This document shows positions 1 to 64,000 of a stretch of 64,000 bases of DNA, one piece after another. How positions within the stretch are numbered: position 1 is the first letter of the stretch; the number at the start of each line of letters is the position of its first letter. A program made the translations under genes and the position numbers. Under the pieces are notes generated by a model. The model saw nothing but the letters and a program-made list of their open reading frames with translations. It made no database searches and was not told the origin of the DNA. Origin of the DNA: Selaginella moellendorffii (Eukaryota > Plantae > Lycopodiophyta); NCBI RefSeq assembly GCF_000143415.4, contig NW_003314263.1:1118165-1182164 (forward strand), read 5' to 3'.

Positions 1-39
1 TATATTGCAGGAACACTTGGTTTACTTGATTGTCTATTA

Positions 40-1900
40 TAGCATATTTTTGGTTTGCTTAAGCAAACGGGGACTGGGATGTTAGTGAATATACCTAGAA
101 TATGCTTGGATATTCTAGGATATGTTACTATGTTTGTCATTCATTTGGATTAATCTTGTATTTCTAATTTATAAACATGTTTATGATTTATAAACTTGCT
201 TAAACACTTTCTAGTATATTCTTTTTTATTCTAATGGTTGATATGCAATAATATTAATCTTGTGTTTATAAATTATAAATATATTTATAATTTCAAACTT
301 TTATTTGATCAATTGGATTAATAAGTAGGAATAATACTACTATTAAGCAAACCAAGCATTGCTACATGCAATTTTTAACAAATTATTTTTTCTTATTTTA
401 ATATTTACTTTATTATGTATTTAATATGTTTTTATATATTTTAATTTTTAATATGTATTTAATATTGTTTTTATTTTTTATTATAACATTTTTATATTAT
501 TATTTTTCTCAATCTTAAACATACTACATTTATTATAATTTTTAAGTATATTTATTTCTATATTAATCACTCTTTGTAACCTTTATAATTGTAGTAGGTT
601 TGGTAAAGGTGAGAACCGAGGCTGGAGAACACAAAAACTCTTGCTAACATATAATATAAACATGTGGTAGAATCAGTAGCCTATTCAAGTCTATAATCAT
701 AACTGAAGTTGTTTCAAGAATATATATAGTTCATGAGCTCTTTCTGAATAACATATCTCCTGCCTCTGCTCGCTGAATAGCATCATTTGGGACAGCTTTT
801 GGCAATTGAGGCCTTTAGCCAGTCTGCATGATAGTTTCCTGCAAGTAAACATGGATGAAAAACTTTTGTAAATTCCACAAAGTTCTCGGGACCAAGAAGT
901 TCATGTCTTGAATTTATTAGAGATTTTATTAGAATTTACATGAATGATTCAAGGAAAACGAAGAGGAAAGACTTATCATCTTATCCACAACAAAAATCTT
1001 TAGGATCTAGTTGTGAATTCTAGCAGCAGGAGCAATAGCCATAGCAACAGGAATTGTCCTTTGGCTTGGACTTACCAGACATTTACTAATTGCTGACATG
1101 GCCAAGAAGCTATATGAAGATGCATTTCTCAACTCCTACTCAAACCATCTTAAAATTTCCTACTGTGACATGAATTACATGTTGTGCGTGAGAAGGCCAA
1201 TGGAAGGGCTAAGTCTTGGCCAGCTTTCTATTTCTTCTGGATTGGCCATGATCTTTAGTCTCTCTGAAACAATTGCTTTTCCAACAAGGCTTCTGATCTT
1301 CTTATGTTCATATCAAGTATTGAGGATGAGTTTCACATAAAACAAGTCACTTGCAGATTGAGTGATCAGCTTGTTGAAGATTGGATGGGCTTGTGTGACA
1401 GACATGTGGCTGACAACTGGCATTGCGATGGCGACTGGATATGCAGTGAGAGTAACAACGACTCTAGACTCATCATAGAAATACAAACCTGAATGTTAAA
1501 ATTATGTTCCTTACAAGATGTGATTGATCCACAAATTGAGCAGTTTCCTTGAACATTCCACACCAGAGATTGAAATCCCTAGGAAAAAGTAGCTAGCAAG
1601 AAATTATCAAACACAAGAAATAATATACAAGATCTTCTGATGACACCAAATATAACTCAAAAATAAATAAAAACTTATTTTATATCTATTTGAATACAAG
1701 TTAAAATACAATATTTATTTTTATAAATTAAAATATGTTTATAATTTATTAGATGGAAGAATATACTAGAATATACATGGAGGTGTTTATATAGTTTATA
1801 TAGTTTATATATTATGAACATAGTTATAATTTATAAAACACAATAGACCAAATATTCAGGCATATTCTAGGCATATCCACTAGCAAACCAAAAACTATAT
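40..1900. mobile_element. Degenerate DNA-transposon-like element with long AT-rich terminal inverted repeats (MULE-like)
   Basis: The segment at ~45-300 (tttttggtttgct...gaatatacctagaatatgcttggatatt...) recurs as its reverse complement at ~1720-1900 (...aatattcaggcatattctaggcatatccactagcaaaccaaaaa). The interior has no intact ORF and no target-site duplication was resolved. Confidence 0.5.
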
Positions 1901-3179
1901 ACTATAAAATAAATCATGATAAAAATCATATTAATCTCATTAAACATGCCAAGATGATAAACTTACATTAGCATAAGTATACTGAGCTTTAGAAAAGCTT
2001 TTGATCATAAAAAATGAAATCAGACACTCTTAGTTAGATTTTCCTCCTTCCTTGAAGAGCCTAGTACTTTTGCCTAACCTTCTCCTCATTTCAAACCTTC
2101 TTAAAGTATATAAAGCAAGGTAATAGATGGAACTTGCTCTCTCTCTCTTGAGTAACAGCTTTTGAATTGAAAGAGAATGAACTTGTAAAGATGAATTGAT
2201 CCTCTTCAGGTCAATGGTAATTGGGGCACTTGCTAGACCAGTCCATGCTTTTGACTTTTGACCCATAAGCTCAAGTAAAACATTTGGACTATTTTACATC
2301 CTTTCTTCCAATCTTCTGAACCCTTCTTAAAATCCTTTGACAGGAAAAATTCATACCATAGAAATTAACAAATTTGGCTTACATTTTTGGTTTTTTAAAT
2401 ATTTCTAAATTAAATACTATATATGAATGTGTGTCAGTATTTATGTGCTATTAAATTTAAGTTTTTATTTATATGAAAAGCCTATGTATTGCTAAAATTA
2501 TTAAAAAAACTACACTCTAATCACATCTATATGTTAATTTGCCTGTTCAAAACTACACCACGTTCTAGAAAACTGCAACTAAAAAGTAGACTTTGCATTT
2601 TCCTTTTTTTGAGTTTATTTGGAGACTATACTTAAGTGACGTCTTAATGCTCACTTGACCATCTTTTTTTACACCGCTAGATAAAATGCTGGATCAATAC
2701 TACTGGAGTGAAGATTCTTGCTTGCTGGATTTGCATTGCCAACTTAGCACTCTATCACTTGAAAATCTAGGCACTTAATCTTTTCTTTTGATAGGAATCT
2801 TGAGTGATCAATTTCTAGAGATGTTCTTACTAGCTGAAAAAGCTTCTTTGATACCATTCGTCTTCACTTTCAATTCTTGGACTGCTCAAAATTTCCTTAC
2901 TCATGTTTTCTGCAAAGAAATTGTTTGCATTCTTTTTTTGAGTCCCCTAGATAGAATCCATTTGGAGCTTGCAATGGGTGCATGGCAAACATAACTAACC
3001 TTGACTAACATGGCAAATTGATTGGTATGCAAGTTACACATAACAAAGCTTAAGCAATAAAATTTCCTTCATCAATAAGTTCATCACTACCTTACTCAAC
3101 ACTTACTTCATGTACACCAAACATCAATAGCGTTACATCAGACCAAGCGGGAGAAATGATTGACAAATCAATCATTTCA

Positions 3180-3715
3180 CAGTTTCGTTGGGAGGTTGCT
3201 TTATTTATCCATCATCAGCAGGCGAGATATAGTAGCTAATGTTATTTTTGTGAGACAGTTTATGCAAAATCCTGGTTTGGGGCACTGGCACGCAGCCTAA
3301 CAGAAACATCAGCCTGAGGAACTGCTTGCACAGGGGGAGAGGATACTTGGGTTTGCTAATGCCGATGACTTGGTGACAAGGAAGACGGGAAATCTCCCAA
3401 CTAGTGGCTACTTCAACTCGTGAAGCAGAATATATGGCTGTGGATGCTGCTATTAAAGAAGCTCTTTGGCCTAGAAGGCTTCTTGAGGACCTAGGAGAGA
3501 CACAAGAAGCACCAACTCAACTTCTCAACAACAATACAGCTAGCCCACAATCCTGGTCTCCATGGGACAACTAAGCACATTGAGGCTCGCTTCCACATGA
3601 TCCGGGATCACATTGCAAGGAGACAAGTGTGAAGGCATGGTAGCAAACATCCTCACCAAGCCCCTAGACAAATCAACATTTCAGGGGCTGAGGAAAATGC
3701 TAGGCATGGAACCAG
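3180..3715 (+). mobile_element. Ty1/copia retrotransposon RT-RNase H remnant (stops and frameshifts)
   Basis: Translatable pieces VGRLLYLSIISRRDI, QFMQNPGLGHWHAA, STREAEYMA..KEALW, TKHIEARFHMIRDHI and NILTKPLDKSTFQGLRKMLGM match copia pol C-terminal motifs. Confidence 0.9.
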
Positions 3716-3742
3716 GTCAGATTTGAGAAAGAGCTCTCGGCT

Positions 3743-3985
3743 GAGGGGGAGTGTTGGGACAGCTGAGTCATTGGAGCAGTCAAGGAGAGGTGAGCAAACT
3801 GATTAAGAGAAGTGCATCGGTTACGATCAAGGAGAGGTTATAGAGCCGTTTTTTCTCTAGATAAATACCCTCCTATCCTTCAGCACAGCACAATAGGAGT
3901 CCTTCCAAAGAGACTTGTGATCGCCATCTTCCATCTTTCAATGGTGGAGAATCACACTCTCCAGCGATCCAAACCTAGTTTTACA
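3743..3985 (+). mobile_element. Polypurine tract and probable 3' LTR of the copia element
   Basis: PPT gagggggag (3743-3751) is followed immediately by TG (tgttggg, 3752). There is an internal TATA-like gataaata and a candidate end ...ttttaCA at 3985. Confidence 0.7.
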
Positions 3986-4105
3986 ATTGGAAATGACCCA
4001 GGAACGATATCGAACCCAGGACTACTGGAATTTAAATTGGGGGATATTCCATGTCTACCGGGATCAATCGTTTCGGCAGTTGGACGAAGCTATGGCGACC
4101 AAGAC

Positions 4106-5157
4106 ATGGCCGATTCCGACGCTCCATGGCCGCTGCTACGCCACGACGCCCCCGCCATTGCCTGGTATCGATCGTTTCTCCAATCGATCCATTTCTCCCC
4201 GCCCTGATCGATTTTCTCTCTCGCTTTTCGCGCGCAAAGCTCTTTGGCGGCGGAGATCGAGAGCAACACATGCCCCATTTGCTTCGAGCTCATGAAATCG
4301 CCCACGTACTCGCCCATCCTGCTCTACCCCTGCGGCCACACCTTCTGCGCAAAGGTTTGCACCAATCGGATCATCAATGGCGATCTTCTCGTTCCTCGTC
4401 TTGGGCAGTGCCTTGAGATCCACACGGTGACGAACCGCAAGAAGACGTGCCCGTATTGCCGGCAGAGAATCGTCTCGCAGGCGCTCAACCTGTCGCTGCA
4501 GAAGCTCATCAATAACTTCGTCGCGCTGCAGAAGAATCCCGCCCCGGCCCACCAAAGTTTTGATCACGGTGCTCAATCGCAGTATGGCGAGAAGCTGCGG
4601 CAAGCTGAGACTCGCAGCAGGATCTTGCAGTGCGCTCTGGCCAACAGCGTCGAAGCCAAGGCCGTGAGACGATGCTTGCTCCAGGGCCTCCGTGCTCTTT
4701 CTTTTTGACTCTTCTTTCGCTTTCTTCTCCAGAAGCTCGCCAGAGACATTGCCGACGCGCAGAGAAAGGTGGTGCAGCTGGAAAGCCGAGAGCAAGAGAC
4801 AAAAGTTCGTCTTGAGAAGGTACTTCGAAGGAAAAAAAAAAAAAAGAAAAAGAAGCGAAAGATGAGAGTAGCGAAAATACCTCCAGGTGAATCTCGAGTA
4901 TCACCGGGTGCTGTCCGAGATCCGAGAGAACCAAGACAATCTAGCGACGCTCCAGAAATACCAAGACGAGGAGACTGCCAAAGTGAATCTCATCCAGGAA
5001 ACGCTCAAGAACCTCCGCAAGGTACCTGGAAAAAAAAAACGAGTGAGAAAACGAAGATCTTTCCATGAAGCAATTACCAGTATGATATCCCAACACTCTT
5101 TGCGTGTTTGACGATTTCCAGGAATGCGAAAAGCTTAAGCTGTTTATATCAGTGTGA
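4106..5157 (+). CDS. C3HC4 RING-finger protein with C-terminal coiled coil (6 exons)
   Basis: Exons ~4106-4164, 4240-4354, 4409-4663, 4733-4819, 4887-5021 and 5122-5157 join in frame across GT-AG introns. The motif CPIC..PCGHTFC..C..CPYC is followed by a heptad-rich helix. Confidence 0.8.
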
Positions 5158-5468
5158 CCGGCACCGGCACCGCCAACGTATCAATAGAAATGTCGTGAAG
5201 AGAAGAAAAGAATTTTCATTTTTTGCCCCCCATGGCAGCTGCGATGTACAGACCCTTGTCTAAAGTTTTTCTCGATTCAATGCAAGCCTTGCCTTTCGTG
5301 TTGCTAATAAAACAAAGACCAAACGAAATAATCAAAACAGAGAAACTAAATCCATGCTTTCTTAGTACCTGCCATTCAAACCGCGTGACTAGTGATGTCT
5401 CCAAAAACAAAAGCCACAGTCCCATCCCTTTACCTATTAGGTGAAAATTCTCTATAACAGTCAAGATA

Positions 5469-6180
5469 ATGTTAGAACGACAAACCACAGGAAAGGATTC
5501 TTCTCTCAGTCTCTCGGTCCAGGAGTATCTCCTCATGGAAGACGCGGTAGCTCCACAAGCACAAGCTTCCCCGCCACTGCCACCACAGGTCTTGGTGTTA
5601 ATCAAGGAAGAGTCTCTTACTGCCTCACCTCACCACGAGAACGAGAGACGCCCGAAAGAGAGCGCCGAAAGTTCTTCCCCCGTTGTTGTAATTATCACTG
5701 TCCAAGAGCAGCAGCCGTCGTGTTCCTACGATTCCTCCAAGCCCCAAGAGATAGCCACAGCAGCAAGCTCGGCCCAGCAGCAGCAACATCACGAACTGGT
5801 GTGTAGAGTCTGCCAGTTGGGATCCCCGGAAGTTCGTGGCGAGCTCATGGAGCTGGCTTGCGTGTGCAAAGATGATCTAGCAGTTGCCCATCGTCGGTGC
5901 GCGGAGGCCTGGTTTCAAATCCGAGGGAACAGGTTCGTAAACCAAACACGTCTTGATTGAGCAGGAAAAGCAAAACGAACCTGGATGATGCAGGAGGTGT
6001 GAGATATGCGGGAAGATCGTCACCAACATCACGCTCAAACGGGGAATGTGGAGCCGAGTGACCCGTATAATTAACCCCGAGGTAGAGCCCAGCCGGCATC
6101 CACATTGCAACGTTTTGGTAACGCTCTTCACAATGGCGATCCTGCTACCGCTCTTTGTCCGGCTAGCTATCTATAGATGA
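5469..6180 (+). CDS. RING-CH (RINGv/MARCH-type) E3 ligase with C-terminal transmembrane segment (2 exons)
   Basis: CRVC...LACVCKDDLAVAHRRCAEAWFQIRGNR|RCEIC (intron 5933-5993), ending in the hydrophobic tail VLVTLFTMAILLPLFVRLAIYR*. Confidence 0.85.
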
Positions 6181-6396
6181 AGGGGATTTCTGAAGAAGCA
6201 AATAGTCAGTTTCACGAAAACAAAAATGACGAAAGAGAAAGAAGCTCTTCACCTGGAATGCTGACGACTCCACACTGCAAGTATCAGGCAACAGAGAGAA
6301 AGGAGAGCGAACAAACTGGGACACTCAACCTTCTAAGAATGCTCGCGATGTTATTGAATAGAGAAGCCAGAGGTTCACGAAACATGTAGCTTGATA

Positions 6397-6660
6397 CTAT
6401 GTCTTCTCCTCGGTCGGTTTCTTTCCCGAAAGCTTATCATGTAACCAATCCCACGGCTGTAAAATACCAGAAGCGAAATATAAGAGAACTTTAAACGGCA
6501 AAAAGCAAGCGTTACGAACCTGAATAAGCCAGATTCCAGTCATAACAGTGGTAGCGCTCCATTGCACGGCAGACTTATACTCTTCACCCCTTGCCTTGGC
6601 TGTTGGACTAAGCCATTGAAGCGGATTCATGCGGAGGAATTTGGCGGGTTTTTGAGACAT
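6397..6660 (-). CDS. QCR10: Cytochrome bc1 complex ~6.7 kDa subunit (QCR10-like), copy B
   Basis: Exons 6660-6520 and 6456-6397 give MSQKPAKFLRMNPLQWLSPTAKARGEEYKSAVQWSATTVMTGIWLIQ|PWDWLHDKLSGKKPTEEKT. This fits the plant QCR10 pattern W-x-G/S...W-(L/V)-(I/V)-QP-x-x-W. Confidence 0.75.
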   Translation of the reverse strand: MSQKPAKFLRMNPLQWLSPTAKARGEEYKSAVQWSATTVMTGIWLIQVRNACFLPFKVLLYFASGILQPWDWLHDKLSGKKPTEEKT

Positions 6661-6875
6661 CTCCAACGCTGTAAAACAAGCACGAAACCAGGCAAGCACA
6701 AGCGTCGGAAGAAAACCAAGAGGCTTTTCACAGGCGCCACCCTTCGCTTACGTGGCAGGAGAAAAACTGCGTATCAAAACTAAACAGGAAAATAAAAACT
6801 CAGTCCCATGTTATTCAAGAAAAAAAATTGAAAACGAATGCTTATGGACGAGTTTTGTGGGTAGATGATAGAGTC

Positions 6876-7450
6876 TTAAGATCCAGCGGCTTGTCCCTCA
6901 GCAGGTTGCCTGGAAAATTTCTCCTTCAACCAGTCATACGGCTGCGAATGCGAGAAGCCAAGTTAGCGAGAAGTATTGAAACCAAAAACTCAATCACGAA
7001 AGCATGCAATGACTCTTTGATCATCAACAACTTAAGAAAAATAAGAGCAGACAAAAAAGATAATGTAAAGATAAAACCACAAGAATTCGCAATCTCGAAA
7101 GCATGCAATGCAGTAAGACCATTCTCTGATCATCAAACAGCTTTAAGAAAAATAACCAAGAAGCGAGTAGAAAAAGAAAATGTAGAGACACAACTACAAT
7201 GCGAAACAAATGCTCCAAGAATGCGCAATCACGAAAGCATGCAATGCAGCACAAGAGGTAAGCATTCTTTGACCATCAAGCAACTTAAGAGAAACAACGA
7301 GCACAAAAAAGAAAGAGAGAAATGTAAAGAACGTACCTGGATCAGCCAAAAGCCAGTGACAAGGAAAGTAGTCCCCCAGCTCATTACCGCTGCGAGCTCC
7401 GTTCTACTCATCTTCGCCGTTGGGGACAGCACAGCCGAAACCCGTGGCAT
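6876..7450 (-). CDS. QCR10: Cytochrome bc1 complex ~6.7 kDa subunit (QCR10-like), copy A
   Basis: Exons 7450-7337 and 6941-6876 give MPRVSAVLSPTAKMSRTELAAVMSWGTTFLVTGFWLIQ|PYDWLKEKFSRQPAEGQAAGS. The intron position is the same as in copy B. Confidence 0.75.
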
Positions 7451-7719
7451 CGTCGCAATGCTCCTCGCGAAAACCCTGGAAAACGCTCGAGCGTCTCAGA
7501 CAAATCCTTCCTCTCATCCGATCTCGTCCAGATCGTCCGCGAAGAATCAAGAGAACGCACCTCTTCTCAACGGCGCCGGCGCCCTCGCCTCCCGAGCACA
7601 AAGGGCAAAATAAAAATATGCCCTCGAGATATTCCCTCCAGGTCATGTTTATCTAGCTACGTCACCAGTACACCTCAGCTTACTTTCAGCCACGTCGGAT
7701 TTTAGGGTTTATCGTCGCC
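7451..7719. promoter_or_regulatory. Compact divergent promoter between QCR10-A and PRP38, with telo-box
   Basis: About 270 bp separates two divergent start codons. A tagggttt telo-box lies at ~7703-7710. Confidence 0.5.
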
Positions 7720-9071
7720 ATGGCGAACCGCACGGACCCGGCGGCCAAGAGCGTCCACGGCACCAATCCACAGAACCTGGTGGAGAAGATTTTGCGCGAG
7801 AAGATCCACCAGAGCTCATTCTGGAAGGAGCAGTGCTTCGCGCTGACAGGTAAATTCGTAGCTAGAGCTGTGGATTACGCGAGAACTAGAAATCTTTGGT
7901 TGCGCGCAGCCGAAACCCTGGTAGACAAGGCGATGGAGTTGGATCACATTGGAGGAACTTACGGCGGCAACAGGAAGGCGACGCCGTTCATGTGCCTCAC
8001 GCTCAAGATGCTCCAAATCCAGCCCGAGAAGGAGATCGTCGTGGAGTTTATCAAGAACCAAGACTACAAGTGAGTTCTTCGCCCTCTTTCTATGTTCCTC
8101 GCGCTCTTGACGATCATTTCTTTCGACGCCCAGGTATGTGAGAGTTTTGGGAGCGTTCTACTTGCGACTCGTGGGCAAAGCCACGGACGTGTATCAATAC
8201 TTGGAGCCTCTCTACAATGACTATCGCAAGATCAGGCAGAGGAGCGCTGATGGAAGTAAGAGCAAACATTTCTTTCTTTCTTTTGTTTGTTCTTCCTCCA
8301 TGGATTGAGCTGTGGTCTTCACTCCAGGTTTCTTCCTCTCCCATGTCGATGAGTTTATCGACCAGCTCTTAACCACGGACTACTGCTGCGATATCACTCT
8401 TCCTCGAGTTCCCAAGAGGTAATGTCTCAACGATTCCTTTTTTATTTTCATTCACGCAGTCATACAAGTTTGTCGATTCACAGGTCGGTGCTCGAGCAGA
8501 ACAATCAGCTGGAGCCGCGGAAGAGCGCTCTAGAGGACGACTTTGAGGAAGAAGAGGAGAAGGACGAGGAAGAAGGAGAACTCGAGCTTACAAACGAAGA
8601 CAAGGTATTAACTTTCTACTCGTCTAGCACTCCAACTGACTATAACTTCGTACTTTGCAGGCATTGGAAAACGATCGTGAAAGAGAAAGAGAAAGAGACC
8701 GTGATCACAGGGATAGGGAGTCCGAGGACCGGGATAGACACAGAGACCGCAGAGATCGAGATAGGGACCGGGACAGAGATTACAGGGACAGGGACCGAGA
8801 GCGAGAGCGGGACTTGTATAGAGATTACTACCGAAGGAGGGAGAGGGACGGAGATAGAGACCGGGACAGGGATAGAGATCGCAGACGTAGGAGCCGGAGT
8901 AGAAGCAGGGAACGCAGGGAGCGAAGGGACGACAGCTCAAGGCGAAAGGACGAACAACGGCCACCCGAGAGCGACAAGAAGAAGAAGAAAGACACAAAAC
9001 CGGAAGAGGACCCCGAGATCGTGGAGGCCAACAAGCTCCGAGCCAAGCTTGGATTGAAACCTCTTCGCTAA
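7720..9071 (+). CDS. PRP38: Pre-mRNA splicing factor 38 (PRP38A-like), multi-exon
   Basis: N-terminus MANRTDPAAKSVHGTNPQNLVEKILR..., then PFMCLTLKMLQIQPEKEIVVEFIK, an RD/RE/RS-rich tail, and the end EANKLRAKLGLKPLR. Confidence 0.95.
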
Positions 9072-9280
9072 AAAGAATGGTATCTAGGAGGTAATGTACC
9101 TGTGTTTTTTTTCCGCTTTGCTATAACAAACCGAGCGTGCCAATCGCGAGCAGGAACTCTAGTACGTTTCCCCGGAGAGCGACTTTGCCGCTGGAAGTTG
9201 TCAGCACCATGGGATCGCTGCGAGATCAAACGAAGCCCAACAGTTTAGGGAATTTCCGGAATCAAAGAAGTTGGAAGCTC

Positions 9281-10968
9281 TTACCAGAACGTACCTGGGA
9301 GCTGGAACGGGCAGGCATCGGGGCTGTTGTTCTCGGACAGTTCCTTGCATATCTTTGGTGTCACCGAGGACGAGTAGCCCTCCACGTCCGTGCACTTCCA
9401 GGCGGTCAGTCCGGTGCTAGCATCCAGCGCTATGTCCTCCAAGCAGATATCTCTGAAAGGCACCTCCGGGATTCCCAGAATTCGTCCGGGCCTGTCCAGC
9501 GTGTTGCCCGTGACTCCCCTGACCGTCACCTTTTCCACGACTGGGAAAGCGGTGGCGTTGTAACCGTTGTCCGGGTGCTCGCTGGAGAAGCCGGAGATGG
9601 TGATGGCGGTCTGGATGTCGAGCAAGGTGATGCTGGAGAGGACAACGTTTCGGATGTAGGCGCCCCTGCCGACGCCAGTCCGGATGGAAACTCCCGACTT
9701 GGTGCTCACTGCGACGAGGTCTTCCACCAGGACGTTCTCTATGCCACCCGAGGTCTCGCTTCCGATGGCTATGGCGGCACCCCGCTTGGTCTGTCCGGTG
9801 ACTCGACGGATATGGATGTTGGAGCTGGGCTGGCCGTAAGCGATGCCGTACTCGTCCCAGCCGCTCTTGATGGCGATCATGTCGTCTCCGTTGCTGATGT
9901 AGCAGTCTTGGATGCAAACGTTGGAGCTGGAATCTGGAAGAACTCTTGGAAGAGCCACCAAAGTTTTGAGAGAGATCCAGGGAAGAAAGTTTGAGAAACT
10001 TTGGAAGGATTTCTTTACCTGGATCGATGCCATCGGTGTTGGGCGAGTCCTGCGGCGCGAGGATTGTCACTCCCTGGATCAGGACGTTGCTGCAAAGAAA
10101 GAAACGCTCAAAAACATTGAGAATCCAGGAAAGCTTACGTGCAGTAGACTGGATGGAGCGTCCAGAACGGGGAATTCACAAGCGTAACGTTCGAGATGAT
10201 GATGTTGGTCGAGCTGACGAACTCCACGAGATGGCCTCTGGTGTGATTGAGAAGCCCGAGCTTGGACCATCGCCACCATTTGGCGCCTTGGCCATCGATG
10301 GTTCCATTCTCGCCTAGAACAAAGGAAAAAGCCGGTGTGGCCAGCGGAAAAGAGGAAAAGAGCGTACCCGTGATGACGACGTCTTCCAAATTCTCTCCGT
10401 GGACGAGGCTGATGTGCCTACCGCCGGGAAGCTCACGCCCTCTTCCATACGATGGCAATGGATCAATAATTGGCCACTGCGATGGATCCTGGCATGCAAT
10501 CATCCAATCCACCGTTTCTTGGAAGAAATCGGGAAGAAATCTCAAGAAGGGAAGGAATTTCAAGAAAGGAGCGAGGAATGCTCGAGATCCAAGACAAGAA
10601 TGCAAGAAAGAGAGGCCATAGCTGGGATTTCAAGAAAGAAAGATGTCGATCGGCCATACCTGAGAACCAAGAATCACCGCTCCTCGCTCCAGATAGAGCG
10701 TGAAATGGCTGGTGAGGTTGAAGCTGCCAGTGAGCCAGCGGCCTTCCGGAACGTAGAGCATGGCGCCGCCTTTGTCGGTCGCCGTGATGGAGCTGAGGTA
10801 GAACATCGCATTCTGGAACGCGAGCGTGTTGAGCGTCACGCCGTCGCCGATGGCCCCAAAATCCACGATCGATGCGCTGTGCGGCCGCGCGCCGATCGGA
10901 ATTGCGCAAACAAGACAAGATCGCCATGCGATCCACAGTGCCAGGAGCAAGAAATCCATGCGCCGCAT
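9281..10968 (-). CDS. Polygalacturonase / glycoside hydrolase family 28, multi-exon, with signal peptide
   Basis: Motifs DFGAIGDGVTLNT, GTIDGQG, NSPFW, SPNTDGIDPD, GDDMIAIKSGWDEYG and IGSETSGG. Confidence 0.95.
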
Positions 10969-11296
10969 TGCGATTTGCGATCAGGCAAGAGCATCACCAG
11001 ATGATCGCCTCCTCCCTCCCTCCTCCACAAGCTCTTCCTCGCCAGGATTGATCCACACGCACAGTCTGGCTGCCTTTCGCCATCGCCCTTCCAAGAATCA
11101 GCCCAGTTTCACGCAAAGCTACCAGACTAAAAATCTAATGTCCCCAACAATCCACGTGGCAGGTTTCTGACGCGCCACGTGTAAATCTCTAACCAAAGCA
11201 CGACGTTTACTCTAATGACGATATTAAACTGGATTAATAGGCACTCCATTTGTTCTTGTGCATCTACTCTTTTGTATACAATGTACAATCCAAAAT

Positions 11297-14200
11297 TCAC
11301 ACACTCGCTAATGGCTTTAGATTTTGGAACTCATCGTCCTGTTTAGCCTGTGAAGAACAAGCCAAAAACAAAACAAAACAAAAAAAAAAAGCGCTTGAAA
11401 AGAGAAGAAAAGCTTGAAAGTTTTTTCTAGTACCTGGATTTGCTGAGAGACTGCTCGCATTCTCGCGTACTGCGCTCTCGCCTCTGGATCGTGAACCATG
11501 TCCTGGACGCGCTGGACTGCCGATTCGATTACGTGCTCCTTTTGTTTCCTTCCCTCTTGGAGAAACTCATCGTCCGCGGCTACTTCGTCCCCTTCCACCA
11601 TCTTCTCCTCCGCCTGGAATCCCCGGAGACCGTGACGTCCTCTGTGCCAACGCAACACAACCTTCTCCAAAACTCCCACGGACCACAAGATCTTCCTGTA
11701 TTGCCGACGAGCCTGGAATCCTCGTACAATAGCCTGCCACCAAAAACAAAGAAAACTTTCAGTTAATGAGATCATGGAAAAGGAGATCGAAAAGCAGCGA
11801 GCAAGCGAGAAAGCAAGAAAAACTTACCTGGATCTTTATGATTCTCTGGCGCGTTTGCAAGTACTCGTGCCGGCCTTTCCACCCCCGAAATTTGGACTGG
11901 ATCTTCGTGGCAGCCGAGTTTTGCTTCTTGATCTTGTGGCCACGGTAAGCTTTCTGGATCTTCTCTGCAGCCATGAGGTACTCTACGTTGTCGCTGTTGA
12001 TGTCTTGTAGTCTAGCTTCTTCTTCCTCTTGCTTCCTACGGAAAGTGAACTCCCGGAACGCCGACTGGATGAGCGCAGCAGCTTGCGTAGCCCGCCGGAC
12101 TGCCGAGAGCGACTGTTTCAGAAAAGTATCGTCGGTGACACATTGGACGTTTTCTCCGGAAAGCAGACGGCTCGCGGCGCTTTCTCCAGCCAGACTAGCA
12201 TTTGTATAATGTATCTCGTTCAGGCTCCCGTCCTTTAGCGTCAGTACCGATAGATGGTGTTCCAGAGATGCTTCCGCCAAGTAGCCCGCAATTCCAGGAT
12301 AGCCACGGCACGAGGCTACATCCGCCGCTGTTTGGCCATTTGGATATGCCGGAGTTGGATCGGTAAGAAGCTCTGGCACCGCTTTGGCTCCAATGAGCGC
12401 TAGAATAACATCCTCCCTGCCAAAGAGAAGAACCAAGAACCATAAGATGCGAAATCGAACTACGCTTACCTTCCAAAGTGCGCAGCCCAATGCAAGGCCG
12501 TCCAGCCATGCAAGTCCCGAAAGTTTACGAGGACACCCGCTGCTAGCAGTGGAGGGATCGCCCAGTCGAAGCCAAGAGCTGAGACGATGTGTATCATTCC
12601 CTGTCCTTCTTTGTCACACACGGAAGGCCCCTTTCCATCTTGTCCGGCACGTCTTATAAGCCATTCTTGCAACTTGAGCCGAGAGAAGACGTCGAAAATG
12701 CTATCTTTGATCTCGTGAGTTGTCCTGGACTTGTCCTTTATAGCAGCTGCAATGGCATCCCACTGTTCCAAGCCCTTCTTGAAGGAGTTGCGAATTTTGT
12801 TGGCGATCGCCTCGTTTACTGCTTGTCTCGGAAGCTCGTCGGAGCATAGCATGCGAACGAACTTCAGCTGAAGCAGGAGATCCTCCGCCTTCAACTCCTT
12901 CTCAGTCGTAGAAGGAGCAGTCTGTGCCTTTCCACGGAACTCGAAGTCCCTGATTTCACTGCATGCTGTTCTATCGTTGCAGGTGATGTAGAATGGAACA
13001 TTTCCAGACGGGTGTGGAGGGCAGATACAACGGAGGACATTGCTCCCAAGTATTTCTGCCCGCGCTTCAACTTCACCGAACATGCAGCACCAATTATGTT
13101 GATGAGGTGACACCAAAAACTGGCCAGTAACAAGAACCTGGAAAATTTACGAGAAAAATAAGAAAACGAGGAATACACAAATTCTCACCTTTGTTTCCGA
13201 GTAAGCGTCTGCCCAGTCCGGTGAAAAATCAACAATTTTAAATTTCTGATCCGACATCTGAATGCTCGGCATCGATTGTTCGTAGGAAGAGGAGAAGTCT
13301 GTGTCGAGTTCTCCTCCTTTGTCCTCGAAAGTGGATGACAACAATGCGTCGGAATCAGACACGGGATCAACCGCAATCTCGTTCATGACCCACCGTCCGA
13401 AACTATCAAGCGAAGATAAGTGATTTAGTTGAGCGGCCTGCAACACAATAAAAGTCATTAGAGATGGCAGGAACTAAAGCATGAAGCGTTACATGGTGAG
13501 AGTCTCCAACAAAACTCAAAGGGCTGTCGGATTTTGCTGCCATATCCTCCTTCACCCTCGGTTCGGGAATAGCAGGTGGTTCAACCAGCGAGTCCAAGTA
13601 CTTTTCACTAGTGTCGGGTCCCTTGCTTTGTTCAAACACCTCTTCCCAAGTTGCAAACTTGAGACTACTGTCCATTGAGTTTTCCGGGTGTTGTTGAACG
13701 GTGTCAACCAAGTTGTCCCAGCCAGCCATGCCATAATCTATATTACCATCGTTGTCTGCAAAAACATGGATCAAATGTTTGCTGCGAGACAACAGTGGCG
13801 TACCTGAAATCCCAAGTAATTCATTGATATCAGTTTTGCTCAAAGGTTGTGCGTTCACGGCTTGTGACTGATCTTGTCGGCCCTTTGACTGTCTAGTCAC
13901 GGTTTGGTTTGTTTGCCGCTTCTGATTTTGATCACTACTTGACAGCTGATCCATCAAGGAGACTGGCCTTCTCTGTCTGTCCATGTCAATGATTTGGACA
14001 TCGTCGGCCTCATCCCCAGAATTCGCACCATCCGCATCTAATGAGTTCGGAGAATTCCCTTCTGGACTCTGAGAGTTCGCAGCTTGTTTTGCGAGCTGCC
14101 GGTCAAGAGATTGGTCGTGCAGCCGAAAGACACTTGACCTGTTTCCCTGAATACAAACACCATCTTAGTCTCCAGTATCGAAGGCAGAGATGAAAAACCT

Positions 14201-14938
14201 GGAGCGCCTCGAGATAGTGAACGAGGACAATATGTTCGTGTGCTCTGCAGAAAAGATAACACTTTCATTCCTTCTTCTACATTAACAATTCTACGCGAGA
14301 CATACCCTTCCAGTAGCCAGTAACTACGACGTTGGAAGTTCATGTTCTCTTCCCCGTGAGCATAGTAGCAATGCAAAGCATTGACGCTGCCTACCTGCGA
14401 CAGGAACACCAAGAAAAATCAAGCACCAAAGACACACGTAGAAGCCACGACCTTTAGACGCTCATGCGCTTCCTTCACAGTTTTCCCATCTTTCTTCTTC
14501 CGCCAGTTGTGACCATCCTTTCGAAAGTACCGCAGCGCTTTGCGATCGAACAGGAACAGGCTTCCACCTGACAAACGGAAAACCTCGATGCTCACTGGAA
14601 AGAGTCAAGCACGAGCTTACTTGGAGGCTGATAAGGCGGAGCCGGGCTGGTCTTCAAGTTAATCTCGGTATAGCTTCGTAAAACCTCGCAAATTTCCGGA
14701 GGGCGCAGCCATCGCGACTGTGCGTCGCGGACAATCTGCCTCAAATCTACAACCAGGGAGGAGGAGAATGAGCGATAGAGAAAGCCCCATGCGTTTCAGC
14801 TCGAGAGAAGCATTCCAATCGCAGCAATCACTGCCAATCGGAGAATGCGACACACAACAGCACAGCGCTCGATCGATTCGTCTTACCGAGCTGCGGCGGA
14901 GGCTGCTGGACAATTTGCGGGCGATCGCCTGCCGCCAT
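11297..14938 (-). CDS. CAMTA: Calmodulin-binding transcription activator (CG-1, TIG, ankyrin, IQ and CaM-binding domains)
   Basis: CG-1 (LFDRKALRYFRKDGHNWRKKKDGKTVKEAHERLK; LHCYYAHGEENMNFQRRSYWLL), SLDSFGRW, DFSPDW TIG, GWTALHWAAHFGR ankyrin, IQ motifs and WSVGVLEKVVLRW. Confidence 0.95.
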
Positions 14939-15079
14939 AAACCCTAGCTCCTCGTCCTGGCGCAAGCGCAAAAAGGAGAGAGGGGAGAAATGTTTCTATG
15001 CTCTACGGACAATAAGCGTTCGTACGGGCTTTTGATGGTCACTTTTCCGCAGGCCCACGTTTGACTAGAGTCGGAGATT

Positions 15080-17050
15080 TTCTAGTTTTAGCAGGCTTGA
15101 TCGAATTTAGATAGCCAACATTTGCAAATTTCTTGATCGATCATGGGCACATTTAAAGAAATATTGCTAAGTGATACCACTTGGAACATAGATCTTCTTC
15201 TGTTAGCCAGAATTCTAATAGGCCCATGGGGAAAGTCAACGGTCGTCAATAACCCTAAAATTTCAAGCTTGCTCTCTGGTGTTCCATTAATTTCCTCTCT
15301 CTCATCCAGCTTCCACAAGATTCCATCCAGGCTATGATTTTTTCGGATGCAGTTGGTTGCGCATTGGCTGCGCTGCCTGATCCACGACCTTTGCTCCTTG
15401 AGATTCTCTGATCTTATTCTTCTCACTAGCTCGCGAGCAAGACTCAGATCGGGCCTCAATCGCCAAAGCCATGGATCATCACGATGTGAGATTGGCTGAT
15501 CAAGAACGAGAAGCGTCGTCCCCCGAGATGATATGTTTCTTGTTTCCAATCCAATGTGGAGTGAGGTGAGGAGGTCTCGGGTTTAGACTTCTAGAGAATC
15601 AGGATTCTTCCTCTGTTTTCTACTAGCAAGCACTGAGGTGAACTTTTGACAGGGGCATAATTCTCATTTCTCGGATTAACAATGCTTTTTCTTTTCTTTT
15701 CTGGCTGCTCAAATCCATGAGTGAAGCACCAGTGAAGTGATCCTTGGCCTTCTTCCGCTTTATGACTTCCTGAACTCTCCTTTTGATTGACAGATGCCCT
15801 TGCCTTGCCGGCAATTATGATCAACTATGCCATCGGTTAAAGTTTGATGAGCAGAAGAGGGCCAAAGGATCACCCAAGTTCCACGGGTAGCCAATCTGGA
15901 TTTCTTGCGTTCTTCATTGCCAGTGTTGGGGATCGGGAGCGCTAGCTGTGTTCTCCCATTTCCTCTTTCTTCCAGAAGATTCATCCAGGCCATATAAGCC
16001 CACATTGTCTCTCCCTTTCTTGCGTTGCGAGGAAAGGGCTGGTGCTTTGTCAATGTTGCATTAGTTCGCCACAAGAGGAACCTCCGATCATGGCAATGAG
16101 GAACAGAGGCGGGAGGCAAATAATCCGGATTCTTTGCCTCCCCCATTGTTCCTCACTCCCAGCCTTGGACTGCTCCTTGGTCTTGGTCGAATTTCTTCTC
16201 CTTCTCACTAGGCGCATCCCAGCGCGCAAGACTCAATCGCCAAAGCCCCTGTTCTTGGGCTCATGTGAGATTGGCTGATCAAAAACGAGAAGCGTCGAGT
16301 GTGTAAGCTCTTTTTCTTGTTTTCAATCCGATGTTTGCCTTTTTCTTGCTTCTGTTCGTCACAGCGTCCATGAATCTCAGTCCACGCTAACTCGTCAAGA
16401 ACCCTAAATTTTGAAACTTGATTTCGCTCGTGCCTGCATTGGCATCTGCATAGCCAAGGTCTCTCACTCATAGCCCTTTCCGCGCAACATGTAAGAAGTA
16501 GTAGCATTGAATGCTTGCAGCCTTGCACAGGTTTTTAATTATACTACCATGATCAACTGTGCGATCAACGTGGGAGCATTTTAGGAAGTTCAGAACACGG
16601 TGAGCTCCACTGGATCTGGAGATGGCAGTGGTGCCGCTGGGGTTTGCCGCAAAATGATCGGGAGGATCTTTTGGCTCCCTCCCTCGGAGGTCAGAAGACT
16701 GCCTGATCACCTTGAGACCAAGGATAGACACTTATCTCAATTGAATAATTCCCTGCTTATATCTCACTAGGCGCATAGCCCTTGATCATCACGCTTCTTG
16801 CAATTGCGCATGGCTAGAAGCGTAGAGTGTGGTGATCGAGGTGACCTCGTTTTCTCATGTGGCCTCAAGAATCGCTTCATTTTCAGATTCCTGGCCAAGC
16901 GTTTAGAAGTACACATGGTTCTTCTTCTATCTTCGAGCCAGTGTAGAAGTGGGAGTGATGGCTGATATTGTATGGGACGATCATGGCTTGCTGCTAAGAA
17001 AGGGGCGATCTTATTTCTCCGATGCTTAGCTTGATCCATCACTTCCTTGT
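15080..17050 (-). repeat. Degenerate tandem repeat of about three units, unidentified, without a convincing gene
   Basis: The motif (t/a)tctcactag(g)c recurs at ~15420, 16203 and 16762, and atgtgagattggctgatcaa..acgagaagcgtcg recurs at ~15484 and 16264. Confidence 0.45.
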
Positions 17051-17224
17051 CGTAGCAGCAAGACGAAACGTCGTTCTTCTAACAAGAGCTCGGTTGGAGC
17101 TGAGAAGCCATGGAAGTGGACATTTCACTGTGATCGAGCTAAAGAGGAGCCAGCGATGGTGGCGACGATTTGTGATCTTTAGGCCTTGGCGGAGCACGGA
17201 CTCTTGCCACATGGAGACCTGGCG

Positions 17225-17621
17225 TTAACGCTCGCCAAGGCAAGAGCACTAGCAAGCTCAAAAGACTGCTGCTTGATCCCAACCAGAATCTCCAAGTTAG
17301 TGAGAAAGAAGAAATTTGACTAGAAACTCAGAGAATGTCAAGGAATAAGCTCTCAAGGTCGAGGATCAAGCAATTCAATCAACAAAATGATACTGCAGTG
17401 ATTGTTGCGACTCTCGAGCGCCAGCTGTGACCTGGTTTTAAGATGGAGATTAACGCCTTCACAGACGCCTCCTCCACATCCTGATCACTGACCACTTCCA
17501 TGCCGGCCCTCCAATTTCCAGGGAGAAATCCAGCATGCTGTGGGGAGTAGGAGATCGTCCAAGTTGAAAATGGTGAAGCTGCTGATACGTAAGCCTTAGC
17601 TCTTGCCTTGGCGAGCGTTAA
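17225..17621. mobile_element. Candidate MITE bounded by a perfect 23-bp inverted repeat
   Basis: ttaacgctcgccaaggcaagagc (17225-17247) has its exact reverse complement at 17599-17621. Confidence 0.45.
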
Positions 17622-18800
17622 ATTTTCCTTTGTTTTGGTTTTTTACCTGGATGACGATCGCGAGACTTGGACTGTGAGTATAAAGAGAAATCTTTAGTCC
17701 ATCTTGATTGTTTCTTGTGATTTTTTTTCACATGATTGTTTCTTGATTTCACAGGCAAGGTGTTGCTCAACAAGTATTGTCCGATTCATGGAGGAGATTG
17801 TTTAGGGTTTAGGGTTTAGTCACATGGAAGGAACATGGTAACAAGAGTCAATTCTTGAAGAAATAGAATAGATTTATTCTTTGGTAGCGTATGTGAAACA
17901 AGGGACCTACAGCTACTGAATAAAATGATCCATCCCACGCTGGTGAGCGAGCTGCAAGGACCAAGATCCACGCCGCCATCGCCGCCAAGAGACCTGTAAA
18001 TTTCACAGCTCGACCTGTGACCAGAAGCTTGCCCTCATTGCCTTGCTCGTAACTCGCAACTCAGTGTGCTGTACGCTTTTTGAGCACCACCTTGCAAATC
18101 AATGAATGCACATCGTAAAGCCTGGATGAACTGGGAGTGTCTCACGCCGGAGTCGAGAAATCTCATGCCTCGTGTGGAAGTCCGGCGTCCTACCTCGAGC
18201 AAAACATTCGTTATCTAAGATTTTCTCTGACAAGCCCGCTCTACAGGACCAAAGCGAAAGAGAAGTTCTCACAAACTTTTTCTTTACACAGTCCCGGATC
18301 CATGAATCACTAACCAGATCGATCAAGAGAAGGGAAAATGGGAAAAAAGAATTTTGGCCAGTATGCATTGCTTGTCACTAAGGTTTTTCAAAATATTCAG
18401 AGGATGCAGCCCGGGGCGCCATGCGGAGCTCGTGTATGGTGGTGATACTTGTGTGATGGCTGCTAGAGAGATGGCCTCGATTAAGTTGGATGAGTACAAA
18501 GGCTCGAGATTTGCCGCAATGCCAGGCTTTCCTCCTCAAGCAGTTCCAAGCTCTCCATAAGAAACTCGTGATCAATGTACTGTGGACAACAAACTAGGAC
18601 AGCCTGCTTGCCATCTTTATTCCTTGGCTGCTTCGAATTCATCTTAGAAGATCATCGCGAGCTTGTGTAAAGAGGTGACCAAGGACTTCACGACCTTCCA
18701 GAGAACTTTCAAGAACAAGGCAAGAAACAGACATGAAACATCACCTTTCTCAAAAACCTCGTTGAAAGAAAGCGGCATATTCTTATTTTGATCTTTCATC

Positions 18801-21641
18801 TTAGCATCTGTTCTTGTTACCGTGGTAACAAGCATAGCCTACGTGAACAGTGGCCAACCGTCGTTTAACGCGAAGGATCGCGACCTTAATCTTCATCATA
18901 TCCAGCGTGGTGATGGCTTGTCCCCCTTGCAACGGACACCCCGACCGCATGAACATGTGACAGCGCTGCCGCTTGGACAGGAGACCCATTACCACGGGGT
19001 AAGCATTCGCGACCACCGCAAACTCGGCCATGGATCCCCGGCCTCTCTTCTTGCTCGCCGCCGTCGTCCCACTGTTAGTTCCACAAGCCTTCTGGAACCT
19101 TTCATCAGTGTATATGTCTATCAGCTCGTAGACCTGATCTTCCTTTGCTTCCAGCAGCTTGCCAATCCTCGTCACGAACTCCTTGCTCGCTTGATCCACA
19201 ACTCTTCCGTCCCGGAAGATGGCGTTCCTCATCGCCTGGAGAGCTTGCTCGTAACTCGCCACACTCAGTGTGCCAGGAGATCGGATCCATGCGTCCATCT
19301 CCCTCCACCTCTCCATGGTCACATCTTCCAGAAAATGGACGCTGGCCGCAGGTTTCCAGGGCAAGCGAAGCGGACAACGCTTCTTGAGCAGCACCTTGCC
19401 TGTGAAAGAAGAAAAGAATTCAATCAAGCTTTCCAGGGATGGATATGGATACTCACAGTCTCGGATCCAAGTCTCACGATCGTGAGCCACATCCAGGAAA
19501 TCCCCGAGCACCACCTACGAAAAAACAAAGAAAACTTTAATACTCGCTCTGAAAGGCAAGACCTGGAATGAATGCAAAACTTACGTTAACCATCAACTTC
19601 ACCACCGTATCCACTGGGTGCTCGTCAACTTGGACGATCAGCTTACCATTGATAGTCCCCAGCTCTTCCGCCTCCAAGATCTGTGACGTGGTGGATTCGT
19701 CCCACGCCACCGCACGGCACAGCAGCACGAACGAGACGCTAAGCTCGGCGCCAAAAACCACGGCAGCCGCGTCATGGAGCTTGCGCTTGTCGTCCTCGTT
19801 CCCTTCCAGCGTCTGCTTGACGTGCTCCACGAAATCCTTGCTCGTGGAGCAACACAGGGACTGGAGCCGCGCGTGGTCCCTGGCACCTCTCTTGGTCCTC
19901 ATCCAGTTGTGGACAAGACGGCCGAGGAGCTCGCTCGCGTCGACGGGGTAGAAGGCTCGCTTCCTCCGGCGGGAATGATGGTAGGACCGCGAGTGGTCTC
20001 GAAACCAGTGGTCGAAGTGACAATGACTGCCGTATACGTGATCATCACCAATCGTATCATGTGCAGCTATGAGCTCCTGCAAGGACAACAAACAAAGAGT
20101 TCGGACACCGCCTCTTATGAACTGAGATACCACAGTACCTCGAGCATCTGCAGCGCACCAGGCAATACGTTTGTCAACTTCCATTCGATCCTGACCAGGC
20201 TGCTGCTCAAGCTGTCGTGGATTTGTCTCAGCCTCGCTAAGCTAGCACGATCTGGCTGATCCTCGTAATCGAAGTTGTCCAGGAGAAACAAGAAAAGCTT
20301 CTCCACTTGTTGTCCGTGGCCACCAGCGGTGGCGGTGCCGGCTAGAGCTTGGCTCTCTAGTCGCGTGAGCCAAACGAGGGATTTCTTGTTGCGCCCGAGC
20401 TGAAGTAGCAGCCAGCAGTAGACGAGTTCCAGCAAGATCTTGGTCACGTCGAAAAGATCCAGCAAGTCGCCTTGGGGTGTTTTGCCATGAAAAAAACGAG
20501 CCATCACGCTCGCAGATCCTGGATAAGGTTAACTCTCAAGAAAAGAAGAATCCGACTCTCCAAAACGTACGTGTTAGACGCACCAGTGTCTCCTCTTGAT
20601 CCTCCCACTCAGTCGTCGTAGCATCCGCGGCCATCAACTGGATGGACAGTAGAAGGCAAAAGAAATCAAACAAGATGAAGTTCCAAAACACTCACTCACC
20701 TCGTCCAGCTTGGACAAGAGGTAGTTGCAGCACAGGAACTCGGAGCAAAGTGGCAAATCCTGGCGCCCATCGCTGGAAGGATCCTGCTGCTGGCGCTGGA
20801 AGAAATAAGCGTTGGCGATGAAGAGACGCAAGACGGCATCGGGCACCGGAGCGTGCAATATGTGGAAGATGACCGCGCTCCAGATGCTACACTTGAGGTC
20901 CGAGACCGTGCCGCCATGGATCCACCCCGCGTCGTCCAAGAACCACGACTCTGTGGGATGATCCACGATCCCATCCTCCTCAACCTGCAAGCCATGGCGA
21001 TCGAAGAGGAGGCGGACAAGAGACATGACGCGCCTTCCCAGATTGCTGCGGAAGAAATCTGTGAGGCGGGCACCCACCGCCGGATTCCATCCAGCCGCCC
21101 CTGGCCACATCCCTAAGGATTGCTCGAGTCCCCGCACGTTTAAATCTTTGTACGTAGGGATTTCGTACATTTCCATCTGCCGTACACAGTCGTACAATGC
21201 CAACGTATTTTGTACGGATGGGTACGGCAGGGGACTTGCGAGGACTTTTCTGGAAACAAGTAAATCGATCCGAGCTTTTATGTGGCGATCTCGAGTGCGA
21301 TTCCACCTAGTGTTGCGGAACGTAAATGTCCAGGGAATGAAGAGAGCGACAGCCAGAGCGTGGCTTACCAAGAGGGACTGCTTGAAAAGTCTAGAAGCTC
21401 GAGTGGTGATCTAGGCACAGCATGCTCGCAACCGTGAGGCACAGCTGAAAAAGAGCAAAAGGGATTTAGTGAGGCAAGACACAGCAGGTTGGTCTTCTAA
21501 TCTGACCATAAAAGCCAAGCTAGCCTCGATGCGCTCTGAACCTTGAGAGGCCTGTACCATCGTTGTCTGAAGCTCCAAAGCTTCTTGAGCCCCGTAGTCA
21601 TGCCAGCTTGCACTTTGCATCCTCATTGCAAGATGATCCAT
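18801..21641 (-). CDS. Uncharacterised multi-exon protein, 'family X' copy A (apparently intact, roughly 750-800 aa)
   Basis: Consecutive GT-AG-bounded exons join in frame (…WNRTRDRHIK…SKLDE | LMAADATT…RLT | RSASVMARFFHGK…QMLE | ELIAAHD…LMVN | VVLGDF…RDC | KVLLKKR…YACYHGNKNRC). Paralogs preserve the same frames. The 5'-most two exons are less certain. Confidence 0.65.
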
Positions 21642-22702
21642 AAGGTCATACTTATTCGTAATGGCCCATACACGTCATACATGTCCTATGTAAGATGCCC
21701 TTACCATAAGGTTCATTAGGGTTTAGCTCTGCAGTGCCATGTCAATGTAGGGTTTATGCACGAAAGGTAAGTATTGGTGGCTTCACCTATGATGCTAAAT
21801 CTGCTGATTTGCAGCCAGTCCACTTGAATCCATGGCTTGACAATTGCCTTGGCTCCTACACGCAACTAGAGAACTTCACAATGAGCAAGGCGCCTTGTAG
21901 CATTGTAATGATCTTCTTAGTTTTGTAATAGTGACTTAAGCAATTGTTTTGCATAATCAAAAGTTTGTGACCAAAATATTCAATCCCTCCTGCTCCATCT
22001 TCTACAAATAAAAGCCACTTTCGCACACTCAACGTTCTAAGAATGGAGCCATACTTAATAATGTTATACATGTTTTTGTGGAGTTTTACTAACTTTGTGA
22101 AAGACTCAAATGACTTGCTTCCAGATACTAAACTATACTAAAACCATATAATATGCTATAGAATAAAATCGTGACATAATAACAAACTCGTTGCATAGCT
22201 TAGAGAAGATTTTAGATGGCAAGAGTATAAAAGCCTTCACTTTCCATCTTTTGCACAAAATTGAACCACCACTCTTAAAATTGCTATGAGGACCATTTCC
22301 ATTACTTGAAAGAGGACTGAAATATGAATTGCCATGAAAATTCTTTATACAATAGTCTTTTTTATAGTTTCCTATCAATGAGTTTCTTGTAACTTGGTAG
22401 CAACTACAGAGATAATCTAACTAACAACCCACAACATTAGAAGGACATACTAAACACAATTATATTAATGTAAAAAACATTGTTACTAAGTTTTGATAGA
22501 GAAAACACTATAATGTGGCAATTTGTATAGCCCATCAATTAATTCATTATATACATGGGATGGGGTTATTATATACTATCAAAATGGAATGAAAGCCATA
22601 AAAAAAATGGTGTGCAAGAGGAAAGAATATTTTTTGGTAAGAGAAAATTCACTTAGTTAAAACTTATAAGACCCCACATGTGATGTATGCATGAAAAGTT
22701 AT

Positions 22703-22985
22703 GTTTTTGGTTTGCCTAAGCAAAACTTATAGGGATGATAATGGATATACCTAGAATATGCTTAGATATTCTAGGATATTCTACTATCTAACGGTTGTTA
22801 TTCATTTAGATTAATTTTGTATTTATAATTTATAAGCTTTCCTAAACACTTCCTAGTATATTCTTTTTTATTCTACCATTTAATGGTTAATATACAATAA
22901 GATTAATTTTGATTTATAAATAATAAACAGATTTATAATTATTGATCAATTAGATTATTCAATGATACTATTAAGCAAACCACAA
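22703..22985 (+). repeat. Isolated copy of the TIR-like sequence found at 45-360
   Basis: gtttttggtttgcctaagcaaa…tatacctagaatatgcttagatattctaggatat…tattaagcaaacca aligns with 48-353. Confidence 0.7.
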
Positions 22986-23819
22986 ATTGTACGCAGAAAA
23001 TTATTTACAAATTGCATACAAAAACAACACAAGAAACAATTACACCACCTCTGATGGGATAACTGGTTTTTGAGAGCTTGTGTTGACTTGCTTGTAACTG
23101 GCCATTCAGTGTGCTGGACGCTTTTTGAGCAGCACCATCGTACAGCCCGCATGAACTGGGAGTGTCGGAGTCAAGAAGACTCGGAGCTTCTCATGCCTCA
23201 TGGCTTCTGCAAGTCCGGCATCATCCAGAAGTCCTCCCTTGAGCAAAACTTTCGTTGTCTAAGATTTTCTGTGACAAGCCCGCTCTACAGGACCAAAGCG
23301 AAAGAGAAGTTCTCACAATTTTCTCTTTACACAGTCCCGGATCCATGCCTTGCTGAACTTCGTCTCTTTGGTTTTCGCTAACCAAGATCGATCAAGAGAA
23401 GGGAAAATGGGAAAAAAGAATTCTGGCTAGGCTTGTCACTAAGTTTTTTTCAAAATATGGACGGATTTGAGACCTTGTAGCTCATATTGGGGCGCCATGC
23501 CCGGGCTCGTGTACATGGTGGTGATACTTGTGTGATGGCTGCTATAGTTTGTTGTCCACAGTACATTGATCACGAGTTTCTTATGGAGGTCTTGGAACTG
23601 CTTGAGCGGCATTGCGGCAAATCAACTACAGTCTGTGCTTCGAATTCATCTCAGACGATCACTATAAAGCAGTGACCAAGGACTTAACGATCTTCCAGAG
23701 AACTTTCAAGAACAAGAACAAGGAGAGAAACAGATATGACACATCACCTTTCTCGAAAACCTTCTTTTGAGACGTCGAAAGAAAGTGGCATATTCTTATT
23801 TTGATCAATCACTTCCACC

Positions 23820-26500
23820 TTAAGATTTGTTCTTGTTACCGTGGTAACAAGCATAGCGCATGTGAACAGTGGCCAACCGTCGCTTAACGCGAAGCATCGC
23901 GACCTTAATCTTCATCATATCCAGCGGGGTGATGGCTTGTCCCCCTTGCAAGTGACAATCCGACATGTGACACCGCTGCCGCTTGGACAGGAGACCCATT
24001 ACCAGCCGGTAAGGACTCACGACCACCGCAAACTCGGCCATGGATCCCCGGCCTCTCTTCTTGCTCGCCGTCGTCGTCCCACTGTTAGTTCCACAAGCCT
24101 TCTGGATCCTGTCATCAATGTAGATCTCTATGAGCTCGTAGACCTGTTCATCCTTTGCTTCCAGCAGCTTGCCAATCCTTGCCACGAACTCTTTGCTCGC
24201 TTGATCCACGACTCTTCCGTCCCGGAAGATCGCGTTCCTCATCGCCTGGAGAGCTTGCTCGTAACTCGCCATTCCCAGCTCACTCAGTGTGCCAGGAGAC
24301 CGGATCCATGCGTCCATCTCCCTCCACCTTTCCATGGCCACGTCTTCCAGAAAATGGACGCTGGCCGCAGGTTTCCAGGGCAAGCGAATCGGACAACGCT
24401 TCTTGAGCAGCACCTTGCCTGTGAAAAGAAAAACCACAAAAGATTCACAAGAAACAATCAAGCTTTCATGCGATGGATATGGATACTCACAGTCCCGGAT
24501 CCAAGTCTCGCGATCGTGAGCCACATTCAGAAAATCTCCGAGCACCGCCTGCGAGAAAATAAAGAAAACCTTAGCACTCACTCGAGCTGGAATGGATGGA
24601 ACCGGCTTACGTTAACCATCAACTTCACCACCGTATCCACTGGGTGCTCGTCAACTTGGATGATCCGCTTACCATTGATGCTCCCCAGCTCTTCCGCATC
24701 CAGGCTCTGTGACGTGGTGGATTTGTCCCACGCCACAGCGGAGCACAGCAGCACGAACGAGACGCTCAACTCTGTGCCATAAACCACAGCAGCCGCGTCA
24801 TGGAGCTTCCGCTTCTCCTCCTCGACGTTACTTTCCAGCGTCTGCTTGACGTGCTCCACGAAATCCTTGCTCGTGGAGCAACACAAGGACTGGAGCCGCG
24901 CGTGGTCCATGGCACCTCTCGTGGTCCTCATCCAGGTGTGGACGAGGCGGCCGAGGAGTTCGCTCGCGTCGACGGGGTAGAAAGCTCGCTTCCACCGGCG
25001 GAAGCGATTGTAGGACTGCGAGTGGTCTCGAAACCAGTGGGCGAACTGACCATGATTACCGTATACGTGATCATCACCAATCGTATCATGCGCAGCTATG
25101 AGCTCCTGCAAGGACAGCAACAACAAAAAAGAGTTTGGACACCACCTCTGATGAACTGAAATATCACAGTACCTCGAGCATCTGGAGCGCACCAGGCAAT
25201 ACATTTGTCGACTTCCATTCGATCCTGACCAGGCTGCTGCTCAAGCTGTCGTGGATTTGTCTCAGCCTCGCTAAGCTAGCCCGATCGGGCCGATGCCCAT
25301 GGTCGAAGTTGGCCAAGAGAAACAAGAAAAGCTTCTCCACTTGTTCTTGGCCACCGGTGGTGGTGGTGCCGGCTAGAGCTTGGCTCTCTAGTCCCGTGAG
25401 CCAAGCGATGGATTTCTTGTTGCGCCCGAGCTGAAGCAGCACCCAGCAGTAGACAAGCTCCAGCAAGATCTTGGTTACGTCCAAAAGATCCAGTAAGTCG
25501 TCTTCGGGTTTTTTGCCATGACAAAAACGAGCCATCACGCTCGCAGATCCTGGATAAAAGGTTATGAGTTCCTAGTCTCCAAAGGAAAGAAGAATCCGAC
25601 ACTCCAAAGCTTACGTGTTAGACGCGCCAGTGTTTCCTCTTGATCCTCCCACACTGTCGTCGCAGCATTTGCGGCCATCAGCTGGAAACAAAAACCAAAC
25701 AAGAAGATGAAGCTCGCAACAAGAAAATGAAACTCTCAAACATCGAAACAGAGAATCTCTCAAGCATGAAGATGAAACTCTCCCAAAGAAGATGAAGTTA
25801 GCACACTCACCTCGTCCAACTTGGACAAGATGTAGTTGCAGCCCTGGAACTCGGAGCAAAGTGGCAAATCCTGGCACCCATCGCTGGAAGGATCCTGCTG
25901 CTGGCGCTGGAAGAAATAAGCATTGGCGATGAAGAGACGCAAGACGGCATCGGGCACCGGAGCGTGCAATATGTGGAAGATGACCGCGCTCCAGATGCTA
26001 CACTTGAGCTCCGAGACCGTGCCGCCATGGATCCACCCCGCGTCGTCCAAGAACCACGACTCTGTGGGATGATCCACCATCCCATCCTCCTCAACCTGCA
26101 AGCCATGGCGATCGAAGAGGCGGCGGACAAGAGACATGACGCGCCTTCCCAGATTGCTGCGGAAGAAATGGGTGAGGCGGGCACCCACCGCCGGACTCCA
26201 CCCAGCCGCTCCTGACCTCATCCCTAAGGATTGCGCGAGTTCCCGCGCGTTTAAATCTTTGTACGTAGGTCTTCCGTACATGCCCCTCTACCCTGCCGTA
26301 CACACTCGTACAATGCCAACGTATTTGGTACGGATGGGTTACGGCAAGGGACTTGCGAGGACCCTTTGTGGAAACAAAGCTAATTCATTCGAGCTTTCGT
26401 CTGGCGATCTGGAGTGCGCTTCCACCTAGTGTTGCGAACGTAAACGTCCAGGGAACGAAGAGAGCGAGAGCCAGAGCGTGGCTTACCAAAAGGGACTGCT
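23820..26500 (-). pseudogene. Family X copy B (near full length, frameshift near 26285)
   Basis: High identity to copy A with the same exon order. A net 5-nt insertion relative to A at ~26282-26292 breaks the frame. Confidence 0.7.
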
Positions 26501-26701
26501 CGAAAAGTCCTCGTTACGAGCGTGACTACCTAGCGGAAATCTTAACATGGAGCTGACTCATGCCGCAGTTCTCAACTCCTGCAAGAACAACACAAAAAAA
26601 CAATTACACCAGTTCTGATGGGATGACTGCATTTTGGGTGATACCTGTAGCAGTCTGGTTTGTTTGCTGCAATGTGGTTCCTGAGTTTGATCGCTGAAAG
26701 C

Positions 26702-27348
26702 CCGAGAGTTCGTGTTGCAATAGTCATGAGCTTCCAATATGTTCGTGTGATCTGGACAAAACAATATCACTCTCATTCTTTCTTCTAGCTAAATGAGACA
26801 TACCTTCCAGTGGCCAGTAACGAAATCCCGTGAGAATAGCAGCAATACATAGCAGACAGGAGCTGGACCTGGAGTGATACTGTGATACAAGAGCAAAAGG
26901 AAAGAACAGTGTTTCAAAGGGCTTACCTCGTTGAAGAACTCGTTAGCTCCTTGCTTGGAGTCGTAGGACTCAACTTTCACTGCGATTTCAGAGTGGAAGA
27001 ACATTGGCAGTGGATTCATGAAGAGAATAAACTTTTCTTACCATGATCACTGAGAGTCCGAGAGTTCGTCATGAGCGTCCAATATGTTCGTGTGATCTAG
27101 ACAACACAATATCACTCTCATTCTTTCTTCTAGCTAAATGAAACATACCCTTCCAGTGGCCAGTAACGAAATCCAATAGCAGCAATACAAAGCAGGCAGG
27201 AGTTGGACCTGGAGTGACACCACTGTGATACAAGAGCAAAAGAAAGAACAGTGTTTCAAAGGGCTTACCTCGTTGAAGAAACTCGTTAGCTCCTTGCCTG
27301 GAGTCGTAGGATTCGACTTTCACTGCGATTTCAGAGTGGAAGAACATT
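26702..27348. repeat. Direct tandem duplication of a ~300 bp unit with two small exon-like segments
   Basis: 26702-27005 approximates 27058-27348. Both encode MFFHSEIAVKVESYDS[KR]QGANEF on the minus strand, followed by a gtaagc donor. Confidence 0.85.
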
Positions 27349-27665
27349 CATGACGAGAATAAATTTTTTTTACCGTGAAGGTTTCTTCTGAGCGTTCCTA
27401 GCATCCGAGACTTCTTGAATGCTTCACAGCAGTAAAAGAATGTTGTGGACCGCGACCTTAAATCCGTGGCACAGCCTGCCCAAGGAAGATGTGCGCGATG
27501 AATCAAGCAAGAATGGATCGAGATCTTACGAGTAGACGAGGCATTGCTCATGCCATCGCCATCGCCACCGCCATGGGAGAGAAACCCTAGCTTGACGGGC
27601 TACTTAACGGTCCCCTCGCGTGGCACTATATATTTTGACTCTTTTGTCTTTGCCCTTGAGAAAAA

Positions 27666-28274
27666 ATGTCGAGAGTAGAATATTTGCAAAGAATGGTGGA
27701 ACTGAATCTGATCAGCGTGGACGAATACCAGCGACTCCACTCCGAAGTCTTGGAGGAAGTCCGCCGAGAAGTCGAGATCGCTAACGCCGGGGACGGAGCT
27801 GGAGATCATGGTCACGAGCTGGAGCTGGGAGCGCCGGGACGAGAGCTGGCTGCGATGGAGGCGCGGATGCGCGATCAGATGGCAGCGATGGACGCGCGGG
27901 CACGAGACATGGAGGCGCGGATGCACGATCAGCTGGCAGCGATGGCCGCGCAGGCACGGGAGATGGAGGCGCGGATGCACGACCAGCTGGTGGCGATGGA
28001 CGCGCGGGCGCGGGAGATGGAGGCGCGGATGCACGACCAGCTGGTGGCGATGGACGCGCGGGCGCAAGAGATGGAGGCGCGGACAGCTGCCGGCGGTGGA
28101 GGCGTGGGAGCGGATCAGCTGCCGGAGATCGCAGCGATGAGCGACAAGGATGTTGACGAACTAGTGCGCGAGCTGCTCGAAAATCGATCAGAGAGCGACA
28201 TGGAGGCGATGCGCGAGTGGGCGGCGATGGTGGAGGACGATGATGGCGGACCGGAAGAAGAAGGGATGGATTAG
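27666..28274 (+). CDS. Intronless acidic alpha-helical protein with 18-aa tandem repeats
   Basis: 202-aa ORF with aaaATG context, upstream ctatata and a telo-box. A paralog lies at 34597. Confidence 0.55.
   Translation: MSRVEYLQRMVELNLISVDEYQRLHSEVLEEVRREVEIANAGDGAGDHGHELELGAPGRELAAMEARMRDQMAAMDARARDMEARMHDQLAAMAAQAREMEARMHDQLVAMDARAREMEARMHDQLVAMDARAQEMEARTAAGGGGVGADQLPEIAAMSDKDVDELVRELLENRSESDMEAMREWAAMVEDDDGGPEEEGMD
27855..28082 (+). repeat. 54-bp tandem repeat, 4 full units plus a partial one (MEARMHDQLVAMDARARE)
   Basis: Units start at 27855, 27909, 27963, 28017 and 28071. Confidence 0.95.
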
Positions 28275-28499
28275 CAAAGCAGGTTGCGATGAGGATGGAT
28301 TTGTTTGAATTCATATTTCCTTTCCCCGCTCCCTAGGGTTTTCAATGCTCGCGAAGTCTTGTTCTTCCTGCCGATCTCCCAGTTCGTGGCGCCAGGCAAT
28401 CGCGGCATTGGATAAATCTTGCGGCGCCATGCGCTGGAGGTGATATTTCGCAATGCAGGTCGATCGAGTCTCGGCGACTCCAGCGATCAGAGCGCTGGA

Positions 28500-29680
28500 G
28501 CAATCCAGGCTTCCTCCTCTTTCAATCGCCATGGCTTGCAGGCTTAGGGTCGTGATTCTTGGTCCTGGAGCTATTGCGCGCCGTCCTCCATCGCTGGAAC
28601 GCTTGTTTCTTCCGGCGGCAAAATCCTTCGAGCTTTGACAAGGTGAGTCTTCTTCTTTTTTAATTTTAGACGGCCGCGAATGCTGTGACTGAGGAGGAGA
28701 AGCTTCCCAGGGGACAACTTCGCCATGGATCGTTCTCAAGGTATTTCCCACTCCCTTCGTACACCAAGCCGCTGAAATTTTCTGTTGCTGCAGGAGGCAC
28801 TTAGTAGGAAACTGACAGCGGGTATCTGGAAACTGTTGGTCGAGAAACTAGTGCTGCTCCGAGTTCCATTCATCTTGTCCAAGCCCGAGGAGGTGAGTTT
28901 GGGAATCATGGTCAGGCGATCGTCCAAGTTGACGAGCACTCACTGGATCGATGGCAAAGTTGATGGTTACAGCTTCCATCCAGTCCAGGTCTTGCGTTTC
29001 AGAGCAAGTGTTAAAGCTCCCTTTGTTTTGTCGCAGGTTGGTGCTCGGGGATTACCCGGATGTGGCTCACGATCGCGACGCTTGGATCCGCGATTGTGAG
29101 TATCTATATCCACCTCGGTCACTGTTCCATGAAGAGCTACGCTTGCAACTCAACTAAAGTGTGGCTGCAGGGGAAGAGACGAGCCGGGGCCTCAACAGCT
29201 TACAATATACTCGTCGGCAAGCGCGATTCAAGCAGCGATCACCTACAGAAAAAGGGAGCCAAGGGAAAGGGACTTGATCTTCCGGGCCAGGGAAAAAAGT
29301 TGGTAAATTCGCAGCATTTTGCTTTTGCATAAGTTTTTGGCTTATCCAGGGCGAAATACAGTGGTGGATTCATCACTCGAGCCCTCGAGTCGATCCTTTC
29401 GCATTTTTACCACTTCTACCAGGCGAGGCGATTGGACGCACCAGTTCCCGAGGTACTCTTAAATTTCCTTCGCTGTTAGAAACCTCGATGTCTAGTTTGT
29501 CACTCACATTCAGTATAGCCATCCATTCCGAGGCCATGTATGCGTGGATAGAACCAGTTCACCAGTATTCAGCGGCTGCCAGATGTTGGAGCACGCACCT
29601 TCCTGATCGAGGTACTGTGATATCTCAGTTCATCAGAGGTGGTGGAACTTTTTCTTTTGTTGTTCTTGCAGGAGCTCAGA
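28500..29680 (+). pseudogene. Highly deleted family X fragments
   Basis: Fragments catggcttgcaggct, catcttgtccaagcccgaggaggtgagt, gtggctcacgatcgcgacgcttggatccgcgattgtgagtatc and gaggtactgtgatatctcagttcatcagagg match family X exons and introns. Confidence 0.7.
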
Positions 29681-29694
29681 ACCGCGATAACGTA

Positions 29695-31083
29695 TACGAA
29701 AGAGCCATTCGTTTCTTTCCGAGGAATTTTAAACGACGTCAAGGGGCGTATAAAATGTTGGCGGCTGGAATGCTGGCAACAGGTTTGCTCCATTGTAGTC
29801 TTAAGTTGATTGACGTGACCGTTTCGCAATTTTGTGCTTTCTAGAATCTTTGCCCCGACGACGTAAATCTTTCCAGTAATATCATTTAGAGAGCAGAGGT
29901 CCAAGTTAGTTTTTAGATTTCATGACATACCTCTTTCCTCACACTTTCAGATGGGATCTTAACTGCCGTGCAAACTCTTGCATCTTGTTCATTGGACGCC
30001 GGCCTCTGCTCATCCTTGGAGTTGCAGAGCCAACAGTCAATATGTATACGTTTATGACTTCGCAAAGAGCAGGGACCCAAGCTGGACGGGATGGTAAGAG
30101 TATATCAAAGTGTGTTCGTGTCAGCAGGGTCTGCGTTTGGGTTCCAGTTTTACTGTTTCTCTTCAGCAGGTTTACGAGAATTCCTGGAGATCATTCTGGC
30201 ATGGTTAGCTGACACTCAATACCCGTGTTGCTACGGAGAAGGAATTTAACGTGCGCAAGCGATCTGCTACTGCTAGGTGAAATGGTTATTATCTGTGACC
30301 ATGTCCGTCATTCTTGCGAGGCTAACTCAAAGCGAATGCTTGCAGATGAACCGCAATAAGCTTACGGTAACTGCGTACAAAGAGATGGAATCACCACTTC
30401 GGTTTCAGCTCGGGTATGAGGCCATTGCAAACTGAAAACGTTCTCAATGACACAAACTCTTAATTCCAGAAGGAAGAAACTTCTCAGCAGACTCGGTATT
30501 GTCAGGAGTATGAGTTGATACCAGCGTTTTGAAGGACGTAGATGACTTGCTCCCCGTGGAAGTGGAGGAGCAAAGAGACCCTTACAGTCTTTGCTTGCTG
30601 GATTGCGTCGGTGCCATGCCACTCATCACGAAAGTTCTAACTTCACTTTGCAGTCATGGCGATAGAGAGCCTGCCAGGAAAACATTTATGGGAGAGGATT
30701 TTGCTGCTCTTCACCGCACCCAGCCGCAGATTCAAGTACGTAAAAGTCTTCTCTCGCTTTTTTCCTTCCTTTTCCTTGCGTAGCGGTTTCATTCTATCCT
30801 CGCATTCACAAACTTTTCTTGTCGCAGGGTCCTGGACATCCCATTCAAGACGATAATTATCTTCACACTGTTCGAGTTCGTCTATCTTCTGGCCTGCTTT
30901 GGGATTACGTGGATCCCAATTGCCGGAGTCCTGTTCCCCTTGCTCATCATGCTCCTGGTGCAGATTCGCCAATACTTTCGACCAAAGTTCTTCAAGGCAC
31001 ACCACTGGCCACCGCCGAGTACGAAGAGACCCCCGGAATGCCAAACAACAGAGTGTAAGCTTCGTCCTGTGATATCTTCGTGA
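29695..31083 (+). pseudogene. Abridged, inverted copy of the BOR gene
   Basis: It begins gaaagagccattcgtttctttccgaggaattttaaacgacgtcaaggggcgtataaaatgtt (BOR exon 1) and continues through to the [14 protein letters not shown]…EYEE exon. Introns are retained and there are many deletions. Confidence 0.9.
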
Positions 31084-31760
31084 CCACTTGCGTGGCCACC
31101 AGCGGTGGCGATGCCGGCTAGAGCTTGGCTCTCTAGTCGCGTGAGCCAAACGAGGGACTTCTTCTTGCGCCCGAGCTGAAGTAGCAGCCAGCAGTAGACA
31201 AGCCCCAGCGAGATCTTGGTCACGTCGAAAAGATCCAGTAAGTCGCCTTGCGGTGTTTTGCCATGGGTAAAATGAGCCATTACGCTCGCAGATCCTGGAT
31301 AAAAGGTTATGAGTTCCTACTCTCCAAAGAAAAGAAGAATCCGACTCTCCAAAGCTTACGTGTTAGACGCGCCAGTGTTTCCTCTTGATCCTCCCACTCA
31401 GTCGTCGCAGCATTTGCGGCCATCAGCTGGAACAAGAAAATGAAACTCTCAATCAGTGAAACAAGGAAACTGTCAAAGAAGATGAAGTTATCACACTCAC
31501 CTCGTCCAGCTTGGACAAGATGTAGCTGCAGCCCTGGAACTCGGAGCAAAGTGACAAATCCTGGCGCCCATCGCTGGAAGGATCCTGCTGCTGGCGCTGG
31601 AAGAAATAAGCGTTGGCGATGAAAAGACGCAAGGCGGCATTGGACACTAGAGCGTACAATATTTGGAAGATGACTGGTCCAGATGCTACACTTGAGCTCC
31701 AAGACCGTGCCGCCATGGATCCAGCCCATGTCGTCCAAGAACCTTGTGGGATATCCCACA
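31084..31760 (-). pseudogene. Family X copy C (internal fragment, fused to the BOR pseudogene)
   Basis: Encodes FLDDMGWIHGGTV…, LMAANAATTEWEDQEETLARLT and HGKTPQGDLLDLFDVTK…. Confidence 0.9.
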
Positions 31761-34596
31761 AGCACTTCATAAATTAAACCCTCAAAGACTTCAAGAAAAG
31801 GTAATAATATTTCCTCTATAAAAGATATAAAATTATTATAAATTAATTAGTATAAAATTAATTATTAAATATTAAAATATTATTTTTTATAAATTATTTG
31901 ATAACATAAATTTTTTATTTAATAGCAATTATTGCCATTAATATTAATGCATTATTATATGCTAAGGATGATTGTATTATCAGTTAGTGATGACAAAAGC
32001 TTGAGAGCGAAAGATAGTAGTGTAGGAGGCAAAGGATCACACTCTATTGTGTTTAAGCTATAATAAATTTTCAGAATTTAAAAAATAAAAATAAAAATAA
32101 TTATTTTTCTAACCTAATTACTTAAAAAACATTATGAAAACTTTACAAAATAACATTCAATTTGATTGCCAAACATTTTAAGTCTAAATGATTCTTAATT
32201 AAGTATTATAGTATATAGTGATAGTTTCATGTTATAACCTCTATAGTTTATTGTCACTCCAAGTTTCTAATTCAAAATACTTTAACATTCCTATATACAA
32301 GAAACTTTTAAAAGTATTAAATTAAAATTTTCTCACAATCATCTATAGCTTTCAAGTAGAATTTTTTGAATAGAAGATTTGAAACATCATATTGTGTTTC
32401 GTAACATGCAACAAAATGCTCAAACTTGATTCTGTCCAAATCACCGATGCTGATGCTTGCCCTTTCAACAAAAGAGTGTCTCATCCTTAAAATGATGTTA
32501 ATGATATCTATAATAACTTGCAACACAGCCTCCTCATTCACTCATTACTTATTGGTACTTGAGCCTTCCCAAGAATGCTCTTATTTCCTATATTCTAATA
32601 GAAAGTGTTCACTACCTTTGGGATACCTATGAAGTGTTCTATACTAACCATAACGATTGATACACAAGTAAGCATCAGGTTTTGATTATAAAAGCCTCTA
32701 GCACGTATTGCCATCCAAAGAGAAAGTACAGTATACCTAGAAGGGAGTGAGTTCCACCATACAAATTAACCAAAATGAAATGGTGGTGCAACTGATGCTA
32801 GAATTACCACCAATGTCTTTTGATGACTGTAATGAACAACTTCAAATCAAAAAATACATTCTTTCTTACTTTTTTGTCATGAGATACATTTCAGTGTAAC
32901 AAAATTTGGTCTAAAAAATTACCACTAGAAATGTCACCACCATTTACTGGTGGTGCTTGTATATTTCTCAAGAATATTTAACTGGGTGTTGAAGCAGCGA
33001 TGACATCAACAGAAAAATGGACCTGAAATATAGTAACACAGAAATACCACCATTATTACAAGCAGTTTGTGTGCCCAGTGTTTCCAAAACTATAAACTTG
33101 GCAGTGCCTCTGTGTCATACAATCTTACTACTCCACTCCACTCTCATTCAATAAGAATCTATTCAAAAGAAAGAGTGGAAGACACACTCAATTCCAAGTA
33201 TGATACTTTATAGTTTGCTTGATGAGACAAATGGTTCATTACAACCATCCAAGCCATTTCCTCGTTGTTTGTACTCAATTTTTTTTCTTATGCTTGCCTG
33301 CAGAAAGAAAGAAGTTCCATCCTTTTCCTTCCAACAAAATTAAAGTTCATAGCTCTGACTGTCTATATATTGGCCTCCTCAAAGAACGATTGACTGATGG
33401 TAAAAACTGTAGCCTGTGCGATAATACAAACTAAAAGACATGGAAGTTTGAACCCAGCTCATGTGGTAGAGGCACAGTAGTGAGTGCTGCGAGTTGAACA
33501 TAGGGATCTGTGAGGCCTAGCTTCTCTTCTCAGGAAGAACACTGTGACTTGATCCTGGAGCCCGCATGGGAGGCAAAATTTGGAGGTATGGAGCTCATGC
33601 ATTTTGCAAGATTCTGCAGGTGTGCCTTCTGGTCGTGACCTAGGGTCCTGGACTTTGCTGCTCAAACGTTGGCCTGCTCGGAAGCTCGGCTTGGTCGGTG
33701 GTAATGCAGGTTCACAGTTTGAGAGGCGAGACGTCCATGTAATCCTCGAGCGCCAGCTTCAAAAGAAGAATTTAAGGACTTTAGTACTCGAGGCAAGAAC
33801 GAGATGGAAGGACTCACTTCACAGAGCGTTCGGGAACGGTAAGATCACCAAGCTGATCATAAAAGCCCAGCTGGGGAGCTGCTGGCTACACAAGCGTGGC
33901 AGCCAATGCGTTATCGGCGAGCGACAGAGAACCATCGTTGTCTGCAGCTCTACAACTTGGACGAGCGCCTTGAGCCCCGTGGTCACGCCACAGCATCATG
34001 GAGCTTGTGCTTCACATCCCCGTTGTGAGCGTGAACATCCAGCGGAATGACTAAGGCTGCTTGGTCCTCATCCATGTACCATCACTGGACTCTTGCCGCG
34101 GTTATGAGCTCCTGCAAGAACATCACGAAAACAATTACAACCCCTCTGATGGAATCACTGCTAAGGGGCTGGCGTACCTGCAGTTTTTGCTCAATGAACG
34201 AGTTTGAGGAGTTTACTAGCGTGTCCTGGGAGCATTACACACAAGAAGTAGCTCAAAACGCGAATATAAAACACCACAGAACTAGAGAGGGAAGAACCTT
34301 ATATATGTTCGTCGTGTGCTAGCAATGCAAAGCATTCACGCTGCCTGCTTGCAACAAAAAGAGCAAAAGGTGATCCTGCGGTTTCCTTCACAGCCTGCCC
34401 AAGGAAGAGATTTGCACCATGGAACAAACAAATCGAAATATCTTACGAGTGGAGCTTGGAAGCGCCTCGCTTATCTCGAATCCGGCAGCTATCGCCCTGG
34501 GCGCCAAACCCTAGCTTGACGGGCTTGACGGGCTCAACGGTCACGCGTCACCCGTCAGGCATTGACTATATAGTCAACTCTTCCAGCTAGTAATCT

Positions 34597-35280
34597 TTGC
34601 CCTTGACAAAAATGTACACGGCGAGGAGGAGGATGATGCCTCTCGACTTGCTCACGGTGGAAGAACAGGGGCAATTCCAATCCTACATCCACGCGAGACT
34701 TGTCCTGGAGATCCAGATCGCTGTCGCCAGGGCCGGAGCTGGAGTTCTCGGACACGTACACGCACAGGAGCTGGAACGAGAGCTGGCGGCGATGGAGGTG
34801 ATAGAAGAACAAGCGCGAGAGACGGTGCGGACGCGCGCGATGGAGGCGCGGGCGCGACTGGCAGCGGCGGCGATGGAGGTAGCGGCAGCCATCGAGGTGT
34901 GGGATCGAGACATGGAGGCGCGGAGGCGGCGGCGCGACGAGCTGGCGGCCGAGACGATCGAGCTTGCGGCATTGGAAGCGTGGGAGCGAGACGCGGGACA
35001 AAGGCGCGAGCAGGCGGCCATGGAAGCGGCGGCGCGGGCGGCACTGAGCGAGATGGCGGCGGCGATGGAGCGCGAGCTGGGGCCGATGACGTGCGAGCTG
35101 GAGCCGATGGCGATGGAGCGCGAGCTGGAGCAAGCGCTAGCGCTCGAGGTGGCGAACTTAAGCGGGCTGTCCAAAGCGATGGAAGCGCCTGTCGCAGGAG
35201 GAGGACGGATGGAGCAGGAGTGTAATTTGGATGGTTCCATGGAGCTTGGCAGTGTGGATGACTTTATCTCCAATGTCTAG
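34597..35280 (+). CDS. Intronless Ala/Glu/Arg-rich helical protein, paralog of 27666-28274
   Basis: Open ORF (ATG probably at ~34612) with AMEA/AMERELE repeats. The upstream ~200 bp is homologous to 27470-27670. Confidence 0.5.
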   Translation: MPLTKMYTARRRMMPLDLLTVEEQGQFQSYIHARLVLEIQIAVARAGAGVLGHVHAQELERELAAMEVIEEQARETVRTRAMEARARLAAAAMEVAAAIEVWDRDMEARRRRRDELAAETIELAALEAWERDAGQRREQAAMEAAARAALSEMAAAMERELGPMTCELEPMAMERELEQALALEVANLSGLSKAMEAPVAGGGRMEQECNLDGSMELGSVDDFISNV

Positions 35281-35539
35281 CCTAGTCCAAGATTCTTTCA
35301 ATTCGTATTTGCTTTTCCGCTCATCCTTGCCGCTAGGGTTTGCGCCTTGGCGTCCTTGCCGATCGCAACGATTTCTTCTTCTTCCTGCCAATGCAGGTCT
35401 CGATCGATCGGAGTGTCGCCGGCGCCAGCGATCAGAGATCGCGGAGCGCTGGAGGAGCTCGCGGAGCGCAGGAGGAGATCGGGAGGAGATCGCTGAGCGC
35501 TGAGCGCTGGAGGTGTGATATTTCGCCACTGCGGAGCAA

Positions 35540-36160
35540 TCTGGGAAGGATCGCAATGGCTTGTTGGTTAGGGTCGTGGTTCTTGGAATTCCCGGCGGCA
35601 CGGTCGTCCGGAACGCTTTCTTCCAGCGCCAGCAGCAGCAGCCTGGTCAGGATCGAATGGAAGTCGACGAATGTATTGCCCGAGGTAGGTACTGTGATCA
35701 CAGGCGGTGGAACGTATTTGTCTTGCAGGAGCTCATAACGCTGTCTCACCGCTCACTCGCGGCTCACTCGCGGTCCCTGTGTTTGAAGCACGTCACGGAG
35801 ACGCTGGAAACTCACGCTGTCTGCCGAGTTTAGCGTCTCATTCGTGCTGCTGTGCCGTGCTATGGCGTGGGAGAAAGCCACCACGTCACGGAGCTTGGAG
35901 CCGGAAGAGCTGGGCAAGTGATGGATACAATGGTGAAGTTGATGTAAGCTTTCAATCCATCCATTCCAGCTCGAGCGAGTGCTAAAGTTTCCTATGTTTT
36001 TTCGCAGGTGGATTACGATCGCGAGGGTACTGTGAGTATCTATAGCCATCCCATGAAAGCTTGATTGTTTCTTGGCCAAAAAGTTTTTCACAGGCAAGGT
36101 GGTATAGTGTTGTCCGATTCGCTTGCCCTGGAAACCTGTACTGGAAGATTTAACCATACA
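35540..36160 (+). pseudogene. Highly deleted family X fragments
   Basis: FFQRQQQ / SSSLVRIEWKSTNVLP / SVSFVLLCRA / CPIRLPWKP segments occur in parental order, with deletions between them. Confidence 0.85.
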
Positions 36161-36174
36161 GAGGGGGAGGCATG

Positions 36175-37240
36175 GAAACACTGCCCCTTTATCCCCTACG
36201 AGAGCGCGCTCTTCGCCGAGCTGTTGAAGCACCTGGACGCAGCTGGTACTTTCGTTTGTTAGGTCCTGGCGCTATCAGAGCTTTTTCTAACTTCGAATTT
36301 GTCATCTACAGGCTTACTGCGTGGTTGTGGACTGGCATTTCTTATGACGCCGCGAATGATGTTGCAGCTGGGACTCCAAGACGTCTAGGCAGTCCGAATC
36401 CTTGGTCACATCGTGGTATGGCAAGATCAAGGTTCTTTGTATCTCTTCCGTTCCCAGGAAATCACTTGTTTATACATCAACAGTGCGTTCATTCCTGATC
36501 GCAGTTCTCTTACTTTGATCGGAGTGTTGATGCTCAACAGAAACTTGCACAAGCGCTCCTCTTAGGGCTATGATCTTATTATCTGGGAATACCACCTTCA
36601 AACGGAGTCATCCTGCAGTCTCGAAGAGCCTAGCAACGATGAAACACCAGGTCAGTCCATGTTCGTCATTCTTGGGAGGCTAACTCAAAACGAATGTTTG
36701 CAGATTAACTGTAAAGGCGGCAAAGTCAGGCACCAATAACAACGAAAGCTGGGGCAGCATTACGGTAACTTACAATCAGCGTACAAGGAGATTGGAATCG
36801 CCACTTCGGTTTCAGCCAGCATCATCTCGGGTACATGGCCTTTCCAAACTGAAAACGCTGAGAATGACATACAATTCCAGGTAAGAGACCAGGTATTGAA
36901 TCAAGCAAAGACTGTAAGAGGTTGCTAGCTCTTTGCTCCTTCTCTTCCACAGGTAGCAAGTATGGACATTCTTTACAGGATCAAAAACACTGGTGTCAAC
37001 TGCTACTCCTGACAATACTGAATCTGCCGAAGTGTATCGAGGCTGCGTCGGTGCCATGCCAGTCATCAAGGGAATTAGAGAAGCTTCTGATTGCCGGCAG
37101 TTCGCTCTTTAGCCGAAGATTCAAGTACGTGAAAGCCTTTTGCTCGTTTTCCGTTGTCCGTCCTCACAAACTTTCCTTGCCGCAGGGTTGTGGAGGACGT
37201 GCATGCCGCACTCTTCCAGTTCGTCTATCTCCTGGCCTGT
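36175..37240 (+). pseudogene. Second abridged, inverted BOR copy
   Basis: [55 protein letters not shown] and RRFKY pieces. One internal piece (36900-37040) is re-inverted. Confidence 0.9.
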
Positions 37241-37244
37241 GCTC

Positions 37245-37725
37245 GTGCCGAGCTTTCGACTTGGCGCTCTCTCCTGGGCAGCAGACGGCATTCTATGGAA
37301 GTAGTCCCACGCGCGCTCCAGATTGCTGGACTGGGTGAAGGCGCGGATCCTTGTGTCAAGGACACTGTGTTCTTCCACTCCATCGACTCAACTTCTTGAT
37401 AATGCGTTTTATGCATAGGCGTATCATGGTGTTTTCAGAAAAGAGATCCTCTCTCAAATAACGAAGGACCGGCTCGACAGTATGCTGATATCAAAGAATT
37501 CCATGAGATTCTATCTAGAAAACCTCCATGGCATAGGAGACATTTCCCCGCATTGGGCATTTGCGGTGATTATGACATTCCAACACAAGCTGTTCCTTCT
37601 GGGTAAAGCCTTTGCATGGACGAGCTGGAAGTTCTGGTAGCAGCCAATGCCCATTACAGTTGTGGAGTAAACGCTGCGCAGATTGACGCGACATCGGCAT
37701 ATGCCCGCTCCGGGAATATGCTTGG
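37245..37725 (-). pseudogene. Abridged fragment of the PPR gene at 48120-50339
   Basis: Matches 49140-50020 in pieces (SMEWKNTV, RAFTQS..LERA..YFHRMPS, SVYSTTVM, SLCWNVIITANAQ). Confidence 0.85.
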
Positions 37726-37805
37726 GATAGTACGGAAAGGGGCAAGGACACGGGATATCCGTACATAGTACTTTATATAAAGCGGGAGGGAATAGAGATG
37801 GTGCG

Positions 37806-39708
37806 ATGGATCGTGGATCATCCCACAGAGTCGTGGTTCTTGGACGACGCGGGGTGGATCCATGGCGGCACGGTCTCTGAGTGGGAGGATCACGAGGAGA
37901 CACTGGCGCGTCTAACACGTAAGTTTTGGAGAGTCGGATTCTTCTTTTCTTGAGAGTTAACCTTTTATCCAGGATCTGCGAGCGTGATGGCTGGTTTTTT
38001 TCATGGCAAAACACCCCAAGGCGACTTACTGGATCTTTTCGACGTGACCAAGATCTTGCTGGAGCTTGTCTACTGCTGGGTGCTGCTTCAGCTCGGGCGC
38101 AACCGGCAGTCCCTCGTTTGGCTCGCGCTACTAGAGGCCCAAGCTCTAGTCGGCACCGCCGCCGCTGGTGGCCAAGGACAACAAGTGGAGAAGCTTTTCT
38201 TGTTTCTCCTGGACAACTTCGATTACGAGTCTCGGCCAGATCACGCTAGCTTAGCGAGGCTGAGACAAATCCACGACAGCTTGAGCAGCAGCCTGGTCAG
38301 GATCGAATGGAAGTCGACGAATGTATTGCCTGGTGCCCTCCAGATGCTCGAGGTACTGTGATATTTCAGTTCATCAGAGGTGGTGTCCAAACTCTTTCTT
38401 CTTTGTCCTTGCAGGAGCTCATAGCTGCGCATGATACGATTGGTGATGATCACGTATACGGCAGTCATGGCCACTTCGCCCACTGGTTTCGGGACCACTC
38501 GCGGTCCTACAATCGCTCCCGCCGGTGGAAGCGAGCCTTCTACCCCGTCGACGCGAGCGAGCTCCTCGGCCGCCTTGTCCACTCCTGGATGAGGACCAAG
38601 AGAGGTGCCACGGACCACGCGCGGCTCCAGTCCCTGAGTTGCTCCACGAGCAAGGATTTCGTGGAGCACGTCAAGCAGACGCTGGAAAGTAACGTCGCGG
38701 AGGAGAAGCGCAATCTTCATCACGCGGCTGCCGTGGTTTTTGGCCCCGAGCTTAGCGTCTCGTTCTTGCTGCTGTGCCGTGCGGTGGCGTGGGACGAATC
38801 CACCACCTCACAGATCTTGGGCGCGGAAGAGCTGGGGAGTATCAATGGTAAGCCGATCGTCCAAGTTGATGAGCGCTCAGTGGATACGGTGGTGAAGTTG
38901 ATGGTTAACGTAAGTTTTGCATACGTTCCAGGTGTTGACTTTCAGAGCGAGTGCTAAAGTTTTCGTTGTTTTCTCGCAGGTGGTGCTCGGGGATTTCCTG
39001 GATGAGGCTCACGATCGCGAGACTTGGATCCGGGACTGTGAGTATCCATATCCATCCCAGGAAAGTTTGATTGAATTCTGGTCTTCTTTCACAGGCAAGG
39101 TGCTGCTCAAGAAGCGTTGTCCGCTTCGCTTGCCCTGGAAACCTGCGGCGAGCGTCCATTTTCTGGAAGATGTGACCATGGAGAGGTGGAGGGAGATGGA
39201 CGCTTGGATCCGATCTCCTGGCACACTGAGTGAGCTGGGAATGGCGAGCTACGAGCAAGCTCTCCAGGCGATGAGGGACGCGATCTTCTGGGACGGAAGT
39301 GTTGTTGTGGATAAAGCCAGCCAGGAGTTCGTGACGAGGATTGGCAAGGTGCTGGAAGCAAAGGAAGATCAGGTCTACGAGCTGATAGAGATCTACACTG
39401 ATGAAAGGTTCCAGAAGGCTAACAGTGAGACGGCGGCGGCGAGCAAGACGAGAGGCAGGGGATCCATGGCCGAGTTTGCGGTGGTCGCGAATGCTCACCC
39501 CGTGGTAATGGGTCTCCTGTCCACGCGGCAGCGCTGTCACATGTTTATGCGGTCGGGGTGCCCGTTGCAAGGGGGACAAGCCATCACCAAGGTGGATTGC
39601 ATGATGATTGAGTACGCGAGGCTTCGCGCTGAGCAACGGTTTGACACTACTCACATTGGCTATGCTTGTTACCATGATAACAAGAAGAAATCTTGCATAT
39701 TCTGCTGA
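37806..39708 (+). pseudogene. Family X copy D (5'-truncated, inverted relative to A and B; 3' exons open)
   Basis: Same exons as copy A from EWEDHEETLARLT to YACYHDNKKKSCIFC. The downstream flank to ~40400 is also homologous to 18250-18800. Confidence 0.8.
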
Positions 39709-40601
39709 AAGTGATTGATCACAATAAGAATGCGCCCCTCCCCCTTCTCTCAACTTTATCAAAGAGCTCTCAATCCATCCAAGTCCATCAACTTACGGTG
39801 CAACCATTATGGACGCTGCTACGAGCTCATTCTATCCAGGAAAGGTGGCGTAAGAAACCTGGGCATATGCTGTGACTGTAGCATACTAACGCACGCTTTC
39901 CCTTTGGGGCATATTATCGAGTGGATCTCGTAACTGGGAGTTCTGGAGCATCATACTTGCTTAGTAGGCTGGCTATCAAACACATATTTGGTATGCTCAA
40001 GATGTTGTGGAGTACACTCTGTGGAGCACCACCGGTAATATTCCCGCTCTGGGAATATGCGGACCAGTGGAGTGCCGGATTCGAGATTCTTGGCGCCGTG
40101 GAGGCTTTTGGTTTCTTCGTGTGTTCTTCATGGAGACCTTGGAGCAGAACAGCCCGGCATTGCGGTAAATCTCGAGCCTTTGTACTCATCCATCTTGACC
40201 ACGCCGTACAGGTGGGTTCTCAATCCGTACATATTGTCTTAAACTGGAAACTTTATTCATTTGAAATATTTGCCGACTATTTTACAAAAAGCTTTGAATT
40301 TTCTATCAACACAGATTTACTCATGCCAAAAAAGTCTTGTTTTTTTTGTTTTTTTTTTCCCATTTTCCTTTTTCTTGATCGATCTTGGTTAAAGAGACGA
40401 ACTTTATCATATTTAGAGATCGTCAGTTGACAATCAAACGTTTCAGATCGAGCATCTGGAGGAGCTGGATCTCTCTTTTAACAACATTTCTGGGACAGTT
40501 TTTCGGAAGGGTTGTGCTGCTGTTGCACGCCTTATTCGCAGCCAAGGCTAGAAATCTAAATTGCTAGAAGCGAAGTAGAATGCTGGTGATAACTTACAAG
40601 C

Positions 40602-43288
40602 TTAAGAGCCGGGAGAGGAGCTGTCCGGTATCATTCGTAATGGACTGTACTGGTGCTTGAATTCCACACGGCTTCTCGTGGTGACCGCGTCCAGGACCTC
40701 TGCGTCGCTGGTACCTACACGCTTCGGCGAAGAGCGCGCCCTCACAGGCGATAAAGGTAGCGGTGATCCTCCTCCTTCCATCCGGAGTGGCGATCTCATC
40801 ACATCCTGCCGTGGTGATCTCAAAACTTCCATCGTGGATTCGGCTTCCTGTACGTCGAAAAACGAAGAAAAAATGTAATTAGCACCAGGAAGATCACGAA
40901 GTCAAGCTTACTCTCATTGCGCTGTTGTATGGCATTGCGGGGGCCTCTTCGTACTCGGCGGCGTCCAGCTCTTGCAAGTGGTGTGCCTTGAAGAACTTTG
41001 GTAGAACGTATTGGCGAATCGGCACCAGGAGCATGATGAGCAAGGGGAACAGGACACCGGCAATTGGGATCCACGTAATCCCAAAGCAGGCCAGGAGATA
41101 GACGAACTGGAACAGTGTGAAGATAATTATCGTCTTGAATGGGACTGTCTCCACGAACGCGGCATGCACGTCCTCCAGGACTCTGACAGGGAATGTTGGT
41201 GGATGTTAGAATCGCTACGAAAGGAAAAGAAACGAAAAAGAGAGAAAAGGGTTTTACGTACTTGAATCTGCGGCTGGGTGCGGTGAAGAGTAGCAAGATC
41301 CTCTCCCAGAACTGGTTTCCTGGCAAGCTCTCTATCGCCATGACGGCAAAGTAGCCCCATAAAACTGAAGTTGGGATTTTCTTGATCAGTGGCATGGCAC
41401 CGACGCAGCCTCCAACAAGCAAAGACTGCAAAAGGTTGCTAACTCGTTGCTCTTTCACTTCCACAGGGAGCAAGTCATCGACGTCCTTTTCCGGATCGAA
41501 AACGCTAGTGTCAACTGGCAGTCCTGACAATACCGAGTCTGCTGAAGTGTATTGAGAAGTTTCTTCTTTCAGTTCTTTCAATACCTGGAATTAAGAGTTT
41601 ATGTCATTGGCAACGTTTTCAGTTTGAAAAGGCCACGTACCCGAGATGATGCTGGCTGAAACCGAAGTGGTGACTCCATCTCCTTGTACGCAGATTGTAA
41701 GTTACCGTAAAGCTGTCCCAGAGTTTCGTTGTTATTGATGCTCGACTTTGCCGTCTTTACTAGCTTATCGCGGTTAATCTGCAAGCATTCGCTTTGAGTT
41801 AGCCTCGCAAGAATGACGAACTTGGGCCGACCTGGTGTTTTAGTGTTGCTAGGCTCTTCGTGTGCATGGGAGACTGCGGAATGACTCCATTCGAAGGTGG
41901 TATTCCAAGCAGGCCACAGATAATAACCATTCCACCTAGCAGTAGCAGATCATAGTGGTAAGAAGAGGGCTTGCGCAAGTTGAATTCCTTCTGTTGAGCC
42001 AGCTGGGAAGCAACACTGTGATCAAAATAATAGAGCACTGCGATCATGGTTGCTGGAATGAACGCTCCTATGATGTATAAAATGGGAACATCCCGCATTT
42101 CCTGGGTACGGAGAATCAGATAAGTAAGCCAGAAAAGTCAAGCAAAACTACAACGAACCTTGATCACTGTCCAATTTGCCATAGCACGATGTGACCAAGG
42201 ATTCGGACTGTATAGACGTCTTGGAATCCCAGCTGGAGTGTCATTCGCGGCGGCATAAGAAATGCCAGTCCACACGAGAACCATGAGCGGAAGTCCATAG
42301 TCAGCTATTAAACCACGCATCCAGCCTGTAAGATGGTAAATCCGAAATTAGAAAAGCTGAAGGCTTTATTTTCTAAGAGCGTACCAGCACCATAGCGCCA
42401 GGACCTTGCCTTCCTGCTTTTCAATCCTGTAAGCAGCAGACCGAACGAAAGTACCAAGCCAAACATGCCATTTGAAAAGCGCCAGGGCGTGCTGAACTCT
42501 TGCAACGAAGGATCGTCTCGCTTGGGTATACGAAACTCCCCGACGATACCCTGTAACACCGACTTGTTTTTTAGTAGAATAACTCGCTCAAACGTACTTG
42601 CCTTGATTGCTTGCTGCATGAAAAGGCCTGCAATGAGCATTCCAAAGAGTTCTCCGGCAATTCTCGTAAACCTGTTGATGATAGAACAAGCCCCCAAGAT
42701 TGCTAAGAGAAACAGCAAAATTGCAACCCAAACGCAGACCCTGCCGACACGAACTGCATCGGTAAAGCTCAAAAATTCGATATACTCTTACCATCCCGTC
42801 CAGGCCAAGAAAAGCTTGGGGCCTAGATCGTCCCTGTTCTTTGCAAAGTCATACATAAACGTATACATAATGACTGTTGGTTCTGCAACTCCAAGGATGA
42901 GTAAAGGTTGGCCTCCAATGATCGAGTGTAGGAGCCCACAGAGAGAAGTGGATGCAAGAGTTTGCACGGCAGTTAAGATTCCATCTGAAAGCGTGGCGAA
43001 AAGAGGTGTCAAAAGATGTCATGAAATCCAAAAACTAACTTGTATCTCTATCGAGTTGCTCTCCAAAAGATATTACTGGAATGGCCGAAGCGAAAAAGAT
43101 GTATGTCGTGGGAGCAAATATTCTGGAAAGCAAAAAATTGCGAAACGCTCACATCAATCAACTCAAGACTACAATGGAGCAAACCTGTAGCCAGCATTCC
43201 AGCCGCCAATCCAGTCCTGCCTGTAACATTTTATACGCCCCTTGACGTCGTTTAAAATTCCTCGGAAAGGAACGAATGTCTCTTCCAT
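40602..43288 (-). CDS. BOR: Boron (borate) efflux transporter, BOR/SLC4 family, multi-exon
   Basis: [94 protein letters not shown] and LDAAEYEE. Confidence 0.97.
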
Positions 43289-44260
43289 TTTGAAGCAAAA
43301 GGTGGTGATGATGGTATCGGGAAGTCAAGAAAATGAAAAAGAAGAGGAGGCTTATCAGATGCAGGCTACGGGCAAAACTGGATTGGTTCTGTTAGCGCCC
43401 CCATTCTCTTATTCGTATCTCGGAGAAAATTAAGTTAGAACTCGCTGCACGAAGATCAGGAAAAAAGTGAAAGAACCATTATGAATAAGGAATCAGAACC
43501 ATGTACCTTGATATTGTGAAGTATATCTTTTGCCCCTTATTCCAAATCTCGACGCAGCGATGCACAGTGCTCCAAAAGGTGGAACTTCGTACATCTTGTT
43601 GGTGTCGTTGCAAGAAGCTCTGAAAGCTCGAGCAGCAGCATGGAGCAACAGTAGCAACCCCGCAGGGAGCAACGAAAAGAAGCTTTAGCGATCCATGACT
43701 TTGATGGACGATATTATACGCTCCAGAGAAAAATTAGTTCCCCTCTCCATGGTAAACACGTTGAAAAGAAATTGGGATCTGAGCAGCGACTTGGCACTTA
43801 GCGCATCATCACCCCCATGTTGATCTCTGGAGCAGCAATCGCGACGACTTTGCTGGTGGGCTTATTTTACGGGATCCGCGATGCCCAGTGAAGCTTCTCT
43901 GAGGCTTTTACTTTGCAGGAATTCATATAGTAATTCTGTGGAAGAGTACCAACGACGCATGAAGCTCTGGCATGGAGCTGGAAGAACAAAAAAAAAAAGA
44001 AAAGAAAAACAGAGAGAAACAAAGAGTGATCAAAAAACGAGAAAAAAGACGCGGATGGCAAACCAATAACATACCTGTGATTGATGATCGGTGATCTCTC
44101 TCTCTCTCTTCCTTCTGCCACGGTTTATTCGGAGTGAATGCCTCTCTGTGTTGTAAACAGCTGGCAATGAAAACCAAGTGCTACCAGACCGCTGGTCGAG
44201 CCTTTAACTCCCAAAAGCCACTCTTTGGTAGGGGTTTACATACTTACATGGCGGCTTCTT
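43289..44260 (-). promoter_or_regulatory. Long intron-containing 5' leader of BOR with several upstream ORFs
   Basis: GT-AG introns at ~43506-43445 and ~44074-43978. Candidate uORFs at 43404-43366, ~43641-43537 and 43750-43685. Confidence 0.5.
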
Positions 44261-46457
44261 TCTTTCTTCTCGGGAGGACGAAGAACAAATATTATGGCCT
44301 CCTCCGGAGTTGATCCAAATGGAACGCTCGCTAGTCGCTTTTAGCGAGGCATCCTGGAAAGAAAGAAGAAAACCACGGCTTAGCGAGGGATTGCCATTGC
44401 CGGAGCGACGACCGAGGACCCCCTCGATAGAAATGCGATCTGCGGAGAGAAGCTCTAGCGCTCTAGCGAGGCATCGCGAATGGCATCGATGGTCGCAGAG
44501 CTTAGCGCGCGGCCATAATCGTCGACGGAGGCATCCGATGGAGCAAGAAAGATCGATGCGAGCTAGCGCGCCATATCCCGTGACGCCAGTCTTGATCCTG
44601 CGGGGCAAGAAAGGGACCTAGATCAGGGCGCGATTCGCAATGCCGGGCAATATTTCGAGAATGCCAGCGCTGGACAAGAGATTTGGGAGGGACTGCGCTG
44701 CGATCCAGCAAATACCTCGATCGATCGATCAAACACACTGCCGCTCGCCGCGCAGTCGATCAAGGAGAGAACAAGAAGAAGCGAGGAACACAGAGCGCTC
44801 AAGTAGGCGCTACAGGACAAGGTCACGCTAAGCAGTGCTCCTTAACCTCCGGTAAAAGCTAGAAACGGCCATAGAACCCTGAACCTCGCCAGAATATGCT
44901 TCAATCCGACAGAATATCCTGCGCACTTGACGGAGAAGAACATTCCGAGCATCGTGGGTTTTCATGATACTCTCCAAAAGCAATTAACTAACTGAAAGTG
45001 GAGGATAAAAGAATCTTACCATTTTGAGTGCTGTAAAAATCTAAGGTGATAAGACCGTGTAAATAACAGGAATGGGAACAATGGCTGGATATTTGAATCT
45101 GTCTGTCTCATGCTTCTTGGTTGACACTGCTAGACCTTGTAAACAGTATATGAATGAATGAATGAACGATAGCCATGATGGAAGCGTAATTTACGTCATA
45201 TACACTGCAATTAAGATCAGAGTATTTACAATAGCAAAGTCAACTAAAACTCTCATGAATGCTCATACCTGATACCAAAGCTTGTGTGTAAATCTTGGAC
45301 GTGCTAGGCAGCAACTATGTCGTTAGTGCACGAGCCTATGATCCTCTATGATCCTCTTTGCTCCCCAACAACCTATCGTAGTAGCATGCGCGCCCTAATT
45401 TCCGCACCCCCTAATTCTCGTAGATGGTTCGCTGGGAGCTCTCTTTCTTAGAGATCCCATGGAGCAAAGCAAGTCCATATTCGTCCGGAAATAAAGGAAA
45501 TAAACTAAAAAACAAATACAATATTACATTTTCTAATAGTAAATAATTTACTAACAAAAAGAAATGCGTATAGCCTAGATCCCTAGGACAGAAAAGCCGA
45601 GAAAAATGGTGGCGAGTTGCAAACAAAAGGACCATTGCGCCTGTAAGGCTGAATTCCTGACGAGAGACGCAAGCCTAAACAAGGACTAGTCTCGGGAGGC
45701 CAACTGGCGGGTGGGGTTAGGGCACACGCCACGTAAGCGTGCACTTGGGAGCGTGGTCGTCATGTTTGCGCCATTCGTGTCTTTCCGCCTCGGGAAATAA
45801 TGCGTTAAAACATAGTGGCTCTTGTCTTGGAAAGGGGGTGATTGCTCAATAATGGGTCTAGCACTTTAGATCCCCTTTTTTTCTTTCTTTCTTTCCAAAT
45901 TCCCAAGCTCCAACCAAACTTTCGTCCTTGTCTTTGTGCATCTGAATCTGGGTGGCGGACTACGCGTTCTTTTGCAGTGTGGCCAGCCATGCAAGAACTA
46001 GAATATGTATAGGCGCTGGCTCGCAGGAATCGAACCCCCACCTCATTTTAAACGGGAAGATTTTCGCGCGAAAAAAGCCCTAAATTTGATCTTAGGTTAG
46101 GGCAATGGCGAGGCGCTGGCGATGGATATTTCGATCGATCCGGGAGGCGCTGGCTAATATTTCGATCGCTCCTCAATCCAGGTAACTCGGTGGCCTTGGT
46201 TGGGATGCGCATTTGAGCTGGCCTTCTCTGGCGAGCAAAATCACAGGCGCTACTACTGGAGATTCCAGAACAATAGACAAAGCTGCGCTGGACGTACGCG
46301 TTGTTTTTTATTTTCTTCTTCTCTGAGTCGTGAAGTGATGGAACTCGACAGCTCGAGGATTCCGCATTTATCCCAGGTAAGCTGAGCTTGCTTGAAATCT
46401 AGAACTAAGACTAACGATCCCAAATTGTTACAGGGGGGCATTTTTTTTCTCCAATGA

Positions 46458-48137
46458 ATGGCTGCTCTAGTCCTGGACAGCCACCAGGTACAATCCTATG
46501 CAGCGCTTATCCGCCAGTGTAGCGGCCACAGTGTCACGGAAGCCAGGAGAATCCACGGACTTATCTCCGCAGCTGGTTACGACCAGGACAGGTTCCTGAG
46601 AAATCTTCTGATAGAGATGTACGGGCGATGCAAGCTTCTCGAAGAGGCGCTGCTCGTGTTCCAAGGAATCCGGTCTCCGAACCAGTTCTCCTACAACTTG
46701 CTGCTGGCGGCATTCGCCCACAACGGGGAATTGCTCCAGGCACAGAAACTCTTCGACGACTTGCCCGCTCGGGACGTGGTCTCGTGGAATCTGGTGCTCA
46801 CGGCCTCCGTCCAGCGGCAGCATAACCAGGAAGTTTTCGGCTACTACAGGAAGATGAGGCTCGAAGGATTTCGCTGCGACGAAATCACGTTTGTGACGAT
46901 CCTCGCGGCCTGTACGAGTGTGGCGTTTCTATCCCAGGGACAGCTTGTCCATGCTCAGATCATGGACGCCGGCCTGGAGCTTCACGTCTCGGTTGCAACA
47001 ACGCTGGTTCACATGTACGGGAGATGCTTAGAGGTGGATCGAGCGGTGCGAGTTTTCGAAGGCATGGCCGAGAAGGACTTGGTGTCCTGGACGACGATGG
47101 TGGCTGTGTTTGCCGACACTGGGAATGTCCAGGAAGCTTGGAAGACGTTTAACCGGATGCCACAGAGGAACGTAGTATCCTGGACGACAATGCTAGTTGC
47201 TTATGCGGAGAACGGACACTTGGAACGGGCAAAGTATCTCTTCGACAGGTTTCCTCAGCGGGACGTGATCGCATGGAACGCAATGGTGACGGCTTACGTT
47301 AATGGGGGTGTTCTAGACGGGGCAAGGTCGGTTTTTGATGAGATGGTGGAGAGAAGCAAGGCAACTTGGAACATCATGCTCACGGGATATGCCCAGGGAG
47401 GGCAGGCTTTGGAGGCCTGGGAGCTCTTCAGGAAGATGGACTTGGAAGGTTTCCAGCCGGACAAGATAAGCTTCGTCTGTGTGCTGGAGAGCTTGCCCGG
47501 GGATTCAGCAGAAGCAGGGATCGTTCACCGTGAAGCGCTGGAAACAGGTGACATTTCGGAGGTTTCAGTGGCGACTGCGCTCGTTCATATGTATGGCAAG
47601 TGCGGGAACCTGAGACGAGCTCGGGTAGTGTTTGGGGAGATGAAGAATCGCAGCCTCCTGTCGTGGAACGCCATGCTCTCGGCGTATGCCCGCAACGGGC
47701 ATGTCAGCAGCATGGTTGGATTCCTGAGCGAGATGAACAATGGTGGAGTGGAGCTCAACGCTGTGACTTTTATCAGCGTTCTGGCGGGGTTTAGCCACAG
47801 GGGTCTGCTCAAAGACGGCCACAGCAACTTCATCTCGATCGTCGCCGACTATGGAATCACGCCGATACTGGATCACTACATCTGCATGGTCGATTTGCTC
47901 GGAAGAGCTGGGCAGGTCGAGGAAGCCAAGGAGCTGATTGAAAACATGCCGTTTGATGCCGACTCTGCTACATGGACTGCTCTCTTGAGCGCTTCCAGGA
48001 TTCACAAAAACGGATCAAACGACACTGCGGCTGCTGCTCCTGAGAAGCTCATCGAGTGCCATCCTCAAATCTCCGGGCCTTACGTGCTGCTATCAAACAT
48101 TTACGAGAGCCCGTCAAAGCTAGCAGCACGAGGCTAG
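46458..48137 (+). CDS. PLS-class PPR protein with E domain
   Basis: Repeated VSWxxMLxAYAxNGH motifs, and HYICMVDLLGRAGQVEEAKELIENMPF…WTALL…YVLLSNIY. Confidence 0.95.
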   Translation: MAALVLDSHQVQSYAALIRQCSGHSVTEARRIHGLISAAGYDQDRFLRNLLIEMYGRCKLLEEALLVFQGIRSPNQFSYNLLLAAFAHNGELLQAQKLFDDLPARDVVSWNLVLTASVQRQHNQEVFGYYRKMRLEGFRCDEITFVTILAACTSVAFLSQGQLVHAQIMDAGLELHVSVATTLVHMYGRCLEVDRAVRVFEGMAEKDLVSWTTMVAVFADTGNVQEAWKTFNRMPQRNVVSWTTMLVAYAENGHLERAKYLFDRFPQRDVIAWNAMVTAYVNGGVLDGARSVFDEMVERSKATWNIMLTGYAQGGQALEAWELFRKMDLEGFQPDKISFVCVLESLPGDSAEAGIVHREALETGDISEVSVATALVHMYGKCGNLRRARVVFGEMKNRSLLSWNAMLSAYARNGHVSSMVGFLSEMNNGGVELNAVTFISVLAGFSHRGLLKDGHSNFISIVADYGITPILDHYICMVDLLGRAGQVEEAKELIENMPFDADSATWTALLSASRIHKNGSNDTAAAAPEKLIECHPQISGPYVLLSNIYESPSKLAARG

Positions 48138-50339
48138 AACATCGTCCGAGTTTGCAGCTTCGACGTTGGTGTTGGACAGCATCACGCATGCCGCGGCTCG
48201 AAACTCCGGGCTCATCTCCACGAGCCGCTCGGCTGCTCGCTGGCCGCATTCGGCACTGGCGTTCCTCCGGCAAGCCCCCAGCAAAGTCATCCACGCGATG
48301 TCGTCTGGCTCAAACGGCATGGTATTGATGAGATCCTCCGCTTCCCGCAGCTTCCCACGCCTGCAAAGAGCGTCGACTACGCAGACAAAGTGATCCTTCT
48401 TTGGAGCGATCCCAAAGTCCTGCTGCATCGACAAGAAGAAGAACCAAGCCTCGGACGCGGCCGCAGCACTGGCGGTGTGGCTACACGCAGAGAGAACATT
48501 GACGAAAGTTATGCTGGTAACGTCCACTCCCTCGAGCTTCATGGCTTGGAATAGCTCCAGCGCCTCTCGGCCATGACCATTCGCAGCGTAAGCTCCGATC
48601 ATCGAGTTCCAAGTCACTTCGTTCGGCCGGGGCATGGTATCAAACACACTCCGGGCCGTGGGAAGAGCTCCACACTCGCTATACATGGACAGGAGCGCGC
48701 TGGCCACCACAGTGTTGCAGCCGAGGCCGGTCTCTACAGCTTCGACGTGGATCCTCCTTCCTTCGGCAAGCAGTGACAGGCTTCCACACGCGTTCAAGGC
48801 CGTGGAGAAGGAGCTCTCGTCCGGAAGGAAGCCATCCAAGTCCATCAACTTGAACACCTCCACAGCTTCTCTCTGGCAGCCATTGTGGACGAAGCAAGTA
48901 GCCATCATGTTCCACACGACGGCGCTGCGAACCGGGAGGCTGTCAAACATCCGCTTGGTCTGCTCGATCTCGCCTCTCAAGCTGTGAGCCTGCATCACCA
49001 CCGTGTACACGACCAAGTCGAGCTCCGGCATGGCTTCCAAGACGTCCCGCGACTCCTCGAGCAGTCCCTTTTGAGCGAAGCCGTAAGCCAGAGCCGCCCA
49101 GGAGAGAGCATCACAGCCAGGCATCCTCTCCAGCACCGCTCTCGCCAAGTCGAAGAGCTCGGCTCGAGCACAGGCCGTGATCAGGCTCGTCCAGCACACG
49201 ACGTCTCTTCTGGGCATTCGATCGAAGACCATCTTCGCGTCACCGGCCTGGTGCTCGTTCTGCGCGTAGGCCGCGAGCATCACAGTCCAGCAGACACTGT
49301 CGTGGCTGGGCATCTTCCAGAACGCATCCTTGACGCTCCGGCCATCGCTCTCGTCGCTCCCTGGAAACGTTTGCAGCAGCAAAGTCCAGGACACTAGATC
49401 ACGACCAGACGGCATTCGATGGAAGTAGCCTCGCGCGCCCTCCAGATCGCCGGACTGAGTGAAAGCTCGGATCATCGTGTTCCAAGTCACCGTGTTCTTC
49501 CACTCCATCGACTCAAACAGCTTCGCAGCGTCTTGAAAATGCCCGTTTTGCGCATAGGCGTTTATCATGGTGTTCCGAGAGAATAGATCCTCGCAAGCCA
49601 TTCTCTCAAAGAAGAGCTTCGCACTGCGAATATCCCCGGACATGGCATATACCGCTACGGCAACATTCCAAGAAACCACATCCTTGTCCGGCATCTCATC
49701 GAATATATTTTTTACCTGGGCAATTTGACCAGCTCGACAGTATGCTGACATTAAAGAGTTCCACGAGATTCTATCCAAGAGAGGGGTCTTGTAGAAAACT
49801 TCCATGGCGTGGGAAACATGCCCGGCCTGGGCATATGCTGTGATGATGGCATTCCAACACACACTGTCTCTACTGGGCATATCATCAAAAAGAGACCTTG
49901 CATGGACAAGCTGGGAGTTTTGGCAGTAGCCAAGGATCATCACAGTTGTGGAGTAGACACTGTGAAGCGCCATCTTGTGGAAGATTGACGCCGCATCGAC
50001 AATATGCCCACTCCGGGCATTTGCTGAAACGAGAAATGACCAAGAGTGGAGGTTCTTCTGGCGAATGTGGTCGAATGCGGCAGATGCCAAGGCGATGCTG
50101 CCGGTGCTTGCGTACATCTTGACGAGAAAATTCCCAAGTATAGTGCCGGTGTCGAGATTCTTGGCTCGGATCTCCGCGTGGAGACGCTGGCCGTCGTGGA
50201 GGCATTTGGATTGGCAGCAGTTGCGGAGGAGCTGTGAATAGTGGTGGTGGTCTTCCTTGATGGACGAAGCGAGAGCATCGTTTAGGCGGGCTAGGGATGA
50301 ATTAGGCGATCTCTCAGCAGGGATTCTTGGAAAAACCAT
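48120..50339 (-). CDS. PLS-class PPR protein with E domain
   Basis: 739-aa intronless ORF with tandem short PPR motifs, and HFVCVVDALCRRGKLREAEDLINTMPFEPDDIAWMTLLGACR. Confidence 0.95.
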   Translation of the reverse strand: MVFPRIPAERSPNSSLARLNDALASSIKEDHHHYSQLLRNCCQSKCLHDGQRLHAEIRAKNLDTGTILGNFLVKMYASTGSIALASAAFDHIRQKNLHSWSFLVSANARSGHIVDAASIFHKMALHSVYSTTVMILGYCQNSQLVHARSLFDDMPSRDSVCWNAIITAYAQAGHVSHAMEVFYKTPLLDRISWNSLMSAYCRAGQIAQVKNIFDEMPDKDVVSWNVAVAVYAMSGDIRSAKLFFERMACEDLFSRNTMINAYAQNGHFQDAAKLFESMEWKNTVTWNTMIRAFTQSGDLEGARGYFHRMPSGRDLVSWTLLLQTFPGSDESDGRSVKDAFWKMPSHDSVCWTVMLAAYAQNEHQAGDAKMVFDRMPRRDVVCWTSLITACARAELFDLARAVLERMPGCDALSWAALAYGFAQKGLLEESRDVLEAMPELDLVVYTVVMQAHSLRGEIEQTKRMFDSLPVRSAVVWNMMATCFVHNGCQREAVEVFKLMDLDGFLPDESSFSTALNACGSLSLLAEGRRIHVEAVETGLGCNTVVASALLSMYSECGALPTARSVFDTMPRPNEVTWNSMIGAYAANGHGREALELFQAMKLEGVDVTSITFVNVLSACSHTASAAAASEAWFFFLSMQQDFGIAPKKDHFVCVVDALCRRGKLREAEDLINTMPFEPDDIAWMTLLGACRRNASAECGQRAAERLVEMSPEFRAAACVMLSNTNVEAANSDDVLASCC

Positions 50340-50388
50340 GCATGATGCAAGGGTTAGAACTTAGATATTAACTTTTGTGAAAGAATGA

Positions 50389-51010
50389 ATGATCTCGATC
50401 GCTCTATCCCAGCACGATCAAGATTGGCAGCAGCAAAAGAAGCTCCTAATTTCAGCGCTACAAGAATGCGCTGGCTTGCAAGAAGGAAGGCAACTCCACG
50501 CACAGATTTCATCGCAGGGACCAGCTGTTGCTAAATCTGCTGATCAAAATGTACAGCGACTATGGCAGGATCGATCTGGCTCAGTATATCTTTGAAAGAA
50601 TGCCGCTGATTCTTGGCATATGCCCAGAACGGGGGGCAGAGGTTCTCTCCATGAAAACGCAGTCATGGAATTTGATGATCCAGGCATGAAGAAGTTGAGA
50701 CCATTGCAGTGACTTTTAGCAGCGTTTTCATGCCTGCGCTGCCGCTGCAAGCCTCTCGGACACACACTTTCATTTCGAGGCTCTCGATCGAGTTCGCTTG
50801 TTTTCCTGTGAGAAACCTTGTTTTGTGGAGCTCCATGGTATAGCAGTGAAAGTCTGGCCGTGTTCCAAGCAATGGACTTGGAAGGCATGGCACCAAACGA
50901 TGAGTATCATATCTGCAGCATGTAGTCACGGGGACTGCTGGTGAGGATGCATGGGAATCAGCCAGGGATGGATTATTTTGAGTATCACTCCTGGATCATC
51001 CAACACTCAA
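50389..51010 (+). pseudogene. Abridged, inverted copy of the PPR gene at 52371-54072
   Basis: It runs from the parent's start (atgatctcgatcgct…QHDQDWQQQKKLLI) to its end (ggatcatcca(a/g)cactc) in ~620 bp, versus ~1700 bp for the parent. Confidence 0.92.
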
Positions 51011-52370
51011 CATATTTGGTGATCCAACCTCTGTTATGAGCTTTATGGTAATAGAGTAAACCCAGAAAGATTGGAGGGTGACCATACTATTTAGTTTAGT
51101 CAATAAATGTGATCATGATTTTATCACAGCTGCAGCTGGTATATATGTAACTGTGGAAGTTATTTCTGTTTTTCATGATACTTCAATGTTATTACATATA
51201 AACTTGTGTTTAAAACAACTATGTTATATTTAATTATTTATATTGAACATATTTAGCTACTAAATACATCACCCTTATATCTGTACATTAACTATTAAGA
51301 AGCTTAAAGAGATTGATAATTCAAAAGATAATATTTAAAATTAACTATAATTAAGGTTTGAGTATTTTCTGTTCAAAAACATTTAAAAACATTTAATTAC
51401 AATAATATATATATATATTAAAAAACTAATTTTTTACTTCTAAATTTAAAAGGTAAATTAAATAATTTAATTTACCATTTAACTTTTTGAAGATGAAGGT
51501 AAAATTATAAGAATAAAAATTTATTGAAATTATCAATATTATAAAGTTTTGATAAATTACTATTAAATATTTTAAGAGAAATTAAATGTTTTACAAAAAC
51601 TTTTAGTGAAACTAATATTTAGGATAAGTATTTATTTAAATTATTTATTTCTATTTTATATGAAATTTTACATTTTATTGATTGATAATAAAACCAAATA
51701 ATAATGGACAAATAAGATCATTATAATAAAAAGTATATCTAGAAATAAAACTATAACCATTTGTAAATTATATAAAATAAAAATGTTTAATATTATTTAA
51801 TAAATAAATAAATATATATATAATATATTATAATTATTACTCACAATAATGTATTTTTTAAGTTAAATTTCAACAATGGTATTAATCACTATTACAATTT
51901 ATGTAATCACTGTTGGGATTACTAATTGCTTCATTATAGTGACATCGTAATATTGGAAAACATGAGAAATACTTTATATCACATTATAGTTTTCAAAGAA
52001 GATATACCAGTTATAAATTAAAGTTAATTGAAACCAACAATATTATAATGCAATATTAATTAAATATATAGAATGTTTTTTATTTTTTACTAGCATAATC
52101 ATATAAAAAATAAACTTCATATTCTTATGGTTATATATCACAATTGAAATCATTATTATCAATAAATTTATACATCTTGAAAATTGAAAAAAACAATCTT
52201 AATTTCTATATGAATTATGGCACTTTGTAAAAGTTTTAAGAAATATAATAATAAATTATTTATTTATTTATTAAATTTAAACAACTCAAAATAATATATA
52301 CTTTACAATAATGTTGTTTCAAAAAAAAAAAGTTTTTTTAGTGTTTCAAGCAAAAACTCAAAACACTGTC

Positions 52371-54050
52371 TCAAGAGTGCTGGATGATCCTCAAGTCACT
52401 TAAATCCAAGGAGTGAGACGCAGCTATTTCCTTGGCTTCCTCCACCTTTCCTGTCCTTCCAAGCAAATCCGCCAAGCACGCAAAATGATCCATCCCTGGC
52501 TGAATCCCATAGTCCTGGAACATCCTCACGAAGTAGAGCCTGCCATCTTCCAGCAGTCCCCCGTGACTACACGCTGAGATGATACTCACAAAAGTTACCT
52601 CGTTCGGTGCCATGCCTTCCAAGTCCATTTCTTGGAACACGGCCAGACTCTCGCTGCTATACCCACACTGGGCATATCCCGCAACCATGGAGCTCCATGA
52701 GACAACATTCCTCACAGGCATTTGCTTGAAAACACCCGCAACACTCTGGAGCGCTCCACAGCTCCGGTACGCGTCCATGAGCGAATTGGACACAACAGTG
52801 TCAAGCTCGATCGAGAGCCCGGAAATGGAGCTGTGGATCTTCCTTGTGTCTGAGAGGCTTGCAGCGGCAGCGCAGGCATGAAAAACGCTGCTCAAAGTCA
52901 CTGTATTGGGTTCCACTCCTTCATGCTGCATTCTCTGGAAGATTTGCAAAGCCGAATTACGATGCCCATTGCGAGCATATGTGGTTATCATTGCCGTCCA
53001 GGCAACTACATCCCTATTATCAATGCTATCAAAGATAATTCGTGCTTCTAACACTCCACTGTGTTTGCCATAGCAATCCACCAGCGCTGTTTTCACTTCC
53101 ATGGCTTGAAATGCGTCGTTGCCTCCCTGGACGGCGCTCTCATACACACTCTTTACCTCCTCCAAACTCGAGCACGCCTCGATCGCGCTCACGAAGGTGA
53201 TGGCATCGGCGGAAGAAGTATCGCCTTCCAGATCCATGGCGCACAGCAGTAGAATCGCATGCTTGGATCTTCCATTGCGATTGCATGCCGAGACGATCGC
53301 GTTCCAGATCGTAGTGTTTCTATGGGGAGTGCCATGGAAGAGATTTAGAGCTAGTGGTAGATTGCCATTGTCGGCGAGCGCCGTGATCATCGTCGCGGCG
53401 GCCACCACATCCCTGGCATCGTCCCGGAGAGCATCGAAGATCTCTTGGGCTTGGCGAGGTCTGCCGAGCCGACCATACATCTTCATCAGCTCGTTCGCCA
53501 CGTGTTGGCAGCCCACGTCGCTCCCACCGTCGCGGGCAACGGCGTGCATGAGATCCGCCATCGCCAAGCTCGAGCAGCAGCTTAGCACTGGTGCGATGGC
53601 GAATCTATCGGGTTTTACGCCGTCGAGATCCATCAGTACGAACAGTCGGAAGGCACGATCACCATTGCCGGCTCTTGCTTGCGCCTGGATCATCGAGTTC
53701 CATGACACGGCATCCCTTAACGGCATCTTGTCAAAGAGAACCTCTGCCTGTTCAAGATGCCCGTTCTGGGCATATGCTACGAGCATGATGTTCCAAGAGA
53801 AAACGTTCCTCCGCGGCATTTCCTTAAAGATGTATTGAGCCAGATCCATCCTGCCATAGTCGCTGTACATCTTGATCAGGAGATTTAGCAGCAGCTGGTC
53901 CCTGCGAAGGATGTGGCACTGTGAAATCCGTGCGTGGAGTTGCCTTCCTTCTTGTAAGCCAGCGCATTCTTGAAGCGCTGCAATTAGGAGCTTCTTTTGC
54001 TGCTGCCAATCTTGATCGTGCTGGAAAATCCTGGCTGGGACGACGTGCAT
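52371..54050 (-). CDS. PLS-class PPR protein (E domain truncated)
   Basis: 559-aa ORF with FSWNIMLVAYAQNGH, VSWSSMVAGYAQ and HFACLADLLGRTGKVEEAKE. Confidence 0.92.
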   Translation of the reverse strand: MHVVPARIFQHDQDWQQQKKLLIAALQECAGLQEGRQLHARISQCHILRRDQLLLNLLIKMYSDYGRMDLAQYIFKEMPRRNVFSWNIMLVAYAQNGHLEQAEVLFDKMPLRDAVSWNSMIQAQARAGNGDRAFRLFVLMDLDGVKPDRFAIAPVLSCCSSLAMADLMHAVARDGGSDVGCQHVANELMKMYGRLGRPRQAQEIFDALRDDARDVVAAATMITALADNGNLPLALNLFHGTPHRNTTIWNAIVSACNRNGRSKHAILLLCAMDLEGDTSSADAITFVSAIEACSSLEEVKSVYESAVQGGNDAFQAMEVKTALVDCYGKHSGVLEARIIFDSIDNRDVVAWTAMITTYARNGHRNSALQIFQRMQHEGVEPNTVTLSSVFHACAAAASLSDTRKIHSSISGLSIELDTVVSNSLMDAYRSCGALQSVAGVFKQMPVRNVVSWSSMVAGYAQCGYSSESLAVFQEMDLEGMAPNEVTFVSIISACSHGGLLEDGRLYFVRMFQDYGIQPGMDHFACLADLLGRTGKVEEAKEIAASHSLDLSDLRIIQHS

Positions 54051-54259
54051 GATCTAAAGCGATCGAGATCATTATATCTTGGCTGTGTAAACTATCACCA
54101 CTACAGTACTACCGACCATCTATAACTGCGATCCATCCATGCGATGCCAGCCGTCACGATGGGGAGGACGTCTACTGCCAAATTCGCTGATTTACGCCTA
54201 CGGCCGCCTCCACAGCGCCATCGTGGAGCAGGGAGTCTTCGATCGATGCAAAATCTCGT

Positions 54260-54930
54260 CTCTGACGATGATCTCGGTGTAGAACGCGATGCTGCTGGAG
54301 GCGCTGGCGATCCACCGGGCCATGGACGTGGAGGGCGACGAGATCACGGTGGTGAGCGCGCTGGATGCCTCCTCTACGATGTTCTCGCGGATGATCCAGT
54401 GAAACTGCCGTGGCCAAGAGGCGCTGGATCCACACGCTGTTGATCGAGTCGGGGCTGCTGCTCGATCGGTCAAACACCACAACCACCACCACCACCACCA
54501 CCACCACCACCACCCTGCCGTCAACGTAAGGCCTGTGTTGTTGCATGATCGAGGGGACTGACTGCTCTTAAGGCGCTCCAAGTGATCGTATCTTGCTTCT
54601 ATCGTCTAATCCGCGAAGTTGTCCTCGGCAAAGATATATGAGATGGCAAGTGGATGTCCGCAGCATTGCCTCGGCATCTGCCTCTATTCGCCAGAAGAGC
54701 CTCCACTCGTGGTCATTCCTCGTTGCAGAAAATGCCCAGAGCGGGCATATTGCAGATGCTGCGTCAAAGATGGCCCTTCACAACTTTATAACTGTCATGA
54801 TCCTTGGCTACTGCCAAACTCTCAGCTTGTCCAGTCACGGGCTCTTTCTGATCATATGCCCAGTAAAGACAGCGTGTGGTTGAATGCCATAATCTCAGCC
54901 TATGCCCGGGCCGGGCATGTTTGCTACAAG
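54260..54930 (+). pseudogene. PPR fragments, including an inverted abridged piece of 48120-50339, with a (CCA)n microsatellite at ~54476-54513
   Basis: AMDVEGDEITVVSALDA; SIASASA…IRQKSLHSWSFLV…SGHIADAA; VMILGYCQ; LNAIISAYARAGHV. Confidence 0.8.
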
Positions 54931-55315
54931 CAGCGTGTGGAGCACTGAGATGGTAAAAGTCCGGGACGACACACGCGACTCTGGGGCCGTCTCGATCGAT
55001 CCGGGACAAGAGCTCCGCGAGTGGATCCTCCATTCGGAAGATGGCCTGGGAGAAGGCGGCCTGTGCGTCGAAGTTCTTCTCATCGAAGCCATTGGAAAGT
55101 CACACGTTCATAGAGATGAACTCGAAGCGAATGTCGTGGCCATTATTCACAGGATTGTCCTCGCTCTTCCAGGATTGCTGCAAGGTTTCGTGGATGCTAT
55201 CAGCGTTGATGACTCCGAGGAGCGCAAGCTTGCGGGCGAGATAGATGATTGGAACGACATGTCCCTGTGCTAGAAGTGGGATAAGAACAACGTGAAGTTT
55301 CGAGAGAGAGCCCAT
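54931..55315 (-). pseudogene. UDP-glycosyltransferase N-terminal fragment, copy 1
   Basis: MGSLSKLHVVLIPLLAQGHVVPIIYLARKLALLGV…; MEDPLAELLSRIDRDGPRVACVVPDF; contains frameshifts. Confidence 0.88.
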
Positions 55316-55617
55316 GGATGATGATTAGACCAAGAAACAAAAAAGAAACTTTTCAAAGAGGAAGTTTTGAGGGATCGTTTGAGTTACCAGCACTTATGGG
55401 CTGAATTGGGCATTGTTGTTTCTTTTACGTCTTGCCTTTCATTATTTCTGATTTGCAATAGGAACCATATAGTCCAGTATTGGAGTAATGTTTAGTGGTG
55501 AGAATTCTACGTTGTGGCTTGAACGAAAACTGACTACTCTGAATCAACAATTGAATTTATTACTAGAGCTATAAAGATTTTATTTGATTTAAGATAGATT
55601 TGAGTTTATAAACGGTT

Positions 55618-56334
55618 TTAATTCCCTTTAAAAACCTTTAAGGTTTTTAAAACCTTTAAGCTCAATTTAGGTAGTCTTTTAGCAAAATTCAATTTGCTTG
55701 GTTGCTTCGTTTGTTGAAGATTGTGTAGATCAAATTCCTCGCACTCTGAGTGATGAGTGGAAGTCCTGTCAAAAACTATCAGTTTGCATTGAGGCACTAG
55801 CGTTAACTTCCCCTCGATCTTTACATCAAAGTATCTGATGGTCAACTCTCGCGTTTTAGGGTTGGGCTTGTCCTGGTCAAAGTATCCCAGTGGAAACCAC
55901 CACTGGCAGGGATACTCTATGTTGCCCCACAACTGGAACTTGTAATACTGGAGATTGGATCGAATAATTGCTTTCGTGACAAGAGTGTCTTTGGAAAGTT
56001 GGCCAACTTTAAAAGGTTTTTGATAGTCCACCTTTCGAGGATTGATGTATTTCAACTCAAACTCCTCCACGGGCATTTGGGCATTGTCTTTGCCATAGAA
56101 ACTCACAATTGTAGACACCTCAAATCCAGAGAGAGGTTTGACAAGGATGAATCTCAGCTTGGTGAGCTTGAATCTTGCTTCTCGACCTGTTTTACCCAAA
56201 AACTTCCACTCTCCATCTTGGTCCTCTTTCCCAAATACTTCACACTCTAAATTGTTGGTGTTGGAAGACAATAAAATCTTCTCCACTTTCATTACCCTTG
56301 GGAGTTCTACAACTAATTCTTTGCTATGAGCCAT
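55618..56334 (-). CDS. Intronless 238-aa protein of unknown function with two internal beta-rich repeats
   Basis: Clean ORF with ATG start and a ctatataa box ~35 bp upstream. A decayed copy of its 3' end lies at ~57725-57925. Confidence 0.65.
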   Translation of the reverse strand: MAHSKELVVELPRVMKVEKILLSSNTNNLECEVFGKEDQDGEWKFLGKTGREARFKLTKLRFILVKPLSGFEVSTIVSFYGKDNAQMPVEEFELKYINPRKVDYQKPFKVGQLSKDTLVTKAIIRSNLQYYKFQLWGNIEYPCQWWFPLGYFDQDKPNPKTRELTIRYFDVKIEGKLTLVPQCKLIVFDRTSTHHSECEEFDLHNLQQTKQPSKLNFAKRLPKLSLKVLKTLKVFKGN

Positions 56335-56794
56335 GAGAATCCTATCAAACCCTAATTCTTGGAACTCTTATATAGAAGTTCCACAAAAGGTAGCTGCTTT
56401 GTGAGAGGTTCCAAAAAAGACGTCAATCTTTCTTTTTAATCCAAAATATAAAAAATTAACTCTTTTTGCAATTTAAACCCTTTATATTGATCCTTTGAGA
56501 ATATTCTTGTTTAATTGGGAAAAAATACCAAAACACAGTATTAACTCTGGCACCATCTTGAGAGTTTGTAAATATGCTTGCATGAAATGAAAGTCCAGAA
56601 CTGAAGACAGTAAAATGAAAGTTAGACAACTTACTTGGCAAAGCTCTTGAAATGCTTGCCTCTGCCGAAAATAGTCACTCATGCAAAACTAGAGTGTGAG
56701 ATGATTTAAAGACTGTAACTATCATCTGGCATCTATGAAGTTACCCTTTTTGGCATAATATTGTATTTAATATCAAAGAGAAGCTTTGGTTTAT

Positions 56795-57665
56795 GCAAAT
56801 GCCCGTTCTGGGCATATGCTGTGAGCATCACATACAGCAAACGAGATTCTTAGGCAAGGCGCGATCGAAAACCATCTTAGCGGAATCCACGTCGCCCTCT
56901 TGGCCATAGGTGACGATCATGATCGTTGCCGCGACAGCGTTTTTTAGCAGCATCCCCGCGAAGAAATCAATTGCCCGAGCGAGATCCCCATTCAGGAACA
57001 TGATCGTCCAGGAGAAAAGATTGGGCGATTGCGTAGTCGTTACATCTCGTGACTCCCCGACTTTCTGGAAGTCTCTGTCATGCATGAAAAGTGGAATGTC
57101 TTGCGATCTTAGCTGCATTCCAGGGATGTAAGAAATCAGCTTGTCAACTCCCTCTGGCAACCACAAGCTTGAGAACTTCCATGTTTTCTTAGCACACACT
57201 TCTAGATCGGTCGAAGCTTTACCTTTGACAGGAACCTCTCCCATCTCCAGGAGCTTTGGAACGTGGAATTCGATGGCAGCCCAAGCAGCATTTCCCGGCC
57301 AAAAGCCCAATCCTGCCTTCTTTGCAGCGTGTGGAGCACTGAGATGGTAAAAGTCGAGACGACACAGCCGTCTCGATCGATCCGGGACAAGAGCTCCGCG
57401 AGTGGATCCTCCATTCGGAAGATGGCCTGAGAAAAGGCGGCCTGCGCGTCGAAGTTCTTCTCATGGAAGCCATTGGGAACTCGCAAGTCCATAGAGATGG
57501 ACTCGAGGCCCATTATTCACAGGATTGTCCTCGGCTCTTCCAGGATTGTTGCAAAGTTTCGTGGTCACAGTGACTCCGAGGAGCGCGACCTTGCGGGCGA
57601 GATAGATGATTAGAACTTCCCTGTGCTGGAAGTGGGATTGAAGTGTCGAGAGAGAGCCCATGAAC
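56795..57665 (-). pseudogene. UDP-glycosyltransferase N-terminal fragment, copy 2, fused to PPR fragments
   Basis: MDLRVPNGFHEKNFDAQAAF, FWPGNAAWAAIEFHVPKLL and ISYIPGMQLRSQDIPLF, then PPR pieces NLFSWTIM…AKMVFDR…AYAQNGH. Confidence 0.85.
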
Positions 57666-58629
57666 AAAGAAGAAACTTTTCAAAAAGGAAGTTTTGATGG
57701 ATCGTTTGAGATACCAGCAAGATTTATTTAATTTAAGATAGATTTGAGTTTATAAATGTTTTTAATTCCTTATGAGAACATTTAAGGCTTTTAAAACCTT
57801 TAACCTCAAATGGGGTAGTTTTTTTAGCAAAATCCCATTTGTTTGGTTGTTTATCAAATTCCTTGGAAAGTCTTGTTAAAAATTATCAGCTTGCATTGAG
57901 GCCCTAGTGTTAACTTTCCCTTGTTCTTCATGCATTCTTTGATAGAATATTCTCAAGGAGTTTAAAAAGGATCAATATAAAAGCCTTATGAAGAGTTAGT
58001 TTAAAGATTTTGGATTTGTAAAAACGATTAAAGTTTTTTTTGGGATTTGTGAATTATTCACAATACAGGGTTATGAATTTAAAGAGACTCTGACTAAGTT
58101 ATCACTCATTTTAAGTTATGATATAGTATTAAATTCACCCTAGATGCAACAACACTACCTAAATTGGATTGCAATGGAAATAAAAGTAAAATAATCTTTG
58201 ACATGAATAATATTGTATACTGTCTCACTAATTTATCTTGGTCAAGAAGGTTAGGAAGGATCAATCAGCATATATGTAATACCCTTTATGATGTAAGGAG
58301 AATTGATGACTACAAAATCATAGATAATGGTTATCAAACATCAGGCATATCACTTGATCTAGTAAATAAACTTAAGCTCCCTACAGCTCACAATCACAAG
58401 TGTAATGAGTCCAAATGCAAATGATCAGCTGAAAGAAGGGTATAGAATTGAAAATTTATATAAGTTTTGGAAAGTTTTTAGTTCTTAGGGAAGATTGGCT
58501 TCATAAGAATGTGGCAATTATTAACTTTAGGAATCACATTGTTACGTTTAAGTGTAGTGAATTAAGTTGGTGGCACAGATTTCAATATCCACATGGTATA
58601 TAGGAATCTCCATTATAAATAAATAATAA

Positions 58630-59645
58630 AAACAGAATAATATTTATCACGATGGAACACTAACACTCCTTTCAACTTCAACAGAGTGGATCTTACAGGC
58701 ACTCACAAAGCATCCGCAGTTGGAAACAAATAGCATTATACTTATGATCTCCTCAGCATCATCCAAGTGTGTATATCCACTTACAGGACGAGCGCCCTCT
58801 TGTATTCACCTGCCTGTAGCCAAAGGCAATGAAATTTTCGTCAAACTCGTGGGTGTGCTTATGTGCTCTATCAGGAGACATGCTCTTCACTTTCACCATT
58901 TTGACCACTCGAGTGTCCAAGCGACTGGAATGGCTTCACGGTACGAAGTTTCGATTTAATCCCGTTTAAACAGAATAATATTTAGCACGATGGAATTGCG
59001 AGCAACACTAACCCTCCTTTCAACTTCAACAGTGTGGATCTTGCAGGCACTCACGAAGCATCCCCAGTTGGAAACAAATAGCATTATACTTATGATCTCC
59101 TCGGCATCATCCAAGAGCCCACAAAAACACCTATCAAGCAGCATAGTGATCTCACTTGGGACTTAGATCATAGTCAGAAACCATTGGAGCCAAAGCGTCT
59201 CTAGCAGGGATTACCAGCCCAAGGTGGCAGCAAGCTATCAAAAGGCCCATGAAACTCTTGAGATTCAAGACTTTAAAGAGCTGAATGGACACAGTAGATT
59301 CTGGGCAAACGATACAATAAGAATGGTCCTACTCATGATGTTTGGCTGTAAACAGCATCTAAACAATGCCCAAGCATCGTCCAAGTGTCCATTTTGCCCG
59401 TACGCTCCGATCATGCAGAACTTCTACAGTGTCAAACAAGCACTTTGCTTCGCATACATGCCCTCGTTCGGCATATGCAGTGATATAGAATCTCGTAGAA
59501 CTCTTTGATGTCAGCATACTGAAAATTTGACGAGATGCCGGACAAAGATGTGGTATCCTGGAATGTCGCAGTAGCGGTATATGTGCTGTCCGGGCGCCAA
59601 GCTTTTGTTTGAGAGAATGGCTTGCGCTTGAAACACCATGACGGG
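58630..59645. pseudogene. PPR E-domain remnants (duplicated at ~58632-58767 and ~58969-59114) and an inverted abridged piece of PPR 48120-50339 (~59390-59640)
   Basis: DDAEEIISIMLFVSN..CFVSACKIH occurs twice on the minus strand. FDEMPDKDVVSWNVAVAVY occurs on the plus strand. Confidence 0.75.
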
Positions 59646-59862
59646 TGAGATTTCCCTGATATTGTGAAGACCGAGGCATGGGTCAGGCTTCCCAGGTAAG
59701 CTTCCCTCAGGATCTTGTGGATAACTATCATAAGTTTAATTCCCAAACTATTGAAAATGCTAAGAAAATGAGTAATGCTATATGGATTCGCTAGTTTCTA
59801 CGAGGTAATCTGCATCCTCATGTAAAAAGAATAAGTAATACATGTCAAGCTCAAGCTCCGAA

Positions 59863-62585
59863 TCATCTCCGTACGAATGCCGGTGGCAGCCTCCTCTCAA
59901 GCGCTCTAATCAGTGCTCTTTTGCTCCACTTCGCCACCTCCTCCTCCCCTTCCAGACCGCCACCGCCACCGCCACCACTCACCGCCACCTTGAGCCGACT
60001 CACAGCCTCCACAAGCTGCCCCCGCAGTCTCTGCGACAGCAACACCCCGGCGCTCGACACACACTCCTTGTAGAGCGGCAAATACGCCACCGTCGCCTGG
60101 AGCTGGAGCGGCAAGTCCTGGAGGCTGAGCGGCGACGACCCACGCTTGAGCGCGCGCATAAAGTTAACGTGGTGCCGGGCCCCGATTTGCCGCCCCGCGG
60201 CAAATGCTGCAAGCGACCACTCCTCGGCCAGGAAATCCCGCAGCTCGAGCGTCACCCCCTCCTCCTCGGCGGCGGTGGCGATGGCGTCGGCCACGCGGTA
60301 CGTCTCGTCGGGATTTCCCAGGAAATCGGCGTGGAGGAGAAACGCGATGCCCTTGAGCGATCCCGCGCTGCGTTCTCCGGCGGCCTTGAGGATCTCCCCG
60401 CTCAGAGTGTCGAGGACGTGGGCTGGGACGTGGTCGAGGAGGTATGCCGCGGCGTCGATCCGGCTGCTGGAGGCGGCGGCCGTGAGAGCGAGGCAGAGCT
60501 CCATGTCTTTGCAGCCGCGGGTGACGAACCATTCTACCACCTCGAGGGATCCTCGCTCCGCGGCTCGCATCAAGGGGCCGAGGAAGGAGGTGGCGCTGCC
60601 TTCGTGGACGAGGCACTCCATGGTTCCGAGCTTGCAGTAGTGCGAGGCGAATCCCAGGGCCAAGTCCACGTCCAGCTCCACGCTATTTCGCTGGGCTATC
60701 TGTGGAAGAACAAGGAAGAAAACCATTGTTTGTCACTTGATCTCCACAAACAAGAGCTAAACAACACACACACACAGATGATCGAATCACGAAGAAAAGA
60801 GAGGAGAGCTAAGAACAAGATGATCGATCGAATACGAAGAGAAGAGAGAGAGGAGCTAAAGAACAAGATGATCGATCGATGAGAGAGAGAGAGAGAAGAA
60901 GAAGAGCTAGAGAACAAGATGATCGATCGATGAGAGAGAGAGAGAGAGAAGAAGAAGAGCTAGAGAACAAGATGAATCACAGAGAGAGAGAGAGAGAGAG
61001 AGGAGCTTGACGATCGATCAGAGGAGAGAGAAGAGCTAAAGAACAAGATGATCGATCGATCAGAGAGAGAGAGAGAAGAAGAAGAGCTAAAGAACAAGAT
61101 GAATCACACAGAGAGAGAAGAGCTAGGATGACGATCGATCACGAAGAGGAGAGAGAAGAGCTAAAGAACAAGATAATCGATCAGAGAGAGCTAGAGAGAG
61201 AATGGTTTACCTGGAGGAGGATTCTCACGAGCTCCGTGCTCCCAAACCGGGCAGCCTCGAGGAAACACTGGTTGACGTTATCGGCGCCACCCTCGAGCAG
61301 CAGCCCCAGCAGTCCTTGCATGGCGCTGGCGGCGATGCCGGTGGCCCAGCCCGGATCGATGGCGCTGGAGAAGAGCGTCAGTGGGAAGCACGCCGCGTCG
61401 AACGCCTCGGTGTAGTCCTTGCCGCTCAGGTTGCCACCCGCGAGGCCCAGGAAGTGCTTGAACGCCATGAGCTGGAGCCGCGACTCGTGCATCGAGTTCT
61501 GGATGATCTTGTTGTACTCGTCACCCTGCGTGGCTTTGCCCCGCGAGTGCGAGCCGATGCATCGCAGCGCCCACTCGGTGAATCTCTGGACCTTGGCCGC
61601 CGCCTCGGCCTTGAGTTCTTCGTCACCATTACACTCCTGGAGCCGGTCTCGCAATCTACGCACGAAACGAACGTTAAATCACAGGCTAAATGCTCTCGGG
61701 AAGAAGAAACTATCGAGACGAACAAGAAGAAGAAAGGAAACTATCGAAAACTATCGAGAAGAAGAACACCACCTTGGAGAAGCTCTCGGGAAAAGAAACT
61801 ATCGAAAAACTATCAGAAGCTCTCGGGAAGAGGAAACTATCGAAAACTATCGAGAAGAACACCACCTTGGAGAAGAGCACGAAAGCTTACCTTTGTGCCA
61901 TGACTGTTACCGTGTCGGCCAAGCTCATCGTCCGGCTCCTACACGCCGAGACGCACGAGGCCAGGAACGACGTTCTCAAAGTTGCCCGAGTGTAGTCATT
62001 CGCGCCGGCCCGGATGATCTTCTCGATCAGCCGAGTAGCCCCCGAGAGCTCCTCCTGCGTGCTTAGAAACCACACCGAGTCGAGCGCGATGCAAAGCCCA
62101 TCGTTGAGCCGCTGCGTGTCGGCGCGCTGGATGTAACTCTCGGCCAGATCCCAGCTGTGAGCGCTCACCGCCTGCTGGAAGCTCCGGCCGAGCTCCACTC
62201 GCTCGCGCTTGTGGACTCTCCGTCCTCTATCCTGTTCTTCCACAGCCTCTTCTTCTACTTGTTCGTCCTCGTCCTGGTAGAGCTGCGCGCTACACCGGCT
62301 GCAAGTCCCTCGATCCTGTCCAGAGCTGCTGCTAGCACTAGAGATCTTCCGCTTCTCGGGGCTTCTCACGAGAGGAAGAACGTCTCCCGCATTCTCTCCT
62401 TGCGGGTTTCCTCCGCCATGAAAGACGTGGGAGTGAGAAGCTTGGTGGTGGTGATAGACTTGATGGTGGTGGTGGTGGTGATCGTGGCCAAGTTGGTCGC
62501 TGGAACCCGGCTCCAAATCCATGGAGACCACCTCCACCGATTCCAATTCCTCCTGGCTACACCCATCCGAGCCTGCCCTCTTCAT
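59863..62585 (-). CDS. SKIP35: Ankyrin-repeat protein SKIP35-like (3 coding exons)
   Basis: LRTSFLASCVSACRSRTMSLADTVTVMAQR|LRDRLQECNGDEELKAEAAAKVQRFTEWAL…EAARFGSTELVRILLQ|IAQRNS…LLSQRLRGQLVEA. Confidence 0.9.
60750..61200. repeat. Intronic GA-rich compound minisatellite
   Basis: The unit gaagagctaaagaacaagatgatcgatcgat(ga)n is repeated about 7-8 times. Confidence 0.9.
61692..61875. repeat. Intronic tandem repeat
   Basis: Repeated gctctcgggaa..gaaactatcgaaaactatc and gaagaacaccaccttggagaag. Confidence 0.85.
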
Positions 62586-63161
62586 CTCCAAGGATGGAGT
62601 CTTTCACCTTCCACTCTCTGGAAAACTGATACCCTAGCTACTCCTCGATTCGTCCTGTCTACAAACTCACATAGTTCCAGCCGAGTGTGATCTTCGCGAA
62701 TTTCATGACCCCGAGCTCTGGATTTGGAGACAAAAAAGAGAGTGCTCATCAGGAACCAAGAGAAAGTATTTAAGAGAAAAAGAAGGAATGGAAATCGAAG
62801 AACACTACCTTTGTAGATAGATCGCTCCTCCAGCCCTCCAGGGAGAGAGTGAGAATGGAGCCCTTTTGCTCGATGGAGAGAGATACGCGACTGTAGCGCG
62901 AGCGCTACCTAGGCATTTTGGATTTTCTCAGTTATGGGGATTGAGCTACTTGGACAGCCATACCGTACCGGTACGGCGGGCATAGAATATGTGGGATATA
63001 TGCCCAGAATGGGCATATGCGCCACCTTTTGGGAGGCTCGCAACTATGGTGTTTTATTACTTCCTGGAACGAGCAAGAGAGCGGGCCTGTGAAAACGAAA
63101 GGCTTTTTGATTTCACTTATCTCTTTCGATTTGTACTGCTATCGAGCGAGTCGCTGGATCA

Positions 63162-64000
63162 TCACTTTGGCCGGCGACGATCCGGATAGAAGATGTCGTC
63201 CAGGCCCGTCTTGATGGATCCGGCCACTCTTGACAAGTTGTGCCCAACGGCTGTTGCTATCAATCCCGCGGTTCGGAAAAACCTGCGAGGAAAAAGAGAA
63301 GTTTTGCCGATCGAAACGAGAAGAGCAAAGATCCAGTGCTAACCTCGTCGCAAATTCATCGCTCCGAGTTGGTCCAGCAATTTGAGGACGGTGGCTGGGA
63401 GGAGGAGGGGGAGGAGTCTGTGGTACTGCTACACGAGGACCTGTGACAACAACAGAAGAAAAACGCAAGAATCAGTCTCTCAGCACGAAACGTTTCTCCT
63501 TTCCTGACCTTCTTCGTGAGCATCGGCTTGGTCCGAAAGTTGGCCTGGCATTTGTCCAGGAACTGTTTGATGAGCATGCTGTGGAGCTTTTCTGGGATCC
63601 AAGAGTTGCATCTATGGCACAAGAACTCGCGAGGAAGAGAAACAAGAACAAAGCGAAACAAAACTCACCTCAATTCCCAGGCAAGCAGGCAATTCAACCC
63701 GTCTATCCTGGCCAGCTCCAGAAGGAGTGCTTTGCTTGTACACGGAGTATCCAAGGCACGCGTACTTAAACTCGAAGAGTCTCTTCTCATCGTTGAGCGC
63801 TTCTAAGTGAGGATTATTTCCCTTGTAAGCTGGGAGAACAAAACAAGGAGGAAGAAAAACACAGGAGGAGATAAGTCGCTAGAAATAAGCTCTCACTCAC
63901 CTTGCTTCTCGGAGCGCGACAACCCCACACAGAGTGGATTCCGGCCATTCTCCTTGCGATAGCTCGAGTGATACAAGCATCCAGTGCAGCTTTTCCCGCT
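63162..64000 (-). CDS. Conserved plant protein of unknown function (At3g51100-like); 5' end lies outside the window
   Basis: GKSCTGCLYHSS…NPLCVGL, FKYACLGYSVY…ELPACLGIE and RFFRTAGLIATAVGHNLSRVAGSIKTGLDDIFYPDRRRPK*. Confidence 0.8.

What the first reader, a model, noticed from the sequence alone, without database searches (positions are those of the whole stretch)
28500..59645. Window-wide pattern: neighbouring genes are repeatedly recopied as deletion-shredded, mostly antisense 'digests'
Seen in sequence: at least ten such copies. They are BOR x2 (29695-31083, 36175-37240), PPR-48120 x3 (37245-37725, 54640-54930, 59390-59640), PPR-52371 x1, family X x3 (~17640-17810, 28500-29680, 35540-36160) and the orphan ORF x1 (~57725-57925). 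Introns are retained, so the copies are DNA-derived rather than retrocopies. The kept blocks remain easily recognisable while much of the length is lost, and the donors mostly lie within ~15 kb. Inference: either a template-switching replication/repair process writes condensed local copies, or deletion bias is extreme. The copies could act as a local antisense/siRNA layer. This is my best candidate for an undescribed system here.
Basis: partly seen in the sequence, partly recalled or inferred. Interest (0 to 1): 0.75.

Follow-up and report, generated by a model that had tools for sequence, protein, structure and literature searches.

The report
Decaying local gene duplicates in spikemoss
The "shredded" gene copies are real, but they are ordinary leftovers of a few local multi-gene duplications in Selaginella moellendorffii, slowly eroded by many small deletions at the same pace as nearby non-coding DNA, so no new copying system is needed.

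Summary
The window is Selaginella moellendorffii nuclear DNA. Introns and intergenic flanks are retained, so these are DNA-level copies.

The copies are not ten-plus separate recopyings. They collapse into a few multi-gene blocks with matching ages:
- One inverted duplication of a head-to-head PPR pair, later split by a 4.55-kb insertion. It accounts for three "copies".
- BOR'1 plus an X 5' piece, which mirror the X_C-BOR pair.
- A third mosaic, X'2-BOR'2-PPR'a, of a single age class.

Erosion looks gradual:
- 100 indel events: 88 deletions (median 12 bp) and 12 insertions.
- 0.11-0.18 events per substitution in all but a few short or little-decayed pieces (0.05-0.10), against 0.15 in ordinary non-coding flank.
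- Indel density rises with divergence (rho 0.69, p 0.013).
- All deletions in the two BOR copies are private.
- A simulation shows the aligner does not invent small gaps.

Orientation is about 5 inverted to 3 direct, which is not biased. No transposon ends were found. This is known deletion-biased pseudogene decay. An earlier scan note on another piece of this genome (s1-368710) reached the same conclusion. Small-RNA output and haplotype comparison could not be tested.

The parts
17598..17787 (+). X0: small remnant of orphan family X, inverted relative to X_A/X_B
   Evidence: K about 0.25 vs B
18038..21391 (-). X_A: full family X gene with flanks (gene model SELMODRAFT_438157); first unit of the direct tandem duplication with X_B
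23083..26509 (-). X_B: second full family X unit. K vs A is 0.10 in the CDS and 0.14 in the 3' flank
27470..28264 (+). Y: repeat-rich coiled-coil-like orphan gene; its paralogue Y' lies at 34389-35123
28887..29112 (+). X'1a: family X fragment (exon, intron, exon)
   Evidence: K 0.18-0.21
29604..29686 (+). X'1b: family X fragment, out of order with X'1a; abuts the BOR'1 start-codon region
29700..31082 (+). BOR'1: inverted copy of the whole BOR gene. 2368 bp reduced to 1357 bp by 22 deletions; introns retained
   Evidence: K 0.116
31084..31768 (-). X5p: 5' part of a family X copy. Together with BOR'1 it mirrors the X_C-BOR arrangement
   Evidence: K 0.09-0.12
33533..33731 (+). Heavily deleted PPR48120-like remnant; three collinear inverted blocks
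34389..35123 (+). Y': diverged paralogue of Y, occupying the same relative position in the second mosaic
35622..36170 (+). X'2: family X fragment that shares a 10-bp indel and several substitutions with X_B and also carries many private deletions
   Evidence: K 0.15 vs B, 0.22 vs C
36186..37239 (+). BOR'2: inverted, truncated BOR copy with private deletions and an in-place 140-bp micro-inversion at 36902-37041
   Evidence: K 0.18-0.21
37234..37722 (-). PPR'a: PPR48120 fragment in direct orientation, beginning with a short inverted piece; joined to BOR'2 through a 6-bp microhomology
   Evidence: K 0.196
37808..39754 (+). X_C: family X copy inverted relative to A/B, 5'-truncated, with a roughly 290-bp internal deletion
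39858..40114 (-). PPR'': 256-bp PPR48120-like piece inside the 3' flank of X_C, in place of about 200 bp that X_A has there
40820..43291 (-). BOR (borate/bicarbonate transporter family) gene, taken as the parent of BOR'1 and BOR'2; its full reading frame was not verified
48120..50339 (-). PPR48120: intact intronless PPR gene, the parent copy
50381..50941 (+). PPR52': decayed inverted copy of PPR52371, including a little 5' flank. 1488 bp reduced to 546 bp
   Evidence: K 0.144
52371..54050 (-). PPR52371: intact intronless PPR gene, the parent copy
54660..54927 (+). PPR48'b: left half of one decayed inverted PPR48120 copy (donor 50101-49786)
   Evidence: K 0.16
54930..55821 (.). O: first copy of the orphan direct repeat, inside the 4.55-kb insertion that splits the PPR48 pseudogene
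57324..57928 (.). O': second, deletion-shortened copy of O in direct orientation
   Evidence: K 0.117
59485..59626 (+). PPR48'c: right half of the same decayed PPR48120 copy (donor 49776-49592), only about 10 bp beyond the end of PPR48'b in donor coordinates
   Evidence: K 0.139

Best explanation
This 42-kb stretch of the Selaginella moellendorffii genome is a birth-and-death cluster. It holds an orphan gene family (X), a BOR transporter gene and several PPR genes.

A handful of local DNA-level segmental duplications, some tandem and some inverted, each copied several neighbouring genes together with their introns and spacers. One copy of each gene stayed under selection. The redundant copy drifted and was whittled down step by step.

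The whittling follows the genome's ordinary mutation spectrum, which is strongly deletion-biased. Most events are 4-50-bp deletions, with an occasional one of 0.2-0.8 kb or more. Later insertions, micro-inversions and further duplications scrambled the debris. This makes a few events look like many separate gene-by-gene 'digests'.

Shown here: the copies, their collinearity, their ages, the deletion spectrum and its equality with the neutral flank. Inferred: the order of events, and end-joining or replication slippage as the molecular source of the deletions.
For: 1. DNA-level, multi-gene blocks.
- Introns are retained in both BOR copies (A1).
- Segment 49809-50941 is collinear in inverted orientation with 52550-54927 across both PPR genes and their shared spacer (7 collinear HSPs). 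Each arm keeps one intact gene and one decayed gene.
- PPR48'b and PPR48'c are contiguous in donor coordinates (about a 10-bp gap) and are split by a 4.55-kb insertion.
- BOR'1 plus X5p is collinear with X_C plus BOR, apart from one 2.7-kb gap.

2. Fragments within a block have equal ages.
- K 0.116 and 0.121 for BOR'1 and X5p.
- K 0.144, 0.160 and 0.139 for the PPR palindrome pieces.
- K 0.15-0.22 for X'2, BOR'2 and PPR'a.

3. Erosion is gradual.
- 100 indel events in 13 copy/donor alignments.
- Events per substitution are 0.11-0.18 in most copies and 0.05-0.10 in a few short or little-decayed pieces. The value is 0.15 in the non-coding 3' flank of the intact A/B tandem pair and 0.05 in the X coding sequence.
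- Indel density correlates with K (Spearman 0.69, p 0.013).
- Median indel size is similar in both: 12 bp in the copies and 10 bp in the flank.
- All deletions in BOR'1 and BOR'2 are private.
- X'2 shares one indel with X_B and then carries private ones.
- 30 of 88 deletions are multiples of 3, so there is no coding constraint.

4. Not an alignment artefact. In simulations, 3 true large deletions were called as about 3 events, and 22 true deletions as about 17.

5. Family X shows a continuous decay series: intact A and B, 5'-truncated C, X5p, X'2, X'1a and X'1b, X0.

6. Published precedent. Short deletions of 5-178 bp (mean 25.9 bp) remove redundant duplicated genes in maize, and their accumulation is proposed to erase whole genes (PMC2893956). 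The same short-deletion mechanism operates in diploid barley (PMC3706897).
Against: - X5p has fewer indels per substitution (0.05) than BOR'1 (0.18), although I assign both to one block. Fisher p is 0.06. Gene conversion by intact X copies or residual constraint might explain this, but I did not show it.
- The second mosaic is not collinear with any single donor arrangement. BOR'2 is inverted while X'2 and PPR'a are direct, and a BOR 3'-flank piece lies out of order. Plain duplication plus deletion does not fully explain its origin.
- Divergences between the two parallel mosaics disagree: Y/Y' about 36% different, BOR'1/BOR'2 about 20%.
- PPR is a very large family, so the local 'donors' of the PPR pieces could not be checked against the rest of the genome.
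- Everything rests on one haplotype of one 64-kb window.
Confidence: 0.8

Rival explanations
1. Some mosaic pieces were created by double-strand-break repair that copies nearby DNA into the break (SDSA 'filler' DNA), or by replication template switching (FoSTeS/MMBIR). The candidates are X'2-BOR'2-PPR'a, the 256-bp PPR'' piece in the X_C flank, and the micro-inversions. These pieces then decayed by ordinary deletions. This would concern the origin of the pieces, not their shortening, and it is compatible with the main explanation.
For: - The BOR'2/PPR'a junction shares a 6-bp microhomology (GGCCTG), and PPR'a begins with an inverted 49093-49176 piece.
- There is an in-place 140-bp inversion in BOR'2, with a 7-nt inverted repeat at one breakpoint in the parent.
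- PPR'' replaces about 200 bp of flank that X_A has.
- The three components have the same age class, K 0.15-0.22.
- All templates lie within 15 kb.
- Filler DNA from SDSA is documented in plants (PMC3706897).
Against: - The order X-BOR-PPR in the mosaic matches the order of the intact genes to its right. A tandem duplication followed by inversion and deletion could give the same picture.
- Only one junction shows clear microhomology.
- Deletion junctions overall show no microhomology excess: 0.88 against 0.71 bp, p 0.07.
Confidence: 0.3
2. One reading: a dedicated process writes already-condensed, mostly antisense copies of neighbouring genes in one step.
For: Many fragments of neighbouring genes abut one another with little spacer. 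Much length is lost while the retained blocks stay 80-95% identical.
Against: - Indels scale with substitutions and match the neutral flank rate and size spectrum.
- Deletions in the two BOR copies are all private.
- The copies are old (K 0.1-0.25) and none is young yet condensed.
- Orientation is not biased.
- The copies include spacers and neighbouring genes.
Confidence: 0.03
3. The gene fragments were captured and moved by a transposon (Pack-MULE, Helitron or CACTA).
For: Chimeric arrays of intron-containing fragments from several genes are typical of such elements. This is from general knowledge and was not tested against a transposon library.
Against: - No terminal inverted repeats flank the mosaics. 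The only inverted repeats found are the gene fragments themselves.
- The 30 larger ORFs tested by Pfam carry no transposase or helicase domains.
- Family X has only Selaginella hits, in two clusters, among 1.84 billion representatives.
- All donors are local and partly collinear.
Confidence: 0.04
4. The decayed inverted copies are retained because they give rise to hairpin or antisense RNA that regulates the parent genes, as proto-miRNA or siRNA loci formed by inverted duplication.
For: - PPR52' and PPR52371 form an inverted repeat (215 bp at 87%) that a read-through transcript could fold.
- The published gene model SELMODRAFT_404200 runs on the + strand through the second mosaic. If transcribed, it would carry PPR-antisense sequence.
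- Gene-fragment siRNA loci acting in trans are known in Brassica (bioRxiv 10.1101/2021.06.10.447945).
Against: - The retained blocks are not clearly more conserved than neutral flank. Mismatch dispersion is similar, and the flank is just as over-dispersed.
- Deletions show no pattern of sparing.
- S. moellendorffii shows no obvious 24-nt small-RNA peak (PMC5569507).
- No expression data were available.
Confidence: 0.07

Closest known systems
Fractionation and pseudogene decay by a short-deletion mechanism (Woodhouse et al. 2010, PMC2893956; deletion-biased DNA loss as in Drosophila dead-on-arrival elements and Arabidopsis LTR decay, the latter two from general knowledge)
   Same: Redundant duplicated genes are removed piecemeal by many small deletions of 5-178 bp. 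One copy of each pair stays intact, and loss is reciprocal between duplicated segments. Deletions far outnumber insertions.
   Different: The duplicates here come from local tandem and inverted segmental duplications, not from whole-genome duplication. Flanking direct repeats or microhomology are not significantly enriched here, possibly because the events are old.
Birth-and-death evolution of tandem gene clusters (for example restorer-like PPR clusters and R-gene clusters; general knowledge)
   Same: Repeated local duplication, inversions, intact members interleaved with pseudogene fragments, and lineage-specific families.
   Different: Unrelated genes (BOR, PPR, orphan X, Y) are co-duplicated as blocks, rather than one family expanding alone.
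Filler-DNA / SDSA gap patching and FoSTeS/MMBIR template switching (PMC3706897 and references therein)
   Same: Short intron-containing pieces of nearby genes are joined in either orientation. One junction has 6-bp microhomology, and there is an in-place micro-inversion.
   Different: Most copies here are collinear multi-gene blocks. Their shortening is due to later deletions, not to the copying step.
Inverted duplication of target genes as the origin of plant miRNA/siRNA loci (Allen et al. 2004, general knowledge; siren loci, bioRxiv 10.1101/2021.06.10.447945)
   Same: A decayed inverted copy lies next to its parent PPR gene.
   Different: No evidence here for a hairpin transcript, small RNAs or selective retention.

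Membership tests
Duplicated (non-processed) pseudogene fragments from segmental duplication | Introns and non-coding flanks of the parent are present in the copy | tested here: met
   Three BOR introns are retained in BOR'1 and/or BOR'2 (A1). PPR52' includes 5' flank (50381-50406 matches 54080-54055).
Duplicated (non-processed) pseudogene fragments from segmental duplication | Neighbouring genes are copied together in conserved order (collinear blocks) | tested here: met
   The PPR48/PPR52 palindrome has 7 collinear HSPs. BOR'1 plus X5p mirrors X_C plus BOR. The second mosaic is only partly collinear.
Duplicated (non-processed) pseudogene fragments from segmental duplication | No coding constraint in the copy | tested here: met
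   30 of 88 deletions are multiples of 3. Indels per substitution are three times the rate in the X coding sequence.
Neutral deletion-biased decay | Indel load proportional to substitution load and equal to that of ordinary non-coding DNA | tested here: met
   Spearman 0.69, p 0.013. 0.11-0.18 events per substitution in most copies (0.05-0.10 in a few short or little-decayed pieces) against 0.15 in the A/B flank. Tested within one window only.
Processed retrocopy | Introns absent, poly(A) tail, copy limited to the transcript | tested here: not met
   Introns and upstream flank are retained.
Pack-MULE / TIR-transposon gene capture | Terminal inverted repeats and target-site duplication flanking the chimeric fragment array | tested here: not met
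   The inverted-repeat search of 26400-38000 found only gene-fragment arms.
Helitron gene capture | 5' TC and 3' CTRR ends with a subterminal hairpin; the same array present at multiple genomic sites | not tested
MMBIR/FoSTeS or SDSA filler patchwork | Microhomology at junctions between segments copied from several nearby templates, with inverted segments | tested here: inconclusive
   One junction has 6-bp microhomology and two small in-place inverted pieces exist. The other junctions show none.
Inverted-duplication small-RNA locus | Fold-back transcript and small RNAs mapping to the arms | not testable with these tools
   The inverted arms exist. No expression or small-RNA data were available.

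The most novel reading that the evidence does not exclude
Selaginella's compact genome may combine an unusually high rate of local inverted or patchwork duplication (template-switch repair using templates within about 15 kb) with a Drosophila-like deletion spectrum. If so, inverted debris such as PPR52'/PPR52371, or the read-through model across X'2-BOR'2-PPR'a, could be a steady source of hairpin or antisense RNAs acting on PPR and other parent genes, in a plant that lacks a prominent 24-nt siRNA class.
Probability: 0.06. Interest if true: 0.5.

Novelty: already known. Interest (0 to 1): 0.15.

Why it matters
The result mainly serves as a calibration. In this deletion-prone, compact genome, old local duplicates look like deliberately "digested" copies, and a few block duplications can pass for many gene-targeted events.

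The numbers are a useful local estimate of the neutral indel spectrum of S. moellendorffii: a deletion-to-insertion ratio of about 7:1 by events, a median deletion of 12 bp, and about 0.15 indels per substitution. They help explain how the genome stays small.

The result also flags a published gene model, SELMODRAFT_404200, that threads through pseudogene debris.

Tried and rejected
- Rfam scan of the whole window: no hits.
- Pfam on family X exons, Y, Y' and the orphan ORFs: nothing. ESM Atlas on an opposite-strand X_B-region ORF: no usable hit.
- HMMER against 1.84 billion representatives with one X exon ORF (by reference): only two Selaginella clusters. X is therefore a lineage-specific orphan, not a transposon protein.
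- LTR-retroelement reading of the orphan direct repeat O/O': the ends show no obvious TG..CA termini or target-site duplication. Left open.
- Terminal inverted repeats around the mosaics: none.
- Microhomology at 50 clean deletion junctions: 0.88 against 0.71 bp expected, p 0.07, not significant.
- A gap-cheap global aligner over-split the gaps. I replaced it with MAFFT plus block filtering and validated that by simulation.
- Test for extra conservation of retained blocks: only mild over-dispersion, no more than in neutral flank.
I could not fetch the second haplotype or any other genomic copies, so no genome-wide or haplotype test was possible.

Full report
**Identity of the DNA**

The window is nuclear DNA of the spikemoss Selaginella moellendorffii. 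A family X exon ORF (window:18801-19514:-) matches the protein SELMODRAFT_438157 at 100%. That protein lies on a 4.46-Mb scaffold.

The left 17 kb holds ordinary plant genes, including a GH28 polygalacturonase and a CAMTA-like gene with IQ, TIG and ankyrin domains. It has essentially no internal duplicates: only three short chance-level matches. All the repeated material lies between 17.6 and 59.6 kb. The only match outside that span is one AT-rich element at the window's start.

**Check of the observation**

I also found five more remnants:
- PPR48-like remnants at 33533-33731 and 39858-40114;
- a family X 5' piece at 31084-31768;
- short X-like pieces upstream of three X units.

Pfam confirms three PPR genes and a BOR (HCO3_cotransp) gene. 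Family X is a multi-exon orphan gene. It runs on the minus strand in copies A and B and on the plus strand in C. Among 1.84 billion cluster representatives, only two Selaginella clusters match it.

A three-way alignment of the BOR parent with both copies shows retained GT..AG introns (A1).

**How many events**

The fragments are not independent.

1. The PPR palindrome. Segment 49809-50941 holds the 5' part of PPR48120 plus the decayed PPR52'. It is the mirror image of 52550-54927, which holds intact PPR52371 plus the decayed PPR48'b. Seven collinear HSPs connect the two, including the spacer around both start codons. This is one inverted duplication of a head-to-head gene pair followed by reciprocal loss.

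2. One PPR48 copy, not two. PPR48'b ends at donor position about 49786 and PPR48'c starts at about 49776. They are two halves of a single copy, split by a 4.55-kb insertion. That insertion carries the 'orphan' direct repeat O/O'.

3. The BOR'1 block. BOR'1 plus X5p (29700-31768) mirrors X_C plus BOR (37808-43291), apart from one 2.7-kb gap.

4. Parallel mosaics. The two mosaics share the order X-like piece, Y, X', BOR'. X'1b and X'2 share derived states.

Divergence supports this grouping:

| Block | Fragment | K |
|---|---|---|
| BOR'1 block | BOR'1 | 0.116 |
| BOR'1 block | X5p vs C | 0.121 |
| PPR palindrome | PPR52' | 0.144 |
| PPR palindrome | PPR48'b | 0.160 |
| PPR palindrome | PPR48'c | 0.139 |
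| Second mosaic | X'2 | 0.15-0.22 |
| Second mosaic | BOR'2 | 0.18-0.21 |
| Second mosaic | PPR'a | 0.196 |
| Orphan repeat | O/O' | 0.117 |
| Intact tandem pair | A/B | 0.10-0.14 |

About four to six events therefore explain the seventeen or so fragments.

**Orientation**

For families with a single donor the count is 5 inverted to 3 direct.
- Inverted: BOR'1, BOR'2, the 33.5-kb PPR remnant, PPR48'b/c, and PPR52'.
- Direct: PPR'a, PPR'' and O'.

The two-sided binomial p is about 0.7. Family X has intact copies on both strands, so 'antisense' is undefined there.

**Gradual or one-step shortening**

I used MAFFT pairwise alignments and counted only ungapped blocks of at least 10 bp and at least 70% identity. 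Across 13 copy/donor alignments this gave 100 indel events:
- 88 net deletions, totalling 3208 bp, with a median of 12 bp. Most are 4-49 bp and two exceed 200 bp.
- 12 net insertions, totalling 38 bp.

A simulation on the BOR parent shows the pipeline does not create small gaps. Three true large deletions were called as about 3 events, and 22 true deletions as about 17.

The evidence for gradual erosion is as follows.
- Indel events per substitution are 0.11-0.18 in most copies and 0.05-0.10 in a few short or little-decayed pieces. The non-coding 3' flank of the intact A/B tandem pair gives 0.15, with a similar size spectrum (median 10 bp). The X coding region gives 0.05.
- Indel density rises with divergence (Spearman 0.69, p 0.013).
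- A third of the deletions are multiples of three, so there is no coding constraint.
- Every deletion in the region shared by BOR'1 and BOR'2 is private to one copy. The parent's branch is short: 3, 9 and 17 unique substitutions in 154 sites.
- X'2 shares one 10-bp indel with intact X_B and then carries its own deletions.
- Family X forms a decay series from intact copies to near-vanished remnants.

The fraction of length lost does not track K. It is dominated by a few large deletions.

All of this fits stepwise neutral loss.

**Mechanism of the deletions**

Microhomology at 50 clean junctions is not significantly above chance: 0.88 against 0.71 bp, p 0.07. This fits end-joining or slippage, with any signal blurred by age. 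It gives no support to long-microhomology template switching as the source of the deletions.

**What template switching may still explain**

The second mosaic is not simply collinear with its donors.
- BOR'2 contains an in-place 140-bp inversion (A3). A 7-nt inverted repeat sits at one breakpoint in the parent.
- BOR'2 joins an inverted PPR piece through a 6-bp microhomology.
- A 256-bp PPR piece replaces about 200 bp of the X_C 3' flank.

These look like filler-DNA or template-switch repair. That mechanism is documented in plants (PMC3706897). It bears on how the pieces arose, not on how they were condensed.

**Transposon capture**

No terminal inverted repeats flank the mosaics. The 30 larger ORFs tested by Pfam carry no transposon domains.

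**Function**

Retained blocks are not clearly more conserved than neutral flank.

The published model SELMODRAFT_404200 (1193 aa) runs from Y' through X'2, BOR'2 and PPR'a into X_C. This is most simply an over-extended prediction through debris, but it would be worth checking against RNA data.

S. moellendorffii shows no obvious 24-nt small-RNA peak (PMC5569507). Gene-fragment siRNA loci do exist in other plants. No small-RNA data could be examined here.

**Comparison with what is known**

The pattern matches the short-deletion mechanism that removes redundant duplicates in maize: 5-178 bp, mean 25.9 bp, with accumulation proposed to erase whole genes (PMC2893956). It also matches deletion-biased DNA loss in compact genomes.

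An earlier follow-up in this scan, on another piece of the same genome (s1-368710), reached the same conclusion. I tested it independently here. Note s1-368820 on this window describes the PPR52' inverted repeat. I find that repeat to be one arm of a two-gene palindrome.

**Limits**

- Only one window and one haplotype were examined.
- X5p has fewer indels than its block partner BOR'1 (Fisher p 0.06), which remains unexplained.
- The divergences of Y/Y' and BOR'1/BOR'2 disagree, so the full duplication history is not resolved.

**Verdict**

The proposed 'system' is not supported. This is ordinary, already-described deletion-biased decay of local segmental duplicates, with some repair-type rearrangements mixed in.

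Noticed in passing
window 34612-39705 (+): The published gene model SELMODRAFT_404200 (1193 aa, P0003) threads one ORF through Y', X'2, BOR'2, PPR'a and X_C. It is probably an over-extended prediction through pseudogene debris. If it is transcribed, it would carry PPR-antisense sequence.
   Followed up: partly
window 36902-37041: There is an in-place micro-inversion of about 140 bp inside the BOR'2 pseudogene. A 7-nt inverted repeat (41549-41555 / 41578-41584) sits at one breakpoint in the parent gene.
   Followed up: partly
window 18038-21391, 23083-26509, 37808-39754: Family X is a multi-exon gene of about 600-800 aa with no Pfam domain. Only two Selaginella clusters match it among 1.84 billion representatives, so it is a lineage-specific orphan family. 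One further member (SELMODRAFT_447662) lies on another scaffold.
   Followed up: partly
window 27666-28274 and 34597-35280 (+): Orphan gene Y and its paralogue Y' are rich in Met, Glu, Ala and Arg. Y carries 4.3 copies of a 54-bp coding tandem repeat (27854-28083). The two paralogues are only about 64% identical.
   Followed up: no
window 54930-59478: A 4.55-kb insertion splits a PPR48120 pseudogene. It contains the O/O' direct repeat (2.4-kb spacing) and an AT-rich tail with a further 112-bp direct repeat (58656-58767 and 59004-59115). I saw no clear transposon ends. A 10-bp motif at its left edge recurs 59 bp upstream in the PPR piece.
   Followed up: partly
window 48120-48137: The convergent PPR genes 46458-48137 (+) and 48120-50339 (-) overlap by 18 bp at their 3' ends.
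   Followed up: no
window 23019-23072, 26555-26636, 34088-34161: A conserved piece of 55-80 bp resembles an X exon-intron boundary. It sits 46 bp to 2.3 kb upstream of the 5' end of each minus-strand X unit (A, B, X5p). It may be part of the duplicated unit, or a promoter-proximal element.
   Followed up: partly
window 44-292 and 22701-22940: An AT-rich repeat, 76% identical over about 250 bp, occurs in two AT-rich spacers. It may be a small non-autonomous transposon.
   Followed up: no
window 17.6-59.6 kb (all copy/donor alignments): The indel spectrum is unusual compared with mammals. Only 14 of 88 deletions are 1-3 bp, the mode is 10-19 bp, and insertions are almost all 1-3 bp.
   Followed up: yes
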